Positions 1 to 64,000 of a DNA stretch of 64,000 bases are shown piece after piece. The position numbers and the translations under genes were made by a program. The stretch is taken from NCBI GenBank assembly GCA_012690745.1, contig GCA_012690745.1_4086.2. One strand, written 5' to 3'. The notes below the pieces were generated by a model, which saw only the letters and a list, made by a program, of their open reading frames with translations, did no database searches and was not told the origin of the DNA. The DNA comes from a phage. The number at the start of each line of letters is the position of its first letter. The first letter of the stretch is position 1.

Positions 1-10204: not shown

Positions 10205-11407
10205 CTATTGTTGCCATAACTGCGTTGGCATTAATGTTAGTGTAGTAATACTATAAGTGCCATCTGGCAATCTACCACCATTTCCATTCCAGCCACCACA
10301 TGCATATAATTTATAATCTTTAGTAATTATTATGGTTCTGCTCCAATCTTTAGATGCCATAAGAACATTGTCATAACCACCACTTATTGCACTAAGATTA
10401 AAAATATTCCAAGTTCTAACTAATGTATTAGTTCCATTACCTTCTTGACCATATGAGTTAGCACCACTACTTCTAACATATGGTGCGTATTGTGCCATAG
10501 GTGCACCAATTGATGCATTTCCCATATTACTTGGACAAATAAAAGTACTGTACTTACTTACATCAACCGTGACCGATGTGTTCCTAATTGGTGTTAGCTG
10601 ATTTACCGATGTAGTCGTACCATTACCAGCTTGTCCAGTACTGTTAGCCCCGCTATAATATACAGACCCACCAGTAGTAAACCACCAAGTAACATCGTAT
10701 GTAGTACTAATATGTTCTACATTACTAATCACGAATTTGTTCAAATATACAACAGAACTACCACCACATCCACTTTCACCAAAGTTATCCTTACCACAAA
10801 ACCATGCATCTTTATTTGATTTGATATAGTGCGTTCCTTGTAATGAACATGCCATATGTGTAACTTCACCCATATTAGTCATAACTGTGAGTGTAGGGAT
10901 GGAATTTTTATTACCAGAGCCACATTCACCATTGGTATTTCTTCCACACGCAATTACTCTACCATCGGTTAATAATATTCTAGTACTTTCACCTATATAT
11001 ACACTCTTGATCATATTAGCCATAACACCTATTTTATTAAATGCAACAGTAACATCAGTCCATGTTGTCAAATAACCATTAACAGGTGTTGCATCTCCAT
11101 AATCAGAAAATGCACCAACCGACCCAGTGTAGTATATTTTATTATCCAAATCAATCATCAATGAACCTTGAACACCAAGCCAAAAGGCTGCACAGTTCCT
11201 TGCAAGTACTGTAAATGACGAAACTGCTGCTGAATTCCCAAGACCAAATTGATAAAAGTTATTACTACCATAACCATATAAAGTATTAGTTGGGTTATGG
11301 AGATACATACAGTTTGTATAATGTTGTTGTAAAACATCTGAGAACTCTACAGGTTCTGGACCTGGTGCAATATTTGCGTACTTAACCATTCTTCCAAAAG
11401 GTAACAT
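10205..11407 (-). CDS. RCC1-like beta-propeller repeat protein (MLPF-tag family)
   Basis: ORF track; MLPFGRMVKYAN; Gly/Thr/Asn-rich with GQAGNG/GQEGNG motifs. Confidence 0.65.
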   Translation of the reverse strand: MLPFGRMVKYANIAPGPEPVEFSDVLQQHYTNCMYLHNPTNTLYGYGSNNFYQFGLGNSAAVSSFTVLARNCAAFWLGVQGSLMIDLDNKIYYTGSVGAFSDYGDATPVNGYLTTWTDVTVAFNKIGVMANMIKSVYIGESTRILLTDGRVIACGRNTNGECGSGNKNSIPTLTVMTNMGEVTHMACSLQGTHYIKSNKDAWFCGKDNFGESGCGGSSVVYLNKFVISNVEHISTTYDVTWWFTTGGSVYYSGANSTGQAGNGTTTSVNQLTPIRNTSVTVDVSKYSTFICPSNMGNASIGAPMAQYAPYVRSSGANSYGQEGNGTNTLVRTWNIFNLSAISGGYDNVLMASKDWSRTIIITKDYKLYACGGWNGNGGRLPDGTYSITTLTLMPTQLWQQ

Positions 11408-11444
11408 ATTTCCCTCCTTTATTCATTATACTATATTTAATACA

Positions 11445-11473
11445 AAAAGAAATGCCAGTATCAAGTACTGGCA
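11445..11473 (-). terminator. intrinsic terminator
   Basis: GCCAGTA-N5-TACTGGC hairpin plus T-run. Confidence 0.55.
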
Positions 11474-11478
11474 TAATA

Positions 11479-12657
11479 TTATCGGTTAAATTTAAAATCT
11501 GTTATGTGTGTCCATGTATGATTTAATGGGGTACTCATTGGTGTAAAGCCAGCAGGGTCTGACAAAGCTGTACCACGTGCGTACATAAATTGATTGCCAG
11601 TACAATCCATTATAGCATAAGAACGTGTTGCTGTACCACATTTGAATCCAACTGCACTACTTGGGGTTGGTAATACTTCAAATATAGGTGCATTTGAACC
11701 ACCACCCCCATCTTTTGTTCCAGATATGTACAGAACTCCATTAGTATCAATGATTAAGTTAGTCCAATATGCTTGTTCTCGACCAGCATAAAAATATGTT
11801 AAATCCCCGGGTACAAATGGTAACGTACCTTTATATAGTGTAGTATTAACATCCACTGGTGCTCCAGATACACCCCATGAACTCATATAGTTTCTCCCAC
11901 TTGCGTAGAATGTAGTTCCTTTACCGTAAAGTATTAATGTTGCTTGACTTGTTCGCATTGCATTATATTCAAACTCAGGATCATCAGTAGCGTCCTTAAA
12001 AATCTGTGTCCATGTTGTTATATTACCAGTAGTCGTAACACCCATTTGATAATAATAATTATCACCAGTAGCATAGAATTCTTTAGGGCCAGTTTGTACA
12101 ATTGCATTCCCATTAGTTAACCAAAAATCTAATGTATTAGTCTTGATCTTGGTTGGTGTGTAATTCGCCACGGTATTTCCTTTTCCGAAATAACCATTAG
12201 CGTTATTTCCATGACCCCATAAATCACCATTAGTTGTGCGTAGGAATAATGTACCAGTATTGAATCCAACTTTTTCTATAGTACTTATGTCAATACCAAC
12301 AGTCGTGTACTTCGTTGTAAAATCTTGAAAAGTACTCCAATAATTAGATGAACCATTAAACATGGTTTGTCTACCAGTGTACTTCACTTTATTATCGTTA
12401 GTGATAAGTAATGTCCCCCACACTGACGCGAACATTAACTTAACATTTTCCATAACAAAGTATGGCTTACCGTATGCTGACGCGGTAGTGTTTAAACCTA
12501 ATAGTTGTCCATCATTACTACAACCCCATACTTCGCCGTTATCCAAAAGCATCAACATAGTAGGTTTGCCGGATGATACATCCAAAAAGAAATCTTTTGG
12601 TGTTGGTACGCCCGGTGCTTCATTTCCATAATTCAACATTCTTCCAAAAGGTAACAT
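11479..12657 (-). CDS. MLPF-tag family protein (divergent body)
   Basis: ORF track; MLPFGRMLNYGN; body more divergent than neighbours. Confidence 0.65.
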   Translation of the reverse strand: MLPFGRMLNYGNEAPGVPTPKDFFLDVSSGKPTMLMLLDNGEVWGCSNDGQLLGLNTTASAYGKPYFVMENVKLMFASVWGTLLITNDNKVKYTGRQTMFNGSSNYWSTFQDFTTKYTTVGIDISTIEKVGFNTGTLFLRTTNGDLWGHGNNANGYFGKGNTVANYTPTKIKTNTLDFWLTNGNAIVQTGPKEFYATGDNYYYQMGVTTTGNITTWTQIFKDATDDPEFEYNAMRTSQATLILYGKGTTFYASGRNYMSSWGVSGAPVDVNTTLYKGTLPFVPGDLTYFYAGREQAYWTNLIIDTNGVLYISGTKDGGGGSNAPIFEVLPTPSSAVGFKCGTATRSYAIMDCTGNQFMYARGTALSDPAGFTPMSTPLNHTWTHITDFKFNR

Positions 12658-12693
12658 AGTTCCTCCTTTATCATTATACTATATTTAATACAA

Positions 12694-12721
12694 ATAAGAA
12701 AGCCAGTATCAAGTACTGGCA
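12694..12721 (-). terminator. intrinsic terminator
   Basis: GCCAGTA-N5-TACTGGC hairpin plus T-run. Confidence 0.55.
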
Positions 12722-12726
12722 TCGTA

Positions 12727-13836
12727 TTACTTGGGTAATGGAATTGTGGTCCATCTATTTGCGGCAACGTCACCTGGTACATATGTAGGACTACCACTTA
12801 CAGCAATAGTTTCATTACCATCATATACAACACTGAAGTTTGTGCACGTATACAACGCTGCGGCATCTGGATTGTAATTTTCAAGTGTTAGTGTATTGGT
12901 GAACAAATTCAATGCAGTAGTTGAGCCGTTTTTACCATATGCACCTGTAGTATATATCTTTCCTTCTGTTGTTGAGTACATATTAACATATGACCCAGAT
13001 GATGATTTAGCAATTTTATCTATCTTGCTATCTATTGTTTTAGAGTTAAATTGAAATGGATATACCTGTACGTTAGTATCTAAACCATTTCCCAGTTCCC
13101 CATTTAACTGCCACCCTGTGTGGTACATTCCCGCATTTGTATATGCAAGCGTACTATACGCATTACCACCCATTATTTTAGTGCCAGATAATTTTAAACC
13201 AAACGATGTCCACTTACCAGTTTCATTTCCTATGGAACCATAAGCACTTGTACCACACGCACGAAGCTCGCCATTTGACGTTAGAAGCACTGTATTATTA
13301 ACGTTACCAAATATATCAATAACCTGATTAGTGCCATTATTCAGTACTGAAGTAAAAGTACTCTGTGAGTAAGTACTACCTGAACCAACAGAACCATTTG
13401 TGTTCATACCTCTTCCATATACAATTTTACCATCAGCACTAACATAGTGCATTGAATCAAAACCAATGGATATCATTTTAATATCAGATATATCTGGAAA
13501 TGAAGAAGTTACATCTACTCCACCTAGTGGAATTGTATTATTTCCTAAACCTAATGAGACATTAGTTCCGTGCATTATAAATTTATCTTCTTTAAAATAT
13601 AAAATATTATATCCACCAGCCCATGCATTATTAACGCCATTTGTAATCAGTACCCATTTATTTTGTGTAGTAGTTCCAGTAATATTTAACTGTTGATAGT
13701 TATTGATTCCACAACCATATAGCGATCCATCACCATATAGTACATATAAATTATCATATCCTGCAATAACTTTCTTTATTTTTTTGGGTACAGGTGCTAC
13801 ATTCCCATACTTTAACATTCTTCCAAAAGGTAACAT
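12727..13836 (-). CDS. RCC1-like beta-propeller repeat protein (MLPF-tag family)
   Basis: ORF track; MLPFGRMLKYGN; GELGNG/LGLGNN motifs. Confidence 0.7.
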   Translation of the reverse strand: MLPFGRMLKYGNVAPVPKKIKKVIAGYDNLYVLYGDGSLYGCGINNYQQLNITGTTTQNKWVLITNGVNNAWAGGYNILYFKEDKFIMHGTNVSLGLGNNTIPLGGVDVTSSFPDISDIKMISIGFDSMHYVSADGKIVYGRGMNTNGSVGSGSTYSQSTFTSVLNNGTNQVIDIFGNVNNTVLLTSNGELRACGTSAYGSIGNETGKWTSFGLKLSGTKIMGGNAYSTLAYTNAGMYHTGWQLNGELGNGLDTNVQVYPFQFNSKTIDSKIDKIAKSSSGSYVNMYSTTEGKIYTTGAYGKNGSTTALNLFTNTLTLENYNPDAAALYTCTNFSVVYDGNETIAVSGSPTYVPGDVAANRWTTIPLPK

Positions 13837-13874
13837 TATTTTCTCCTTTATTCATTATACTATATTTAATACAA

Positions 13875-13902
13875 AAAGAAATGCCAGTATCAAGTACTGG
13901 CC
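13875..13902 (-). terminator. intrinsic terminator
   Basis: GCCAGTA-N5-TACTGGC hairpin plus T-run. Confidence 0.55.
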
Positions 13903-13907
13903 TATAT

Positions 13908-15044
13908 TTAAATTATTGTTGGTAATGGTAATGGTATAAATTCATCACTCGATGGCAAACCATATAACGTAGTTGCATTTCCAGAATAATACCATCCCGT
14001 TGAATCTTGCACTATAGATAGATATGCTAACGATGCCGCCTTTGTTATATCATTAAACCCGTGTGGTACTTCTTTAAATGCAGATGAATATTCAACACCA
14101 GGATCACCAGAAGATAGTGTATTGTTAGTACCAGCATAATATAAAGTATTGCCATCTGTGCTTATAGCAAAAGAAAGAACAGAGTTATTCATATCACTCC
14201 ACAAATCCCTAAACCTGCCTCTATATCCGGTTAATTCTGTATACGAATATACGTTTGTGGTATTTGAAGAAGAATTACCTAGTTGATAATTTCTATTTTG
14301 ACCTGCTATAACATATCTAGTGATACCATTAGTATCATAATATAATATACCAGAGTTTAATGTTGACATACCAACTGCACATTCGGATGCAAATTCGGGA
14401 GCAGAGTACAAATTATAAGAAGTTAAATTTGTGCTAGTACCCAATGCTCCAGTATTGCTTATACCACAGCGGTAGTAACCACCAGTAGTACTAGAATATA
14501 TAGTACCAGATAGAGAAGTGTAGAATTTTGAAACATTTGATGCAACTAATACAGCATTAACTTTGCTTGTTGAACCACCAAATGATTGGTTATTATCATA
14601 TCCTTTAGCATATAATCTATTATCATTTGTAAGTAATCCTACACAATAATAAGTTATTTTCATTTCACGAACTGTGCTTAGATTCACTGCACTAAATTGT
14701 GTCGTAACATCTTTCCATGTAACAACTTTAGAACTTGTCGAACCACCAGATTCAAACCATTCATCACCACAGTATAAAATTTTATTATCTACAGTTAATA
14801 CAACGCATACTAAATTACTAGCACAAGCAAACTTAACATCATCTCTAACTTTAGTCCACTCGGTTACATTCACTATAGTATCAGTTCCTATACCTAATTT
14901 GCCATACGCATTATTACCACGCACCCATAATTCATTATCCTCGGTTATTAGTAATAATGAATTAGCACCTGCAACAATATCACGTATTTTTAGTTTATCT
15001 GGTGCTACGTTCCCATAATTCATCATTCTTGCAAAAGGTAACAT
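13908..15044 (-). CDS. RCC1-like beta-propeller repeat protein (MLPF-tag family)
   Basis: ORF track; MLPFARMMNYGN; first gene of the minus-strand array. Confidence 0.7.
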   Translation of the reverse strand: MLPFARMMNYGNVAPDKLKIRDIVAGANSLLLITEDNELWVRGNNAYGKLGIGTDTIVNVTEWTKVRDDVKFACASNLVCVVLTVDNKILYCGDEWFESGGSTSSKVVTWKDVTTQFSAVNLSTVREMKITYYCVGLLTNDNRLYAKGYDNNQSFGGSTSKVNAVLVASNVSKFYTSLSGTIYSSTTGGYYRCGISNTGALGTSTNLTSYNLYSAPEFASECAVGMSTLNSGILYYDTNGITRYVIAGQNRNYQLGNSSSNTTNVYSYTELTGYRGRFRDLWSDMNNSVLSFAISTDGNTLYYAGTNNTLSSGDPGVEYSSAFKEVPHGFNDITKAASLAYLSIVQDSTGWYYSGNATTLYGLPSSDEFIPLPLPTII

Positions 15045-15093
15045 ATATCCCTCCTTTATTCATTATATCATATTTACCTCCTAACGAAAACCC

Positions 15094-15122
15094 TTGACAT
15101 TCTTTCAGTACTGGTGTACTAT
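15094..15122 (+). promoter_or_regulatory. sigma70-type promoter for array 2
   Basis: TTGACA (15094-15099), 17-bp spacer, TACTAT; SD AAGGAG before ATG 15148. Confidence 0.55.
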
Positions 15123-15147
15123 AGAAGGAATATAAGGAGAACTACAC

Positions 15148-15375
15148 ATGACAAATACTCTTAAGTACTACCTGAATACTCTAAATGAACTAGAGTACGG
15201 TGAGTTTCTCGCAGATAGTTCGTGGCTAATTGAGCTAAAAAATTATAATAGTCCAGGATGCACCCTTATGATGAACAATGCAATTGATACCCTCATAGTA
15301 AGCATATTGCACAGCAACATCTGCGGGGATAGCAATAAACAATTATCAAAAATCTTAATACTGCTATCTATATGA
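15148..15375 (+). CDS. small protein, array-2 family (divergent)
   Basis: ORF track; first gene after promoter. Confidence 0.55.
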   Translation: MTNTLKYYLNTLNELEYGEFLADSSWLIELKNYNSPGCTLMMNNAIDTLIVSILHSNICGDSNKQLSKILILLSI

Positions 15376-15575
15376 ACATTGAACAGTACTACATCGATGC
15401 ACTACCAACAAAAGGTCTACGAGAAAGCCTAGAGTATACACAAAATAATTTTATACAATTCAAACATTGTCCTAAACTCTTGAACTCGTACAGGAATAAT
15501 AAAATAAGAAATGCTGTACAAGGGGTAGAAAGTATGCAATACTATTACATCCTAACCCTTTTAATCGAGCACTAA
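15372..15575 (+). CDS. small protein, array-2 family
   Basis: ORF track; ATGA stop/start overlap. Confidence 0.55.
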   Translation: MNIEQYYIDALPTKGLRESLEYTQNNFIQFKHCPKLLNSYRNNKIRNAVQGVESMQYYYILTLLIEH

Positions 15576-15576
15576 T

Positions 15577-15786
15577 ATGAATACTGAACATAAAGAATTC
15601 TACACCAAATACCTTAGCAACGAAGAACAATTGTTTCTAAGGAGTGTATCACCTTTAAGTACCAATACTCACTTCGGTAGAGATTGCTTTAATAATTGTA
15701 TACGTAGTACTCTAGAAGCAATCGAATGCAATAACAAAAATATTATGTACTCAGGTTTAATAGGACTAATCTACTTATATGAATAA
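15577..15786 (+). CDS. small protein, array-2 family
   Basis: ORF track; MNTEHKEFY N-term; near-duplicate of 18958..19167. Confidence 0.6.
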   Translation: MNTEHKEFYTKYLSNEEQLFLRSVSPLSTNTHFGRDCFNNCIRSTLEAIECNNKNIMYSGLIGLIYLYE

Positions 15787-15973
15787 TCATAAAGATTTCT
15801 ATTGTAGTAAACTACACAAGCAAGAACAGCTATCATTCTCTTTAGCACGACCTATGAGAAAGAATAATCTGTATTATAATTACGATTTCAGGATAGAGAC
15901 ACGTGATGCAATAGAACATACGTTCCCTGCAACTAAGTACCGCTCTATCCTGAACCTCATCTTTAAGTTCTAA
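15779..15973 (+). CDS. small protein, array-2 family
   Basis: ORF track; MNNHKDFY N-term. Confidence 0.6.
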   Translation: MNNHKDFYCSKLHKQEQLSFSLARPMRKNNLYYNYDFRIETRDAIEHTFPATKYRSILNLIFKF

Positions 15974-15983
15974 AAGGTGCTAT

Positions 15984-16193
15984 ATGAAAACTACAAACAT
16001 TCATCAGTACTACATAGATATTCTCCCTAAAGATGTACAGTTCATACTTAAACAAGAATTCAGTACTTTAAAAAAACTAAAAAGAACCGCACCTTCAGCA
16101 ATCATCCAGCACCAAAAAAATGTCGTGCGTAATATACTACAAGGTACACCAGGGACCGAGTACTTTAATATAGTAAGGCTAATTACATTATAA
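15984..16193 (+). CDS. small protein, array-2 family
   Basis: ORF track. Confidence 0.55.
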   Translation: MKTTNIHQYYIDILPKDVQFILKQEFSTLKKLKRTAPSAIIQHQKNVVRNILQGTPGTEYFNIVRLITL

Positions 16194-16378
16194 TGAATCA
16201 TATAAGCTACTACTACCAACAACTATCCGACAGAGACAAGTACAGTCACAACTCTCATGTGTGGTACTACAAACGCGGCAGTATAAGAGACAAACAACAT
16301 TACTTCTGTGTTTCTATTAAAGAAGCACTTACAACTAAGTACACGTACCGAGCAGTACTTAAACTTATTGAAATGTAA
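16193..16378 (+). CDS. small protein, array-2 family
   Basis: ORF track. Confidence 0.55.
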   Translation: MNHISYYYQQLSDRDKYSHNSHVWYYKRGSIRDKQHYFCVSIKEALTTKYTYRAVLKLIEM

Positions 16379-16385
16379 GGAAGAC

Positions 16386-16574
16386 ATGAACACTTTTGAG
16401 TACTACTTCAATAAACTAAGCTCCATAGAACAACAGATGCATAACTCATATATTAAGCACTATCAATCATCTGTACCTGAAATTAAAAACATATCGATTG
16501 AGGTTATCACTGACAGGGTACTGTCATCGGAACGTTATATGTATATTGATGTACTGAAACTAATCTCTATATAA
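16386..16574 (+). CDS. small protein, array-2 family
   Basis: ORF track 16308..16574 trimmed to MNTFEYYF ATG. Confidence 0.55.
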   Translation: MNTFEYYFNKLSSIEQQMHNSYIKHYQSSVPEIKNISIEVITDRVLSSERYMYIDVLKLISI

Positions 16575-16582
16575 GGAATAAA

Positions 16583-16765
16583 ATGAACATAGAATTCTAT
16601 TTAACTAAACTACAACACGCCGAAAGATTCAACTTCAATAAGTTCAATATTTTCTACAATTGCGGGAACAAAAAAGATAAACACACCTTCCTATATGTCG
16701 TCACAAGAGATGCACAAAACGAAAAGTACACATACAGAGAAGTAATGAAACTAATCTCTATATAA
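16583..16765 (+). CDS. small protein, array-2 family
   Basis: ORF track; C-term MKLISI like neighbour. Confidence 0.55.
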   Translation: MNIEFYLTKLQHAERFNFNKFNIFYNCGNKKDKHTFLYVVTRDAQNEKYTYREVMKLISI

Positions 16766-16773
16766 GGAATACT

Positions 16774-16953
16774 ATGCAACAATTCTATATAGAACGTATA
16801 ACCATAAAAGACCGTTTCATGTACGACACATTCGTTGATTACTACAAACTAGGAACAAAAAGTACTAAAAATATTAATCTCAATAGCTGCATTTATGCTG
16901 TACTAACACAAGATAATCCCTACAGGGAAATCCTCGCCCTGGCATCTATATAA
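16774..16953 (+). CDS. small protein, array-2 family (59 aa)
   Basis: manual ORF MQQFYIERI...LALASI, just under the track length cutoff. Confidence 0.45.
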   Translation: MQQFYIERITIKDRFMYDTFVDYYKLGTKSTKNINLNSCIYAVLTQDNPYREILALASI

Positions 16954-16963
16954 AGGAAACCAA

Positions 16964-17635
16964 ATGAAACTTAATGCACACAGCAAACAATACCTTAAGC
17001 ACTTTAAGTACCTCAATAGTATTCAGGCAGAATCAGTTACATCTGCATATACGTATCACCCGAATGTACTAAAGAAACGAAATAAAAAGGAAAAATCCAG
17101 TACAAATGGAGTTAACGTATCAAAGAACCTTGAATTGTACATGAAGAAAAATAATATAGCTGTTCATTATATGAATATCTATAATACTGATTTAAAAGTA
17201 TTGAGTACTAATACGAGCACAAAGGTACTAAAGAACGCATCCTTCATCATCAATATGCAGTTGGATAATACCCCGTGCACTTTAATGCTATACTTCGGGA
17301 ATACATACTTCTTCGGGAATTGTAACACCTCCCACGATGTCAATACAGCACAATTCCAAATGGGTGGCATATACTCTACTGATGCAGAAAAAGTACACGA
17401 GAATATGCACTTCTGGCAAGCACAACGTACAGAAGAAACTGATACAGTACTGCAATTCCTCAAAGAACTAGAACACAAAGAACTACAGGAAGAAGAACTA
17501 TTCATGTACAGTACTGTAATCGATAATCCAGTACTCTATAAAAACGCGTACAATCTGACAAAACATGTACAGGAAATTATCAGTACTAATAAGAAAATGC
17601 ATCACCTCATTACGTATATTACAAACTATGTATAA
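16964..17635 (+). CDS. hypothetical protein (223 aa) embedded in array 2
   Basis: ORF track; contains EEELFMYSTVID, resembling the array-4 motif. Confidence 0.55.
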   Translation: MKLNAHSKQYLKHFKYLNSIQAESVTSAYTYHPNVLKKRNKKEKSSTNGVNVSKNLELYMKKNNIAVHYMNIYNTDLKVLSTNTSTKVLKNASFIINMQLDNTPCTLMLYFGNTYFFGNCNTSHDVNTAQFQMGGIYSTDAEKVHENMHFWQAQRTEETDTVLQFLKELEHKELQEEELFMYSTVIDNPVLYKNAYNLTKHVQEIISTNKKMHHLITYITNYV

Positions 17636-17810
17636 AGAATACTATATCTCTAAACTACCCGTGCAGCAAAAATACTTTGCTGCATACAAAGTTCTTCTCA
17701 TAACTCGTGCCGCTCGATCTAACTACATGAATAGCGTAAAACGTGCTATAGAAAATGATGATACAATGAACCAGTACTATAACATTTTACTCCTAATATA
17801 TAAGTACTAA
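17628..17810 (+). CDS. small protein, array-2 family
   Basis: ORF track trimmed to MYKEYYISKLP; C-term LLLIYKY. Confidence 0.6.
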   Translation: MYKEYYISKLPVQQKYFAAYKVLLITRAARSNYMNSVKRAIENDDTMNQYYNILLLIYKY

Positions 17811-17820
17811 AGAGAACAAC

Positions 17821-18003
17821 ATGCACAAAGAATACTACAGGGATAAAATCCCTATGCATCTCCAGCACCATATACCAACAGAACCAATAGGCATAAAAGA
17901 TCACGCAAAGATAATGTTCCAACAATGTACTAAGTACACGCTCATATACGATGATAATCCATATATGCTGTACTACGTAGTAATGCTAACATTCAGGTAC
18001 TAA
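17821..18003 (+). CDS. small protein, array-2 family
   Basis: MHKEYY...MLTFRY. Confidence 0.65.
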   Translation: MHKEYYRDKIPMHLQHHIPTEPIGIKDHAKIMFQQCTKYTLIYDDNPYMLYYVVMLTFRY

Positions 18004-18004
18004 T

Positions 18005-18196
18005 ATGAATAACCACAAAGAATACTACATAGAGAAACTCCCAATGTATCTCCAACACCTTCTACCAACAGAACCATTGGGTATAGAAAAAAACTACGAA
18101 AAAGACTACTTCATTCAGTGCACTAAATCCTCGATATATATTGAAGACTATAATCGAGTACTGTATCACATCCTTTTACTAATATATAGGTACTAA
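18005..18196 (+). CDS. small protein, array-2 family
   Basis: MNNHKEYY...LLLIYRY. Confidence 0.65.
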   Translation: MNNHKEYYIEKLPMYLQHLLPTEPLGIEKNYEKDYFIQCTKSSIYIEDYNRVLYHILLLIYRY

Positions 18197-18197
18197 T

Positions 18198-18380
18198 ATG
18201 CACAAAGAATACTACACACAATTTCTCCCCAGCATTTTTGAACACTACGCCAGATACAAAGTCCCTATGGATAACGATTTGGCAGTACTGGGATTCAATA
18301 ACTGCATAGAACGAAGTATAGAAAATAGTAGTAGTTATGACCAGCTATATAACACTATCCTACTTATATTCAGGTACTAA
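18198..18380 (+). CDS. small protein, array-2 family
   Basis: MHKEYY...ILLIFRY. Confidence 0.65.
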   Translation: MHKEYYTQFLPSIFEHYARYKVPMDNDLAVLGFNNCIERSIENSSSYDQLYNTILLIFRY

Positions 18381-18381
18381 C

Positions 18382-18570
18382 ATGCATAAAGAATACTACA
18401 CAAAATATTTCCCAATGTACCTCAGAACTAATCTATTAGATAAACCTCGCGGTATCAATGCACAAAACGATAAAGTGTACTTTACTATGTGCACTAAAGC
18501 ATGTATACTAGATCATGACAGCTACCATCGAGTACTGTATCATACCCTGTACCTAGCTTTCGTATTCTAA
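18382..18570 (+). CDS. small protein, array-2 family
   Basis: ORF track trimmed to MHKEYYTKYFP. Confidence 0.6.
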   Translation: MHKEYYTKYFPMYLRTNLLDKPRGINAQNDKVYFTMCTKACILDHDSYHRVLYHTLYLAFVF

Positions 18571-18579
18571 GAGAACAAT

Positions 18580-18765
18580 ATGCATAAAGAATTCTACTTA
18601 AGCCATCTCGATCTAAACTCCCAAATGCTTATACCACAAATCCCAATAGATATCAAGGATAAGAAAAATACCGAACAATTCATTTACCATACACAGTGTG
18701 CGATCACCCCAAATTACATTCCATATGAATTGTACTACATTATCGCCCTAATATATAGGTACTAA
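18580..18765 (+). CDS. small protein, array-2 family
   Basis: MHKEFY...IALIYRY. Confidence 0.65.
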   Translation: MHKEFYLSHLDLNSQMLIPQIPIDIKDKKNTEQFIYHTQCAITPNYIPYELYYIIALIYRY

Positions 18766-18766
18766 T

Positions 18767-18952
18767 ATGCATAGAGAATACTACACACAATTTGTTAAAG
18801 GGAACTACAAATGTGCCGTACCCAGAACCCCTTTAAATTCTCATGACCCAAGTACTATATTCTTGTTTAATGACGCAATACGTACAGTACTCAATACTAA
18901 AGATGAAGATGTGCAGTACGTATTCTTACTATTACTTATATACAGACACTAA
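18767..18952 (+). CDS. small protein, array-2 family
   Basis: MHREYY...LLLIYRH. Confidence 0.65.
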   Translation: MHREYYTQFVKGNYKCAVPRTPLNSHDPSTIFLFNDAIRTVLNTKDEDVQYVFLLLLIYRH

Positions 18953-18957
18953 CTAAT

Positions 18958-19167
18958 ATGAATAAAGAACATAAAGAATTCTACTCCAAATACATAAGCC
19001 CCTCAGAACAAATGTTTCTAAGGACTACACCACCTTTAAGTACTAATACATATTTCGGCAGAGTATGCTACAATAATTGTATTCAAATGACTTTAAACGC
19101 AAATGAAGATGGTAACAGTACTAACCTGTACTCCGGCATCATAGGTATACTATTCCTGTATGAATAA
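18958..19167 (+). CDS. small protein, array-2 family
   Basis: MNKEHKEFY; near-duplicate of 15577..15786. Confidence 0.65.
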   Translation: MNKEHKEFYSKYISPSEQMFLRTTPPLSTNTYFGRVCYNNCIQMTLNANEDGNSTNLYSGIIGILFLYE

Positions 19168-19348
19168 TTACAAAGACTTCTATTTGAATACACTACCTAC
19201 TGTACTTTCTCTAAGTGCTCAATGTAAAATCCCGCTGGATAATGCTTACGCCAGATATAGCTATTCCATAACTGTTAATCGATGTATAGAGAATCATTGC
19301 AGTACTAACCAGTACTATAACATAATCCTACTTATATTCAGGTACTAA
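19160..19348 (+). CDS. small protein, array-2 family
   Basis: MNNYKDFY...ILLIFRY. Confidence 0.65.
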   Translation: MNNYKDFYLNTLPTVLSLSAQCKIPLDNAYARYSYSITVNRCIENHCSTNQYYNIILLIFRY

Positions 19349-19349
19349 T

Positions 19350-19532
19350 ATGAATAAAGAACATAAAGAATTCTATATACGAAAACTAACATTCGTCCCC
19401 GTAAGAATATATAAAGAATGCGACCCAAGATTATACCTATGGCACTTCAATGAGTGCATAAAAGATTCTATATACCCTAAGAACTATAAAGAACAATTGT
19501 GCTCAGTACTAACACTAGTACTATCATATTAA
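19350..19532 (+). CDS. small protein, array-2 family
   Basis: MNKEHKEFY. Confidence 0.6.
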   Translation: MNKEHKEFYIRKLTFVPVRIYKECDPRLYLWHFNECIKDSIYPKNYKEQLCSVLTLVLSY

Positions 19533-19547
19533 TTAATAGAGAATACT

Positions 19548-19739
19548 ATGTATAAAAACTTCTATATAAGTAAACTAAAAGAAAATGAACAAGTATGGAT
19601 TAGATCTATAATTCCACTGGCATTTAATAGATATGCATTTAACAGATGTACCGAGATTGCTATAGACCCTTATAATATTAAAGAGAATGTACAGTATAAT
19701 CAGTACTACTATATCTTAATGCTTATATATAGAAAGTAA
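19548..19739 (+). CDS. small protein, array-2 family
   Basis: MYKNFY...LMLIYRK. Confidence 0.6.
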   Translation: MYKNFYISKLKENEQVWIRSIIPLAFNRYAFNRCTEIAIDPYNIKENVQYNQYYYILMLIYRK

Positions 19740-20150
19740 TTAAACACAAGTAGACAGGGGAAGCTCCTAGTGAACAACCTTTATGTACAGGCGAATTGTT
19801 AAAATTCAGCCTGGACAAATGCGATCACTAGGATTCTCCCCAGGCTAAACCTCGTAATCATAGGTAGTCATAAGTAATCATATATAAACATTTATATGAG
19901 CACCGTAGAATCACAGAATGATTATATATGATTCAGTACTGATTAGTATAGACAAGATTGCTCAAGAATGCACGGAAATGTGTGTGAATGATTCAGTACT
20001 GATATGCCACTAAGTAGGCAGAGGAAGTCTGCCGTACTTTGTAGTTTCCAAGCTCCTTTTCCATTTTGCAAATTACATCAAATGTAATCAAAAGTAATCA
20101 CGCAATGATTAGTACTGAATTATTACTTTCATCTTAATTTCAATTACCCC

Positions 20151-20168
20151 TTTACCCTTCGGGGTAAA
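20151..20168. other. UUCG-tetraloop-type hairpin flanked by 11-bp direct repeats
   Basis: TTTACCC-TTCG-GGGTAAA; CAATTACCCCT at 20141-20151 and 20172-20182. Confidence 0.4.
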
Positions 20169-20589
20169 ATTCAATTACCCCTTGAGGCTCCAGCAAAAAG
20201 TTGGTTAGTACTCCATCCTAAATCTGGATCGTAAAAATTTTGGAGTACCTATGAAATAAAAGTTGGATCTTCGAAAGTTGAAATTTACGTTGGGACGTTT
20301 ATGATTTGTGGGATATAATGATGATTGTAGTCGGGTAGTTCTCAAGAATATCAGTACTGAAAGATGAAAGAAAGTTATTGACATTATGATTCAGTACTGT
20401 ATAATGTTCTACATAGAGAGATGAGTTGCTGCGAACAATTCATTTACTCTACCTCCTGTCGTGAGACAGTACAGAAAAGATAGTTCCTCCTGTGGTGGTA
20501 CATCTTTTTGAACCTCATATGAAAATCGTAATAACAGTACTGATATTAACAGAATGGTATTAGTACTGATTTTAATCTAAAGCATTATG

Positions 20590-20609
20590 CCACCAGCACA
20601 AGCTGGTGG
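20590..20609. other. palindrome carrying Chi octamer on both strands
   Basis: CCACCAGC-ACAA-GCTGGTGG. Confidence 0.5.
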
Positions 20610-20796
20610 ATTCCCTCTAACAGTATTCAGTACTACATGATGGTCTTCATCCTCCTAGGGTAACATAGTGAGGGCTATGATGGCAGTACTGAATACTCCC
20701 TTTCAAAAGATAGATCTATGGTATAGTACTGACGGATTTTGGGTGTAGTTACCCTGGATGGATTTTGGGCGTAGATATGTCTAGCCCTCCAGAAGT

Positions 20797-20959
20797 CTGG
20801 AAGTAAAGATGGCTATCCATCTAGACGGCTAAACGGCTAGATTTCTGGATGGCTAGACGTTTGGACGGCTAAACGGCTAGATGGTTACACGTCTGGAAGT
20901 ATAGACGGCTAGACGGCTAAACGGCTAGATGGTTACACGTCTGGAAGTATAGACGGCTA
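20797..20959. repeat. iteron-like direct repeat cluster
   Basis: 48-bp unit beginning GACGGCTAAACGGCTAGATGG tandemly repeated at 20864-20911 and 20912-20959; partial copies 20797-20842. Confidence 0.6.
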
Positions 20960-21581
20960 AATCAAAATTTTATTTTGTTTTTTCCAATAGTTCCCCTACC
21001 GCGTCGGGGTAAATTCCCCAGCAGTATCGAACGTTAGATTTTTCTGAATCTGGAATCATTATCTTATAAACTGGGGGCAATGTCAACGGCCTGGACGGAT
21101 ATTTTTAAAATTTTTTTCAGTACTGAATTTTGGGCGTAACTATGCACCCGGTGGGCTTGAGTCTTTCTCGACTTGATGGAACTATTATACAGTACTGAAA
21201 AAATAAAGCAATACCCTGGAAGCAAAAAAGTTTTAATTAATTTGCTTGCTATCCTGGGCCGGACTATGGTACTATATTTCAGTACTGAGAAAGTGCGTTT
21301 ACCTGCTAGGGTGCGGGAGTGTATCCTTTTTTTATATCTTGAATTTTGGGCGTAATTCCGCACCCTCTGGGGTTTCCGCTTTCTCACGTCTATGTAGTAA
21401 TTATACGCTTTTTCAGGATCAAGTCAATACCTAAAAACAAAATAATTGAAAATAATTTAACGCGTTTAAACGGCCTGTAAAGCCCTGGAATGATTGGAAT
21501 GGTGCAAATGTATAGCTTATGTGTATTAATGCGTTAGAATGCGTCTGAGGCCGTTTTATGGGGTGTAGTAGTGATTTGGTT

Positions 21582-21672
21582 GATTCAGTACTGAATAATA
21601 GTACTCCTATATAGAAAGATAGTTCCCCTGGATTGATTCAGTACTGAATAATAGTACTCCTATATAGAAAGA
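21582..21672. repeat. 38-bp direct repeat x2
   Basis: GATTCAGTACTGAATAATAGTACTCCTATATAGAAAGA at 21582-21619 and 21635-21672. Confidence 0.6.
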
Positions 21673-21703
21673 AAACTATTTTAAAAGTATTTGTAGAAAG
21701 TAC

Positions 21704-21731
21704 TTGCACCGTACTGATAAAAGCGTATAAT
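21704..21731 (+). promoter_or_regulatory. early-type sigma70 promoter
   Basis: TTGCAC-16-TATAAT then GTTTTACATC and 5'UTR hairpin. Confidence 0.5.
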
Positions 21732-21786
21732 GTTTTACATCGAGAGCGGGAACACTTCCCGCTACACTTTAAGAGAGATTAATACG

Positions 21787-22149
21787 ATGGCAACTCAAAT
21801 CACCAAAATTATTGCTAACCTGGTTAACTTCCGCGACGAGATGAAAGATCTTCCGGCGGCGACGGTTAAAACTCACATTGACGCATACCGCGAACTGATT
21901 AAAATGCTGCCGCTTAAGCGTGAACAATACGCCGCTACCGTGATGCTTGATGCGATGATCCATAAGATGATCGCCAGTGATTTGACGATGGTTTATCAGT
22001 ATATGGGCGAAAATTTCGCGGTGTGTAGTAAGCCAGTACCAGGGATGGCAACAACTGAGGAATTGCACGGCTTAAACTTAAAACAAGATGCATGGGATAA
22101 TATGCCTCGTTTCCTGGTATGGGCTGACAGTGGCAAAATTTACAAATAA
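21787..22149 (+). CDS. hypothetical protein (120 aa)
   Basis: ORF track 21730..22149 trimmed to MATQITK; the upstream ATG lies in the promoter -10. Confidence 0.6.
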   Translation: MATQITKIIANLVNFRDEMKDLPAATVKTHIDAYRELIKMLPLKREQYAATVMLDAMIHKMIASDLTMVYQYMGENFAVCSKPVPGMATTEELHGLNLKQDAWDNMPRFLVWADSGKIYK

Positions 22150-22163
22150 GTTTAATAAAGTAC

Positions 22164-22191
22164 TTGCAAACTATGTTTAATGGCGTATAAT
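22164..22191 (+). promoter_or_regulatory. early-type sigma70 promoter
   Basis: TTGCAA-16-TATAAT. Confidence 0.5.
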
Positions 22192-22244
22192 GTTTTACAT
22201 CAGGTGGGGAATAGTTCCCCACTATATAAGAGGATTAAAAAAAA

Positions 22245-22484
22245 ATGGCTAAATCAAAAATGTTCTTAGGTCACAAAAACAAAACTCATTGGAATGTAAG
22301 CCTGTGGATTAATAACGATGAGGGATTGTATCGGTTGGCCCTGGACTTTATTGCCGCCAATACTAATCGCAATGATGCGGCCCGTCATATGATGTTATTT
22401 TTAGAACAGACTGGACAAGATAAAACACCGGACGGATTCAAATATAGCACTACTGCGATCCGTGCGGCGATGGTTGGAATGTAA
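22245..22484 (+). CDS. hypothetical protein
   Basis: ORF track. Confidence 0.6.
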   Translation: MAKSKMFLGHKNKTHWNVSLWINNDEGLYRLALDFIAANTNRNDAARHMMLFLEQTGQDKTPDGFKYSTTAIRAAMVGM

Positions 22485-22570
22485 TAGAATTTATTTAAAG
22501 TACTATCATTTTTTTGCGATAGTACTTTATAATAGTGTTTTATTCATACACCAACGATAAGGGCAACAGC

Positions 22571-22837
22571 ATGAATATTAAGTATTTTGCGACGCGTGAA
22601 CAAGCTCGGATCGCCGCACGCCAGGACGGGGCAACGTTTAAAGATATGGGAGCGGGATCGGCAAGTGGTAAACGTTGGGCCATTGTAAAGCGTAGTACGG
22701 CCAGATCATTACAGTACTGGTTAGCGGCCTTAAAAAGTCCCGATAGTGTATCGCGTCGAGTGGTAGAAATAAAGCTCGACCGAAAGGGCAACCGCGTGAC
22801 CGTGTACCGTACTAAAAAGATTGCAGTACTTGAATAA
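22571..22837 (+). CDS. hypothetical protein; paralogue of 35052..35447
   Basis: trimmed to MNIKYFATREQARIAAR; shared FATREQARI...TFKDMG...DRKGNRVTVY. Confidence 0.6.
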   Translation: MNIKYFATREQARIAARQDGATFKDMGAGSASGKRWAIVKRSTARSLQYWLAALKSPDSVSRRVVEIKLDRKGNRVTVYRTKKIAVLE

Positions 22838-22844
22838 AAAGTAC

Positions 22845-22872
22845 TTGCAAACTATGTTTAAAGGCGTATAAT
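22845..22872 (+). promoter_or_regulatory. early-type sigma70 promoter
   Basis: TTGCAA-16-TATAAT. Confidence 0.5.
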
Positions 22873-22924
22873 GTTTTACATCGAGAGCGGGAACTCTTCC
22901 CGCCTATAACCTGGAGTAATAAAA

Positions 22925-23155
22925 ATGACTAATATGTATATGACTGAAGTTAAAACCGTAAAAGATACTACCACGAATAAAACTACTTACTTACAGCGGA
23001 TCTGTGGTGTATGGCAACGTATCAGCAAATCAAAGTACTTTAAATTAACATCATATGCAAACCGTTCTGATTCATTCAGTACTGAAATAAAAGGTAATAA
23101 AGTACACCAATACGGCACTTATTATTATTACAGCCTGGACGCGATTGCAGTATAA
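22925..23155 (+). CDS. hypothetical protein
   Basis: ORF track. Confidence 0.55.
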   Translation: MTNMYMTEVKTVKDTTTNKTTYLQRICGVWQRISKSKYFKLTSYANRSDSFSTEIKGNKVHQYGTYYYYSLDAIAV

Positions 23156-23185
23156 GCAGTTTACAAATCTTTACAATTGCCGGTA

Positions 23186-23214
23186 TTGACTTATTTTGTC
23201 AGTACTGGCATAAT
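23186..23214 (+). promoter_or_regulatory. sigma70-type promoter upstream of a structured noncoding element
   Basis: TTGACT-17-CATAAT. Confidence 0.45.
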
Positions 23215-23404
23215 GTATTCATTGGCAGATAAGCCGTAGCCCATAGGGTGCGGGAGTGTATCTATAGAAAAATTAGTTTAGTATAGTTACAATTGTGCAC
23301 CCGGTGGGTTAGCTGTTGTCATGGGGTATATTATGCCAGTACTTGATAATGCTGTCAATACTTTTTTTTACTATCCAGTACAGAAAACTATTTTTAAAAA
23401 GTAC

Positions 23405-23432
23405 TTGCAAACTATGTTTAAAGGCGTATAAT
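23405..23432 (+). promoter_or_regulatory. early-type sigma70 promoter
   Basis: TTGCAA-16-TATAAT. Confidence 0.5.
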
Positions 23433-23522
23433 GTTTTACATCAGGACGGGGAACGAAATAAGTAACTTCCCGTTAAGTAGCCCAGGAGTAAGGCACACGA
23501 AAAACTCCCCTGATAAAATAGT

Positions 23523-23550
23523 TTGACAAATGTTTTTAAAAGCGTATAAT
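23523..23550 (+). promoter_or_regulatory. early-type sigma70 promoter
   Basis: TTGACA-16-TATAAT. Confidence 0.5.
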
Positions 23551-23582
23551 ACTTACATCAACTACTGAATGAGGGTTATAAA

Positions 23583-24194
23583 ATGAAAACTATCACTACT
23601 ACTACTTTCGTTATGGATTTTTCTGAATTGAACGCAGAACAACAAACGTCAGCTATCGAACTGGTTCGGGAACGTGAAAAAAACTCAAACGACAATTATT
23701 TTTCTGAAAGTGAAATTGAATACTATAAAGAAACAGTACTACCGGAATATGGCATTAATGACGCTGAAATACAATTCAGTGGTTTTTGGTCCCAGGGTGA
23801 CGGTGCATCAATCAGTACTGACCACGTTGACGCAGTGAAGTTTTTACGCAAGGTTAGAGCGTTAACTAAGTATCGCTCAATCCGTCACCTGCTGAATGAA
23901 GATGAATTATCTATGAGGGTACAGCGTTCTCAATCCCGCTACTCACACGAAAACACTGTAAGCGGGTACATTGAATCGGGGTACACTGATTTAACAGCAA
24001 AACAGGAAGCGTTAGCCAATGAGCTTGAGGAATTGCTTACTGTTACTATTCGTGAATTATCTCGCAAGTTGTACCGTGATTTAGAGAATGCATATGAGGA
24101 TCAATTCACTACTGAGAACATCACGGCACTGATCGAGGGTAACGAGTATCAATTCAATGTTATTGATGGCGTAGTAGAATCAATCGCATATTAA
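23583..24194 (+). CDS. hypothetical protein (203 aa)
   Basis: ORF track; SD GAGGG. Confidence 0.65.
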   Translation: MKTITTTTFVMDFSELNAEQQTSAIELVREREKNSNDNYFSESEIEYYKETVLPEYGINDAEIQFSGFWSQGDGASISTDHVDAVKFLRKVRALTKYRSIRHLLNEDELSMRVQRSQSRYSHENTVSGYIESGYTDLTAKQEALANELEELLTVTIRELSRKLYRDLENAYEDQFTTENITALIEGNEYQFNVIDGVVESIAY

Positions 24195-24249
24195 TTTAGT
24201 ACTGAGATAATGGCGGGGAATGGTTCCCGCCTTTACTGAGGAATATCTA

Positions 24250-24537
24250 ATGAGCAAAGTAATTAGCTATACAGTATTAAGCAAGTCATTATCTATTAGC
24301 CAGTGCACTGATGGTTATTGGCTTTATGATGAATCGCGTGGCATGAATTTAGCTATGCGTGCAAAAACTGCTGAGGCGGCGTATCTTGAGGCACTGGAAT
24401 ACTACCAGGAACGATTAAAGGAAGTAGAAAACGATTATAATAACCTGAAAGCGAAAGTAGATCATTTCGTCGGGCAATTCGTTGACGATGACGAGGAAGA
24501 CGGGCACTACTGCGACCGTTGCGGATCTTACAGTTAA
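24250..24537 (+). CDS. hypothetical protein
   Basis: trimmed to MSKVISY; SD GAGGAA. Confidence 0.55.
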   Translation: MSKVISYTVLSKSLSISQCTDGYWLYDESRGMNLAMRAKTAEAAYLEALEYYQERLKEVENDYNNLKAKVDHFVGQFVDDDEEDGHYCDRCGSYS

Positions 24538-24554
24538 GTACTAAGGATTATCTA

Positions 24555-24761
24555 ATGAGTGATTTAATTGAACGTATCAAAGAGCTTGAAGAAAAAGAAT
24601 TACAGTTAATCGGATTGCGTAATAAAGTTTATTCAGAGCTTGGAGGCTTCATACAGGCTTGGGATAGTGGTGATCCTGATGCTTTACCTGCTAACCGCCA
24701 GGCGATGATCAATGATGTGAGAAGTGTCTTTGATTATGTTTTAAAAAGTACTGGACACTAA
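24555..24761 (+). CDS. hypothetical protein
   Basis: trimmed to MSDLIERIKELEE; SD AAGGA. Confidence 0.55.
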   Translation: MSDLIERIKELEEKELQLIGLRNKVYSELGGFIQAWDSGDPDALPANRQAMINDVRSVFDYVLKSTGH

Positions 24762-24779
24762 GCAATAAAGGCGTATAAT
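24752..24779 (+). promoter_or_regulatory. possible sigma70 promoter (weak -35)
   Basis: TGGACA-16-TATAAT. Confidence 0.35.
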
Positions 24780-24831
24780 ACTTTATATCGAGAGCGGGAA
24801 TAGTTCCCGCTACTAATGAGGAATACTACAA

Positions 24832-24996
24832 ATGAATACTTTTACCTTCGCTCAATTGAACGCCCTGGATGTATTGTCTGATGCTTTGCGGGATGCAACT
24901 GAAAGCGGTTTATTTGACAATGTTGACATTCACCCTGATGTAATTAATAATTTTTGTGATGCTATCGCAGAAGTACTGGAAGATCTAAAAAAATAA
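24832..24996 (+). CDS. small hypothetical protein (54 aa)
   Basis: manual ORF MNTFTFAQLNALD; follows promoter, hairpin and SD GAGGAA. Confidence 0.45.
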   Translation: MNTFTFAQLNALDVLSDALRDATESGLFDNVDIHPDVINNFCDAIAEVLEDLKK

Positions 24997-25006
24997 TAGA
25001 AAGTAC

Positions 25007-25034
25007 TTGCAATTAGTTTTTAGTACTGTATAAT
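25007..25034 (+). promoter_or_regulatory. early-type sigma70 promoter
   Basis: TTGCAA-16-TATAAT. Confidence 0.5.
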
Positions 25035-25084
25035 AGTTTACATCAAGGGGAGAAATGGTTCTCCCTGGTAATGAGGAAAATAAA

Positions 25085-25306
25085 ATGGCTAATATCACTA
25101 CTCTTTCCCAACTGGAAGCACTGGTTAAATCTATGCGGGAACATGCCGACAATATCGGCGTAAAAGATCCAGCCGTTTGCTTCTGCGACGAAATGAATGA
25201 TGATACACTGGTAATAGCAGAAGTACAAGATATTTCTAACTATTCATCGCGTTACACTGGCGGCGTAGCAAATAAAGGTGACTTCTGTTTATACCTTACC
25301 AAATAA
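25085..25306 (+). CDS. hypothetical protein
   Basis: trimmed to MANITTLSQ. Confidence 0.6.
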   Translation: MANITTLSQLEALVKSMREHADNIGVKDPAVCFCDEMNDDTLVIAEVQDISNYSSRYTGGVANKGDFCLYLTK

Positions 25307-25474
25307 CAACGCGGGGAGATAATAACTCCCCGTTACTTTTTCAGTACTGAATCATTTAATAGACGGATCTCGGCACCCTGTGGGTTAGTGACTGTATCGT
25401 CTTTATGTAGTAATTATGCCAGTACTGGATGCAGTTGTCAACAATTATTTTTCAAATACTTTTTATTAAAATAC

Positions 25475-25502
25475 TTGCTATTAGTTTTTAAACGCGTATA
25501 AT
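25475..25502 (+). promoter_or_regulatory. early-type sigma70 promoter
   Basis: TTGCTA-16-TATAAT. Confidence 0.45.
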
Positions 25503-25549
25503 GTTTTGCATAGGGGGAGCGGTTCCCCTGGTAACTAAGGAATAAGAAA

Positions 25550-25786
25550 ATGGTCGAACAAATCAAATCAACGTCTTCGAATGTAACGGGAACGGTAGCA
25601 CACTTTACTAGTGATGAATCGCGGGGCGTTCCCTATTGTGCTGTACATGTAAACACTGAGGGTAACTACTGGTTTACGGTTTACGGATCATATTCATTTG
25701 GACGGCCAGGGCATCAAAAAATTCTGGATAAAGTACAACCAACGGGTAAAAATATCACTGCCGAAATGTTTTATAAAAAATCATAA
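25550..25786 (+). CDS. hypothetical protein
   Basis: ORF track. Confidence 0.6.
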   Translation: MVEQIKSTSSNVTGTVAHFTSDESRGVPYCAVHVNTEGNYWFTVYGSYSFGRPGHQKILDKVQPTGKNITAEMFYKKS

Positions 25787-25789
25787 AGT

Positions 25790-25817
25790 ACTTGATAATA
25801 GTTTTTAGTACTGTATA
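25790..25817 (+). promoter_or_regulatory. early-type sigma70 promoter
   Basis: TTGATA-16-TATAAT. Confidence 0.45.
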
Positions 25818-25870
25818 ATATTTTACATCGCAAGGGGGAGCGGTTCCCCCTGGTAACTAAGGATAATCAA

Positions 25871-26170
25871 ATGAAAATTGCAATCATCGCCCTGGCTTTA
25901 TCTGTTTCCTCTTTCGCTGTTAATGCGTCGTTAGATGTAAGTAGTGAAAAATTCATTCAGTGCACTGTAGCGATGACCAATGAAAGTACTGGCGAGATTG
26001 TTTTAAAGGATTTAGAGATCCAGCCCGAAGCATTTAAAAACGGGCCGTTCCATGAAGAAGACGAAAACGGTAGCACAACAATTTATTACGATGCAAGTAC
26101 TAAACGCGGTTCGGTCACTGTAATGGATACTGAGAAAGTAACGCACACAGGAGTAATTAACTGTTTATAA
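25871..26170 (+). CDS. small secreted or periplasmic protein (predicted signal peptide)
   Basis: N-term MKIAIIALALSVSSFAVNA is a typical Sec signal. Confidence 0.6.
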   Translation: MKIAIIALALSVSSFAVNASLDVSSEKFIQCTVAMTNESTGEIVLKDLEIQPEAFKNGPFHEEDENGSTTIYYDASTKRGSVTVMDTEKVTHTGVINCL

Positions 26171-26187
26171 TCTAGTACTGAATCACT

Positions 26188-26219
26188 AGCCCACTTATAC
26201 AGTGGGCTTTTTTGTTTTT
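26188..26219 (+). terminator. intrinsic terminator
   Basis: AGCCCACT-TATAC-AGTGGGCT then TTTTTTGTTTTTG. Confidence 0.65.
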
Positions 26220-26266
26220 GTAGTATCGTAGTACTGCATACTTTGAAAATAGTTTTAAAAAAGTAG

Positions 26267-26294
26267 TTGACATTACCAGGGAAAAGCGTAGAAT
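26267..26294 (+). promoter_or_regulatory. sigma70-type promoter
   Basis: TTGACA-16-TAGAAT. Confidence 0.45.
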
Positions 26295-26408
26295 GTATTA
26301 CATCAAGACGGGGAACATTAAGTAGACCGCCAGTAAGTCGAATGAAAAACTGGACACGTCAAACAAACTTTGATAAACTAACTTAAACTTTAATTGAGGA
26401 TTTATAAA

Positions 26409-26891
26409 ATGGCTAATGTAAAATCATTTCTGAAAGCACTGATTTCTAACGATACTGTTATTGCTGCTGAATTGCTGGCTGACCTGGATAATGATACCAT
26501 GAAAGCAGTACGCAACAATTTTAACATTGCTTACAGTGAAGCGAAAGAACTACAAGCCAAAAAGGTAGCAGAACTGGAAGAACAGAAAAAAGCCCGTGAA
26601 GCAGAACTGCAAGCAACAATAGAAAGTATTCAGGCGGCGGTGTCTGGTTTAGATCTGGAAGTGGTTATTGAAATGGCACATAAAGCCCTGGCGGTTAAGT
26701 ACGGTGAAGATAAGCCGGAATCTAAGCCTAAAAAATGGATTCAAGAACGTGTTACTGTTGTCCTTGATAACGGGGAAGAACATTTGATTCCTGTACGCGG
26801 TAACTGCATTGCGGTAGTACTGGATGCAATCAAAGAAAGCGGTATGACTCGCGAGGAATGGATCGAAGCTCACCGCAAAGTTGAAGCATAA
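26409..26891 (+). CDS. hypothetical protein (coiled-coil-like, KE-rich)
   Basis: trimmed to MANVKSFLK. Confidence 0.6.
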   Translation: MANVKSFLKALISNDTVIAAELLADLDNDTMKAVRNNFNIAYSEAKELQAKKVAELEEQKKAREAELQATIESIQAAVSGLDLEVVIEMAHKALAVKYGEDKPESKPKKWIQERVTVVLDNGEEHLIPVRGNCIAVVLDAIKESGMTREEWIEAHRKVEA

Positions 26892-26912
26892 CAATTAAAG
26901 TACTGAATCACT

Positions 26913-26942
26913 AGCCCACTGTATAAGTGGGCTTTTTTGTGT
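26913..26942 (+). terminator. intrinsic terminator
   Basis: AGCCCACTGTATAAGTGGGCT then TTTTTTGTGTTT. Confidence 0.65.
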
Positions 26943-27092
26943 TTATCGTTTACCAGGCCACCAGCACCGCCTAGAATCGATTCTAACGCATTAAACTGAT
27001 TATCTGATGCATCGCCCTAGCTGGTGGCGTTAAGGTCGTTAGAATGCGATTGAGGACGTTTAAAGTATTTTGCAAAAAGTAATAAAAAGTAC

Positions 27093-27120
27093 TTGCACGA
27101 TTAAGAGATTAGCGTATAAT
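27093..27120 (+). promoter_or_regulatory. early-type sigma70 promoter
   Basis: TTGCAC-16-TATAAT. Confidence 0.5.
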
Positions 27121-27175
27121 GTTTTACATCGAGAGGGGGAAACGGTTCTCCTTCCAAATCAAAGGAATCAAAACA

Positions 27176-27403
27176 ATGGCTATCGTAATCGCTTATGTAA
27201 CTGGTACTACTGGCACTTCTTCTACTGTTGCTGTAATTACCAACAAGAAAGGTGCGGAATTACATTCTGCAATGGATACCTGGGCGGTAAATGAGTTCGG
27301 TCAGTGGGCAAGTGTAGCATATGTTGAAACCTATCAAGTGCCAACCATTAGCTTAACGGATCTCGGTGTAGATCGTATCCTTTGCCTGGATGAATTAAAT
27401 TAA
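27176..27403 (+). CDS. hypothetical protein
   Basis: trimmed to MAIVIAYVTG. Confidence 0.6.
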   Translation: MAIVIAYVTGTTGTSSTVAVITNKKGAELHSAMDTWAVNEFGQWASVAYVETYQVPTISLTDLGVDRILCLDELN

Positions 27404-27411
27404 AAAAGTAC

Positions 27412-27439
27412 TTGCAAAGTAAATCAGATAAAGTATAAT
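27412..27439 (+). promoter_or_regulatory. early-type sigma70 promoter
   Basis: TTGCAA-16-TATAAT. Confidence 0.5.
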
Positions 27440-27489
27440 ACATTACATCAAGGGGAGAAATGGTTCTCCCTGATAATGAGGAAACTAAT

Positions 27490-27633
27490 ATGAAAACTTG
27501 TCAATGTGGTAAAAAATCTATTACTGGTTTAAAGCGGGGCGTTGCTCTTTGCCAGTACCATTATAATTTACAAGTATGGGGTAAAGAATGGGCCGACCAG
27601 GTGGAAGCAGCAAAGAAAGCAAAAAGTAAGTAA
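27490..27633 (+). CDS. small Cys-containing protein (47 aa)
   Basis: manual ORF MKTCQCGKKS...; SD GAGGAA. Confidence 0.45.
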   Translation: MKTCQCGKKSITGLKRGVALCQYHYNLQVWGKEWADQVEAAKKAKSK

Positions 27634-27653
27634 AATTATTATCACAGTACTAT

Positions 27654-27681
27654 TGACATAGATTGATAGTACTGGCATAAT
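27654..27681 (+). promoter_or_regulatory. sigma70-type promoter
   Basis: TTGACA-16-CATAAT. Confidence 0.5.
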
Positions 27682-27714
27682 AGATTTTATCAAGACAACT
27701 AAGAGGAAATTAAA

Positions 27715-28059
27715 ATGGCTAATATCAACACTATCGCAAAACAAAATATCAACCTGTCTTCTGTTGAAGTTGTACATATTGCCGCTCGGCGTTGGTTCCA
27801 GGCTTCATATGGTAACACTTATTTCTCTTTAAGTGTAGACGTAGAAATTGATGGTAATTTTATTGAAGTAGTAAACGTGCCGTTCCAATATGGATACGGG
27901 GATCACTTTGACACTGTAGCAATGGAAGAATTTAGCAAGGTTATTAATATGGAAGATAAAGAGTTTTTACGCGGTTCTTATCTTTCCCGTTTTTGCCGTG
28001 ACAATAATATCACTGTTTACAGTTCGGTAACTGATGTTAAACGCAAAAAAGATCTTTAA
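27715..28059 (+). CDS. hypothetical protein; paralogue of 34629..34952
   Basis: shared RW..GNTY..YGYG...RKKD(L/M) features. Confidence 0.6.
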   Translation: MANINTIAKQNINLSSVEVVHIAARRWFQASYGNTYFSLSVDVEIDGNFIEVVNVPFQYGYGDHFDTVAMEEFSKVINMEDKEFLRGSYLSRFCRDNNITVYSSVTDVKRKKDL

Positions 28060-28139
28060 TTAGCTTTACTTTATGCAGATACTTTGATACAGTGTCTGCA
28101 TAGGGGAAAGAAATTAAATCAACTTAAGAGGATAGTAAA

Positions 28140-28409
28140 ATGAAAAATATCAGTACTTTAATCGATGCAGGTACACATGTTCGTCGGTCTATGGTTGCAA
28201 CCAGTTCTACAAAACAAGTACCAAGCGGTTATCTTGTATTTGTGCACGATGGAAAACTCCTGGAACGTTCAATCAATTTTGATGTTAAAAACAATTGCCG
28301 TTTTATTATCTTTAAGCGTGAACAATATAAAATTGATTTGCCAGCGAAGCCCATTAGCGGGGCGTACAGCGTACAATCATTGTTTGAGCGTCAACCTTAC
28401 ACCTATTAA
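28140..28409 (+). CDS. hypothetical protein
   Basis: ORF track; SD AAGAGGA. Confidence 0.55.
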   Translation: MKNISTLIDAGTHVRRSMVATSSTKQVPSGYLVFVHDGKLLERSINFDVKNNCRFIIFKREQYKIDLPAKPISGAYSVQSLFERQPYTY

Positions 28410-28460
28410 TCAAAACATCGTTAGCGGTCGATTTAGGCCGCTTATATTGGGGATTATACC

Positions 28461-28733
28461 ATGAACGTTAATCAAGTACTGAATGAGATCGAAAGCATCA
28501 TTAAACCGATGAAGCGTACTGATGCTATGTTAACACCGGAAGAATGCCGCCTTTATGAGCGTTACAGCGTCGAACAAGTCCAGGCAATGGCTATGGCTAC
28601 CCCAGCCGTTTCACCGCCTGAGAATGCGTTACAGGACGTTACAGGGGATTATATCATTAATCCAGTACTAGGGAAGATGACTGCAATCACCGAAGATCAA
28701 AAAGACTACTTAAGCCAGTACTTAAAAGGTTAA
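28461..28733 (+). CDS. hypothetical protein
   Basis: ORF track. Confidence 0.55.
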   Translation: MNVNQVLNEIESIIKPMKRTDAMLTPEECRLYERYSVEQVQAMAMATPAVSPPENALQDVTGDYIINPVLGKMTAITEDQKDYLSQYLKG

Positions 28734-28738
28734 TTAAT

Positions 28739-28948
28739 ATGCTTACTGTACAGGATAAGATCGACATCTTAAAGGTTAATATGTATGTGATTGATGCCGT
28801 ACCTGGTAAAGTATTTGCATACGATGACACCACTGTAAGCAATTTCTACTATAGCCAGGACGTGGGGGATCTTTCTGTACAGTCGGTTATTGAAAATGTA
28901 GTTAATGCAGCGTATGAGCATTTACTTTCAAATAGTACTTGCAATTAG
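28739..28948 (+). CDS. hypothetical protein
   Basis: ORF track. Confidence 0.5.
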   Translation: MLTVQDKIDILKVNMYVIDAVPGKVFAYDDTTVSNFYYSQDVGDLSVQSVIENVVNAAYEHLLSNSTCN

Positions 28949-28966
28949 TTTTTAAACGCGTATAAT
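28939..28966 (+). promoter_or_regulatory. early-type sigma70 promoter
   Basis: TTGCAA-16-TATAAT. Confidence 0.5.
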
Positions 28967-29017
28967 GTTTTACATGAAGGGGAGAAATGATTCTCCCCAC
29001 TAATTAAGGAATATGAA

Positions 29018-29164
29018 ATGAAAGCATCAAAAAAGAGTAATACTAAGAAAGCATGTTCACCTTTCGCTGGGGTATTCCCTTTACGTTTCGTTGATGAAGT
29101 GGTTTCCTACCCGCCGGGCCTTACTCCTGAGATGGTAGAAAGTTTGCGTAAATCTAAAAAATAA
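29018..29164 (+). CDS. small basic protein (48 aa)
   Basis: manual ORF MKASKKSNTKK... Confidence 0.4.
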   Translation: MKASKKSNTKKACSPFAGVFPLRFVDEVVSYPPGLTPEMVESLRKSKK

Positions 29165-29167
29165 TAC

Positions 29168-29195
29168 TTGCAATTAGTTTTTAGTACTGTATAAT
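29168..29195 (+). promoter_or_regulatory. early-type sigma70 promoter
   Basis: TTGCAA-16-TATAAT. Confidence 0.5.
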
Positions 29196-29245
29196 TGTTT
29201 ACATAGAGGGGGAAATGGTTCTCCCCTGATACAAGGAGAATCAAA

Positions 29246-29398
29246 ATGAAACAATATAATGCTCGGTTTGATGTTACTATCGGTAACGGCAAAGGTCAAT
29301 TTTCTTTCAGTACTCGACGCAGTTATACAGAAAACTTCCTGCGTAATTGTGCACTGACCGCCGCTCAAATTAAACATTATTTTCAGGCTAAAAAATGA
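29246..29398 (+). CDS. small protein (50 aa)
   Basis: manual ORF MKQYNARFDV...; SD AAGGAGAA. Confidence 0.45.
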   Translation: MKQYNARFDVTIGNGKGQFSFSTRRSYTENFLRNCALTAAQIKHYFQAKK

Positions 29399-29484
29399 AA
29401 TCATTAGCTTATTACAGTTCGGCCCTGGTCGGTGCATTGATCGCGGCGTTGTTAGTAACCTATCTATTCTTTATGGTGATTTAA
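29395..29484 (+). CDS. small hydrophobic peptide (29 aa)
   Basis: manual ORF MKSLAYYSSALVGALIAALLVTYLFFMVI; ATGA overlap. Confidence 0.35.
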   Translation: MKSLAYYSSALVGALIAALLVTYLFFMVI

Positions 29485-29622
29485 ATGAATCCTAACGGTA
29501 TAATTTACAGTACTCCTAAAACGAAAGCAGATAAAGCGAAAGCACGTAAAGCGAAAGTAAAGGAGTACATCAAGCAAGGCATGACGCGAAAGGCGGCGAT
29601 TCTGAAAGCTAAAAATAAATGA
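29485..29622 (+). CDS. small lysine-rich protein (45 aa)
   Basis: manual ORF MNPNGIIYSTPKTKADKAKARKAK... Confidence 0.35.
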   Translation: MNPNGIIYSTPKTKADKAKARKAKVKEYIKQGMTRKAAILKAKNK

Positions 29623-29630
29623 AAAAGTGG

Positions 29631-29660
29631 TTGACTTCGGTCAGCCATTTTGCTATTATA
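29631..29660 (+). promoter_or_regulatory. repeated hairpin-promoter module, copy 1
   Basis: TGGTTGAC-TTCG-GTCAGCCA hairpin overlapping TTGACT-18-TATTAT. Confidence 0.45.
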
Positions 29661-29763
29661 TATTCATTGAGAGATAGCTCACTAGCCCACAGGGTGCAGG
29701 AGTGTATCTATTGTATAATGATTGAGTACAGAAAACTATTTTAAAGTATTTGATAAAAAGTAC

Positions 29764-29791
29764 TTGCATACTATCTCAATAGGCGTATAAT
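29764..29791 (+). promoter_or_regulatory. early-type sigma70 promoter
   Basis: TTGCAT-16-TATAAT. Confidence 0.5.
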
Positions 29792-29842
29792 GTTTTACAT
29801 CGCAAGGGGAAACGGTTTCCCCTGGTAATAAGGAAACGAATC

Positions 29843-30184
29843 ATGACTATTGCAATTGCTCAATCTAACTTTGAAAACGAAATCATCGCTCAGGCACTGC
29901 GTTTAAATGATGGTCGGGCCGAAATCAATTACGGTTTCAATAGTGGTGGATGTGAAAAATATCAGTACTTTGTAACGGCTGATGGCTGTGTCCTGGGTAT
30001 CAATACAGTTATTGTAAACATTCAGAAAATTAATTTCAATGATCCAGACGATAGCCAGTTTTACATCACGGGCGTAGACGTGAACTATGAGGATGACTCA
30101 CTAACTGATGATCACACTGGCGAGAAGTTAGAAAGTGCATACGGTGAAGATGATTATCAGTCCGGTCCAGAAGATTTCGAATAA
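29843..30184 (+). CDS. hypothetical acidic protein
   Basis: ORF track. Confidence 0.6.
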   Translation: MTIAIAQSNFENEIIAQALRLNDGRAEINYGFNSGGCEKYQYFVTADGCVLGINTVIVNIQKINFNDPDDSQFYITGVDVNYEDDSLTDDHTGEKLESAYGEDDYQSGPEDFE

Positions 30185-30198
30185 TATTAAAAAATAGT

Positions 30199-30226
30199 TT
30201 GACAATAGTTTTTAGTACTGTATAAT
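30199..30226 (+). promoter_or_regulatory. early-type sigma70 promoter
   Basis: TTGACA-16-TATAAT. Confidence 0.55.
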
Positions 30227-30279
30227 AGTTTACATCAAGGGGAGAATAGTTCTCCCCACTAACAGAGAGAGAAAACAAA

Positions 30280-30492
30280 ATGGCTAATATCCGCACTGTA
30301 CTGAAAAATGCAAAACAAGTTTTATTTTCTGATCATGAAAATTTCAACAAGGATATCACTGGCGTTCGGAATATCAAAGATGTAAAAAATGTTATGGGTA
30401 TCTATTGCAATATGAAACGTGTTGGCACGTTCGGCGATAAAGTACTATACCAGGCAGGGGATTACAATTTTACACTGACTATCATTAACTAA
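30280..30492 (+). CDS. hypothetical protein
   Basis: ORF track. Confidence 0.6.
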   Translation: MANIRTVLKNAKQVLFSDHENFNKDITGVRNIKDVKNVMGIYCNMKRVGTFGDKVLYQAGDYNFTLTIIN

Positions 30493-30511
30493 AAATATTA
30501 TCACAGTACTA

Positions 30512-30540
30512 TTGACAACGTTTGATAGTACTGGCATAAT
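30512..30540 (+). promoter_or_regulatory. sigma70-type promoter
   Basis: TTGACA-17-CATAAT. Confidence 0.5.
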
Positions 30541-30583
30541 AACTTTTATCAAGACAACGCATATTAATTTAAGGAATACTAAA

Positions 30584-30763
30584 ATGGCTATTATCGCAAA
30601 AACTGAAATCATCGGCCTGGATTCTATCATCATGACGTTTGAAGATCAAAAAGGGATGTATGTAGTTTCCTATGGTGATTATGTTCGGGAGTATGAAACA
30701 GTAGACGAAGCCTTTGAAAGTTACATTCGCCAGGTTAATAAAGCATACGACGATTACCGCTAA
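30584..30763 (+). CDS. hypothetical protein (59 aa)
   Basis: trimmed to MAIIAKTEI; SD AAGGAA. Confidence 0.5.
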   Translation: MAIIAKTEIIGLDSIIMTFEDQKGMYVVSYGDYVREYETVDEAFESYIRQVNKAYDDYR

Positions 30764-30790
30764 AATATATTACCAGTACTATTAAATCTA

Positions 30791-30818
30791 TTGACAATGT
30801 TTGATAGTACTGTATAAT
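30791..30818 (+). promoter_or_regulatory. early-type sigma70 promoter
   Basis: TTGACA-16-TATAAT. Confidence 0.55.
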
Positions 30819-30862
30819 AACTTTTATCAACAGTAGTTAACTTAACCTAAGAGAGAAAAATC

Positions 30863-31006
30863 ATGACAGCATTAGATTCATTCATCGACGCAGTACTGGC
30901 AAAAACTGGCGAGGATCTGACCGCAGAACAATACGCGATGATCGAGCAATGCCAGCAAAACGGTAAATCGGTGAAAGATACTGTTAAGATTATCCGCAAG
31001 ATGTAA
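30863..31006 (+). CDS. small protein (47 aa)
   Basis: manual ORF MTALDSFIDAVLAK...; SD AGAGAGAA. Confidence 0.4.
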   Translation: MTALDSFIDAVLAKTGEDLTAEQYAMIEQCQQNGKSVKDTVKIIRKM

Positions 31007-31012
31007 GATTAT

Positions 31013-31040
31013 AGCCCACTGGTTAACGCTGGTGGGCTTT
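31013..31040 (+). terminator. terminator-like hairpin containing a Chi octamer
   Basis: AGCCCACTGG-N6-CTGGTGGGCT then TTT. Confidence 0.4.
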
Positions 31041-31111
31041 AATCATTTACCCTATACAATGCCAGTACTAAACCGTTTAACTCGTTAGAATGCGTTACAG
31101 GACGTTTAACA

Positions 31112-31309
31112 ATGATTAGCATGAAATCAGTACAAAAACAAATAGAAACATTATCAAAAATTAAACGTAAACAGTACTCCTTAGAATATACAATCAATGG
31201 TAACTATCATCTAATGAAAGAAAATAATTTTATAGTCATTGATGAATCATTGCAGATCATTAGTATAGTACTGAAAGCATTAATCAATGACAGAAAAAAG
31301 TTAAAATAA
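31112..31309 (+). CDS. hypothetical protein
   Basis: ORF track. Confidence 0.5.
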   Translation: MISMKSVQKQIETLSKIKRKQYSLEYTINGNYHLMKENNFIVIDESLQIISIVLKALINDRKKLK

Positions 31310-31314
31310 TCTAT

Positions 31315-31343
31315 TGACAAATTATGCCAGTACTGGCATAATA
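31315..31343 (+). promoter_or_regulatory. sigma70-type promoter
   Basis: TTGACA-17-CATAAT. Confidence 0.5.
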
Positions 31344-31638
31344 CTTACATCAAGACGAGAACGTCACTAACCCATAGGGTGCACAAATGTAACTATATAA
31401 TATCGATCAATAAATGATCAAAAAAGTACTGGATCAATTTAGCATAAGGCGTATAATTCTGATCAAATCTTGATCAAAGGCAATAAACGTAGTTGAAATT
31501 ATATAGAAAGTACAAAGGCGTTACCATTCGTGGTAATGCTGGGGAATATGTAGTATCATACGGTTTGAATAAAATCAGTACTAGTAGTATTATTGTAGCA
31601 TTACAGTACTATAGTATTTTTATAATGAGGTTAAAATA

Positions 31639-31896
31639 ATGGCTGTTGGATTCGCGAAGGACGGGGCCGAGCAAGACGAGATTAACGCAGTGATTCAGGC
31701 CGCTGTAAACCACGCTAGAACGCAAATTAACGCACAAATAGAATCACTGATACATTGCCTCGACTGCGGCGATAAAATCCCTGAGAATCGCCGCCTGGCC
31801 GTTAAGGGGTGTAAGTACTGCATCACTTGCCAGGCTGATCATGATAGCATATTCAAACGCAATCCCCGTAATTGTTGGCATAGATCTATGAGATAA
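31639..31896 (+). CDS. TraR/DksA-family C4 zinc-finger protein (putative)
   Basis: C-x2-C-x17-C-x2-C (HCLDCGDKIPENRRLAVKGCKYCITC); SD TGAGG. Confidence 0.55.
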   Translation: MAVGFAKDGAEQDEINAVIQAAVNHARTQINAQIESLIHCLDCGDKIPENRRLAVKGCKYCITCQADHDSIFKRNPRNCWHRSMR

Positions 31897-31902
31897 AAAG
31901 TA

Positions 31903-31930
31903 TTGACAGTGCTGTTAGTTAGTGTATAAT
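31903..31930 (+). promoter_or_regulatory. early-type sigma70 promoter
   Basis: TTGACA-16-TATAAT. Confidence 0.55.
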
Positions 31931-31959
31931 ATTTTATATCTTAACTGAGGATTGAAATC

Positions 31960-32316
31960 ATGGGTATACAACATATCACGCGTACTACAGACAATGGTGA
32001 GATCACTGGCTATCAAGTACAAGGCAAAGTAGCACAATTGCAGTACTGGTTTGTTAAACGTGGCATTGTTGCACCGGATCTTGATTATGATCGTGTAGCG
32101 TTTATTGATTCTCTTTATGTTGATCCCGATAATCGCGGTAACGGTGAAGGTACTGAATTAATGAATGCCTTTATTGATGCCGCCGATGATTCAGATTGTA
32201 TCATCTTAGAATGCGATACGGGAGAAGATAACGAGTTTAATCTTAAAGAATGGTATGAAAGTTTTGGTTTTGAAGTACTGATTAACTGTGAATATCCTAT
32301 AATGATTTTATCCTAG
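31960..32316 (+). CDS. possible GNAT-like acetyltransferase-fold protein
   Basis: IDSLYVDPDNRGNGEGTELM resembles GNAT motif A (R-x-x-G-x-G); weak. Confidence 0.5.
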   Translation: MGIQHITRTTDNGEITGYQVQGKVAQLQYWFVKRGIVAPDLDYDRVAFIDSLYVDPDNRGNGEGTELMNAFIDAADDSDCIILECDTGEDNEFNLKEWYESFGFEVLINCEYPIMILS

Positions 32317-32319
32317 TAC

Positions 32320-32347
32320 TTGCATTTAGTTTTAAGTACTGTATAAT
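32320..32347 (+). promoter_or_regulatory. early-type sigma70 promoter
   Basis: TTGCAT-16-TATAAT. Confidence 0.5.
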
Positions 32348-32395
32348 AGTTTACATGAAGGGGAGAATAGTTCTCCCCACTACAAGGAAAGACAA

Positions 32396-32584
32396 ATGCA
32401 AAACTTATCAAGTATTTTAGTACAAGATGATTTTGGTAATCCTGGAAGTGCTATCATCGTTCGGGGCAATAAGGCAACGTTTGTTATTGCTGGTGGACCT
32501 GTACAGCGTAGCATTAAAAACAATGCAGTTACAATCAATAATGTTCGCTATCGCTTAGATAAAGAATTGATTCATAAACTGTAA
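32396..32584 (+). CDS. hypothetical protein
   Basis: ORF track. Confidence 0.55.
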   Translation: MQNLSSILVQDDFGNPGSAIIVRGNKATFVIAGGPVQRSIKNNAVTINNVRYRLDKELIHKL

Positions 32585-32611
32585 TATTAATTTAATAGAG
32601 GATAAAAATAA

Positions 32612-32935
32612 ATGTATATTCATACTACTATCACAAAAGAAGTTCGTTGTCAATTCGAAAGTATCCCTGGTGTATGTTTCATTACAGGCACTTTCTCACC
32701 TGGTGACCGTGATAATCCAGTACTGTTACAGTTACGCCATCCATTATGGGATAAAGCATTTGATCTGCCGTTGAATGAATTCGCAACCACTGCTGATAAG
32801 TACATTAAAAATATTCGCGAGAATGATTGCCTATTCATTAATGCTTTTAGTGATGCCGCGTTAAGTGAGATCCATGCTGTATTGGTTGCAATCATGGAAT
32901 CAATGGAGAAAACTAAATTCAAACAAGGTGAATAA
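32612..32935 (+). CDS. hypothetical protein
   Basis: ORF track; SD AGAGGA. Confidence 0.6.
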   Translation: MYIHTTITKEVRCQFESIPGVCFITGTFSPGDRDNPVLLQLRHPLWDKAFDLPLNEFATTADKYIKNIRENDCLFINAFSDAALSEIHAVLVAIMESMEKTKFKQGE

Positions 32936-32941
32936 AAACTA

Positions 32942-32969
32942 TTGACAATGTAATCTAGTACTGTATAAT
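32942..32969 (+). promoter_or_regulatory. early-type sigma70 promoter
   Basis: TTGACA-16-TATAAT. Confidence 0.55.
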
Positions 32970-33018
32970 AGTTTACATGAAGGGGAGAAATGATTCTCCC
33001 CACTAAGAGGAAAGAAAC

Positions 33019-33231
33019 ATGCAAGGTCAACTAATCGTTCGTAAATGGTCTGATACTAACGAAAAACCGTGGGATGTTCAATATATCGGACCGGACGGTG
33101 TTTCACGTTATCAACCTGGCGTAACGCATAGTACTGAGCAATATGCCGCCGCTCACCGTGAACGCCTGTTAGAATCTATGAAACAGGGATTCTGTGAAAA
33201 ATTCATTCAAGATCATTGGCTGAAAGATTAA
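33019..33231 (+). CDS. hypothetical protein
   Basis: ORF track. Confidence 0.6.
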   Translation: MQGQLIVRKWSDTNEKPWDVQYIGPDGVSRYQPGVTHSTEQYAAAHRERLLESMKQGFCEKFIQDHWLKD

Positions 33232-33248
33232 TAGAAGGAGTACAGCTT

Positions 33249-33341
33249 ATGCAAATGAATCCGATGATTGTTGTGTTAGCTGTACTTATGATCATTCATG
33301 CCATCGTAGAAGTACTAACACAATCAGGAGTAATACAATGA
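33249..33341 (+). CDS. small hydrophobic peptide (30 aa)
   Basis: manual ORF MQMNPMIVVLAVLMIIHAIVEVL...; strong SD AAGGAG. Confidence 0.4.
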   Translation: MQMNPMIVVLAVLMIIHAIVEVLTQSGVIQ

Positions 33342-33508
33342 TCCAAGTAGAATTATCAGTACTGAAAGATCTGTTTTATCGGTTAGGCACTACTGGCGAA
33401 TACCCTAAAGGGGATACTGCTAAACTATACATTGCATTGGATGTATGGCAACGTAATGAACTGGCTAACGCCTGGCGTAAAGGTAAATCAGAGGGGATTG
33501 CAGCATGA
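33338..33508 (+). CDS. small protein (56 aa)
   Basis: manual ORF MIQVELSVLKDLFYRLG; ATGA overlap. Confidence 0.4.
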   Translation: MIQVELSVLKDLFYRLGTTGEYPKGDTAKLYIALDVWQRNELANAWRKGKSEGIAA

Positions 33509-33654
33509 AAGAATTCTTATTCGAAGTAGTGTTCCAGGGCGTAGGAAGTAACCAACTGATTCGATCAAGTGGTTACAATGTTAACCAGGCATGGAATAAC
33601 ATTAAACAAATGTACCCGAACGCTATCACATATCGCAACCCAAAACAAGTTTAA
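33505..33654 (+). CDS. small protein (49 aa)
   Basis: manual ORF MKEFLFEVVFQGVGSNQ; ATGA overlap. Confidence 0.4.
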   Translation: MKEFLFEVVFQGVGSNQLIRSSGYNVNQAWNNIKQMYPNAITYRNPKQV

Positions 33655-33672
33655 AAAGATTTAAAAAAGGGA

Positions 33673-33701
33673 TTGACTCCGGTCAGTCCCTTTGCTATTA
33701 T
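33673..33701 (+). promoter_or_regulatory. repeated hairpin-promoter module, copy 2
   Basis: GGGATTGAC-TCCG-GTCAGTCCC hairpin overlapping TTGACT-17-TATTAT. Confidence 0.45.
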
Positions 33702-33801
33702 ATATGCATAGAAACAATCTAACCCACAGGGTGCATAAATGTATCTATTATATGCTGGTGGCTAGTACTATCAAGTACTGAAAACTATTTTTAAAAAGTA
33801 C

Positions 33802-33829
33802 TTGCATTGTACTTAGAATCAAGTATAAT
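33802..33829 (+). promoter_or_regulatory. early-type sigma70 promoter
   Basis: TTGCAT-16-TATAAT. Confidence 0.5.
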
Positions 33830-33917
33830 GTTTTACATCAGGACGGGGAACGAAATAAGTAACCCCGTTAAGTAGTCCAGGAGTAAGACATACGAAAACC
33901 TCCCCTGATAAAATAGT

Positions 33918-33945
33918 TTGACAATAGAAATTAAACGAGTATAAT
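33918..33945 (+). promoter_or_regulatory. early-type sigma70 promoter
   Basis: TTGACA-16-TATAAT. Confidence 0.55.
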
Positions 33946-33975
33946 ACTTACATCAACCACAAAGAGGAATACAAA

Positions 33976-34176
33976 ATGAAACATTTTACTTTCGGTGTAG
34001 TAGGCTTTACAGTATCCAGCGGCGTTTATAAATCAGAACGCGGTGCTAAAAATGCAGCAAGTCGGGCGTATGGTTCACAGCGTGACTTACAGGTCGGTTA
34101 TATTAGTAACATTAATAACATGTTTATTCCTGTTTCACAGCGTAAAGCGGGTAACATGAAATGGGAAACAATTTGA
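33976..34176 (+). CDS. hypothetical protein
   Basis: ORF track; SD AGAGGAA. Confidence 0.6.
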   Translation: MKHFTFGVVGFTVSSGVYKSERGAKNAASRAYGSQRDLQVGYISNINNMFIPVSQRKAGNMKWETI

Positions 34177-34185
34177 TAAAATAGT

Positions 34186-34213
34186 TTGACAATAGTTTTT
34201 AGTACTGTATAAT
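34186..34213 (+). promoter_or_regulatory. early-type sigma70 promoter
   Basis: TTGACA-16-TATAAT. Confidence 0.55.
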
Positions 34214-34265
34214 ATTTTACATCAAGTGGGGAATAGTTCCCCACCTAACAAAGAGAGAAATTAAA

Positions 34266-34541
34266 ATGCGGATTCTACTGACAGCTAACGAAATCGAGCA
34301 AGTACTGACTACTAACCTGGAAGACTGGAAACGTGATGCAGATATCCAGGCGGTGCAATGGCTCAATGATAAGTTAACGCCGGATGATTTAAGTAAGATT
34401 GTAGATCCACAATTCTATGAAGATATTCACGACACGGCTTTAAGCGTCGAGGATGTACTTGATAAGCACTACATTGATACTGATTTACATGTTTACGGTC
34501 GTAAAAACTTTATCACTATTCACGACATTTACAATACTTAA
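34266..34541 (+). CDS. hypothetical protein
   Basis: ORF track. Confidence 0.6.
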   Translation: MRILLTANEIEQVLTTNLEDWKRDADIQAVQWLNDKLTPDDLSKIVDPQFYEDIHDTALSVEDVLDKHYIDTDLHVYGRKNFITIHDIYNT

Positions 34542-34544
34542 GTA

Positions 34545-34572
34545 TTGACAAAGTATCTTAGTACTGTATAAT
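34545..34572 (+). promoter_or_regulatory. early-type sigma70 promoter
   Basis: TTGACA-16-TATAAT. Confidence 0.55.
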
Positions 34573-34628
34573 AGTTTACATCAAGTGAGGGGAATGGTTC
34601 CCTTCCTAACAAAAAGAGAGAAATTAAA

Positions 34629-34952
34629 ATGACTATGATCCTTGCCCAGAAAGTAGAAATGAAAATTGTAACTTCCTTTGACATTAAAGTTAATCGGTGG
34701 ACTGATAGCCACGGCAATACTTACCACTCATGCTACGTGTCTGCATTGATTGGTGACCGCTGGGAAGACCTGGGACATGAAACCTTTACTTACGGTTACG
34801 GTACACAAGGCGAATACACGGGCTTGGAGATCATTAAAGAAACTGTAATAGGTTTCAACCCGAAAGAGAAAGTACTACACAGAATTGAGGATGAGATCAA
34901 CAAAGAAATTACAGTTCGTTACTACGATGTAAAACGTAAAAAAGACATGTAA
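34629..34952 (+). CDS. hypothetical protein; paralogue of 27715..28059
   Basis: ORF track. Confidence 0.6.
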   Translation: MTMILAQKVEMKIVTSFDIKVNRWTDSHGNTYHSCYVSALIGDRWEDLGHETFTYGYGTQGEYTGLEIIKETVIGFNPKEKVLHRIEDEINKEITVRYYDVKRKKDM

Positions 34953-34974
34953 TAGAATCCATTTAAAGTACTAT

Positions 34975-35003
34975 TTGACATTGCCCAGATAGTACTTTAT
35001 AAT
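34975..35003 (+). promoter_or_regulatory. sigma70-type promoter
   Basis: TTGACA-17-TATAAT. Confidence 0.55.
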
Positions 35004-35051
35004 AGACTCTAACTTGTAGTACTAATTAACTTAACTAATAGGATGTACACC

Positions 35052-35447
35052 ATGATTACTAAATTCTTCGCTACCCGTGAACAAGCTCGCATCGTTGCTC
35101 GTGAAGAAGGTGAAACATTTAAAGACATGGGCAAAGATGCACCGAAAGGACAACGCTGGGCGGTACAGTTCAAAGAGATCTCTGATATTGTGAATTCACC
35201 TGAGCCTGTACTTACTGAAGCAGAACTAAAGCAAGCTCAAGAACTGGCTGAAGTACTGAACGCTCAAGATGACTTTTTGAAAGGTTCTGATATTGAAGTT
35301 ACAGTTAACGCAAATGCATGGACTCACGCGGATCACCTGGCAAACCTTAAGCGTCCAAGTGAACTGATTCGTAACCAGAAAGAGATCCGTCATGACCGTA
35401 AAGGAAACCGTGTAACAGTATACAGTAAACGCCGCCAGGTTATCTAA
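35052..35447 (+). CDS. hypothetical protein; paralogue of 22571..22837
   Basis: trimmed to MITKFFATREQARIVAR. Confidence 0.6.
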   Translation: MITKFFATREQARIVAREEGETFKDMGKDAPKGQRWAVQFKEISDIVNSPEPVLTEAELKQAQELAEVLNAQDDFLKGSDIEVTVNANAWTHADHLANLKRPSELIRNQKEIRHDRKGNRVTVYSKRRQVI

Positions 35448-35469
35448 TAACTTTGCAGTACTAACAACA

Positions 35470-35496
35470 CGGCGGGTTCAGTTCCCGCCTTTTTTT
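35470..35496 (+). terminator. intrinsic terminator
   Basis: GGCGGG-TTCAGTT-CCCGCC then TTTTTTT. Confidence 0.6.
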
Positions 35497-35511
35497 ATAG
35501 GATAAACTAAA

Positions 35512-35766
35512 ATGATGAAGGTACAACTATCTAAAGATAATATCTTGCGGGTACACTATAAAGCACCACAGAGAATCATCACAAAGGCCGTACAGCTTGC
35601 TAATGAGTTTATTAATGGTAGTCTATTACCCAGGAAGTTAAGCAACGGGAAACTACGTGTTATCGATGTAGACACTAACAATAGAATAGTAATTGAGAGT
35701 ACTGGAAAAATTAATCTATATGAACACCAACAATACAATAAAAAAATAAAACTAATATCACGTTGA
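35512..35766 (+). CDS. hypothetical protein
   Basis: ORF track. Confidence 0.55.
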   Translation: MMKVQLSKDNILRVHYKAPQRIITKAVQLANEFINGSLLPRKLSNGKLRVIDVDTNNRIVIESTGKINLYEHQQYNKKIKLISR

Positions 35767-35791
35767 CAGTACTCAATTGTTTTAGTATTAT
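35764..35791 (+). promoter_or_regulatory. sigma70-type promoter
   Basis: TTGACA-16-TATTAT. Confidence 0.5.
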
Positions 35792-35822
35792 GTATCTATA
35801 CCAACACAGAGAGAGAAACAAA

Positions 35823-36041
35823 ATGAAATTATCTAAAATCGAAAAGAAAACTATTGATGAAGCAGTGAAGCACGGTTATACCTTTCGTAATGATTCACAC
35901 TTCACCAGTTTTCAACAGGGAAACCGTACCATCAAAAAACTCATTGATAAAGGTTTACTCACTAAGGTTGATAACGGGAACGGTGTAGAATATCAACCGA
36001 CAGAAGACGCATTATCACTAAAGAAATATTCTATTATCTAA
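35823..36041 (+). CDS. hypothetical protein
   Basis: trimmed to MKLSKIEKK; SD AGAGAGA. Confidence 0.55.
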   Translation: MKLSKIEKKTIDEAVKHGYTFRNDSHFTSFQQGNRTIKKLIDKGLLTKVDNGNGVEYQPTEDALSLKKYSII

Positions 36042-36042
36042 T

Positions 36043-36070
36043 TGACAGTACTCAAATGTTTTAGTACTAT
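36043..36070 (+). promoter_or_regulatory. sigma70-type promoter
   Basis: TTGACA-16-TACTAT; near-duplicate of the 35764 promoter. Confidence 0.5.
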
Positions 36071-36098
36071 GTACGCATACCAACACGGGGAAAACAAA

Positions 36099-36341
36099 AT
36101 GATTACTTTAGAAAAACGTATCAAAGAGACTACAACGCTGGTGGAACTGTTAACCGTTCTTAAATGCCGGGTAACTCCATTCAGTACACCGGACTTTATC
36201 AACATGGTGGACGTTAACGGTCGATATCGTATTGCGGTCGAACAAGGTACGGCAAAAGTATTCAGTACTAAAAATACGCGTGAAGTATTCCACGCAGTTC
36301 AAGTAAAAAAAGTAGTTGCCATTGATAGTAAAGTACTGTAA
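36099..36341 (+). CDS. hypothetical protein
   Basis: trimmed to MITLEKRIKE. Confidence 0.55.
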   Translation: MITLEKRIKETTTLVELLTVLKCRVTPFSTPDFINMVDVNGRYRIAVEQGTAKVFSTKNTREVFHAVQVKKVVAIDSKVL

Positions 36342-36372
36342 TATAGTTTCATTAACTCAAGGAGTCAACACA

Positions 36373-36957
36373 ATGCGTAACTATACTAAATTCATCCGTT
36401 CACTTCATGCAATGGAAACCAACAAAGAGATCCTTTCAGCTTGTCGGTTAGCTGGACTGGAGATCGTCGGTGCGGGTTCTTCCCGTATTGTATTCGCTTT
36501 AAATGATCGGTTAGTGATTAAGGTCGCGAATTGTGATGCGGGTGTAGAACAAAATGAAACTGAATGTAAGGTATGGAATTTTTTAGATTATGACCGTCCG
36601 CACCTTAAACAGTTCTTTGCCAAGGTGCATATGCATTTAAGCGATCCTGATAATATGTTTATCGTTATGGATCGGTTGAGTACTGCAAGCAAAGGCAGTG
36701 TAAAGCACGTTAACGCGTGCAACGAATTAAAGTACAATATTAAACGTAATGCAATTGAACGCCAGCACCGCTTTGCTGATGCACTACAACACGTTGATGA
36801 TACACTGTCAACACTAACGATAAGAGATATCAGAAAACAGAATATCGGCCAGGATCGCAACGGCCTTATTAAAGTACTTGATTACGGTTTAACCCGCAAT
36901 ATCTGGAATCAGTACTATAAAAAGCGGGATGTAAAAGCCGTAACTATAACACGATAA
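36373..36957 (+). CDS. protein-kinase-like protein (putative Ser/Thr kinase fold)
   Basis: G-loop VGAGSSRIVF, Lys in VIKV, catalytic-loop-like IRDIRKQN, DYG in place of DFG, with kinase-like spacing; SD AAGGAG. Confidence 0.55.
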   Translation: MRNYTKFIRSLHAMETNKEILSACRLAGLEIVGAGSSRIVFALNDRLVIKVANCDAGVEQNETECKVWNFLDYDRPHLKQFFAKVHMHLSDPDNMFIVMDRLSTASKGSVKHVNACNELKYNIKRNAIERQHRFADALQHVDDTLSTLTIRDIRKQNIGQDRNGLIKVLDYGLTRNIWNQYYKKRDVKAVTITR

Positions 36958-36975
36958 AAAAGATTAAAAAAGGGA

Positions 36976-37004
36976 TTGACTTCGGTCAGTCCCTTTGCTA
37001 TTAT
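36976..37004 (+). promoter_or_regulatory. repeated hairpin-promoter module, copy 3
   Basis: GGGATTGAC-TTCG-GTCAGTCCC hairpin overlapping TTGACT-17-TATTAT. Confidence 0.45.
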
Positions 37005-37098
37005 ATATTCATTGAGAGATAGCTCACTGACCCACAGGGTGCATAAATGTATCTATTATATAAGTATTCAGTACTGAAAACTATTTGATAAAAAGTAC

Positions 37099-37126
37099 TT
37101 GCATTGTACTTAGAATCAAGTATAAT
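37099..37126 (+). promoter_or_regulatory. early-type sigma70 promoter
   Basis: TTGCAT-16-TATAAT. Confidence 0.5.
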
Positions 37127-37178
37127 GTTTTATATCGAGAGGGGGAAATGGTTCTCCCTGGTAATAAGGAATAAAATC

Positions 37179-37400
37179 ATGACTACAATGACTTGCATTT
37201 ACGCTTCCAATCTTCTGAATGATGCGGCCTTTAATGTTGATTCAGAATATCAATGTTATCGGGATGAAAATAAAAAAGTTTTTGTAGTTGATAATAATGG
37301 TTTCCATATTGAATTACAATCCGGTTTCACTGGTGTTGATGGTAAATCAGTGTGGGGCGTACAGGATGATAAAGGCACATATCATTTTAAACGTAATTAA
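37179..37400 (+). CDS. hypothetical protein
   Basis: trimmed to MTTMTCIY; SD AAGGAA. Confidence 0.55.
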   Translation: MTTMTCIYASNLLNDAAFNVDSEYQCYRDENKKVFVVDNNGFHIELQSGFTGVDGKSVWGVQDDKGTYHFKRN

Positions 37401-37403
37401 GTA

Positions 37404-37431
37404 TTGACAAAGTATATCAGTACTGTATAAT
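37404..37431 (+). promoter_or_regulatory. early-type sigma70 promoter
   Basis: TTGACA-16-TATAAT. Confidence 0.55.
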
Positions 37432-37486
37432 AGTTTACATCAAGGGGAGAATAGTTCTCCCCACACCAATAAAAGGAAACAAAATT

Positions 37487-37759
37487 ATGTCCAGCTACTC
37501 CGCTACTATGATCATTAAAGATATGAACGGTAATCCTACTTCTGCTGGTGGATCATTTGGAAATATTAACTTAGATGGGCGGTTATCCATGCAATCAGCC
37601 ATCGATACAGCGAAAGAAGTTTTTAAGAATGAATGTACTGTTAGTAAGCTGGATTATATGGGATTCGCTATCGAGAAAACTACTCGTTTTGTGAACTACA
37701 AAAATCCACTGATGATTGATACTAACCTGAAAGCTAACGAAGTGGGGTACTTATTATGA
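37487..37759 (+). CDS. hypothetical protein
   Basis: ORF track; SD AAAGGAA. Confidence 0.6.
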   Translation: MSSYSATMIIKDMNGNPTSAGGSFGNINLDGRLSMQSAIDTAKEVFKNECTVSKLDYMGFAIEKTTRFVNYKNPLMIDTNLKANEVGYLL

Positions 37760-37947
37760 CAGTAGAAGAAGTAAAAAAAGTACTGGCAGTACTACGATAT
37801 CATAATCATTGCAAGGTGAAGAATGATCCTGATTATCTCGATTCATCCCTGGAGGAAGACACCTTAAACGCGATAAGCCATATGCAAACATTAGCAAAGC
37901 GTATGACCGAAAAGAATAGGCCGGACTATATCGGAAATAAAATTTAA
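37756..37947 (+). CDS. hypothetical protein
   Basis: ORF track; ATGA overlap. Confidence 0.55.
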   Translation: MTVEEVKKVLAVLRYHNHCKVKNDPDYLDSSLEEDTLNAISHMQTLAKRMTEKNRPDYIGNKI

Positions 37948-37954
37948 AAAGTAC

Positions 37955-37982
37955 TTGCATTGTAGTTAGATTAACGTATAAT
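37955..37982 (+). promoter_or_regulatory. early-type sigma70 promoter
   Basis: TTGCAT-16-TATAAT. Confidence 0.5.
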
Positions 37983-38034
37983 GTTTTATATCGAGAGGGG
38001 GAAATGGTTTCCCCTCAAGTCCAGGAGATACACC

Positions 38035-38298
38035 ATGAACGCTATTGAAATCACTATCAATGCACACGTATACGACAACGTAGTACTGCAAACTACTATG
38101 ACCGCTAACGATACCAGTACTTTGCGGAATACTGTTATTAGTGCCGTATGTGCTGCAATCGGTGATGTATCCCTGGAAAATGCAGAACATATCAACAACG
38201 GTTTCACTATGTGCAAGCGTGATAACGCAAAACATATCATCGTAGAAGGTTACGGCGGTGTAGAATTTAATGTTTATATGAAAAAAGTACTTGCATAA
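38035..38298 (+). CDS. hypothetical protein
   Basis: trimmed to MNAIEITIN; SD CAGGAGA. Confidence 0.6.
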   Translation: MNAIEITINAHVYDNVVLQTTMTANDTSTLRNTVISAVCAAIGDVSLENAEHINNGFTMCKRDNAKHIIVEGYGGVEFNVYMKKVLA

Positions 38299-38318
38299 TA
38301 ACTAAAACAAAGTATAAT
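38291..38318 (+). promoter_or_regulatory. early-type sigma70 promoter
   Basis: TTGCAT-16-TATAAT. Confidence 0.5.
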
Positions 38319-38365
38319 GTTTTGCATAGGGGGAGATATCCTCCCCCACTAAAAGGAGTAATAAA

Positions 38366-38590
38366 ATGGCTAACTTTGATGAACTGATGCGGGAAGTAGC
38401 TAACCTGGCAGAAGAGAAGAAATCATTCGATTCTATCTATAACACCGCTCACCGTGATTCAGTACTGGCATGTACTCAGGATCAAAAAGATGAACTAATC
38501 GCCACCTATCATGAAGCATGGAAGTACTACCGACAATGGGAGAAAGAAGAAAGTGAGTCTACCATTGACGGCCTCAATAATCTAATCTAA
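38366..38590 (+). CDS. hypothetical protein
   Basis: ORF track; SD AAGGAG. Confidence 0.6.
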   Translation: MANFDELMREVANLAEEKKSFDSIYNTAHRDSVLACTQDQKDELIATYHEAWKYYRQWEKEESESTIDGLNNLI

Positions 38591-38608
38591 AAGTTTTATT
38601 TCAGTACT

Positions 38609-38638
38609 ATTGACATAGCTTGATAGTACTGATGTAAT
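38609..38638 (+). promoter_or_regulatory. sigma70-type promoter
   Basis: TTGACA-18-TGTAAT. Confidence 0.4.
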
Positions 38639-38666
38639 AACTTTACTAACTACAAGGGGAAACATA

Positions 38667-38924
38667 ATGGAACAGTTCACACAATATCGGGTAAATCCTC
38701 AAGCTATGGCCTACGTAGAAGACCATAAAACATTACCAGTACAGACACCAATCAAAGGCCGTATCTATCGTGCTATGCAGTGGAATAACGCCTATAATGG
38801 CTATAAAGCGGTAGCGGCTGCAATGTACTTAGGGGATGGTGAATGGTTTGATCCAAATAATCCTGGTGCACTAGATAGTACTGAACAAATGACATGGGCC
38901 GACTATATCGAAGATATCTCATAA
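38667..38924 (+). CDS. hypothetical protein
   Basis: ORF track. Confidence 0.6.
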   Translation: MEQFTQYRVNPQAMAYVEDHKTLPVQTPIKGRIYRAMQWNNAYNGYKAVAAAMYLGDGEWFDPNNPGALDSTEQMTWADYIEDIS

Positions 38925-38931
38925 AAACTAT

Positions 38932-38959
38932 TTGACAGTACTACAAGATAATGTATAAT
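38932..38959 (+). promoter_or_regulatory. early-type sigma70 promoter
   Basis: TTGACA-16-TATAAT. Confidence 0.55.
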
Positions 38960-39012
38960 GTTTTACATAGAGCGGGGGAATAGTTCTCCCGCACCTTTAG
39001 GAGTAAAACATT

Positions 39013-39213
39013 ATGTCAATCGCTAACGAATTGGTTGCAGTACTGAATGAAGCAAAAGCCAACCGCATCGATGTACAGATCAAAGAGCTTGGCAATGGCT
39101 TGATCGGCTGTACTTGTTCCGTGCAAACGGCTACCGATTATCGGGAAGTGGAATCACTCGAATCACTGGTACGGTATATTAAAATCCTGGTAGAAGATTG
39201 GAGAATCATCTAA
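39013..39213 (+). CDS. hypothetical protein
   Basis: ORF track; SD AGGAG. Confidence 0.6.
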   Translation: MSIANELVAVLNEAKANRIDVQIKELGNGLIGCTCSVQTATDYREVESLESLVRYIKILVEDWRII

Positions 39214-39234
39214 CAAAAAAGAATAAAAAAGGGA

Positions 39235-39263
39235 TTGACTCTGGTCAGTCCCTTTGCTATTAT
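39235..39263 (+). promoter_or_regulatory. repeated hairpin-promoter module, copy 4
   Basis: GGGATTGAC-TCTG-GTCAGTCCC hairpin overlapping TTGACT-17-TATTAT. Confidence 0.45.
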
Positions 39264-39386
39264 ATACGCATAGACAAAAACTAGCCCACAGGGTGCAGAG
39301 AAGTATCTGTAAGATAGTTAATAACGGTGAGTAACTATCTGCTGGTGGATGTAATTCCAGTACTCAAAACTATTTCAAAAAAAGTA

Positions 39387-39415
39387 TTGACAAAGTATAT
39401 CAGTACTGCAATAAT
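39387..39415 (+). promoter_or_regulatory. sigma70-type promoter
   Basis: TTGACA then CAATAAT about 16-17 bp downstream. Confidence 0.4.
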
Positions 39416-39468
39416 GTATCTCGTAGGGCGGCAATAGTGCGACGGCCCACAAAGTTAGGAGATTCAAA

Positions 39469-39795
39469 ATGAGTACTTCAATCGCTATCGTTAAAGCTTT
39501 CATCCGTACCAATTTCGACCGCATTACTGTTGATGGTAATGATCGGGAAGTAGAATACTCTTTCATCGTTGCACAAACCGCAAACGGTGCACGCTATATC
39601 TTAAACGATAGTGAAGCTAACCACTACTTCTATAATAAAGGATTACACTATATCCCTAGCGAAGTAGTCTACACTAAGATGAATAAATTAGTAGACAAGA
39701 TTAACGCGAAAGGTACTATAGATTTACAGTACTGGACCGAAACAGATCCAGAATACGGATCACATCGTTACCTGAATCCAGGTATTAAAATGTAA
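39469..39795 (+). CDS. hypothetical protein
   Basis: ORF track; SD AGGAGA. Confidence 0.6.
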   Translation: MSTSIAIVKAFIRTNFDRITVDGNDREVEYSFIVAQTANGARYILNDSEANHYFYNKGLHYIPSEVVYTKMNKLVDKINAKGTIDLQYWTETDPEYGSHRYLNPGIKM

Positions 39796-39802
39796 AAAGT
39801 AC

Positions 39803-39830
39803 TTGCATAGTACTTAGAATCAAGTATAAT
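39803..39830 (+). promoter_or_regulatory. early-type sigma70 promoter
   Basis: TTGCAT-16-TATAAT. Confidence 0.5.
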
Positions 39831-39885
39831 GTTTTACATAGAGAGGGGGGAAATGGTTCTCCCTCCTAAATTAAGGAGTTTTATC

Positions 39886-40287
39886 ATGACCTTCTCAATC
39901 ACTTCCTTCGCTGATGTTTTAGTACTGGCTCGGACTTTTGGTAAAGATGCACTGGAGTACGCTGTAAGTAATGGCACTCTCCAACCGGAACAATGCCGCA
40001 TCATTGGAAACTGCAAACGTTGGGCGGTATCCAATACTATTGCACTAGAAAACTTCAACGATGGTAACAATGAGTATTCAGTTGATGCAGTATTCGAAGC
40101 CGTTGATCTTGGCGGTATCTATAACACTAACCTAAATGATGTGCGTATCGTTCGCACGGGGTTCGGTGCTTATGATGTATCTATCCGTGAAGCTATGAAC
40201 ACCGGATACATTAGTAAGGACTTACTTGCTCACATCATGCAGCTATGGACGGAACGTAACGAAGCACGCACTATCTTAGGACTATAA
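39886..40287 (+). CDS. hypothetical protein
   Basis: trimmed to MTFSITSF; SD AAGGAG. Confidence 0.6.
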   Translation: MTFSITSFADVLVLARTFGKDALEYAVSNGTLQPEQCRIIGNCKRWAVSNTIALENFNDGNNEYSVDAVFEAVDLGGIYNTNLNDVRIVRTGFGAYDVSIREAMNTGYISKDLLAHIMQLWTERNEARTILGL

Positions 40288-40355
40288 GCATTACACATCA
40301 CCAAACATCATAGGCCGCTCTCTAGCGGCCTTAACTATATCAGGAGGGCATACAT

Positions 40356-40565
40356 ATGTTCTATACAGTATACAGCGTTCTAGGTACTATTGCTGGCGTA
40401 CATGATAACGTCAGTGATGCTATGCGTACAGTACTGCAACAGGTTCCACTAAAGCCTAAGACTGTTAAGCAGATGACAGCACGACTAACCAGGGCGACGG
40501 ATGGCGTGGAAGTATGGCAGGACTACGGGGATACACAGATAATCGTTAGCGTAACGAAGGATTAA
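40356..40565 (+). CDS. hypothetical protein
   Basis: ORF track; SD AGGAGGG; preceded by AGGCCGCTCTCTAGCGGCCT hairpin. Confidence 0.55.
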   Translation: MFYTVYSVLGTIAGVHDNVSDAMRTVLQQVPLKPKTVKQMTARLTRATDGVEVWQDYGDTQIIVSVTKD

Positions 40566-40756
40566 TGCGTAAAGGGATCTAGTACTGAATCAGAAAAAAG
40601 TCAAGGCGTTTTTAAAATAATGCGTTAAAAAAATGCATAGGTAATCCCTTGACTTTTTTAAAATAAAAGGGATTGGACTATGGCAAAATGCGTAGGGGGC
40701 TAAAGGGCGGGTAACCTTAGCGACTTCGATAAAGGGGTATTACGAATAAAATGTTA

Positions 40757-40784
40757 TTGACTTTTTATACAATTCATATATTAT
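40757..40784 (+). promoter_or_regulatory. putative sigma70 promoter for array 3
   Basis: TTGACT-16-TATTAT; SD GGGAG before ATG 40815. Confidence 0.45.
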
Positions 40785-40814
40785 ATGATTGATATTATTT
40801 TCAAGGGAGTCCCT

Positions 40815-41012
40815 ATGCGTATTTTAACTCAAGCAGAACACCACGAAAGACTTATCAATAACATGGCTATGATAATGTATAAGTCACATGACCGTGGTAT
40901 TGCCTATAAGCGTGAATTAATTATGGCACTATTCATTGGAACTAACTTTCAGGAAAGGTATGTCAAGGATTGGATTTGGTATTTAATTGAAGATGTAACG
41001 AGTAAACTATGA
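40815..41012 (+). CDS. small protein, array-3 family (LGTNYQE motif)
   Basis: ORF track trimmed to MRILTQAEHH; motif FIGTNFQERYV. Confidence 0.6.
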   Translation: MRILTQAEHHERLINNMAMIMYKSHDRGIAYKRELIMALFIGTNFQERYVKDWIWYLIEDVTSKL

Positions 41013-41209
41013 AAATGCGTAAATTAACCGAAAAAGAATATCAAGCACTGTTACGTAAAAACTTCACAAAGATTTATAATACAGACTCACACGTAGAACG
41101 AATGGAGTTATACCTTTTGATTACATTGGGAACTAACTATCAGGATGCATGGGTAACGAAATATGTGGATACATTGAAAAATAAAACATTGTCCACGAGG
41201 AAACAATGA
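41009..41209 (+). CDS. small protein, array-3 family
   Basis: LGTNYQD motif; ATGA overlap. Confidence 0.6.
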   Translation: MKMRKLTEKEYQALLRKNFTKIYNTDSHVERMELYLLITLGTNYQDAWVTKYVDTLKNKTLSTRKQ

Positions 41210-41415
41210 AAACTATAACACGAACCCAATCATTCGGACTTATCTTGAAATACATGGACTTAATGGTGGATATCAGCAAAGACCTGCCTAAAACTGCAAT
41301 TGAAGTTGCAAGAGCAGAGATCCGCATGTTGGCTGTACTGAACACAAACCATCAGGAAGAGTATGTTGACGATTGGATTCGATTTTTAATAGAAGATATT
41401 AAGAGTAAACTATGA
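41206..41415 (+). CDS. small protein, array-3 family
   Basis: LNTNHQEEYV; ATGA overlap. Confidence 0.6.
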   Translation: MKTITRTQSFGLILKYMDLMVDISKDLPKTAIEVARAEIRMLAVLNTNHQEEYVDDWIRFLIEDIKSKL

Positions 41416-41624
41416 TTATATTAACACCTGAAGAATATAAGAAACGTTTTAAATCTGTCCAGGCTGAAATATTACTTATATACCTTTCAAATGCAGATCT
41501 TAACTTATCAAGGGTAATGGAGAAGGATTTACTTATGGGTGCATTTTTGGATACAGACTTTCAGGAGTATTATGTAGGGGAATACTTTATTGCACTTCAG
41601 AACCACATTAAGAGTAAACTATGA
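41412..41624 (+). CDS. small protein, array-3 family
   Basis: FLDTDFQEYYV; ATGA overlap. Confidence 0.6.
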   Translation: MIILTPEEYKKRFKSVQAEILLIYLSNADLNLSRVMEKDLLMGAFLDTDFQEYYVGEYFIALQNHIKSKL

Positions 41625-41836
41625 TTATTCTAGAAAAATCATATCAATATACTGAACGCATCGCTGCCAGACAACTTGAAATCCTCATAGTATATGAAGA
41701 GACTGATGATTTAAACTTAGCATTAGTATTGGAAAATGATATACTATTGGGTGCATTCCTCGGCACAGACTATCAGGAGCACTTCTTGAATGAGTATATA
41801 ATTGCACTCCAGAAATACATTAAGAGCAAACTATGA
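41621..41836 (+). CDS. small protein, array-3 family
   Basis: LGTDYQEHF; ATGA overlap. Confidence 0.6.
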   Translation: MIILEKSYQYTERIAARQLEILIVYEETDDLNLALVLENDILLGAFLGTDYQEHFLNEYIIALQKYIKSKL

Positions 41837-42051
41837 AACATTTAAGTAATTACGAGAAGAATAAAATTATCGTTGCTGCAATAAACAAATATTTTACACT
41901 TCCTCACACAGAAGGTTTATGTGTAAGGGAACACAGGATAAACACCACCGATATACGCATGATGGCTGTACTGGGGACGAACTTTCAGGAAGAGTATGTT
42001 GTTGCACACATAGTTGCCCTCACTGATTTAATAAGGGACAAATGCAAATGA
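41833..42051 (+). CDS. small protein, array-3 family
   Basis: LGTNFQEEYV. Confidence 0.6.
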   Translation: MKHLSNYEKNKIIVAAINKYFTLPHTEGLCVREHRINTTDIRMMAVLGTNFQEEYVVAHIVALTDLIRDKCK

Positions 42052-42356
42052 AACACTTAACTGATGATGAATTTGAAACTATAATTCGTAAACTAACCCC
42101 CATCACAAGGATAGTCTACGGTGACCCCAGCCTTACATGGAACCAAATGCGAGCTAAAGTTAATGAGCTATGGTTGCTGTACTTTATGGGGACTCAATAT
42201 CAAGATAAGTTTTGCACAGAATATATCGAACAATTAACGAATGTTATACAGGATAAACTAGATGATTATTTGCTCACAAAACATGAAGATTTTATCAGGA
42301 GTGGAGTATCAGACTGCCCTCTTCTCTCTTCTAAACACCCTCCGCACGAACAATAA
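42042..42356 (+). CDS. array-3 family member with C-terminal read-through extension
   Basis: 104 aa; usual ...IQDKL end continues into next gene in another frame. Confidence 0.45.
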   Translation: MQMKHLTDDEFETIIRKLTPITRIVYGDPSLTWNQMRAKVNELWLLYFMGTQYQDKFCTEYIEQLTNVIQDKLDDYLLTKHEDFIRSGVSDCPLLSSKHPPHEQ

Positions 42357-42534
42357 ACTTTATAATTCCCGTGAAGCTGATATCGTCAACGCTGATGTAT
42401 ATCTTAATAAATTCATAGGGACTAACTATCAAGAACTGTTCACTCTACGATATATCGCTGCATTGAGAAACGAAATATCAGATAAAACCCGTCAAGCCAG
42501 AAGAGAATGGAATAAACAATGCGACACAGACTAA
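42262..42534 (+). CDS. small protein, array-3 family
   Basis: IGTNYQELF; overlaps the upstream read-through. Confidence 0.55.
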   Translation: MIICSQNMKILSGVEYQTALFSLLNTLRTNNKLYNSREADIVNADVYLNKFIGTNYQELFTLRYIAALRNEISDKTRQARREWNKQCDTD

Positions 42535-42767
42535 ATCACAAAATGTATTGTAAACTATTACAGACACTGGCACAGAAACACTATGACACGGTATCTGGAA
42601 TATTACCCTATGATATCATGCGTTTACTTCACTGTGAGGCCGAGATGCTTGTACTGATGACAGGCACTGATAAAACAGCAATCGCCAGATCGATAGAGCA
42701 ATATATTGATGCACACTGCCAACACATGAGAACCGAAATCTGGAGGAAAGAGAATGATAATTCTTAA
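42519..42767 (+). CDS. small protein, array-3 family (divergent)
   Basis: ORF track. Confidence 0.55.
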   Translation: MRHRLNHKMYCKLLQTLAQKHYDTVSGILPYDIMRLLHCEAEMLVLMTGTDKTAIARSIEQYIDAHCQHMRTEIWRKENDNS

Positions 42768-42969
42768 TGAGTATCAGTATCATTGGAGGTTACAAACTAT
42801 CAAATCAAAAGTGTATAGTATTGTGTTAAACAAATCTATTGCACAAGAGGACAAATGTGTTATAATAGCTGAAATGAAGTTGGGTGTATTCGTAGGGACA
42901 AACTATCAAAACATCTACACTGACGTATTATTAAGTTCCTTACGTAACAAGGTGGTATCCAAAATATGA
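42754..42969 (+). CDS. small protein, array-3 family
   Basis: VGTNYQNIY. Confidence 0.6.
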   Translation: MIILNEYQYHWRLQTIKSKVYSIVLNKSIAQEDKCVIIAEMKLGVFVGTNYQNIYTDVLLSSLRNKVVSKI

Positions 42970-43184
42970 GAAATTTACAAGGCTTTGAATACATCAGACT
43001 CCTGAAAACATGTGGAAGCAGAAGGAGAATGATATCAAGCGATAAGAGCATCCAAGCTAACCTTAAGCACGCACTAGTAACTGAACTTTATGTAGGTGCA
43101 CTCTTAGGCACAAACTATCAACAAATGTATGTAGATCTATGGATTGACGCTCTACAGAAAGAGGTTAAAAGTAAATGCAAATGA
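42966..43184 (+). CDS. small protein, array-3 family
   Basis: LGTNYQQMYV. Confidence 0.6.
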   Translation: MRNLQGFEYIRLLKTCGSRRRMISSDKSIQANLKHALVTELYVGALLGTNYQQMYVDLWIDALQKEVKSKCK

Positions 43185-43393
43185 TTAATTTAAGTAAAGA
43201 CGAATTTTATGTTATACTGGCGAAAACTTATCCAGCACGTAAGGCCGTTTATGATAGTCACATTATTGAACCCTCAAAGAAGTTGATTTTAGTAAATGAG
43301 ATAAAGATGCTTTCAGTCTTAGGAACAAACTATCAAGAGAATGCTGTACTGATGTTAATTGATGCCCTCCAGCGAGAGGTTAAACGTAAATGA
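43175..43393 (+). CDS. small protein, array-3 family
   Basis: LGTNYQENAV. Confidence 0.6.
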   Translation: MQMINLSKDEFYVILAKTYPARKAVYDSHIIEPSKKLILVNEIKMLSVLGTNYQENAVLMLIDALQREVKRK

Positions 43394-43620
43394 AAATGAT
43401 TCATTTAACTTACCATGAATATCAAAAACGTTTAAATGCATCCAGAGATATAAGGATTCAAATATTCAATAACAAAAGATTGAAGCCTGATATCAGGAAA
43501 ATCAAAATCATAGAAGCCGTGTTGTGCAACTTCCTAGGGACTAACTATCAGGAAGGTAAGGTAGAAAACTATCTTATAGAACTCATGAATAGTATTGAAA
43601 ATAAATGTAAGGGTAATTAA
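43390..43620 (+). CDS. small protein, array-3 family
   Basis: LGTNYQEGKV. Confidence 0.6.
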   Translation: MKMIHLTYHEYQKRLNASRDIRIQIFNNKRLKPDIRKIKIIEAVLCNFLGTNYQEGKVENYLIELMNSIENKCKGN

Positions 43621-43621
43621 C

Positions 43622-43861
43622 ATGAAAATGATTAAATTATCTCAAGCAAAATATAAAGAACGCCTGGTAAAAATTGCACCTGGACTTAATGAAATCCATC
43701 ACGGAGAAGTCATTAAACACGGAAATAAGATGATTATGAAACTTGAGTTAAAGGTGGGTGCATTCATAGGAACAAACTATCAGGAGTATTATGTAGATGA
43801 ATACATAATCGCACTTAAGAGATACATTGGAAGAAAACTATATCTACAAACTAAAGAATAG
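43622..43861 (+). CDS. small protein, array-3 family
   Basis: trimmed to MKMIKLSQAKY; IGTNYQEYYV. Confidence 0.6.
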   Translation: MKMIKLSQAKYKERLVKIAPGLNEIHHGEVIKHGNKMIMKLELKVGAFIGTNYQEYYVDEYIIALKRYIGRKLYLQTKE

Positions 43862-43890
43862 TATTGAAAATAAATGTGAGGTTGATGAAC

Positions 43891-44154
43891 ATGCAAATGA
43901 TCAATTTAAGTAAAGATGAATATACCGAGCGTATGACAAAAATTACGCACAAACGTAATACAATCTATCACAACCCAGAAATTCAACACAGTAAGAAAAT
44001 GATTATGATGCGTGAGTTAAAGATGGGTGTATTCTTAGGAACAAACTATCAAGATACAGAAGTAAATCGCTTAATCGCGGAGTTACTACTGGAAATCAAA
44101 GGTAAGCTGTACTTTTATCAAATGACCCAACCACTAAGGTGTACTAAGAAATGA
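43891..44154 (+). CDS. small protein, array-3 family
   Basis: trimmed to MQMINLSKDEY; LGTNYQDTEV. Confidence 0.6.
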   Translation: MQMINLSKDEYTERMTKITHKRNTIYHNPEIQHSKKMIMMRELKMGVFLGTNYQDTEVNRLIAELLLEIKGKLYFYQMTQPLRCTKK

Positions 44155-44366
44155 TCAACATCACATTGCAAGAAAGATTCATCCGAATCAACTATGCAAT
44201 TACCAAATTAGATGCTACTATAGGCAACCAAAGTTTACCGTTCAAAACAAGAATGATATTAGAGTGCGAAGCCAAGTTAGGTGTACTGTTAGGGACGCAA
44301 CACCAACAACGATATGTGGAAATCTGGATTGATCTTTTAACCCAAAATGCACATGAGAGAATGTAA
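44151..44366 (+). CDS. small protein, array-3 family
   Basis: LGTQHQQRYV. Confidence 0.6.
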   Translation: MINITLQERFIRINYAITKLDATIGNQSLPFKTRMILECEAKLGVLLGTQHQQRYVEIWIDLLTQNAHERM

Positions 44367-44597
44367 ATGCAAAAGGAAATGATATACTTAACACATGATG
44401 AATTTCAAGAGAAGATGTTAAAAGCCAATAACATTACTCTTAAGTTCGTTCCAAATCAATCAATATATGAAATGTCTGCGAATGTATTGTTTCAGAAGCT
44501 ACCATACGTTCTTGGAACTGATAAACAAGAATTTATGGTTCAAAATATGATTGAGCATCTTGCAATGAGTATTATGGAAAAAGTAAATGCAAAATGA
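44367..44597 (+). CDS. small protein, array-3 family
   Basis: LGTDKQEFMV. Confidence 0.6.
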   Translation: MQKEMIYLTHDEFQEKMLKANNITLKFVPNQSIYEMSANVLFQKLPYVLGTDKQEFMVQNMIEHLAMSIMEKVNAK

Positions 44598-44847
44598 AAT
44601 GAAATACTTAACATATAATGAATACGTCGAGAGATTAGTTCGTGCCAAGAGATATACCAATAAACGTCCAATTGACCTAAACCAAACCCCAGCAGAAAGG
44701 AGTGCAGAAGTATTATTCCAATCACTACCATATCTTCTGGGAACTGATAGACAAGAGGAATATGTTGCACGTATGATTAGATATCTTAAAATCACTATTA
44801 AGGAAAAAGTAAATGCAAATGCAAATGAAATACTTAACAGACGATGA
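44587..44847 (+). CDS. small protein, array-3 family
   Basis: LGTDRQEEYV. Confidence 0.6.
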   Translation: MQNEMKYLTYNEYVERLVRAKRYTNKRPIDLNQTPAERSAEVLFQSLPYLLGTDRQEEYVARMIRYLKITIKEKVNANANEILNRR

Positions 44848-45070
44848 GTTAAAAGAACGATTAATTAAATCCAGAAAACTTACAAATCAACTTCCAAACG
44901 ACACAAACAAGTCACATGCCGAAAGGAGTGCAGAAGTTTTATACATTCAACTCCTGTACTTTCTTGGAACTGACAGACAAGAGTATTACATTGAAAGTAT
45001 GCTTCGATATCTTAAATTCTCTATAAAGGAAAAGGTACATGCTCAAGAATTTAAAAATCCTAACAGTTAA
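44813..45070 (+). CDS. small protein, array-3 family
   Basis: LGTDRQEYYI. Confidence 0.6.
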   Translation: MQMQMKYLTDDELKERLIKSRKLTNQLPNDTNKSHAERSAEVLYIQLLYFLGTDRQEYYIESMLRYLKFSIKEKVHAQEFKNPNS

Positions 45071-45281
45071 TGAATATCATAAGATTGTAATGAAGACTAA
45101 TAGTGCTTACGCTAAAAAATCAAACCCAAAGTACATACTGGAACACACATTCGAAGAACGTCAATTAGCTCTAGTTGAAGCAAAACTTCTTGCACTCCTA
45201 GGAACAAACTATCAGGAAGAATACATCAGAAAACTAATATACCTTTTAACTAAACACATCAGGAAAAGAAAAAAAGCATGA
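45039..45281 (+). CDS. small protein, array-3 family
   Basis: LGTNYQEEYI. Confidence 0.6.
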   Translation: MLKNLKILTVNEYHKIVMKTNSAYAKKSNPKYILEHTFEERQLALVEAKLLALLGTNYQEEYIRKLIYLLTKHIRKRKKA

Positions 45282-45508
45282 AACACTTGACAGATGATGA
45301 ACATGGGCTTATAGTAATGGATGTAATCAACATCGAATACAAAAAGTTGATACGCTATCGTTGTTATGAAGATAAGCAACTCGTTCTAGCAGAACAGAAG
45401 TTGTTTCGACTCTTAAACACAAACTACCAAGCACAATACGAAGAATCGTACATGTACCTTTTGGCGAGGAAAGCAAAAAGAGATTATGAAAATTTTAAGC
45501 AAAGGTGA
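45278..45508 (+). CDS. small protein, array-3 family
   Basis: LNTNYQAQY. Confidence 0.6.
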   Translation: MKHLTDDEHGLIVMDVINIEYKKLIRYRCYEDKQLVLAEQKLFRLLNTNYQAQYEESYMYLLARKAKRDYENFKQR

Positions 45509-45707
45509 TTCAGTAATATTACTTATAGAGAGTTCAAGTAAATTCTTAAACATAACACTGTCTGATATAGATGAAGATGACAAAGAAGTACTGAGAGCAG
45601 ATTTAAGAGTACTGTTACATCTCGGAACAAACCTACAAGAAGAATATGTAGAGTGCTACATCAATGAACTTAAAGAATCAGTACTGAGAAGATGCAAATG
45701 CGAATGA
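45486..45707 (+). CDS. small protein, array-3 family
   Basis: LGTNLQEEYV. Confidence 0.55.
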   Translation: MKILSKGDSVILLIESSSKFLNITLSDIDEDDKEVLRADLRVLLHLGTNLQEEYVECYINELKESVLRRCKCE

Positions 45708-45919
45708 TTACCGACGAAGAATACCTAACAATTATAAATGGATTGTTTTTGAAGTTGTTTGTTATTAACACATCAGATATACCAGATATGGATAAAATTA
45801 TTAAGAGAAATGAAATCTATGTTCAAGCTACACTAGGGACTAACTATCAAGAATGCTATATTAATGATTATATTAATACACTTAAACGAGCGATTGAACT
45901 AAAATGCCAAAACCACTAG
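45692..45919 (+). CDS. small protein, array-3 family
   Basis: LGTNYQECYI. Confidence 0.6.
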   Translation: MQMRMITDEEYLTIINGLFLKLFVINTSDIPDMDKIIKRNEIYVQATLGTNYQECYINDYINTLKRAIELKCQNH

Positions 45920-46119
45920 GAACAGCAGAATACATTGAACTCATGGGATTACACTTCTCATCCTTTCAGAAACTTATGCGAGATTCAAAGAATGATTTAG
46001 AATATACCATCAGAAGTTCAGAATTAAGAATGCTTCTCACCCTAGACACAGATTCCCAAGAGCGTTTTGTCAATGAGCACATTAGAGCACTTTTAATGGA
46101 AATTAAAAGTAAACTATGA
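45904..46119 (+). CDS. small protein, array-3 family
   Basis: LDTDSQERFV. Confidence 0.55.
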   Translation: MPKPLGTAEYIELMGLHFSSFQKLMRDSKNDLEYTIRSSELRMLLTLDTDSQERFVNEHIRALLMEIKSKL

Positions 46120-46331
46120 AGATAATATCAAACCAAGAGTACTTGGCACTATTCAGAAAGAATAATCACAAATTTATGGCACTTGATTCAAGAACTGATA
46201 TAAGTGAACTTGAAAAAAATCTTTTGCGTTCAGATATGATAGTACTGACACTCTTAGGAACACAGCATCAAGAGAGAACTGTTAATTCACACATAGGTAT
46301 TCTTATACAGATTGTACAGGAAAAGATATGA
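46116..46331 (+). CDS. small protein, array-3 family
   Basis: LGTQHQERTV. Confidence 0.6.
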   Translation: MKIISNQEYLALFRKNNHKFMALDSRTDISELEKNLLRSDMIVLTLLGTQHQERTVNSHIGILIQIVQEKI

Positions 46332-46549
46332 GAATCATATCACAACAAGATATTCTTAAGTTCACAAGGGTTCATGCATCTGAATTTGATGCTATATTAT
46401 CAAAAAGTTACAATGACCCTTATACACAAGATGTACATTACAGTGAATTATGGATGTATATACTTTTAGGTACAAATAAGCAAGAGCAAGCCGTACAGAA
46501 GTATTTGACAGCTTTACGTGATGCTACAGCTAATGGAGTATGTGTTTAA
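46328..46549 (+). CDS. small protein, array-3 family
   Basis: LGTNKQEQAV. Confidence 0.6.
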   Translation: MRIISQQDILKFTRVHASEFDAILSKSYNDPYTQDVHYSELWMYILLGTNKQEQAVQKYLTALRDATANGVCV

Positions 46550-46550
46550 T

Positions 46551-46793
46551 ATGAAAGTACTGACAGAACTAGAAATGTATCATAGATTTAATAAGTACTA
46601 TCATTTACTTAAGCCTATACAGAGGATTAAATGTCCATTTGAAGAGAAACAGGTTTTAATCTATGAGCACAAGTTCTTTGTATCATTAGGTACAGATCAA
46701 CAAGAGTACTATTTGACGTTGTACTTGATTACATTAATAGATTTAATTCACTATAAAACCAAACAAGCTAATAAAGAGAAATATGAAAACTAA
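46551..46793 (+). CDS. small protein, array-3 family
   Basis: trimmed to MKVLTELEMY; LGTDQQEYYL. Confidence 0.55.
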   Translation: MKVLTELEMYHRFNKYYHLLKPIQRIKCPFEEKQVLIYEHKFFVSLGTDQQEYYLTLYLITLIDLIHYKTKQANKEKYEN

Positions 46794-47127
46794 TATACAA
46801 CTCAAGGTATATAAATCATTTGAACATACATATATCAAAAGTAGTCTATGTAGAGATGTAATGGATTACAAGGGTAAGCCATTCACAATTACCTATGATT
46901 CTTATGTTAGTGATTTATATATATCATTTGTTAATTACGAAAATAAAATATACAAGCACGTTGATATTAAAGATTTAAGTACTTTATCACCAGAGGAATA
47001 CTTTCAGGAATCATTAGTATGGGATTTAGAGTTTCCTATGCCATTAGTACATAAGATGATAGTACTAATGAAAGAATCTAAACAGGAGCCTAATGGTGAT
47101 TATGAAGAACACACAGTTGAGTATTAA
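46783..47127 (+). CDS. array-4 family protein (EEYFQ-SLV-D motif)
   Basis: EEYFQESLVWD. Confidence 0.6.
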   Translation: MKTNIQLKVYKSFEHTYIKSSLCRDVMDYKGKPFTITYDSYVSDLYISFVNYENKIYKHVDIKDLSTLSPEEYFQESLVWDLEFPMPLVHKMIVLMKESKQEPNGDYEEHTVEY

Positions 47128-47497
47128 AAGTACTGATAATACTAAGAGTTATACAAGCTCAAGTACTGTGACAATCGAAGTGAATTCTATTAATGCTGGT
47201 AATGCAGTAGATAAGTTCTTTATTGCTCAAGGGTACAGGAAAGATATTCATCAATACTGTTCAGTATATGGGGAGTACAATTCTACTGAAGATATAATTT
47301 ATTGGTCAACACATCAAGATTATATAACTAAAATTGGCGTTCCAGATGTTAGTACTTTATCTGAAGAAGAATACTTTCAGTACAGCTTAGTACATGATGT
47401 ACCTATACCTTTAGAGTTGCTCAAGGGTATACAGGAAGAGGTTCATAAGCTTAAATCCATGAGTTCAGGTACTTTCATTAGAACAGTGCAATACTAG
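47093..47497 (+). CDS. array-4 family protein
   Basis: EEYFQYSLVHD. Confidence 0.6.
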   Translation: MVIMKNTQLSIKSTDNTKSYTSSSTVTIEVNSINAGNAVDKFFIAQGYRKDIHQYCSVYGEYNSTEDIIYWSTHQDYITKIGVPDVSTLSEEEYFQYSLVHDVPIPLELLKGIQEEVHKLKSMSSGTFIRTVQY

Positions 47498-47498
47498 C

Positions 47499-47527
47499 TT
47501 GACAGTACTTTTCATTACTGATATAGT
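47499..47527 (+). promoter_or_regulatory. internal sigma70-type promoter
   Basis: TTGACA-17-TATAGT. Confidence 0.45.
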
Positions 47528-47556
47528 ACTTGTACGTTAATCATAGGGTAAAAATT

Positions 47557-47802
47557 ATGTTAAATTTTTTAAATTTCCTTATCGTTTTGTGTATTGTTCT
47601 TGGGATTGCACCATTTGTATTGTATTTCATGGATTCAGATGAAATGCAGAAGATGAATTGCACAAGGACAGGACAGAGTAGAGAAGAGACGATTCTTATG
47701 CCTGTTACGGTTATTGTTAACAACATGCCCATTACAAACATGGTCCCTACCCTAACGACAACGTACCAGTACTCTTGTACAGATGGAGAGAGGTGGAGAT
47801 GA
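47557..47802 (+). CDS. small membrane protein (hydrophobic N-terminal helix)
   Basis: trimmed to MLNFLNFLIVLCIVLGIAPFVLYF, downstream of the internal promoter. Confidence 0.5.
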   Translation: MLNFLNFLIVLCIVLGIAPFVLYFMDSDEMQKMNCTRTGQSREETILMPVTVIVNNMPITNMVPTLTTTYQYSCTDGERWR

Positions 47803-48119
47803 AATTTAATATAGCAAAAACATCTAATATATGTATATTTGGTTATGCCGAAGAGTTGGGTGATATTGACATTCTTTTGTACAAAAAAGATGGTGTTATG
47901 CATTTCAAGTACCAGGATGAAGAGGCAGACAATTATTCTTTACCTAATTTAGTACAAATGCAGGAAGAGGAATTATTCCAGTACAGCTTAGTATATGACA
48001 TTGATATTTGCACGATGCCAGTACTAATTAATATTCAAAAAGTGATGCTCGATGTGTTTGATAGGCTAATACAAGGCACACAAGGAAGAACCATATATGT
48101 CAATGTACAAGACAATTAA
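47799..48119 (+). CDS. array-4 family protein
   Basis: trimmed to MKFNIAKTSN; EEELFQYSLVYD; SD GGAGAGAGGTGGAG. Confidence 0.6.
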   Translation: MKFNIAKTSNICIFGYAEELGDIDILLYKKDGVMHFKYQDEEADNYSLPNLVQMQEEELFQYSLVYDIDICTMPVLINIQKVMLDVFDRLIQGTQGRTIYVNVQDN

Positions 48120-48312
48120 TCAAGAATGGAAGACCCAAAAGTACAGGGAATTCAGTACTAGTTTAACAAAAGATGCATTGAATTTAAAAAGAACAGAGTT
48201 TGATATGTTTATTTTTCTTGGAACACGTTCACAGGAACAATACATTCATTATTATATAAGTTCATTGCGAACGGAGATCGTATGCAAAACACAGGGTATT
48301 ATAAAAAAGTAA
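48097..48312 (+). CDS. small protein, array-3-like (LGTRSQEQY) inside array 4
   Basis: ORF track. Confidence 0.5.
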   Translation: MSMYKTINQEWKTQKYREFSTSLTKDALNLKRTEFDMFIFLGTRSQEQYIHYYISSLRTEIVCKTQGIIKK

Positions 48313-48548
48313 ACCAATATTTGTACGCATCGAAGTACAGGGATTTTTGTTTAAAGGGTGGTGATGAAGATTTTTCTTTGCGATTATCAGAATTTAATCT
48401 GTTATTTTATCTTGGTACAAAAGAACAAGAAGAAATGGCACAGAAATTTATCAAGCACCTTTTACAAAAAATTAATATGCAAATTTTGATGCTTAAGTTA
48501 CAGAATGAGATAAATGAATATGAATCCAGAAATAGTTCAGGATCTTAA
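48282..48548 (+). CDS. small protein, array-3-like (LGTKEQEEM) inside array 4
   Basis: ORF track. Confidence 0.5.
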   Translation: MQNTGYYKKVNQYLYASKYRDFCLKGGDEDFSLRLSEFNLLFYLGTKEQEEMAQKFIKHLLQKINMQILMLKLQNEINEYESRNSSGS

Positions 48549-48906
48549 AAAAGTAATATTTCTTTTGAATACCAGAAGTGAATTGTATACAGAGTTAAAA
48601 GAGATTAATGCATTTTATCAGAATTTTGTAATCCAAGAGATCAGTGATTTAATTACAGATGCATTATTTGAATTATCGGAGAAATACAAAGGAACAGAGT
48701 TCAGTGTTAAGAATGTTATTCGTCCAATTACAAGGAAAATTATATTATCACATTTTACATTTGACAATAAAGATTTATTCAGTCATAATCCAAGTACAGC
48801 TTTATATTTTATTCCTGATTCAGACAAAAATCATCCTATTCATTACGGATGGATTTTGTCGTACATAGTACAAGGAAAGGAGTATCCTATTAAATGGAAC
48901 GATTAG
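48514..48906 (+). CDS. hypothetical protein
   Basis: ORF track; family motif not evident. Confidence 0.5.
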   Translation: MNMNPEIVQDLKKVIFLLNTRSELYTELKEINAFYQNFVIQEISDLITDALFELSEKYKGTEFSVKNVIRPITRKIILSHFTFDNKDLFSHNPSTALYFIPDSDKNHPIHYGWILSYIVQGKEYPIKWND

Positions 48907-49054
48907 GGCGATTAGATTATTACACAATTAATACAAATTATTTGTTGCGTAATATAAAATCCGATTACAAAATATGGATAAAGAACAGAGATAGTATGTG
49001 TTATGAATTTTATTTAGATTATGCCATCAAACGCTTTTTAAGAGAAGAACATTA

Positions 49055-49246
49055 ATGCACACACCGCACAAAGAGCACAAAAATACAAAAACGATAAATG
49101 TTTTAAATGATTCTTTATTGGTGAGTATAAATTTATATTATAAAATTCATTTAAATGGTGGTATTGAAAATTTTAGTTATTATTTGAGTGCAATATCGCA
49201 AGAGCATTTAATATACCAAGATCATTTATTGCACCCGAATCCATAA
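49055..49246 (+). CDS. hypothetical small protein
   Basis: ORF track only. Confidence 0.35.
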   Translation: MHTPHKEHKNTKTINVLNDSLLVSINLYYKIHLNGGIENFSYYLSAISQEHLIYQDHLLHPNP

Positions 49247-49254
49247 GGCAAATT

Positions 49255-49800
49255 ATGAATGATATAGAATTATTAGCACACAAGATTAGTACAATAATGC
49301 TTATCCTCAATAACAACCATCCTATATCGCAGATAGATGGAATCCTGAGTCAGAGGACAGGTGGTAGTTTATATTTGACATTAACAGAGGTTATCGCAAG
49401 GAATTACATTGATATTGAAATCGAGAACAGTGATGCATCAGGAAAGGTTGATGTAGGTGCATTAATCAGTTCAAATCCAGTATCAGCATCACCATTGACA
49501 AGAAATGTAAGTACAGGATTCGAAGGGTATTTGTGGTACAATACCAATGATGATTATTTTATATATCAGCATTCCAATACAAATTATGATGAAGACAAAT
49601 TTCAGTTCATAGACCCTTATGATGAAGCTGAAGTATTTCAAAAATCATTAATCACAAAACCGCATGAGATGATGTATCTAATGTTATTCAGTACAATGCA
49701 TTTGAATCCATTAATTAAAGGTTTAAAATTTTATATTCAATTGAATTTAGTCCATGTAGTTTATGATTTATTAATGCAAGGATATAGTTATGAAGTATAA
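49255..49800 (+). CDS. array-4 family protein
   Basis: DEAEVFQKSLITKP. Confidence 0.55.
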   Translation: MNDIELLAHKISTIMLILNNNHPISQIDGILSQRTGGSLYLTLTEVIARNYIDIEIENSDASGKVDVGALISSNPVSASPLTRNVSTGFEGYLWYNTNDDYFIYQHSNTNYDEDKFQFIDPYDEAEVFQKSLITKPHEMMYLMLFSTMHLNPLIKGLKFYIQLNLVHVVYDLLMQGYSYEV

Positions 49801-50107
49801 AATGCTTAATACAGCATCAGGGATATATGTAGAATTAGAATCCGATTATTCAGATGGATGGAATTTTATTAAACGACACGATAGAAATACATGGTACATG
49901 GCACATTTGGATAATGACGTAATAATAGATAATTTTGTCGATTTTAATACATTATCAGAAGAAGAATTTTTCCAAATGCAATTTGTGCTTGATACAAATG
50001 GATTTGATTTGCTATTATTAAGGAATATTCAGAAAGCGGTTAATGAATTCATAATCCAAAATAATTCAGGTAAAATGGGGATGTTCCATGATCTGGAAGT
50101 ACAATGA
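49790..50107 (+). CDS. array-4 family protein
   Basis: EEEFFQMQFVLD. Confidence 0.6.
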   Translation: MKYKMLNTASGIYVELESDYSDGWNFIKRHDRNTWYMAHLDNDVIIDNFVDFNTLSEEEFFQMQFVLDTNGFDLLLLRNIQKAVNEFIIQNNSGKMGMFHDLEVQ

Positions 50108-50663
50108 AAGCAATGATTACAATGAAATTCAGTACACCTACGCTAATGCAATCCTTATGGGACAAAAGTTAGCTTGTATTGTTGCAGCCTTATATAATGC
50201 CCAGAAATATCACAAGCGTCATTTCCACAAATGTATTGGTATTATTCCATCGAAGTACAATACATATATTGCGTGCACGAGTCATTTTGATAAACGATTC
50301 AATACACCTGATACCCCAAATTCCTGTAGTGTTATTGGTCTTTTGGATTTCGCACCTGGTGCTGTTATTGGAAAGAATGATTTAGAGTACGCATGGTATA
50401 ATAAAAATGCCCCGTTAGTAATGGTAAAATATGATACAGAAACGAATAAAACAATAGAGTACAATACATATAAATCAGAGGAAGAATTTTTCCAAGGTTC
50501 ATTGCTTGTACCAGTGCGTTTGTTATTTTATAATGTCATAATGAGTACAGTACACAATAGTCCATTACACAAGAATCACAAAATTAATTTCAATTTTTGT
50601 GCTTATGCGATTGATGGTGTGTATGAGTGTTTAATGGAGGTATTGAGTTATGAAGCTGAATAA
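50088..50663 (+). CDS. array-4 family protein
   Basis: EEEFFQGSLLVP. Confidence 0.6.
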   Translation: MIWKYNESNDYNEIQYTYANAILMGQKLACIVAALYNAQKYHKRHFHKCIGIIPSKYNTYIACTSHFDKRFNTPDTPNSCSVIGLLDFAPGAVIGKNDLEYAWYNKNAPLVMVKYDTETNKTIEYNTYKSEEEFFQGSLLVPVRLLFYNVIMSTVHNSPLHKNHKINFNFCAYAIDGVYECLMEVLSYEAE

Positions 50664-50991
50664 TACATTTGATATTAATAAGTTAAGAGAATGGTTTTAT
50701 AGTATTGAAATTGAAGCCATCCCGTATCATAGATATGAACAATATAATTTAACCAGTATTGATATCAGTGAGTTGTACGCGTATTATCAAAGTGCATTAG
50801 AGATGCATAAGTTATTTTTGAGTACAGATTTTGTTCTAAATTACAATTTTGAGGAATTTAAAAATTATAATTTAGTACAGAAATATGTAGTAGCAAAGTA
50901 CATGTACCTTCAAGGAATTACAAGTAATTTGGAATTCAATACAGTCCTTGCTTTAGTTGAGGTAATTTTATGCAGTACATGTATGATTTAG
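50650..50991 (+). CDS. array-4 family protein (divergent)
   Basis: ORF track. Confidence 0.5.
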   Translation: MKLNNTFDINKLREWFYSIEIEAIPYHRYEQYNLTSIDISELYAYYQSALEMHKLFLSTDFVLNYNFEEFKNYNLVQKYVVAKYMYLQGITSNLEFNTVLALVEVILCSTCMI

Positions 50992-51476
50992 AGTTTAGTT
51001 TAGATGCTGCCTTTAAATTTGTTCACAAGATAGAAACAATATACAGTACATTATGTGCAATACAATCAGTATCATCTGAGTTTGATGTTGGTGAAAAATA
51101 TCAGGTATGGAATAATACATTTCTAAACAAAGAACGTTGCTCTACGGGGTTTAATATTTTAACATTTAATCCCAGCAATTGTTACCCAGAGAAGCATGAA
51201 CGTTATCCGAATGACGACATGTGGTTTGATTACACAAAAGATGGTGATATGTCATCCCTTGTAGTTCCTGATGATTTTAATGCCGAAGATTTAACGGAAG
51301 AGTGGTGGTTTCAACAGAATTTAGTACACGATGATATTGATTTATTTTTTTATGTAGTATTTAAAATGCTTTACCACAACAATATATTAAAAGATAGTGT
51401 GTTTTTTTCATGTCTATATATTGATGATTTGTACAATGAAATCCAAATCAACATTCCCAGCACGCCTGTATCGTAA
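50970..51476 (+). CDS. array-4 family protein
   Basis: EEWWFQQNLVHDD. Confidence 0.6.
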   Translation: MQYMYDLEFSLDAAFKFVHKIETIYSTLCAIQSVSSEFDVGEKYQVWNNTFLNKERCSTGFNILTFNPSNCYPEKHERYPNDDMWFDYTKDGDMSSLVVPDDFNAEDLTEEWWFQQNLVHDDIDLFFYVVFKMLYHNNILKDSVFFSCLYIDDLYNEIQINIPSTPVS

Positions 51477-51501
51477 GATATGGGCTTTTTTCGTTTTGGT
51501 A

Positions 51502-51530
51502 TTGACAAAGAAGTGCAAAGCTGTTATCAT
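51502..51530 (+). promoter_or_regulatory. internal sigma70-type promoter
   Basis: TTGACA-17-TATCAT; SD AAAGGAGAA. Confidence 0.45.
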
Positions 51531-51558
51531 GTGTAATCATTTTAAAGGAGAACATATA

Positions 51559-52071
51559 GTGAGTTTCATAATCCCAAGTACATACGAAGATGCATCAAGT
51601 GCAGTTCATAAGATTCATTATATTTTTAATTTAATTATTAGATCTGCAAAAATTAAAATGTATGCACCTCTTGTGGAATACGATAAAAATGAGGAAATTT
51701 TTGTTAGCACAGACCAAATTATTTTTCCATATTTCAATGAAGATAGATTGTGGTTCATGCATTTAGCTGCATTACAAAAATATAAAATGTCAATTCGTAA
51801 TAATTTGGATATACCGTTATATCATCCTGATATTGGAGAGGATGAATATTTTCAGTACAGTACAGTACACCGCCATGAAGATATCTTTGTTGCTATGCTT
51901 ATTGCTAAATTGAATACCGTTGATTTGGAGCAGTACAAATACAATAATAAATCATGTAAGATCATAATCCCTGCATTCATAGCTCTTTATGATTATGTGG
52001 TGCATAACAAAAAAGATGATACATATGCTTTCAATGAAGAGTATTTGAATTTTTTTAAGGAGAACATATGA
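51559..52071 (+). CDS. array-4 family protein
   Basis: ORF track 51397..52071 trimmed to GTG after promoter and SD; DEYFQYSTVH. Confidence 0.5.
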   Translation: MSFIIPSTYEDASSAVHKIHYIFNLIIRSAKIKMYAPLVEYDKNEEIFVSTDQIIFPYFNEDRLWFMHLAALQKYKMSIRNNLDIPLYHPDIGEDEYFQYSTVHRHEDIFVAMLIAKLNTVDLEQYKYNNKSCKIIIPAFIALYDYVVHNKKDDTYAFNEEYLNFFKENI

Positions 52072-52595
52072 GCAGTGAAGTGCTGAAATCAATGACATTC
52101 AATGAAATTGGTACATTTAAAGATAAGATCATTGATTGCATTGAATACATGATTTGTAGTAATATCGAAAGTATCGAGATATTTAACAAGACAAATCGCT
52201 CTTACCATATGATGTACATTGCAAACAATAATGGTATCATTCCATTTATTTCGGATAGTACAATATGGTACGCATGTGATACGAAAAAAACCACAATAGG
52301 TTTACATTCATTTGAGACACATTATGATCTAATTATTCCTGAACATTGTATGCAAGAAGAAGAATATTTTCAAATGCAATGTATACATTCACCATTAGTG
52401 TTGTTTAGTTTATATATTATACCTTATATCACCAAATGTGTTCATGAGAATAAAGCTCCGTGGAATCATGAATTTGTATCGTTGAAGTTATTGTATAATG
52501 TATTAGTAGAATATTATGATTACAGGCACAATGGTACAATCAGTGATGTATGGGATTTTGAATCGCTAAGGGTGAAAACATACACAGGTGAATGA
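52068..52595 (+). CDS. array-4 family protein
   Basis: EEEYFQMQCIHSP. Confidence 0.6.
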   Translation: MSSEVLKSMTFNEIGTFKDKIIDCIEYMICSNIESIEIFNKTNRSYHMMYIANNNGIIPFISDSTIWYACDTKKTTIGLHSFETHYDLIIPEHCMQEEEYFQMQCIHSPLVLFSLYIIPYITKCVHENKAPWNHEFVSLKLLYNVLVEYYDYRHNGTISDVWDFESLRVKTYTGE

Positions 52596-53211
52596 TATGA
52601 CCAGAATTAAAATGTATGATTTGATGCTGTACAGTAAAATTGCCATTCCAGTGCTTAATAAAGTGCTGGATGCATTCATTGCCAAATACCCTGAGAATTC
52701 AGTGTTATGTATTCCATTTAGTGTTCCAGATAAAGATGATATATTCCAAGTGAATGTCAGTACACGTGGTATTACATTGCAGCAGAAATATATGGATACG
52801 GAATATTATGGAATAAAGTTGGATTCAGTACAGGGTTCTAAATCAGCCTATGATTTTTTTGTTCCTAATAACATCGAGTCATGGGAAACAAACATTTCAA
52901 AGAAAGATGAAAATGATGTTCCTATTAGTGGTGTGTTCAACAATAAAGTTTTTTATTATTACGAAACCGACAAATTCCCTGAAGAGTTATATTACAATTC
53001 AGAAATGAATGAAGATGTAGATGCATTCATGTTTCAATTATCGTTAGTACATGATATCATTGATGTTCAAGAGTTAAGAGCAGAAATCAATTTAGCTAAA
53101 GAGTTATCGGACATGCTCCCACCGTTTAGTATGCTTTTTTGTGAAGGAGGTTATTTTTCAAAAGAAGTGTTTGAACATTTCGTAGATGTTGTAAAAGGGT
53201 TGGATATATAG
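52588..53211 (+). CDS. array-4 family protein
   Basis: DAFMFQLSLVHD. Confidence 0.6.
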   Translation: MNDMTRIKMYDLMLYSKIAIPVLNKVLDAFIAKYPENSVLCIPFSVPDKDDIFQVNVSTRGITLQQKYMDTEYYGIKLDSVQGSKSAYDFFVPNNIESWETNISKKDENDVPISGVFNNKVFYYYETDKFPEELYYNSEMNEDVDAFMFQLSLVHDIIDVQELRAEINLAKELSDMLPPFSMLFCEGGYFSKEVFEHFVDVVKGLDI

Positions 53212-53212
53212 T

Positions 53213-53407
53213 ATGCTTATAATTGATATTAAACAAAAATACCGTAAGTTTGATTGGTTCACCGATAGTTTCCAGCTTGAATTATTACATATGAATATCA
53301 GTGAAACATTATGTGCAGAAACACAAGATGAATTTGATGATAGAGTGATGAACATAGTAATGCTTTCTTGCTTTAAACATTTTGGTTATTTTTTCGGACA
53401 GTATTGA
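53213..53407 (+). CDS. small hypothetical protein
   Basis: ORF track. Confidence 0.45.
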   Translation: MLIIDIKQKYRKFDWFTDSFQLELLHMNISETLCAETQDEFDDRVMNIVMLSCFKHFGYFFGQY

Positions 53408-53415
53408 GGTAAAAA

Positions 53416-53931
53416 ATGCATCAACACAAGCATCATTCATATGATTTTGCAATTAACATTATGAAGTTTATTCGAGCGTTGGAGGATGGGAAGCTTAGTC
53501 ATAAGTACAGGAAAGAGGGTAACAATTGGTTCAGAAATGATTCCGAGTTCAGTTGTCATAAAATCGTGTATAGTAATCAGTACAGTGCCAATTACCTACA
53601 AGATGTAGTGATGTGTTTTGAATACGTGTTGCAGTTCAGGGGTTCAATCCAAGATGAGTTGATGGAGAACATGTACATCCGATACCTTCCAATGCTCAAA
53701 GATGAAAATGTATTATTAAATTCAATATACCAACGAGTTCGTGAAATTGAGTGCAGGGATATATTAGATACAGAAGAATCGTATTTCCAGCAATCCCTGA
53801 TTTATTCACCTGATTTATTACAGGTACATAATTTGTTTAATACATTACGTCAGAACATCAGTACAGACATATTTTTGTCATTATCGGATTATGATACATT
53901 TGTCAAAGATTTAGAGGAAATAGGTTTATGA
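53416..53931 (+). CDS. array-4 family protein
   Basis: EESYFQQSLIYSPD. Confidence 0.6.
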   Translation: MHQHKHHSYDFAINIMKFIRALEDGKLSHKYRKEGNNWFRNDSEFSCHKIVYSNQYSANYLQDVVMCFEYVLQFRGSIQDELMENMYIRYLPMLKDENVLLNSIYQRVREIECRDILDTEESYFQQSLIYSPDLLQVHNLFNTLRQNISTDIFLSLSDYDTFVKDLEEIGL

Positions 53932-54272
53932 GTCGATTTTCGGTTTATATAGTAAACGTCAGTAAAGATGGTAGTTTAATTGAATTTGATGTAGTTGATA
54001 ACAATGATAATTCATATGGTATTAAGGTACAGGACAATGATGTACAGTTCAGTACAAGGACAAATTTTGAGAATCCAGTCCAAGTTCCGAATTTCATAGA
54101 AGATGAAGCTGCACGATTCCAATACGAAACGGCCTTTGATAATGTACATATGCATATTATTATGCAACAAAGTTTAGTTCAATTAGTTCCTTTGTTCAGA
54201 CAAAATATATATGTACATGAAGTGTCGATTAATGGCATTCAAAGTTCCGTATTGTTCGATACAAATATGTAA
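53928..54272 (+). CDS. array-4 family protein
   Basis: EAARFQYETAFDN. Confidence 0.55.
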   Translation: MSRFSVYIVNVSKDGSLIEFDVVDNNDNSYGIKVQDNDVQFSTRTNFENPVQVPNFIEDEAARFQYETAFDNVHMHIIMQQSLVQLVPLFRQNIYVHEVSINGIQSSVLFDTNM

Positions 54273-54282
54273 GGAAAGTACA

Positions 54283-54834
54283 ATGAGTTCAATGAGTTTA
54301 TTAGATACATTAGAAAAAGACAGAAGTGCAATTAAGCGTTTAAAAGAGCAAGTACAAAAGATTGTATACAACGTTGATAAGTTTGAGGTTCCCGGAAGAT
54401 TTGGTGATATTTCCCATACGGAGATCAAATCCCTTAAGTCAGATTTGTTGATTAAAAATAAAAATGGGTTGATTTTAGTTTTGAGTTCAGATATGATGGG
54501 GGCAACACATAGTTATAATGCCGTATCGGTGCGTTCCGAGTGTGAAGGTATATATCTATCACAGGGTTTCAATAGCGAGACACAGGTTTGTTTTTGTGAT
54601 GCAGTACATGACCCTATGAAGTTCACGAGAAGTGAAGCCCAAGCGTTATTAGAGCTATCAGACGAGAGTTTGTTTCAGTACAGTACAATGTATGACAATG
54701 ATAAGCTTCGTTGTATGTACGCTGTAAAGCATTATACACAGGAGTTTTCTGGATTTGCATACCTTTTAGTTAGAACCAATACCAGATATATTGATATGTT
54801 AGAAGATTACATCGATAAAGTTGTTAATGTATGA
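54283..54834 (+). CDS. array-4 family protein
   Basis: ORF track 54211..54834 trimmed to MSSMSLL; DESLFQYSTMYDND. Confidence 0.6.
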   Translation: MSSMSLLDTLEKDRSAIKRLKEQVQKIVYNVDKFEVPGRFGDISHTEIKSLKSDLLIKNKNGLILVLSSDMMGATHSYNAVSVRSECEGIYLSQGFNSETQVCFCDAVHDPMKFTRSEAQALLELSDESLFQYSTMYDNDKLRCMYAVKHYTQEFSGFAYLLVRTNTRYIDMLEDYIDKVVNV

Positions 54835-54854
54835 TTTTGTGATGGGATGGGATA

Positions 54855-55022
54855 ATGCTGATGAAAGAGTTATTTGAAGATCAGTTCAATACATATGTGG
54901 ATAATATTCTTTATTCCAGCCGTGCTAGTCAACGAGGAAATCGTGCTTACAATATAGATTACCTATTAGTGGTGCTGAGTTCACAGTACACCTACGCTGT
55001 ACAGAGGACATATTATGAATAA
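54855..55022 (+). CDS. small hypothetical protein (55 aa)
   Basis: manual ORF MLMKELFEDQFNTYV. Confidence 0.35.
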   Translation: MLMKELFEDQFNTYVDNILYSSRASQRGNRAYNIDYLLVVLSSQYTYAVQRTYYE

Positions 55023-55218
55023 TTTTAGAGATGTTGCTAAGGAGAAGTTCAAGTGCAGTTTAGATTTTGGGTTAAATGATTTTCTGACATGCACAATGTA
55101 CAGGAATGATGATTATGAGCAATCCGTAATTTCGTTGCACAGATATTTCGAAATAATTTACGCAAGATATCTTAGAAGGTTAGAGGGAATAGGGGATTGG
55201 AATTATGATTACGTTTGA
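55015..55218 (+). CDS. small hypothetical protein
   Basis: ORF track. Confidence 0.45.
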   Translation: MNNFRDVAKEKFKCSLDFGLNDFLTCTMYRNDDYEQSVISLHRYFEIIYARYLRRLEGIGDWNYDYV

Positions 55219-55429
55219 AGAGCCGGAAGTGGCATATTGCTTTAGTGTGAAAGGTTTTGAATTCATGATGGATTCTATTTTGAAGGATACATATTTGGTT
55301 CAGATTGCAGTTGCAGATAATACAGATAATGCATTACAGCGAGTATTGAATATATACGAGAGGACGAGTCGAAGGCTTTGTGCAATGAAAAGGATTGAAG
55401 AAATCAAGGTTTCTAGGCTGAATAAATAG
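55205..55429 (+). CDS. small hypothetical protein
   Basis: ORF track. Confidence 0.45.
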   Translation: MITFEEPEVAYCFSVKGFEFMMDSILKDTYLVQIAVADNTDNALQRVLNIYERTSRRLCAMKRIEEIKVSRLNK

Positions 55430-55625
55430 AGACGTTTCATTTTGACAGGCCGCAGGGGGGTCAAAAAAATTTCCGCTGAAAAACATGCTAAGGTATATGT
55501 TTAATATAAAGTTTTATATTGTGTTTTTCAGAGTACAGTTCATGTTTCCTGAAACAAAAAATACCCCGCCGCCGAACGTTCTCCTTATATTGGAGTTTAC
55601 CTTATTAATTATAGTAGAGATTAAG

Positions 55626-56003
55626 ATGGAAATAAAATATAATGAATTTTGTGCAAGGACATGGATGTACACTGGTGAGTTAGTTACGCACTCTAACTTA
55701 TACAAGGGTGATTTAAACTACGCTAGGGACAAGATTTTAAAGTACTGGAATGCTGACTTTTATTTGATGGATTTTAGTACTGGGTTTAGGGGTAAAGCAA
55801 CCGAGATGTTGGACTATACAGTACTTGATGATGCTACACTGTTTCAGGCGGCATTAGTATTTGATAAGAAGTACATCTGTACATTAGAAGAGATGATTGA
55901 ATTACAGCGTAGAATTAAATGTATTCACAGGGAATGTATAGATATCTGGTGCAGTACTGGTGAAGATGATTTTTGTAATCATTTCAATCTAGGGGAAGTG
56001 TGA
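55626..56003 (+). CDS. array-4 family protein (subfamily with 56532 and 56885)
   Basis: ORF track 55485..56003 trimmed to MEIKYNEF; DATLFQAALVFDKKYICTLEEMIELQ. Confidence 0.6.
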   Translation: MEIKYNEFCARTWMYTGELVTHSNLYKGDLNYARDKILKYWNADFYLMDFSTGFRGKATEMLDYTVLDDATLFQAALVFDKKYICTLEEMIELQRRIKCIHRECIDIWCSTGEDDFCNHFNLGEV

Positions 56004-56004
56004 T

Positions 56005-56166
56005 GGAATTTGATTTTTTAATATCAGTACATTCTTTTAAGCACAGTTATCAGTACTTTTGTAATTTAAACAAAGGTGATTTGATTATGGATACAGATAC
56101 AGAGGCTGTATACAGTTCTAATATTCTGTACAAATTCAGTACTAATCTGAAGGAGATTTTATGAAA
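56005..56166 (+). pseudogene. truncated duplicate of the 5' end of gene 56532..56888
   Basis: about 90 nt near-identical to 56532-56620 (MEFDFLISVH.FKHSYQYFCNLNKGDL), then diverges and stops. Confidence 0.4.
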
Positions 56167-56532
56167 AAAGAAATTAGAATTCAATTCGGTATGAGGAAAA
56201 AAGAGGTCATCTGTACACTGAATCATGCGGTCGTGGAAAGCCTTGGTGGTGCATTACAAAAATTCTCCCATTTTGTTCTTGTACTATATGAAAATGGGTC
56301 TTTTAAAATCTTCACATATGATGATTCAAAAAATTACCGTAATGATTTTGTAAATCTGACAGTACTGTCAGAAGAGGAATTCTTTCAGGAAAGTACTGTC
56401 TGGAATTTACCAGGAGCACCAATTGAATACGTCCGTGCTACACAGGCAGAAATGATCAAAGTAATGCAGAACTATCCAGAAGATTATATGACTAAGTTTC
56501 CTGAATCTATTTATGTAGAGGTTGAGTACTGA
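56161..56532 (+). CDS. array-4 family protein
   Basis: EEEFFQESTVWN. Confidence 0.6.
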   Translation: MKKEIRIQFGMRKKEVICTLNHAVVESLGGALQKFSHFVLVLYENGSFKIFTYDDSKNYRNDFVNLTVLSEEEFFQESTVWNLPGAPIEYVRATQAEMIKVMQNYPEDYMTKFPESIYVEVEY

Positions 56533-56888
56533 TGGAATTTGATTTTTTAATATCAGTACATACTTTCAAGCACAGTTATCAGTACTTTTGTAATTTAAAC
56601 AAAGGTGATTTAATGCACAGTGCAAATGAGTATATTCATTACACTCAGGGTAAATTTACATTCATTGATTACAGTTCATTACAGTATCCACACCAAGATA
56701 TGCCGGACTATACATTAATGGATACCGCAGAACTATTCCAAGAATCATTAGTATTTGATAAGAAGTACTTGTGTACATTTGAAGAAGTTATTGCAATACA
56801 AAATGAAATGAAAGAGTATGCTGCTTTGCATAAACCCAATGCAAGTATTAATCAAGAATACAAATTCAATTTAGGAATTCAAGAATGA
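56532..56888 (+). CDS. array-4 family protein
   Basis: TAELFQESLVFDKKYLCTFEEVIAIQ. Confidence 0.6.
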   Translation: MEFDFLISVHTFKHSYQYFCNLNKGDLMHSANEYIHYTQGKFTFIDYSSLQYPHQDMPDYTLMDTAELFQESLVFDKKYLCTFEEVIAIQNEMKEYAALHKPNASINQEYKFNLGIQE

Positions 56889-57244
56889 CATATGATTATT
56901 CTATGTACTATTATAAGTTACCTAAAGGATGGGACTTGTGCTGTAATCTTATTAAGGGCGACTCGGAACATGAGTTGAGTTTATATATGCATTACAAAGA
57001 TTCTTGTTTTAAATTTATTCATGTATCACATGACGACTATGACTATGAATCTGAGAGTCTTATAGATTATACAGTACTGGACGATGGTGAACTATTTCAG
57101 GCTGCATTAGTGTTTGATAAGAATAAGTACTCCTGTACATTTGAAGAAATGGTTTCTTTGCAAAATGAAATGAAGAGATTTGAAAAAGAAAACGTATTTA
57201 ATCCATCCCCATCAAGAACGAATAATTATTATTTCAATATATGA
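56885..57244 (+). CDS. array-4 family protein
   Basis: DGELFQAALVFDKNKYSCTFEEMVSLQ. Confidence 0.6.
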   Translation: MTYDYSMYYYKLPKGWDLCCNLIKGDSEHELSLYMHYKDSCFKFIHVSHDDYDYESESLIDYTVLDDGELFQAALVFDKNKYSCTFEEMVSLQNEMKRFEKENVFNPSPSRTNNYYFNI

Positions 57245-57253
57245 GATTATAAA

Positions 57254-57745
57254 ATGACATTACAGAGTTCATTGGAAAAAGCAAAGAAGATTCATGAGTA
57301 CATGAATATGGCAAAAGAAGGTTCAGTTTACGGTGTTTTCAAAGACACAAGTACTCAATATTATGTACCGGATAACCTCCTTTATAATGACTGCTCAGAT
57401 ACAGAAACGTGCGTACTGGATACAGAAACGTGCATACTAGATACCGACCCTAATGATTATGAATGCTTCATTAATATGCATAATGAGTACATGGTCTATA
57501 TTAATGATACAGATACCATCAACAGTACTGACAGCGATTCCAATGACATTATAATTCCGAGTGAAGTACTGGAAGGTCCGTGGGATAGTGAAGAGTATTA
57601 CTTCCAACAAAGTACTGTATATGATAATGAAGTACTTGATGTTATTATAATTATGTGGTACTTTAAAAGTATTGGTTCTGGGAACTTCTATTTCGATTAC
57701 AAATACGTAAAGAAAACTGTAGATAACGGTATTAACAGGGGTTGA
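57254..57745 (+). CDS. array-4 family protein (MSLQSALEKAKK subfamily)
   Basis: GPWDSEEYYFQQSTVYD. Confidence 0.65.
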   Translation: MTLQSSLEKAKKIHEYMNMAKEGSVYGVFKDTSTQYYVPDNLLYNDCSDTETCVLDTETCILDTDPNDYECFINMHNEYMVYINDTDTINSTDSDSNDIIIPSEVLEGPWDSEEYYFQQSTVYDNEVLDVIIIMWYFKSIGSGNFYFDYKYVKKTVDNGINRG

Positions 57746-57746
57746 A

Positions 57747-58217
57747 ATGAGTTTAGAAAGAGCATTAGAGATTGCGAAGTTAATTGATTTATGCAGCAAA
57801 GAAATTGTAGCAAATTGTCTTAATGGATATCTATTCAAGGAAGGTAAATCATATTGTCGAATGAGATACGATGACAGTAGTGAGTACATTCACATGTATG
57901 AAGAAAACTTAGATTCTTCTGAAACAACACTCAATGGGTGTGATGTTAATTTGGAAGATAATTACATGTACTTCTGTCGTGATGCTGATATTTTAATACA
58001 AGATTCTGACATTATATCTGGTGCAGCAGAGAAACATCTTCCGTATTCAGTACTGGATAATGACTGGGGAAGTGAAGAGTACTACTTCCAGCAGAATACT
58101 ATCTACGAGGAAGATGTACTTGACAAGCTTGTCATTCTGTGGTACTTTAATAATACAGATTGTCCTAGCTTCTATTTGGACTTGGATCTACTACGAGTTA
58201 TTAAAGAGGATATATGA
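57747..58217 (+). CDS. array-4 family protein (same subfamily)
   Basis: DWGSEEYYFQQNTIYEED. Confidence 0.65.
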   Translation: MSLERALEIAKLIDLCSKEIVANCLNGYLFKEGKSYCRMRYDDSSEYIHMYEENLDSSETTLNGCDVNLEDNYMYFCRDADILIQDSDIISGAAEKHLPYSVLDNDWGSEEYYFQQNTIYEEDVLDKLVILWYFNNTDCPSFYLDLDLLRVIKEDI

Positions 58218-58657
58218 GTTTAGCAAGTGCACTTGAACTAGCACACAGAATACATCACTTCCACGATAACATAAAAAGTGGGTTCTATGGTGATAAAGTA
58301 AGTGCATTTGGTGATGAGTATTATCTATCAGGTATAAAGACATACTCTGATGATATTTTACTTATGGGACAGGATAAAGACAATACTATACAGTACTCTT
58401 CATGTAGTCAATATACTAATTTTTTTGTATATATTCCAGGTACTAAGATTACTTTTGACACAACAAATACACCTGTTGACTTCGGGGTACTTGATGGCCC
58501 GTGGGGTACTGAAGAGTATTACTTCCAACAGAGTCTCATTTTTAACCAAGAAATTCTTGATTCCTTGGTTGTGTTGTGGTACTTTAAGGAATTGAATTTT
58601 GAACCATTCTTTCTTGACTGGGGAGCATGTGAATATTTAAGTACAGGGGATTTGTAA
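58214..58657 (+). CDS. array-4 family protein (same subfamily)
   Basis: GPWGTEEYYFQQSLIFNQ. Confidence 0.65.
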   Translation: MSLASALELAHRIHHFHDNIKSGFYGDKVSAFGDEYYLSGIKTYSDDILLMGQDKDNTIQYSSCSQYTNFFVYIPGTKITFDTTNTPVDFGVLDGPWGTEEYYFQQSLIFNQEILDSLVVLWYFKELNFEPFFLDWGACEYLSTGDL

Positions 58658-59145
58658 TGTCATTACAAAGTGCATTGAAAGAAGCAAAGAAGATTCATGA
58701 GTACATGATTATGGTACAGGAAGGTTCAGTACCAGGTGTATATAAAACATCTGATACTGAATTTTTTGTAAAAGACCGTGACGATTATGACGAGTCCGAG
58801 ATATGTGCAGAAACATTAGTACTGCACACTGATACTGGTGACAGTGATAACTGTGAATATCATATGTACAATCAGTACATTAGTTATTGCCGTAATGAAG
58901 ATATTACCATCTACAACACAGATAGTGATGCTGATGACACTATCATTCCTTATTCAGTACTGGAAGGACCGTGGGATAGTGAAGAATATTACTTCCAGAA
59001 TAGTACGTTGTACAATGAAGAAGAATTAGATGTTATTGTAATTATGTGGTATTTCAAAAGTATTGACTCCAGTAGTTTCTATTTTGATTATGAATATGTA
59101 GAGAATACTGTAGGAGAAGGTAATGTCATTACAAAGTGCTCTTGA
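58657..59145 (+). CDS. array-4 family protein (same subfamily)
   Basis: GPWDSEEYYFQNSTLYNEE. Confidence 0.65.
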   Translation: MSLQSALKEAKKIHEYMIMVQEGSVPGVYKTSDTEFFVKDRDDYDESEICAETLVLHTDTGDSDNCEYHMYNQYISYCRNEDITIYNTDSDADDTIIPYSVLEGPWDSEEYYFQNSTLYNEEELDVIVIMWYFKSIDSSSFYFDYEYVENTVGEGNVITKCS

Positions 59146-59575
59146 AAAAGCAAAAGAACTACATGGATACTTTGAAGATATAAAGGCAGGAAAGTTCAAA
59201 GAAGTGTACAAAGCCGAGAACGGCAACTACTACAAGGATGAAATGTATAATAACTCCGTTGGTGTAAGGGTTATTCTTGGGTTGAATTCCAATAGTCCTA
59301 TATCGTTTTCTGAATACAATAGAGATGCAGAATTTATTAGTTATGTTGAAAATGGTAGCATTCGTTTTATTAATCGCAAAAAACCATTAATTTTGAATTA
59401 TGAAGTACTGGAAGGTCCGTGGGATAGTGAAGAGTATTACTTCCAAAACAGTACTGTTTACGATGATGAAGTACTTGAAGCATTAGTTATTATGTGGTAC
59501 TTAAAGAGTGTTAACTGTCCTCGATTTTATTTGGATTTCGAAGAACTTCGTAAAGATCCAGAAGGTATAGAATGA
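59123..59575 (+). CDS. array-4 family protein (same subfamily)
   Basis: GPWDSEEYYFQNSTVYDDE. Confidence 0.65.
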   Translation: MSLQSALEKAKELHGYFEDIKAGKFKEVYKAENGNYYKDEMYNNSVGVRVILGLNSNSPISFSEYNRDAEFISYVENGSIRFINRKKPLILNYEVLEGPWDSEEYYFQNSTVYDDEVLEALVIMWYLKSVNCPRFYLDFEELRKDPEGIE

Positions 59576-59886
59576 AAAACTTATTCAGTGTTCAGTACGT
59601 CCCTGGTGAAATTAGTTTATTGTATCTGTTTGATCATGATAATTCATTATTACTAGTAGTAAAGAAATGCCAAGCTAGTTCGTTTGTTGAATACATTCAC
59701 GATAGTGAATATATACCTGATTTTTTAGAGTGTGATTATTACGATGAACATGAATCATTTATTTTCCAGGAATCTCTCGTATGGGATAAATCGATCAACT
59801 TCTTTACGTTAATTGAATTACAAAAGCAGGTGAAGTATCATTGGGATTATTTAATCACACAGGATTACATTGAGATAGAAATATAA
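59572..59886 (+). CDS. array-4 family protein
   Basis: ESFIFQESLVWD. Confidence 0.6.
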   Translation: MKNLFSVQYVPGEISLLYLFDHDNSLLLVVKKCQASSFVEYIHDSEYIPDFLECDYYDEHESFIFQESLVWDKSINFFTLIELQKQVKYHWDYLITQDYIEIEI

Positions 59887-60194
59887 TGACTAAAAATGAA
59901 TTTGATTCACTTTGTACGGTTTATAATTCATTGACAGAAATACCTGACTTTATTAATTACATTTCAGCTTTAAATCAAATTATGCATAGTTTTGAACAAT
60001 CGTTTGAAGAGAAATATGCTGGTAGAAAAGTTCTATGTCATATGTCAATGTACTTAGGAGATGGTGAGCCTTACACTACAAGTACTACATGTGAAATAAA
60101 AAAATATAATATATTATTGGGGACAATAGAATTCACAGTATCCAATGGTGGTAGTTATATGTACTTTAGAGATGGAGTGGTTGAATTATTATGA
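59886..60194 (+). CDS. hypothetical protein
   Basis: ORF track; family motif not evident. Confidence 0.5.
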   Translation: MTKNEFDSLCTVYNSLTEIPDFINYISALNQIMHSFEQSFEEKYAGRKVLCHMSMYLGDGEPYTTSTTCEIKKYNILLGTIEFTVSNGGSYMYFRDGVVELL

Positions 60195-60640
60195 GTTACG
60201 AAAGTGCAATCAAGAAAGCAAATGATATTCTACGCGTCGTTAAATTCTTCAAAGAAAATCCTGAATACTTAGCTGATGAAAACCATGATCACGATGAGAG
60301 ATTGAGACGAAAAATTGTCGCTTTATTTGACACTAATGCGGATAATTATAGTCTAATTGAGTTAGCATACGATTATATTTCATTGAACCGAAACGGCAAT
60401 ATAGTTAATATAGAAAGACATGCAACTGAAGAATCTTTTAAAATTTCAGATATTTTATCCCTGAGTACTGAAGAAGGGTACTTCCAGGGTAGTACTGTTT
60501 ATGAACAAGGAACACTTGACAATCTATGCACATTCAGTGTAATATATCAGAAATCTGTACTAGATGTATTTTATCTTGACACTGCTGAACTGGATACACT
60601 AACCAATTTTGTTACTACTGAAGAGGCTACATTCGAGTGA
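60191..60640 (+). CDS. array-4 family protein
   Basis: EEGYFQGSTVYEQ. Confidence 0.6.
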   Translation: MSYESAIKKANDILRVVKFFKENPEYLADENHDHDERLRRKIVALFDTNADNYSLIELAYDYISLNRNGNIVNIERHATEESFKISDILSLSTEEGYFQGSTVYEQGTLDNLCTFSVIYQKSVLDVFYLDTAELDTLTNFVTTEEATFE

Positions 60641-61173
60641 TGAAAGTTAACATCAATGACTTTGATGCATTACAAGATTTATCAAAAAAGATTCGCACCA
60701 TTGTACCAGTACTCAAAAAATGCAGTACTGGTTTAATCGATCCTAGTACTGTTGTTAATGAGAAGTACAATTTTCATTATGTATTACAGGGTACTGGGGC
60801 ATTCCAGAAGTGTGAGGTGCGTGAGACACACGTAATTGATACATCATTGTTTTCTATTGGTGCACCTGTGTCGAATAATACTATTTTCCTAGACAACGCT
60901 GGAAATATTCAACAATTAACATTTAAGAAAAGGAAAAAGAACAATAACATTGGTGTGTATGCGATGAAGTGGGGTCAACCTGATTTGAAGCGTGAAATTC
61001 ACATCCCTAAGTACAATTACAATGCATTTGACGAACAGTGTTTTCAACTATCGTGTACTGACCCTGACTATGCTATCATTCAGTTCTATATGGAATTGCA
61101 GATAGCATTTAACAGTAATTTGTATATTAACTTATTGGCGATTAACATTGATGAAGTATTCAAAAACATTTAA
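60637..61173 (+). CDS. array-4 family protein (divergent)
   Basis: DEQCFQLSCTDPD. Confidence 0.55.
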   Translation: MMKVNINDFDALQDLSKKIRTIVPVLKKCSTGLIDPSTVVNEKYNFHYVLQGTGAFQKCEVRETHVIDTSLFSIGAPVSNNTIFLDNAGNIQQLTFKKRKKNNNIGVYAMKWGQPDLKREIHIPKYNYNAFDEQCFQLSCTDPDYAIIQFYMELQIAFNSNLYINLLAINIDEVFKNI

Positions 61174-61186
61174 TCGAATTGAATAC

Positions 61187-61369
61187 ATGAGAACTGTGAG
61201 TGCAGTGTGGGACATATGGTTCACTACTAAACCAAAAATGGATTACCATGACTTTAAGCTCTTGTTCTTCGTTGGCTCTAACAAACAGGATGTTGCAATG
61301 AAGGGTTATATTCAGCACTTACAGGAACTAATCCAGAAGAGAATATATGAAAATAATAGACCAAAATGA
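61187..61369 (+). CDS. small protein, array-3-like (VGSNKQD) inside array 4
   Basis: ORF track 61148..61369 trimmed to MRTVSAVWD. Confidence 0.45.
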   Translation: MRTVSAVWDIWFTTKPKMDYHDFKLLFFVGSNKQDVAMKGYIQHLQELIQKRIYENNRPK

Positions 61370-61538
61370 CATTGCTAAACTATTCAATATATATTCTACT
61401 AGAATGATGCAAACAGACTCATATAGTACTGAATTCAAAGAGTTGAAAGTCCTGATGTACTTGGGAACCCAATATCAGGAACAAGTTATTTTGGAATATA
61501 TTAATTCGCTGAAGAAGGATATCCGTTATGTACGATGA
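61347..61538 (+). CDS. small protein, array-3-like (LGTQYQEQ) inside array 4
   Basis: ORF track. Confidence 0.55.
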   Translation: MKIIDQNDIAKLFNIYSTRMMQTDSYSTEFKELKVLMYLGTQYQEQVILEYINSLKKDIRYVR

Positions 61539-62088
61539 TTTAGATATTGCGTTTGAACGTATGGTAATTTTAATGCAATGTGCAGAAATGCATGAAACAA
61601 TCCGTCGCACCAAAGGGATTGAATATACAAGTAAACTATTCTCATACGAAAGTCGTCGAGGGATGGATCATTTTTACTGCACTGATTGTTCAAAGTTTTC
61701 AGTACTGAAATATTATCATCCTACTGTTTCCAATAATAGTTTAATATCCACATATGACGGTGATCTGTTTAGTGTAATGTATGACACATTACATCCATCA
61801 ATTTCAATCTATAAAGATTGCGATAGTAGTTTATCGTATATAATTGAAGATTACTTATCTCCTAATACTGAAGAGAATATTTTTCAGAACAGTGTGTTGC
61901 ATGATGAATTAAGTATAAAATGCATCTATATGTTCAATAAGTTAAAAGAGTACGCCGATAATAATTACTTAATTGATAAGTTAGCAGTATTGTCTGTTTC
62001 CGTTTTTAATACAAATGACATTGATATGAAATACTATAATGAGATTTGTAAAGTACATCATATGTATAAGGAACTATTATGTCAATAA
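61528..62088 (+). CDS. array-4 family protein
   Basis: EENIFQNSVLHDE. Confidence 0.6.
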   Translation: MYDDLDIAFERMVILMQCAEMHETIRRTKGIEYTSKLFSYESRRGMDHFYCTDCSKFSVLKYYHPTVSNNSLISTYDGDLFSVMYDTLHPSISIYKDCDSSLSYIIEDYLSPNTEENIFQNSVLHDELSIKCIYMFNKLKEYADNNYLIDKLAVLSVSVFNTNDIDMKYYNEICKVHHMYKELLCQ

Positions 62089-62681
62089 ATGCAAATAAAT
62101 GTTGTAGTGCAGATGTGCATTTGTTTTTTAAGAAATTAGCAAATGATATTATATATATGCAGGAAATGATTTATCACAAACGAGCGGATTTAGAAAAAGC
62201 ATTAGTACAGTTCTCATTTATGCTTGATGGTGATATATTTCTAGAGAGTGATGCATTGCGAATAGTATTAGACAAAAATGCTAAAAGATTTTTATTTCAT
62301 ATAGATAATAAATTATGTTCCTCCGTATGTCGTACTTTTTATAATCGTGATTCGGACTTATATCAATTCCTTTATTCTAAAGGTGCAGTAGAAGCATCAT
62401 ATGGTGATGGTTATGCCCTAGGAAAGAGTATTCCATTTATGAAATCATTTAAAATAGAACACATCAGTACTGATGAAGATGCAATGTTCACAAATGATAT
62501 AACTATGGGACGTGAAGATGCAATGCGATATATTACAAATTCTATGCATACATTCTTTCAACGAACAGAATTTGATAATGTATATATATCAAATGTAAAT
62601 ATTTTCAATGACCTGTGTCAGTACTTGAGAAGTGTTTGTGATTTTGATGAAAGCTATTGTAAGCTTTATACTGAGGTATAA
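62079..62681 (+). CDS. array-4 family protein (divergent)
   Basis: ORF track; FFQRTEFDN variant. Confidence 0.5.
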   Translation: MSINANKCCSADVHLFFKKLANDIIYMQEMIYHKRADLEKALVQFSFMLDGDIFLESDALRIVLDKNAKRFLFHIDNKLCSSVCRTFYNRDSDLYQFLYSKGAVEASYGDGYALGKSIPFMKSFKIEHISTDEDAMFTNDITMGREDAMRYITNSMHTFFQRTEFDNVYISNVNIFNDLCQYLRSVCDFDESYCKLYTEV

Positions 62682-62686
62682 AACAA

Positions 62687-63049
62687 ATGAACACATTAAG
62701 TATTACATACTATACAACTAAAAAATTAGTTACTTGTTTAATATCATTGAAGACAAACCATGATGATATGTTTGATATGGCTGCATATGAATTAGAATTA
62801 TCAGAAGATGGCTTCAAGAGCTATGAAGTATATAGCTATGTTCGTGAAGATGTAATTGACACTACACTAATGCAAGAGGATGAGTTATTCCAAGAAAGTT
62901 TAGTATGGGATAATAAGTACGATTGTAACTTTGATTTCTTATGTTTAATCCAGAAAGAAATGAAAAGAATCTTTGATAATTATCCAGTGAAGAGATTGAG
63001 TACTGGACCGGAGCAGTACAGGAGAATTTTATTCCGTTATGAAGACTGA
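62687..63049 (+). CDS. array-4 family protein
   Basis: DELFQESLVWDN. Confidence 0.6.
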   Translation: MNTLSITYYTTKKLVTCLISLKTNHDDMFDMAAYELELSEDGFKSYEVYSYVREDVIDTTLMQEDELFQESLVWDNKYDCNFDFLCLIQKEMKRIFDNYPVKRLSTGPEQYRRILFRYED

Positions 63050-63374
63050 ATTAGTGAAAGTAATGTACGCTACTCATATTAAACTACTACTTGTGAAATT
63101 TGATTATAATAAAAAACATAATGATTTCTATACTTTAATTCGTGATGAAAATACATTCTCCTTGCGATGCAACAATATACCGTTGAAGATAAATGATTTT
63201 ACTTCACTTGACGAGGGTGAATTATTTCAAGAATCATTAGTTTTTAATAGTAATATAAAAATTGATATAGAAGTTATTAAAAAATACCAGATTTTATTGA
63301 ACAAAATTATGAATTGTTATCCATGTGAAATAGGAGGTCATATGCAGTTCAAATCAAAAATGTATGAATTATGA
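63039..63374 (+). CDS. array-4 family protein
   Basis: GELFQESLVFNSN. Confidence 0.6.
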   Translation: MKTELVKVMYATHIKLLLVKFDYNKKHNDFYTLIRDENTFSLRCNNIPLKINDFTSLDEGELFQESLVFNSNIKIDIEVIKKYQILLNKIMNCYPCEIGGHMQFKSKMYEL

Positions 63375-63918
63375 GGTTTATATGTTAGATGAAAAAATGA
63401 ACAATGGAACACAATATAATCATCTTAAGTTGGATACATTCGAATCAGCTATCAGTACTGCACAAGATATAATTGATATTATCAAGTTCATTAAAGAAAA
63501 TAAGTTCAAATGTTTGAAAATACTAAATCGTTCAATGTACCGTGATAAAAATATTCATGTATCAGTACGTAGACCGAAAGATCAAGAAAGTGGGAGAGAT
63601 TTCTATAACAACAGTGAGCAGTTCGAATGTGAATATGATCCAGAATTCAGAGGCGGTTTCATGTGTTACAGTATAAAGGATACCTCACACATTGAGATAC
63701 GTTCATCGAAAGGTGGCATACGTACATTAGAGTTCATTGATATAGTTTTAAATCAGGAATACTACTTTCAACTATCATTATTGTTTCCTGCATACGATTT
63801 AGGAGTTCTATTCATGTATAAGTACTTTCATGAGCACTGGAATGAAGACTTCTATCTGGACTTAGAAGATTACCAATTAGTTTGGAAAGAAATGGTAGAA
63901 CTTCGCAATCCCTCTTGA
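63364..63918 (+). CDS. array-4 family protein
   Basis: QEYYFQLSLLFPAYD. Confidence 0.6.
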   Translation: MNYEVYMLDEKMNNGTQYNHLKLDTFESAISTAQDIIDIIKFIKENKFKCLKILNRSMYRDKNIHVSVRRPKDQESGRDFYNNSEQFECEYDPEFRGGFMCYSIKDTSHIEIRSSKGGIRTLEFIDIVLNQEYYFQLSLLFPAYDLGVLFMYKYFHEHWNEDFYLDLEDYQLVWKEMVELRNPS

Positions 63919-63944
63919 CACCCACCGATTCTTTGTGATATAAT
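63915..63944 (+). promoter_or_regulatory. sigma70-type promoter
   Basis: TTGACA, 17-18 bp spacer, TATAAT; then CCCTTTA-N9-TAAAGGG hairpin. Confidence 0.5.
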
Positions 63945-63977
63945 CCCTTTATATTAATTGTAAAGGGTTATAACACA

Positions 63978-64000: not shown

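What the first reader, a model, noticed from the sequence alone, without database searches (positions are those of the whole stretch)
46783..63918. Array 4: about 40 paralogues sharing an (E/D)E-aromatic-FQ-x-S-L-V-x-D core; family also present at the window start
Proteins of 60-220 aa with very different N-terminal regions converge on E-E-(Y/F/L)-(Y/F)-F-Q-x-(S/A)-(L/T)-(V/I)-x-D followed by a hydrophobic stretch. Recent tandem duplications are visible as subfamilies (five MSLQSALEKAKK genes at 57254-59575; three at 55626-57244). The truncated gene at 1..330 carries the same motif (LMFQYSLIHKD), so the family flanks the RCC1-like array on both sides and extends beyond the window.
Basis: seen in the sequence. 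Interest (0 to 1): 0.8.

Follow-up and report, generated by a model that had tools for sequence, protein, structure and literature searches.

The report
Jumbo-phage early multigene family, FQ motif
A giant E. coli phage carries dozens of tandem genes for small acidic proteins that share one short invariant motif and a fold unlike any solved structure; they look like early-expressed host-interaction proteins, but their function is untested.

Summary
The window comes from an Asteriusvirus (121Q/PBECO4-type) jumbo coliphage. The motif family is real but over-counted. Of about 44 plus-strand ORFs in 46783-63918, 27 are members, with 2 marginal and 2 unresolved. The truncated ORF at 1-330 is also a member.

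Members are 104-207 aa and acidic (median pI 4.7). There are two architectures, with or without an N-terminal helix. F and Q are invariant in (L/M)(S/T)EE-x-aromatic-F-Q-x-S-(L/T)-(V/I)-x-D.

Relatives continue the array for at least 11 kb past the window end. Member counts in the stretches scanned were 36-42 (Asteriusvirus), 32 (Klebsiella phage RaK2) and 27 (an uncultured contig). The family was found only in Rak2-like jumbo phages.

The genes sit in operons with near-consensus sigma-70 promoters, 27 kb from the proven left genome end. They are absent from the phAPEC6 virion proteome and under purifying selection (pN/pS about 0.3).

My best inference (about 0.4) is an early repertoire of host-protein binders built on one scaffold. 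The duplications are mostly old, not recent.

The parts
1..330 (+). 3' part of a family member (orthologue of 121Q gene 233, 219 aa); motif ISSDLMFQYSLIHK
   Evidence: HMM built without it scores E 7.5e-6. The full-length 121Q orthologue scores E 6.5e-11, but that profile (A1) contains the window fragment.
46783..47127 (+). short-form member, LSPEEYFQESLVWD
   Evidence: E 5e-22
47093..47497 (+). short-form member, LSEEEYFQYSLVHD
   Evidence: detected by the long-form-only HMM at E 2e-10
47499..47527 (+). sigma-70-type promoter TTGACA-17-TATAGT in a 59-nt intergenic gap; next gene starts at ATG 47557
47799..48119 (+). short-form member (ORF opens at 47775), MQEEELFQYSLVYD
   Evidence: start taken from the CRJP21 annotation
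49255..49800 (+). long-form member, YDEAEVFQKSLITK
   Evidence: phrog_19795
49790..50107 (+). short-form member, LSEEEFFQMQFVLD
50088..50663 (+). long-form member, KSEEEFFQGSLLVP (start codon uncertain)
50970..51476 (+). long-form member, LTEEWWFQQNLVHD
   Evidence: E 8e-31
51464..51485 (+). terminator-like hairpin followed by a T-run, at the 3' end of gene 50970-51476
51502..51530 (+). sigma-70-type promoter TTGACA-17-TATCAT (TG-extended)
51559..52071 (+). long-form member (GTG start behind AAGGAG; the ORF opens at 51397), IGEDEYFQYSTVHR
52068..52595 (+). long-form member, MQEEEYFQMQCIHS
52588..53211 (+). long-form member, DVDAFMFQLSLVHD
   Evidence: weakest seed, E 7e-11
53416..53931 (+). 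long-form member, DTEESYFQQSLIYS
53928..54272 (+). marginal, possibly degenerate member, EDEAARFQYETAFD
   Evidence: HMM E 2.8e-3; hhalign probability 8%
54283..54834 (+). long-form member (ORF opens at 54211), LSDESLFQYSTMYD
55442..55470 (+). weaker promoter-like site TTGACA-17-AAAAAT in the 196-nt gap before gene 55626
55626..56003 (+). short-form member (ORF opens at 55485), LDDATLFQAALVFD; subfamily with 56532 and 56885
56000..56164 (+). 54-codon fragment; its first 85 nt are 96% identical to the 5' end of gene 56532 (a recent partial duplication)
   Evidence: repeat D13
56161..56532 (+). short-form member, LSEEEFFQESTVWN
56532..56888 (+). short-form member, MDTAELFQESLVFD; the modelled protein (pLDDT 84, pTM 0.81)
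56885..57244 (+). short-form member, LDDGELFQAALVFD
57254..57745 (+). long-form member, DSEEYYFQQSTVYD; an extra copy with no orthologue in ph0011 or fEgEco12
57747..58217 (+). long-form member, GSEEYYFQQNTIYE
58214..58657 (+). long-form member, GTEEYYFQQSLIFN
58657..59145 (+). long-form member, DSEEYYFQNSTLYN; the modelled protein (pLDDT 87, pTM 0.83)
59123..59575 (+). long-form member, DSEEYYFQNSTVYD
59572..59886 (+). short-form member, EHESFIFQESLVWD
60191..60640 (+). long-form member, STEEGYFQGSTVYE
60637..61173 (+). unresolved: right size class and contains FDEQCFQLSCTD, but not significant
   Evidence: hhalign E 0.11; phrog_18780
61528..62088 (+). long-form member, NTEENIFQNSVLHD
62079..62681 (+). 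unresolved: right size class and contains HTFFQRTEFD, but not significant
   Evidence: phrog_33500
62687..63049 (+). short-form member, MQEDELFQESLVWD
63039..63374 (+). short-form member, LDEGELFQESLVFN
63364..63918 (+). long-form member, LNQEYYFQLSLLFP
63915..63944 (+). perfect sigma-70 promoter TTGACA-18(TG)-TATAAT; the next gene (ATG 63979, MSNELTF...) runs off the window and its CRJP21 counterpart is a family member

Best explanation
This is a lineage-specific multigene family of Rak2-like jumbo phages of Enterobacterales (Asteriusvirus, Alcyoneusvirus, Mimasvirus, uncultured relatives).

Shown: each gene encodes a small (about 105-210 aa), usually strongly acidic protein. The family is absent from the one published virion proteome. 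The predicted fold has four parts:
- an antiparallel beta-meander that is variable in sequence and loop length;
- a strictly conserved strand, helix-cap and short helix carrying (L/M)(S/T)EE-x-aromatic-F-Q-x-S-(L/T)-(V/I)-x-D;
- a long hydrophobic helix;
- a closing strand.
Long forms add an N-terminal helix (A-x3-A-x2-I).

Shown: the genes lie head to tail, mostly overlapping by a few bases, in operons with near-consensus sigma-70 promoters. The array starts 27 kb from the experimentally defined left genome end, just behind the 21-kb terminal repeat.

Inferred: host RNA polymerase transcribes them early. The conserved motif is the folding core of a common scaffold; its S/T-x-x-E and S-x-x-D patterns look like helix caps, with the aromatic residues and F buried. 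The variable sheet and loops give each paralogue its own binding partner. The array would then work as a repertoire of host-protein binders or inhibitors for host takeover or counter-defence. It was built by old tandem duplications, is maintained gene by gene by purifying selection, and still gains and loses copies.
For: Family reality:
- HMM versus shuffled controls, plus independent hits.
- Cross-detection between the two architectures.
- An exhaustive search of 1.84 billion representatives gave 98 clusters. All but one are 65-190 aa with the domain at the C-terminal end; the exception is a 241-aa TPR false positive.

Phylogenetic range: RaK2 and K64-1; 32 members in RaK2; 27 in an uncultured contig; 5 in CBB; BFVD fold hits only in 121Q, RaK2, Serratia phage BF, GAP32 and SP27.

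Real genes under selection: ORFs are intact in relatives; pN/pS is 0.30 and 0.36. The motif is the most constrained segment (0.22-0.25) and the beta region the least (0.41-0.44). Synonymous codons are mixed at the invariant residues. SD-like sites precede 21 of 27 starts, against a 15% background.

Early and non-virion:
- Promoters at 47499, 51502 and 63915 lie in the few intergenic gaps.
- 13 perfect consensus promoters lie in the adjoining 20-40 kb, and none in the RCC1 array.
- fEgEco12 position 1 maps to window 20,013, with a 20,993-bp terminal repeat.
- The phAPEC6 virion proteome lists nothing between gp347 and gp549; member gp442c falls in that gap.
- The equivalent small-gene region of CBB was interpreted as early host-takeover genes (PMC5259590).

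Binder-like properties: median pI 4.7, and 25 of 27 carry a net charge of -5 or lower (down to -26), against pI 7.8 for neighbouring small ORFs. The conserved positions are mostly aromatic, aliphatic or helix-cap residues. The middle region is rich in indels. Copy number differs between close relatives.
Against: - No experiment or homology links any member to any target; the function is inferred from context only.
- Orthologue comparisons show purifying selection in every segment and no positive selection, which is not the signature of an ongoing arms race.
- The invariant Q and the conserved E, E, S and D could form a catalytic or ligand site rather than a folding core. I could not inspect model coordinates.
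- Early timing rests on promoter sequence and genome position, not on expression data.
- It is not known which genome end enters the cell first.
Confidence: 0.4

Rival explanations
1. The proteins are small enzymes or small-molecule or metal binders, and the invariant motif (E, E, aromatic, F, Q, S/T, D) is the active or ligand-binding site. The paralogues would differ in substrate.
For: F and Q are invariant, and E110 is conserved at 90% or more, across sequences with only 16-20% mean identity. Such polar conservation is unusual for a purely structural element. The motif is the most constrained segment.
Against: - No enzyme fold or family matches.
- The conserved polar residues fit helix-capping patterns.
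- No polar position outside the motif is conserved in both architectures (D144 in long forms and Q90 in short forms are each form-specific).
- Thirty to 45 tandem copies of one enzyme would be unusual.
- Acidic residues disfavour nucleotide binding.
Confidence: 0.15
2. The proteins serve the phage's own programme. For example, they could be adaptors, regulators or chaperones for phage transcription, replication or assembly. They would not target host proteins.
For: The family is conserved across genera with different hosts (E. coli, Klebsiella, Pectobacterium). Every orthologue is under purifying selection. These phages encode their own sigma factor.
Against: - Copy number and content vary between close relatives, which is unlike core machinery.
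- Members are absent from virions.
- Dozens of divergent paralogues are hard to reconcile with one internal role.
Confidence: 0.15
3. The array is mostly dispensable filler. Tandem duplicates would have accumulated because a large capsid with headful packaging tolerates extra DNA, as suggested for jumbo phages in general, and individual copies would have little function.
For: Hua et al. 2017 proposed tandem duplication as a route to genome expansion and noted an array of more than 30 genes in 121Q (PMC5646251). A truncated duplicate exists at 56000-56164. Some copies are lost in relatives.
Against: - pN/pS is 0.22-0.44 in every segment, and the 24 orthologues that could be aligned to ph0011 are intact apart from a single stop.
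- The family and its array organisation persist across genera that share no detectable DNA similarity.
- SD sites and promoters are maintained.
Confidence: 0.1
4. The proteins are specifically DNA mimics, like Ocr, ArdA or Arn, that block restriction enzymes or nucleoid proteins.
For: Strong negative charge (net -10 to -26 in the five-gene subfamily), early-gene position and small size.
Confidence: 0.1
5. The shared motif is a compositional or chance artefact in unrelated AT-rich ORFs.
For: None beyond the low G+C content (30-35%).
Against: Shuffled controls, independent detections, full-length alignments, confident common fold predictions and the codon-level evidence all contradict it.
Confidence: 0.01

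Closest known systems
PHROG families of unknown function (phrog_13866, 12674, 9317, 15629, 19795, 30978, 31297, 30243, 28549 and others)
   Same: These are the same proteins. Window members hit these profiles at E 1e-56 to 1e-143 for their own orthologue group, and weakly (1e-3 to 1e-13) for the shared groups 13866, 12674 and 9317.
   Different: PHROGs splits the family into many unconnected groups, all labelled 'unknown function'. No resource defines the family, its motif, its two architectures or its fold.
[quoted passage not shown] 2017, PMC5646251; repeated in the 2026 review PMC13282480)
   Same: Same phage group and the same phenomenon of tandem duplication.
   Different: That paper gives no coordinates, motif or analysis. 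The phrase may refer instead to the adjacent ~70-aa LGTxxQE family, which has 30 members in this window. The members of the present family are not 'very similar' (16-20% mean identity).
Viral multigene families and gene accordions: ASFV MGF360/505 and poxvirus host-range families (my own knowledge); poxvirus accordions (Elde 2012, as cited in PMC13359090); T4 tifA amplification against toxIN (PMC9391042)
   Same: Tandem paralogue arrays of accessory genes near a genome end, copy number varying between isolates, and early expression. In the characterised cases they counteract host defences.
   Different: There is no sequence or fold relationship. Here the duplications are old and each copy is individually conserved, so this is not a transient amplification. 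The function is not demonstrated.
Host-takeover or pre-early modules next to terminal repeats (SPO1 host-takeover module, T5 pre-early region; my own knowledge for SPO1, bioRxiv 10.64898/2026.04.02.716235 for T5)
   Same: Many small genes of unknown function, strong host-type promoters, and a position at or next to a long direct terminal repeat.
   Different: Those modules hold mostly unrelated single genes, not one family of 30-45 paralogues.
Polyimmunity loci of SUKH/Imm immunity proteins (my own knowledge: Zhang, Iyer and Aravind 2011)
   Same: Tandem arrays of small, divergent paralogues on one scaffold, thought to neutralise different protein toxins.

Membership tests
FQ-motif family defined here (alignments A1-A3) | Core (E/D)E-x-aromatic-F-Q-x-(S/N/A/Q)-(L/T)-(V/I) followed by a hydrophobic helix, in the C-terminal half of a 100-210 aa protein | tested here: met
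   27 genes in 46783-63918 plus ORF 1-330. F and Q are invariant in 64 long and 56 short sequences.
FQ-motif family defined here (alignments A1-A3) | Homology beyond the motif: alignable flanks and a common predicted fold | tested here: met
   Long forms align over residues 1-153. hhalign of short against long gives probability 95% over 38 columns. Both models show sheet, motif helix, long helix and closing strand.
FQ-motif family defined here (alignments A1-A3) | Membership of 53928-54272, 60637-61173 and 62079-62681 | tested here: inconclusive
   HMM E 2.8e-3 for the first, above 0.1 for the other two; hhalign probabilities are 8%, 0.5% and 0.4%.
Early (host-RNA-polymerase-transcribed) phage genes | Consensus sigma-70 promoters upstream of the transcription units | tested here: met
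   Promoters at 47499 (11/12), 51502 (11/12, behind a terminator hairpin) and 63915 (12/12) lie in the rare intergenic gaps. Thirteen perfect sites lie in 20-40 kb and none in 1-20 kb.
Early (host-RNA-polymerase-transcribed) phage genes | Transcripts or proteins appear in the first minutes of infection | not testable with these tools
   I found no transcriptome of an Asteriusvirus or Alcyoneusvirus in the paper library.
Virion structural proteins | Detected in purified particles | tested here: not met
   The phAPEC6 structural proteome (62 proteins) lists nothing between gp347 and gp549. Family member gp442c lies in that gap (PMC7247149).
SIR2-domain NADases (KomC/ThsA type) | Rossmann-type SIR2 fold with an NAD pocket and a catalytic His/Asn | tested here: not met
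BTB/T1 (KCTD) domains | BTB fold; sequence signature ...lP.df.....L.EA.yFQl | tested here: not met
DNA-mimic anti-restriction proteins (Ocr, ArdA, Arn) | Strongly acidic protein | tested here: met
   Median pI 4.7; net charge down to -26.
DNA-mimic anti-restriction proteins (Ocr, ArdA, Arn) | Fold or charge array that mimics B-DNA and inhibits restriction enzymes | tested here: not met
SUKH/Imm polyimmunity proteins | SUKH (SMI1_KNR4) or another Imm domain | tested here: not met
TEV/NIa-type protease cleavage site E-x-x-Y-x-Q-(G/S) | Consensus in an exposed, unstructured context, with a cognate protease present | tested here: not met
   The consensus is matched literally in 60191-60640 (EEGYFQG), and loosely, with F in place of Y at P3, in 50088-50663 (EEFFQG). 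In the long-form model the motif lies in a predicted helix in blocks with mean pLDDT above 90. The family profile even hits TEV tags in PDB entries. I treat this as coincidence.

The most novel reading that the evidence does not exclude
The array is a germline-encoded library of binders on a fold not seen before. One invariant folding core (the FQ motif) displays 30-45 different sheet and loop surfaces. Each would neutralise a different host defence or housekeeping protein in the first minutes of infection. This library would help explain how Rak2-like jumbo phages succeed on varied enterobacterial hosts without a protective nucleus.
Probability: 0.25. Interest if true: 0.8.

Novelty: new member of a known kind. 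Interest (0 to 1): 0.55.

Why it matters
About 8% of a 350-kb phage genome (some 28 kb, 40 or more genes) is devoted to one protein family. No database names it, and confident models of it match no solved fold.

If the members are host-directed binders, they would be a ready-made collection of inhibitors of E. coli, Klebsiella and Pectobacterium proteins and defence systems. That bears on phage therapy, where Asteriusvirus and Alcyoneusvirus phages are candidates, and on tool discovery.

The family also gives a concrete, testable case for the open question of what the hundreds of unknown genes in non-nucleus-forming jumbo phages do, and whether their genomes grew by functional duplication or by filler.

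Even without a function, the family definition (motif, two architectures, HMMs) joins many 'unknown' PHROG groups into one family and improves annotation of this clade.

Tried and rejected
- **BTB/KCTD lead.** E 0.92. Rejected for the same reasons.
- **TEV-site resemblance.** The motif is predicted to lie inside a confident helix. PDB expression tags produce spurious profile hits.
- **Degenerate members.** hhalign of 60637-61173, 62079-62681 and 53928-54272 against the family profiles was not significant.
- **Single-sequence tblastn** of distant representatives against GenBank phages gave nothing or only Asteriusvirus. Only profiles bridge the genera.
The afdb50 fold library was unavailable.
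- **Positive selection** between orthologues was looked for by segment and not found.
- **Literature.** The Asteriusvirus, RaK2, CBB, phAPEC6, Sharanji and fEgEco12 papers, the jumbo-phage reviews and two phage Tn-seq preprints contain no description of this family.
- **Other ORFs in the interval** have no Pfam annotation, and their PHROG matches are all 'unknown function'.

Full report
**Origin of the window.** The interval 46783-63918 is 96.9% identical over its full length to Escherichia phage vB_EcoM_CRJP21. It matches 36 GenBank records, all jumbo coliphages or Salmonella phages of the 121Q/PBECO4 group (genus Asteriusvirus), and every gene under the match is annotated 'hypothetical protein'. 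The window start matches 121Q at 99.6%. G+C is 30-35% in the interval, and genes from about 21 kb onward lie on the plus strand.

- Twenty-seven ORFs carry a strict form of the motif and align around it.
- An HMM of that core scores the seeds at E 1e-11 to 1e-22. Five sets of shuffled ORFs give nothing better than E 0.15.
- The ORF at 1-330 was not used to build the HMM, yet it scores E 7.5e-6.
- The same HMM finds at least 11 additional genes downstream of the window end in CRJP21.
- The invariant F and Q use both synonymous codons about equally (TTT 14, TTC 13; CAG 14, CAA 13). The conserved Ser uses both codon families (AGY 12, TCN 9). The constraint is therefore on the protein, not on a DNA or RNA element.

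**Corrections to the observation.**
- The interval holds about 44 non-overlapping plus-strand ORFs, of which 27 are solid members.
- ORF 53928-54272 is marginal (E 2.8e-3; hhalign probability 8%).
- ORF 56000-56164 is a fragment whose first 85 nt are 96% identical to the 5' end of gene 56532.
- ORFs 60637-61173 and 62079-62681 have the right size and an FQ, but are not significant.
- Four ORFs (48097, 48282, 61148, 61347) belong to a different ~70-aa family. That family has 30 members in the window, 26 of them contiguous at 40785-46793.
- The five MSLQSALEKAKK-type genes and the three DYT(V/L)(L/M)D...LFQ...LVFDKK genes exist as described, but they are 30-57% and 32-41% identical in protein to their subfamily reference, and 62-77% identical in DNA. 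Their orthologues are already present in ph0011 and fEgEco12. These are old duplications.
- Gene 57254-57745 is an extra copy that ph0011 and fEgEco12 lack. Conversely, fEgEco12 has two copies each of the 46783-like and 49790-like genes. Copy number is therefore still changing.
- Upstream of window position 1, phage 121Q has the full 219-aa gene 233 and only scattered members further on (genes 128, 141, 142, 146, 147, 181, 197). It is not an array.

**Anatomy of the proteins.** There are two architectures.
- Sixteen long forms (147-207 aa) begin with a conserved helix (M-S-x3-A-x3-A-x2-I).
- Eleven short forms (104-134 aa) lack it.
- Distant long forms align over residues 1-153.
- Profiles of the two forms match at hhalign probability 95%, E 3.4e-8, over 38 columns centred on the motif. 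HMMs of one form detect most members of the other.
- AlphaFold2 with 64- and 56-sequence alignments gave confident models (pLDDT 87.4, pTM 0.83; pLDDT 84.2, pTM 0.81). Both show an antiparallel beta-meander, a short helix carrying EE-x-aromatic-FQ, a long helix and a closing strand. The long form adds the N-terminal helix and a last short helix.
- Conserved positions are mostly aromatic or aliphatic, plus S/T-x-x-E and S-x-x-D patterns that I read as helix caps (inference). The beta region is the most variable and holds most of the indels.
- The proteins are acidic: median pI 4.7, with 25 of 27 at net -5 to -26. Other small plus-strand ORFs at 21-46.7 kb have a median pI of 7.8.

**Are these real genes?**
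- Of the 27 genes, 24 aligned to ph0011 (three over only part of their length) and three gave no hit; the aligned reading frames are intact apart from a single stop, and all 27 are intact in CRJP21.
- pN/pS is 0.30 against CRJP21 and 0.36 against ph0011.
- By segment, the motif is most constrained (0.22-0.25) and the variable beta region least (0.41-0.44). No segment approaches 1.
- SD-like sequences precede 21 of 27 starts, against a 15% background, and most starts overlap the preceding stop.

**Distribution.**
- A word-indexed search of 5.8 billion proteins returned only proteins without Pfam domains. Those that carry a name are hypothetical proteins of Asteriusvirus phages or of E. coli, the E. 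coli ones lying on contigs of about 350 kb. Many 'E. coli' labels probably reflect lytic phage genomes inside bacterial assemblies, a phenomenon described in PMC12768965.
- An exhaustive HMMER search of 1.84 billion representatives found 98 clusters at E 1e-3 or better. All but one are 65-190 aa with the domain at the C-terminal end. The exception, a 241-aa TPR protein, is a false positive.
- Named members include Klebsiella phages RaK2, K64-1 and KP13-7.
- Scanning fetched loci with the three HMMs (E up to 0.01) gave:
  - 42 members in CRJP21 (27 plus 15 downstream);
  - 41 in ph0011 and 36 in fEgEco12;
  - 32 in a 30-kb same-strand array of RaK2;
  - 27 in 20 kb of an uncultured contig with 29% G+C;
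  - 5 scattered members in one 50-kb stretch of Pectobacterium phage CBB.
- Foldseek against predicted viral structures hit only uncharacterised proteins of 121Q, RaK2, Serratia phage BF, GAP32 and SP27.
The family is therefore a hallmark of Rak2-like jumbo phages. It was not found in phages outside the group; the only non-coliform bacterial label, a 563-bp 'Actinomadura' contig, looks like contamination.

**Comparison with known families.**
- Pfam-A, NCBIfam and PADLOC have no model for it. This was tested on 10 window proteins and on all 120 aligned members.
- PHROGs contains the proteins but splits them into many groups, all 'unknown function'.
- Profile searches of PDB sequences gave only local, non-significant matches ending at the motif: KomC SIR2 at E 0.036, KCTD1 BTB at E 0.92, and TEV cleavage tags. 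None is supported by fold or domain evidence, and I reject them.

**Genomic and temporal context.**
- fEgEco12 is an Asteriusvirus whose termini were fixed by PhageTerm and restriction digests. It has 20,993-bp direct terminal repeats (PMC13070987).
- Its position 1 aligns to window 20,013, the point where strand and GC skew switch. Window 20-41 kb therefore corresponds to the terminal repeat, the ~70-aa array follows at 40.8-46.8 kb, and the FQ array starts 27.3 kb from the left physical end.
- In the CRJP21 stretch scanned, the last member detected lies about 11 kb beyond the window edge, at about 75 kb in window numbering.
- The plus strand carries 14 perfect 12/12 sigma-70 consensus promoters. 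Thirteen lie in 20-40 kb, most of them 30-57 nt upstream of a small ORF, and one lies at 63915. There are none on either strand in the RCC1 array at 1-20 kb.
- Inside the FQ array, the strong sites at 47499, 51502 and 63915 sit exactly in the few intergenic gaps. The 51502 site lies directly behind a terminator-like hairpin at 51464-51485.
- The published phAPEC6 virion proteome has no protein between gp347 and gp549, whereas the RCC1-like proteins are virion components. Family member gp442c lies in that empty range.
- In CBB, the corresponding small-gene region with RpoD-like promoters was interpreted as early host-takeover genes (PMC5259590).
Early transcription by host polymerase is thus well supported by sequence, but no expression data show it directly.

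**Most likely mechanism.**
- Shown: one scaffold with a conserved core and a variable sheet; acidic, non-virion proteins; promoter and position evidence for early expression; old duplications with individual purifying selection; continuing copy-number change.
- Inferred: the motif is the folding core, and the variable surface gives each paralogue a distinct partner. The array would then be a repertoire of host-protein binders for takeover or counter-defence. It would be functionally analogous to viral multigene families and to phage gene amplifications that counter defence systems (T4 tifA, PMC9391042; accordion models reviewed in PMC13359090).
- I put this at about 0.4.
- Against it: there is no target, no positive selection between orthologues, and a conserved polar constellation that could instead be a catalytic or ligand site.
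- Rivals: an enzyme or ligand binder (0.15), a phage-internal regulator or chaperone (0.15), largely dispensable filler (0.1), and specifically DNA mimicry (0.1, partly nested in the main model).

**Novelty.** Hua et al. [quoted passage not shown] Reviews up to 2026 repeat only that. That phrase fits the ~70-aa array at least as well as this one. I found no description of this family's motif, architectures, fold, distribution or context. The kind of thing, a lineage-specific early multigene family in a large virus, is known. This member is undescribed and has an apparently new fold. I score interest at 0.55: large, clean and testable, but functionally unresolved.

Noticed in passing
window 20013-41000: This stretch corresponds to the 20,993-bp direct terminal repeat of fEgEco12, whose position 1 aligns to window 20,013. 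It carries 13 perfect TTGACA-16/17-TATAAT promoters on the plus strand, most of them 30-57 nt upstream of a small ORF. It looks like a dense block of immediate-early genes. The RCC1 array at 1-20 kb has no such sites.
   Followed up: partly
window 40785-46793, plus 48097-48548 and 61148-61538: A second tandem family of ~70-aa proteins with an (L/F)LGTxxQE motif has 30 members at E below 1e-3. Twenty-six are contiguous and four are embedded inside the FQ array. [quoted passage not shown] 2017 mentioned for 121Q. PHROG 4148, function unknown.
   Followed up: partly
window 56001-56085 versus 56530-56614: An 85-nt direct repeat, 96% identical, has created a 54-codon fragment ORF (56000-56164) that copies the 5' end of gene 56532. 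It is the only clearly recent duplication or recombination scar in the array.
   Followed up: yes
window 60479-60500 (STEEGYFQGS) and 50487-50508 (SEEEFFQGS): The family motif coincides with the TEV protease recognition pattern E-x-x-Y-x-Q-(G/S); 60191-60640 matches it literally and 50088-50663 only loosely (F for Y at P3). The family profile therefore picks up ENLYFQGS expression tags in PDB sequences. This is a trap for database searches, and a practical point for anyone purifying these proteins with TEV-cleavable tags.
   Followed up: yes
P0017: A 103-aa partial protein on a 563-bp contig is labelled 'Actinomadura adrarensis' but is 85% identical to the window protein 56532-56888. It is most likely coliphage contamination of that assembly.
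   Followed up: no
window 47557-47802: A small predicted membrane protein (hydrophobic stretch LNFLNFLIVLCIVLGIAPFVLYF; phrog_8826) is the first gene behind the 47499 promoter, inside the array.
   Followed up: no
L004 36662-37075 (ph0011) = L001 40047-40460 (CRJP21), about 9 kb beyond the window end: A 137-aa gene inside the tail of the array is annotated 'putative ADP-ribosyl transferase' in ph0011. Pfam gave no hit and PHROG 11632 is 'unknown', so the annotation is not supported here.
   Followed up: partly
L005 (RaK2 245.5-276 kb) and L006 (uncultured Logan contig SRR15674957_670): Arrays in other genera consist mostly of long forms of 160-205 aa. They become steadily more divergent (weaker HMM scores) toward the distal end, as also seen past the window end in CRJP21. 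This suggests a gradient of age or decay along the array.
   Followed up: no
window 1-20000, minus strand: The RCC1-like genes next to the family member at 1-330 are virion-associated 'DNA condensation proteins' in the phAPEC6 proteome (gp003-010, gp549, gp551). The two neighbouring tandem arrays therefore appear to belong to opposite temporal classes.
   Followed up: partly
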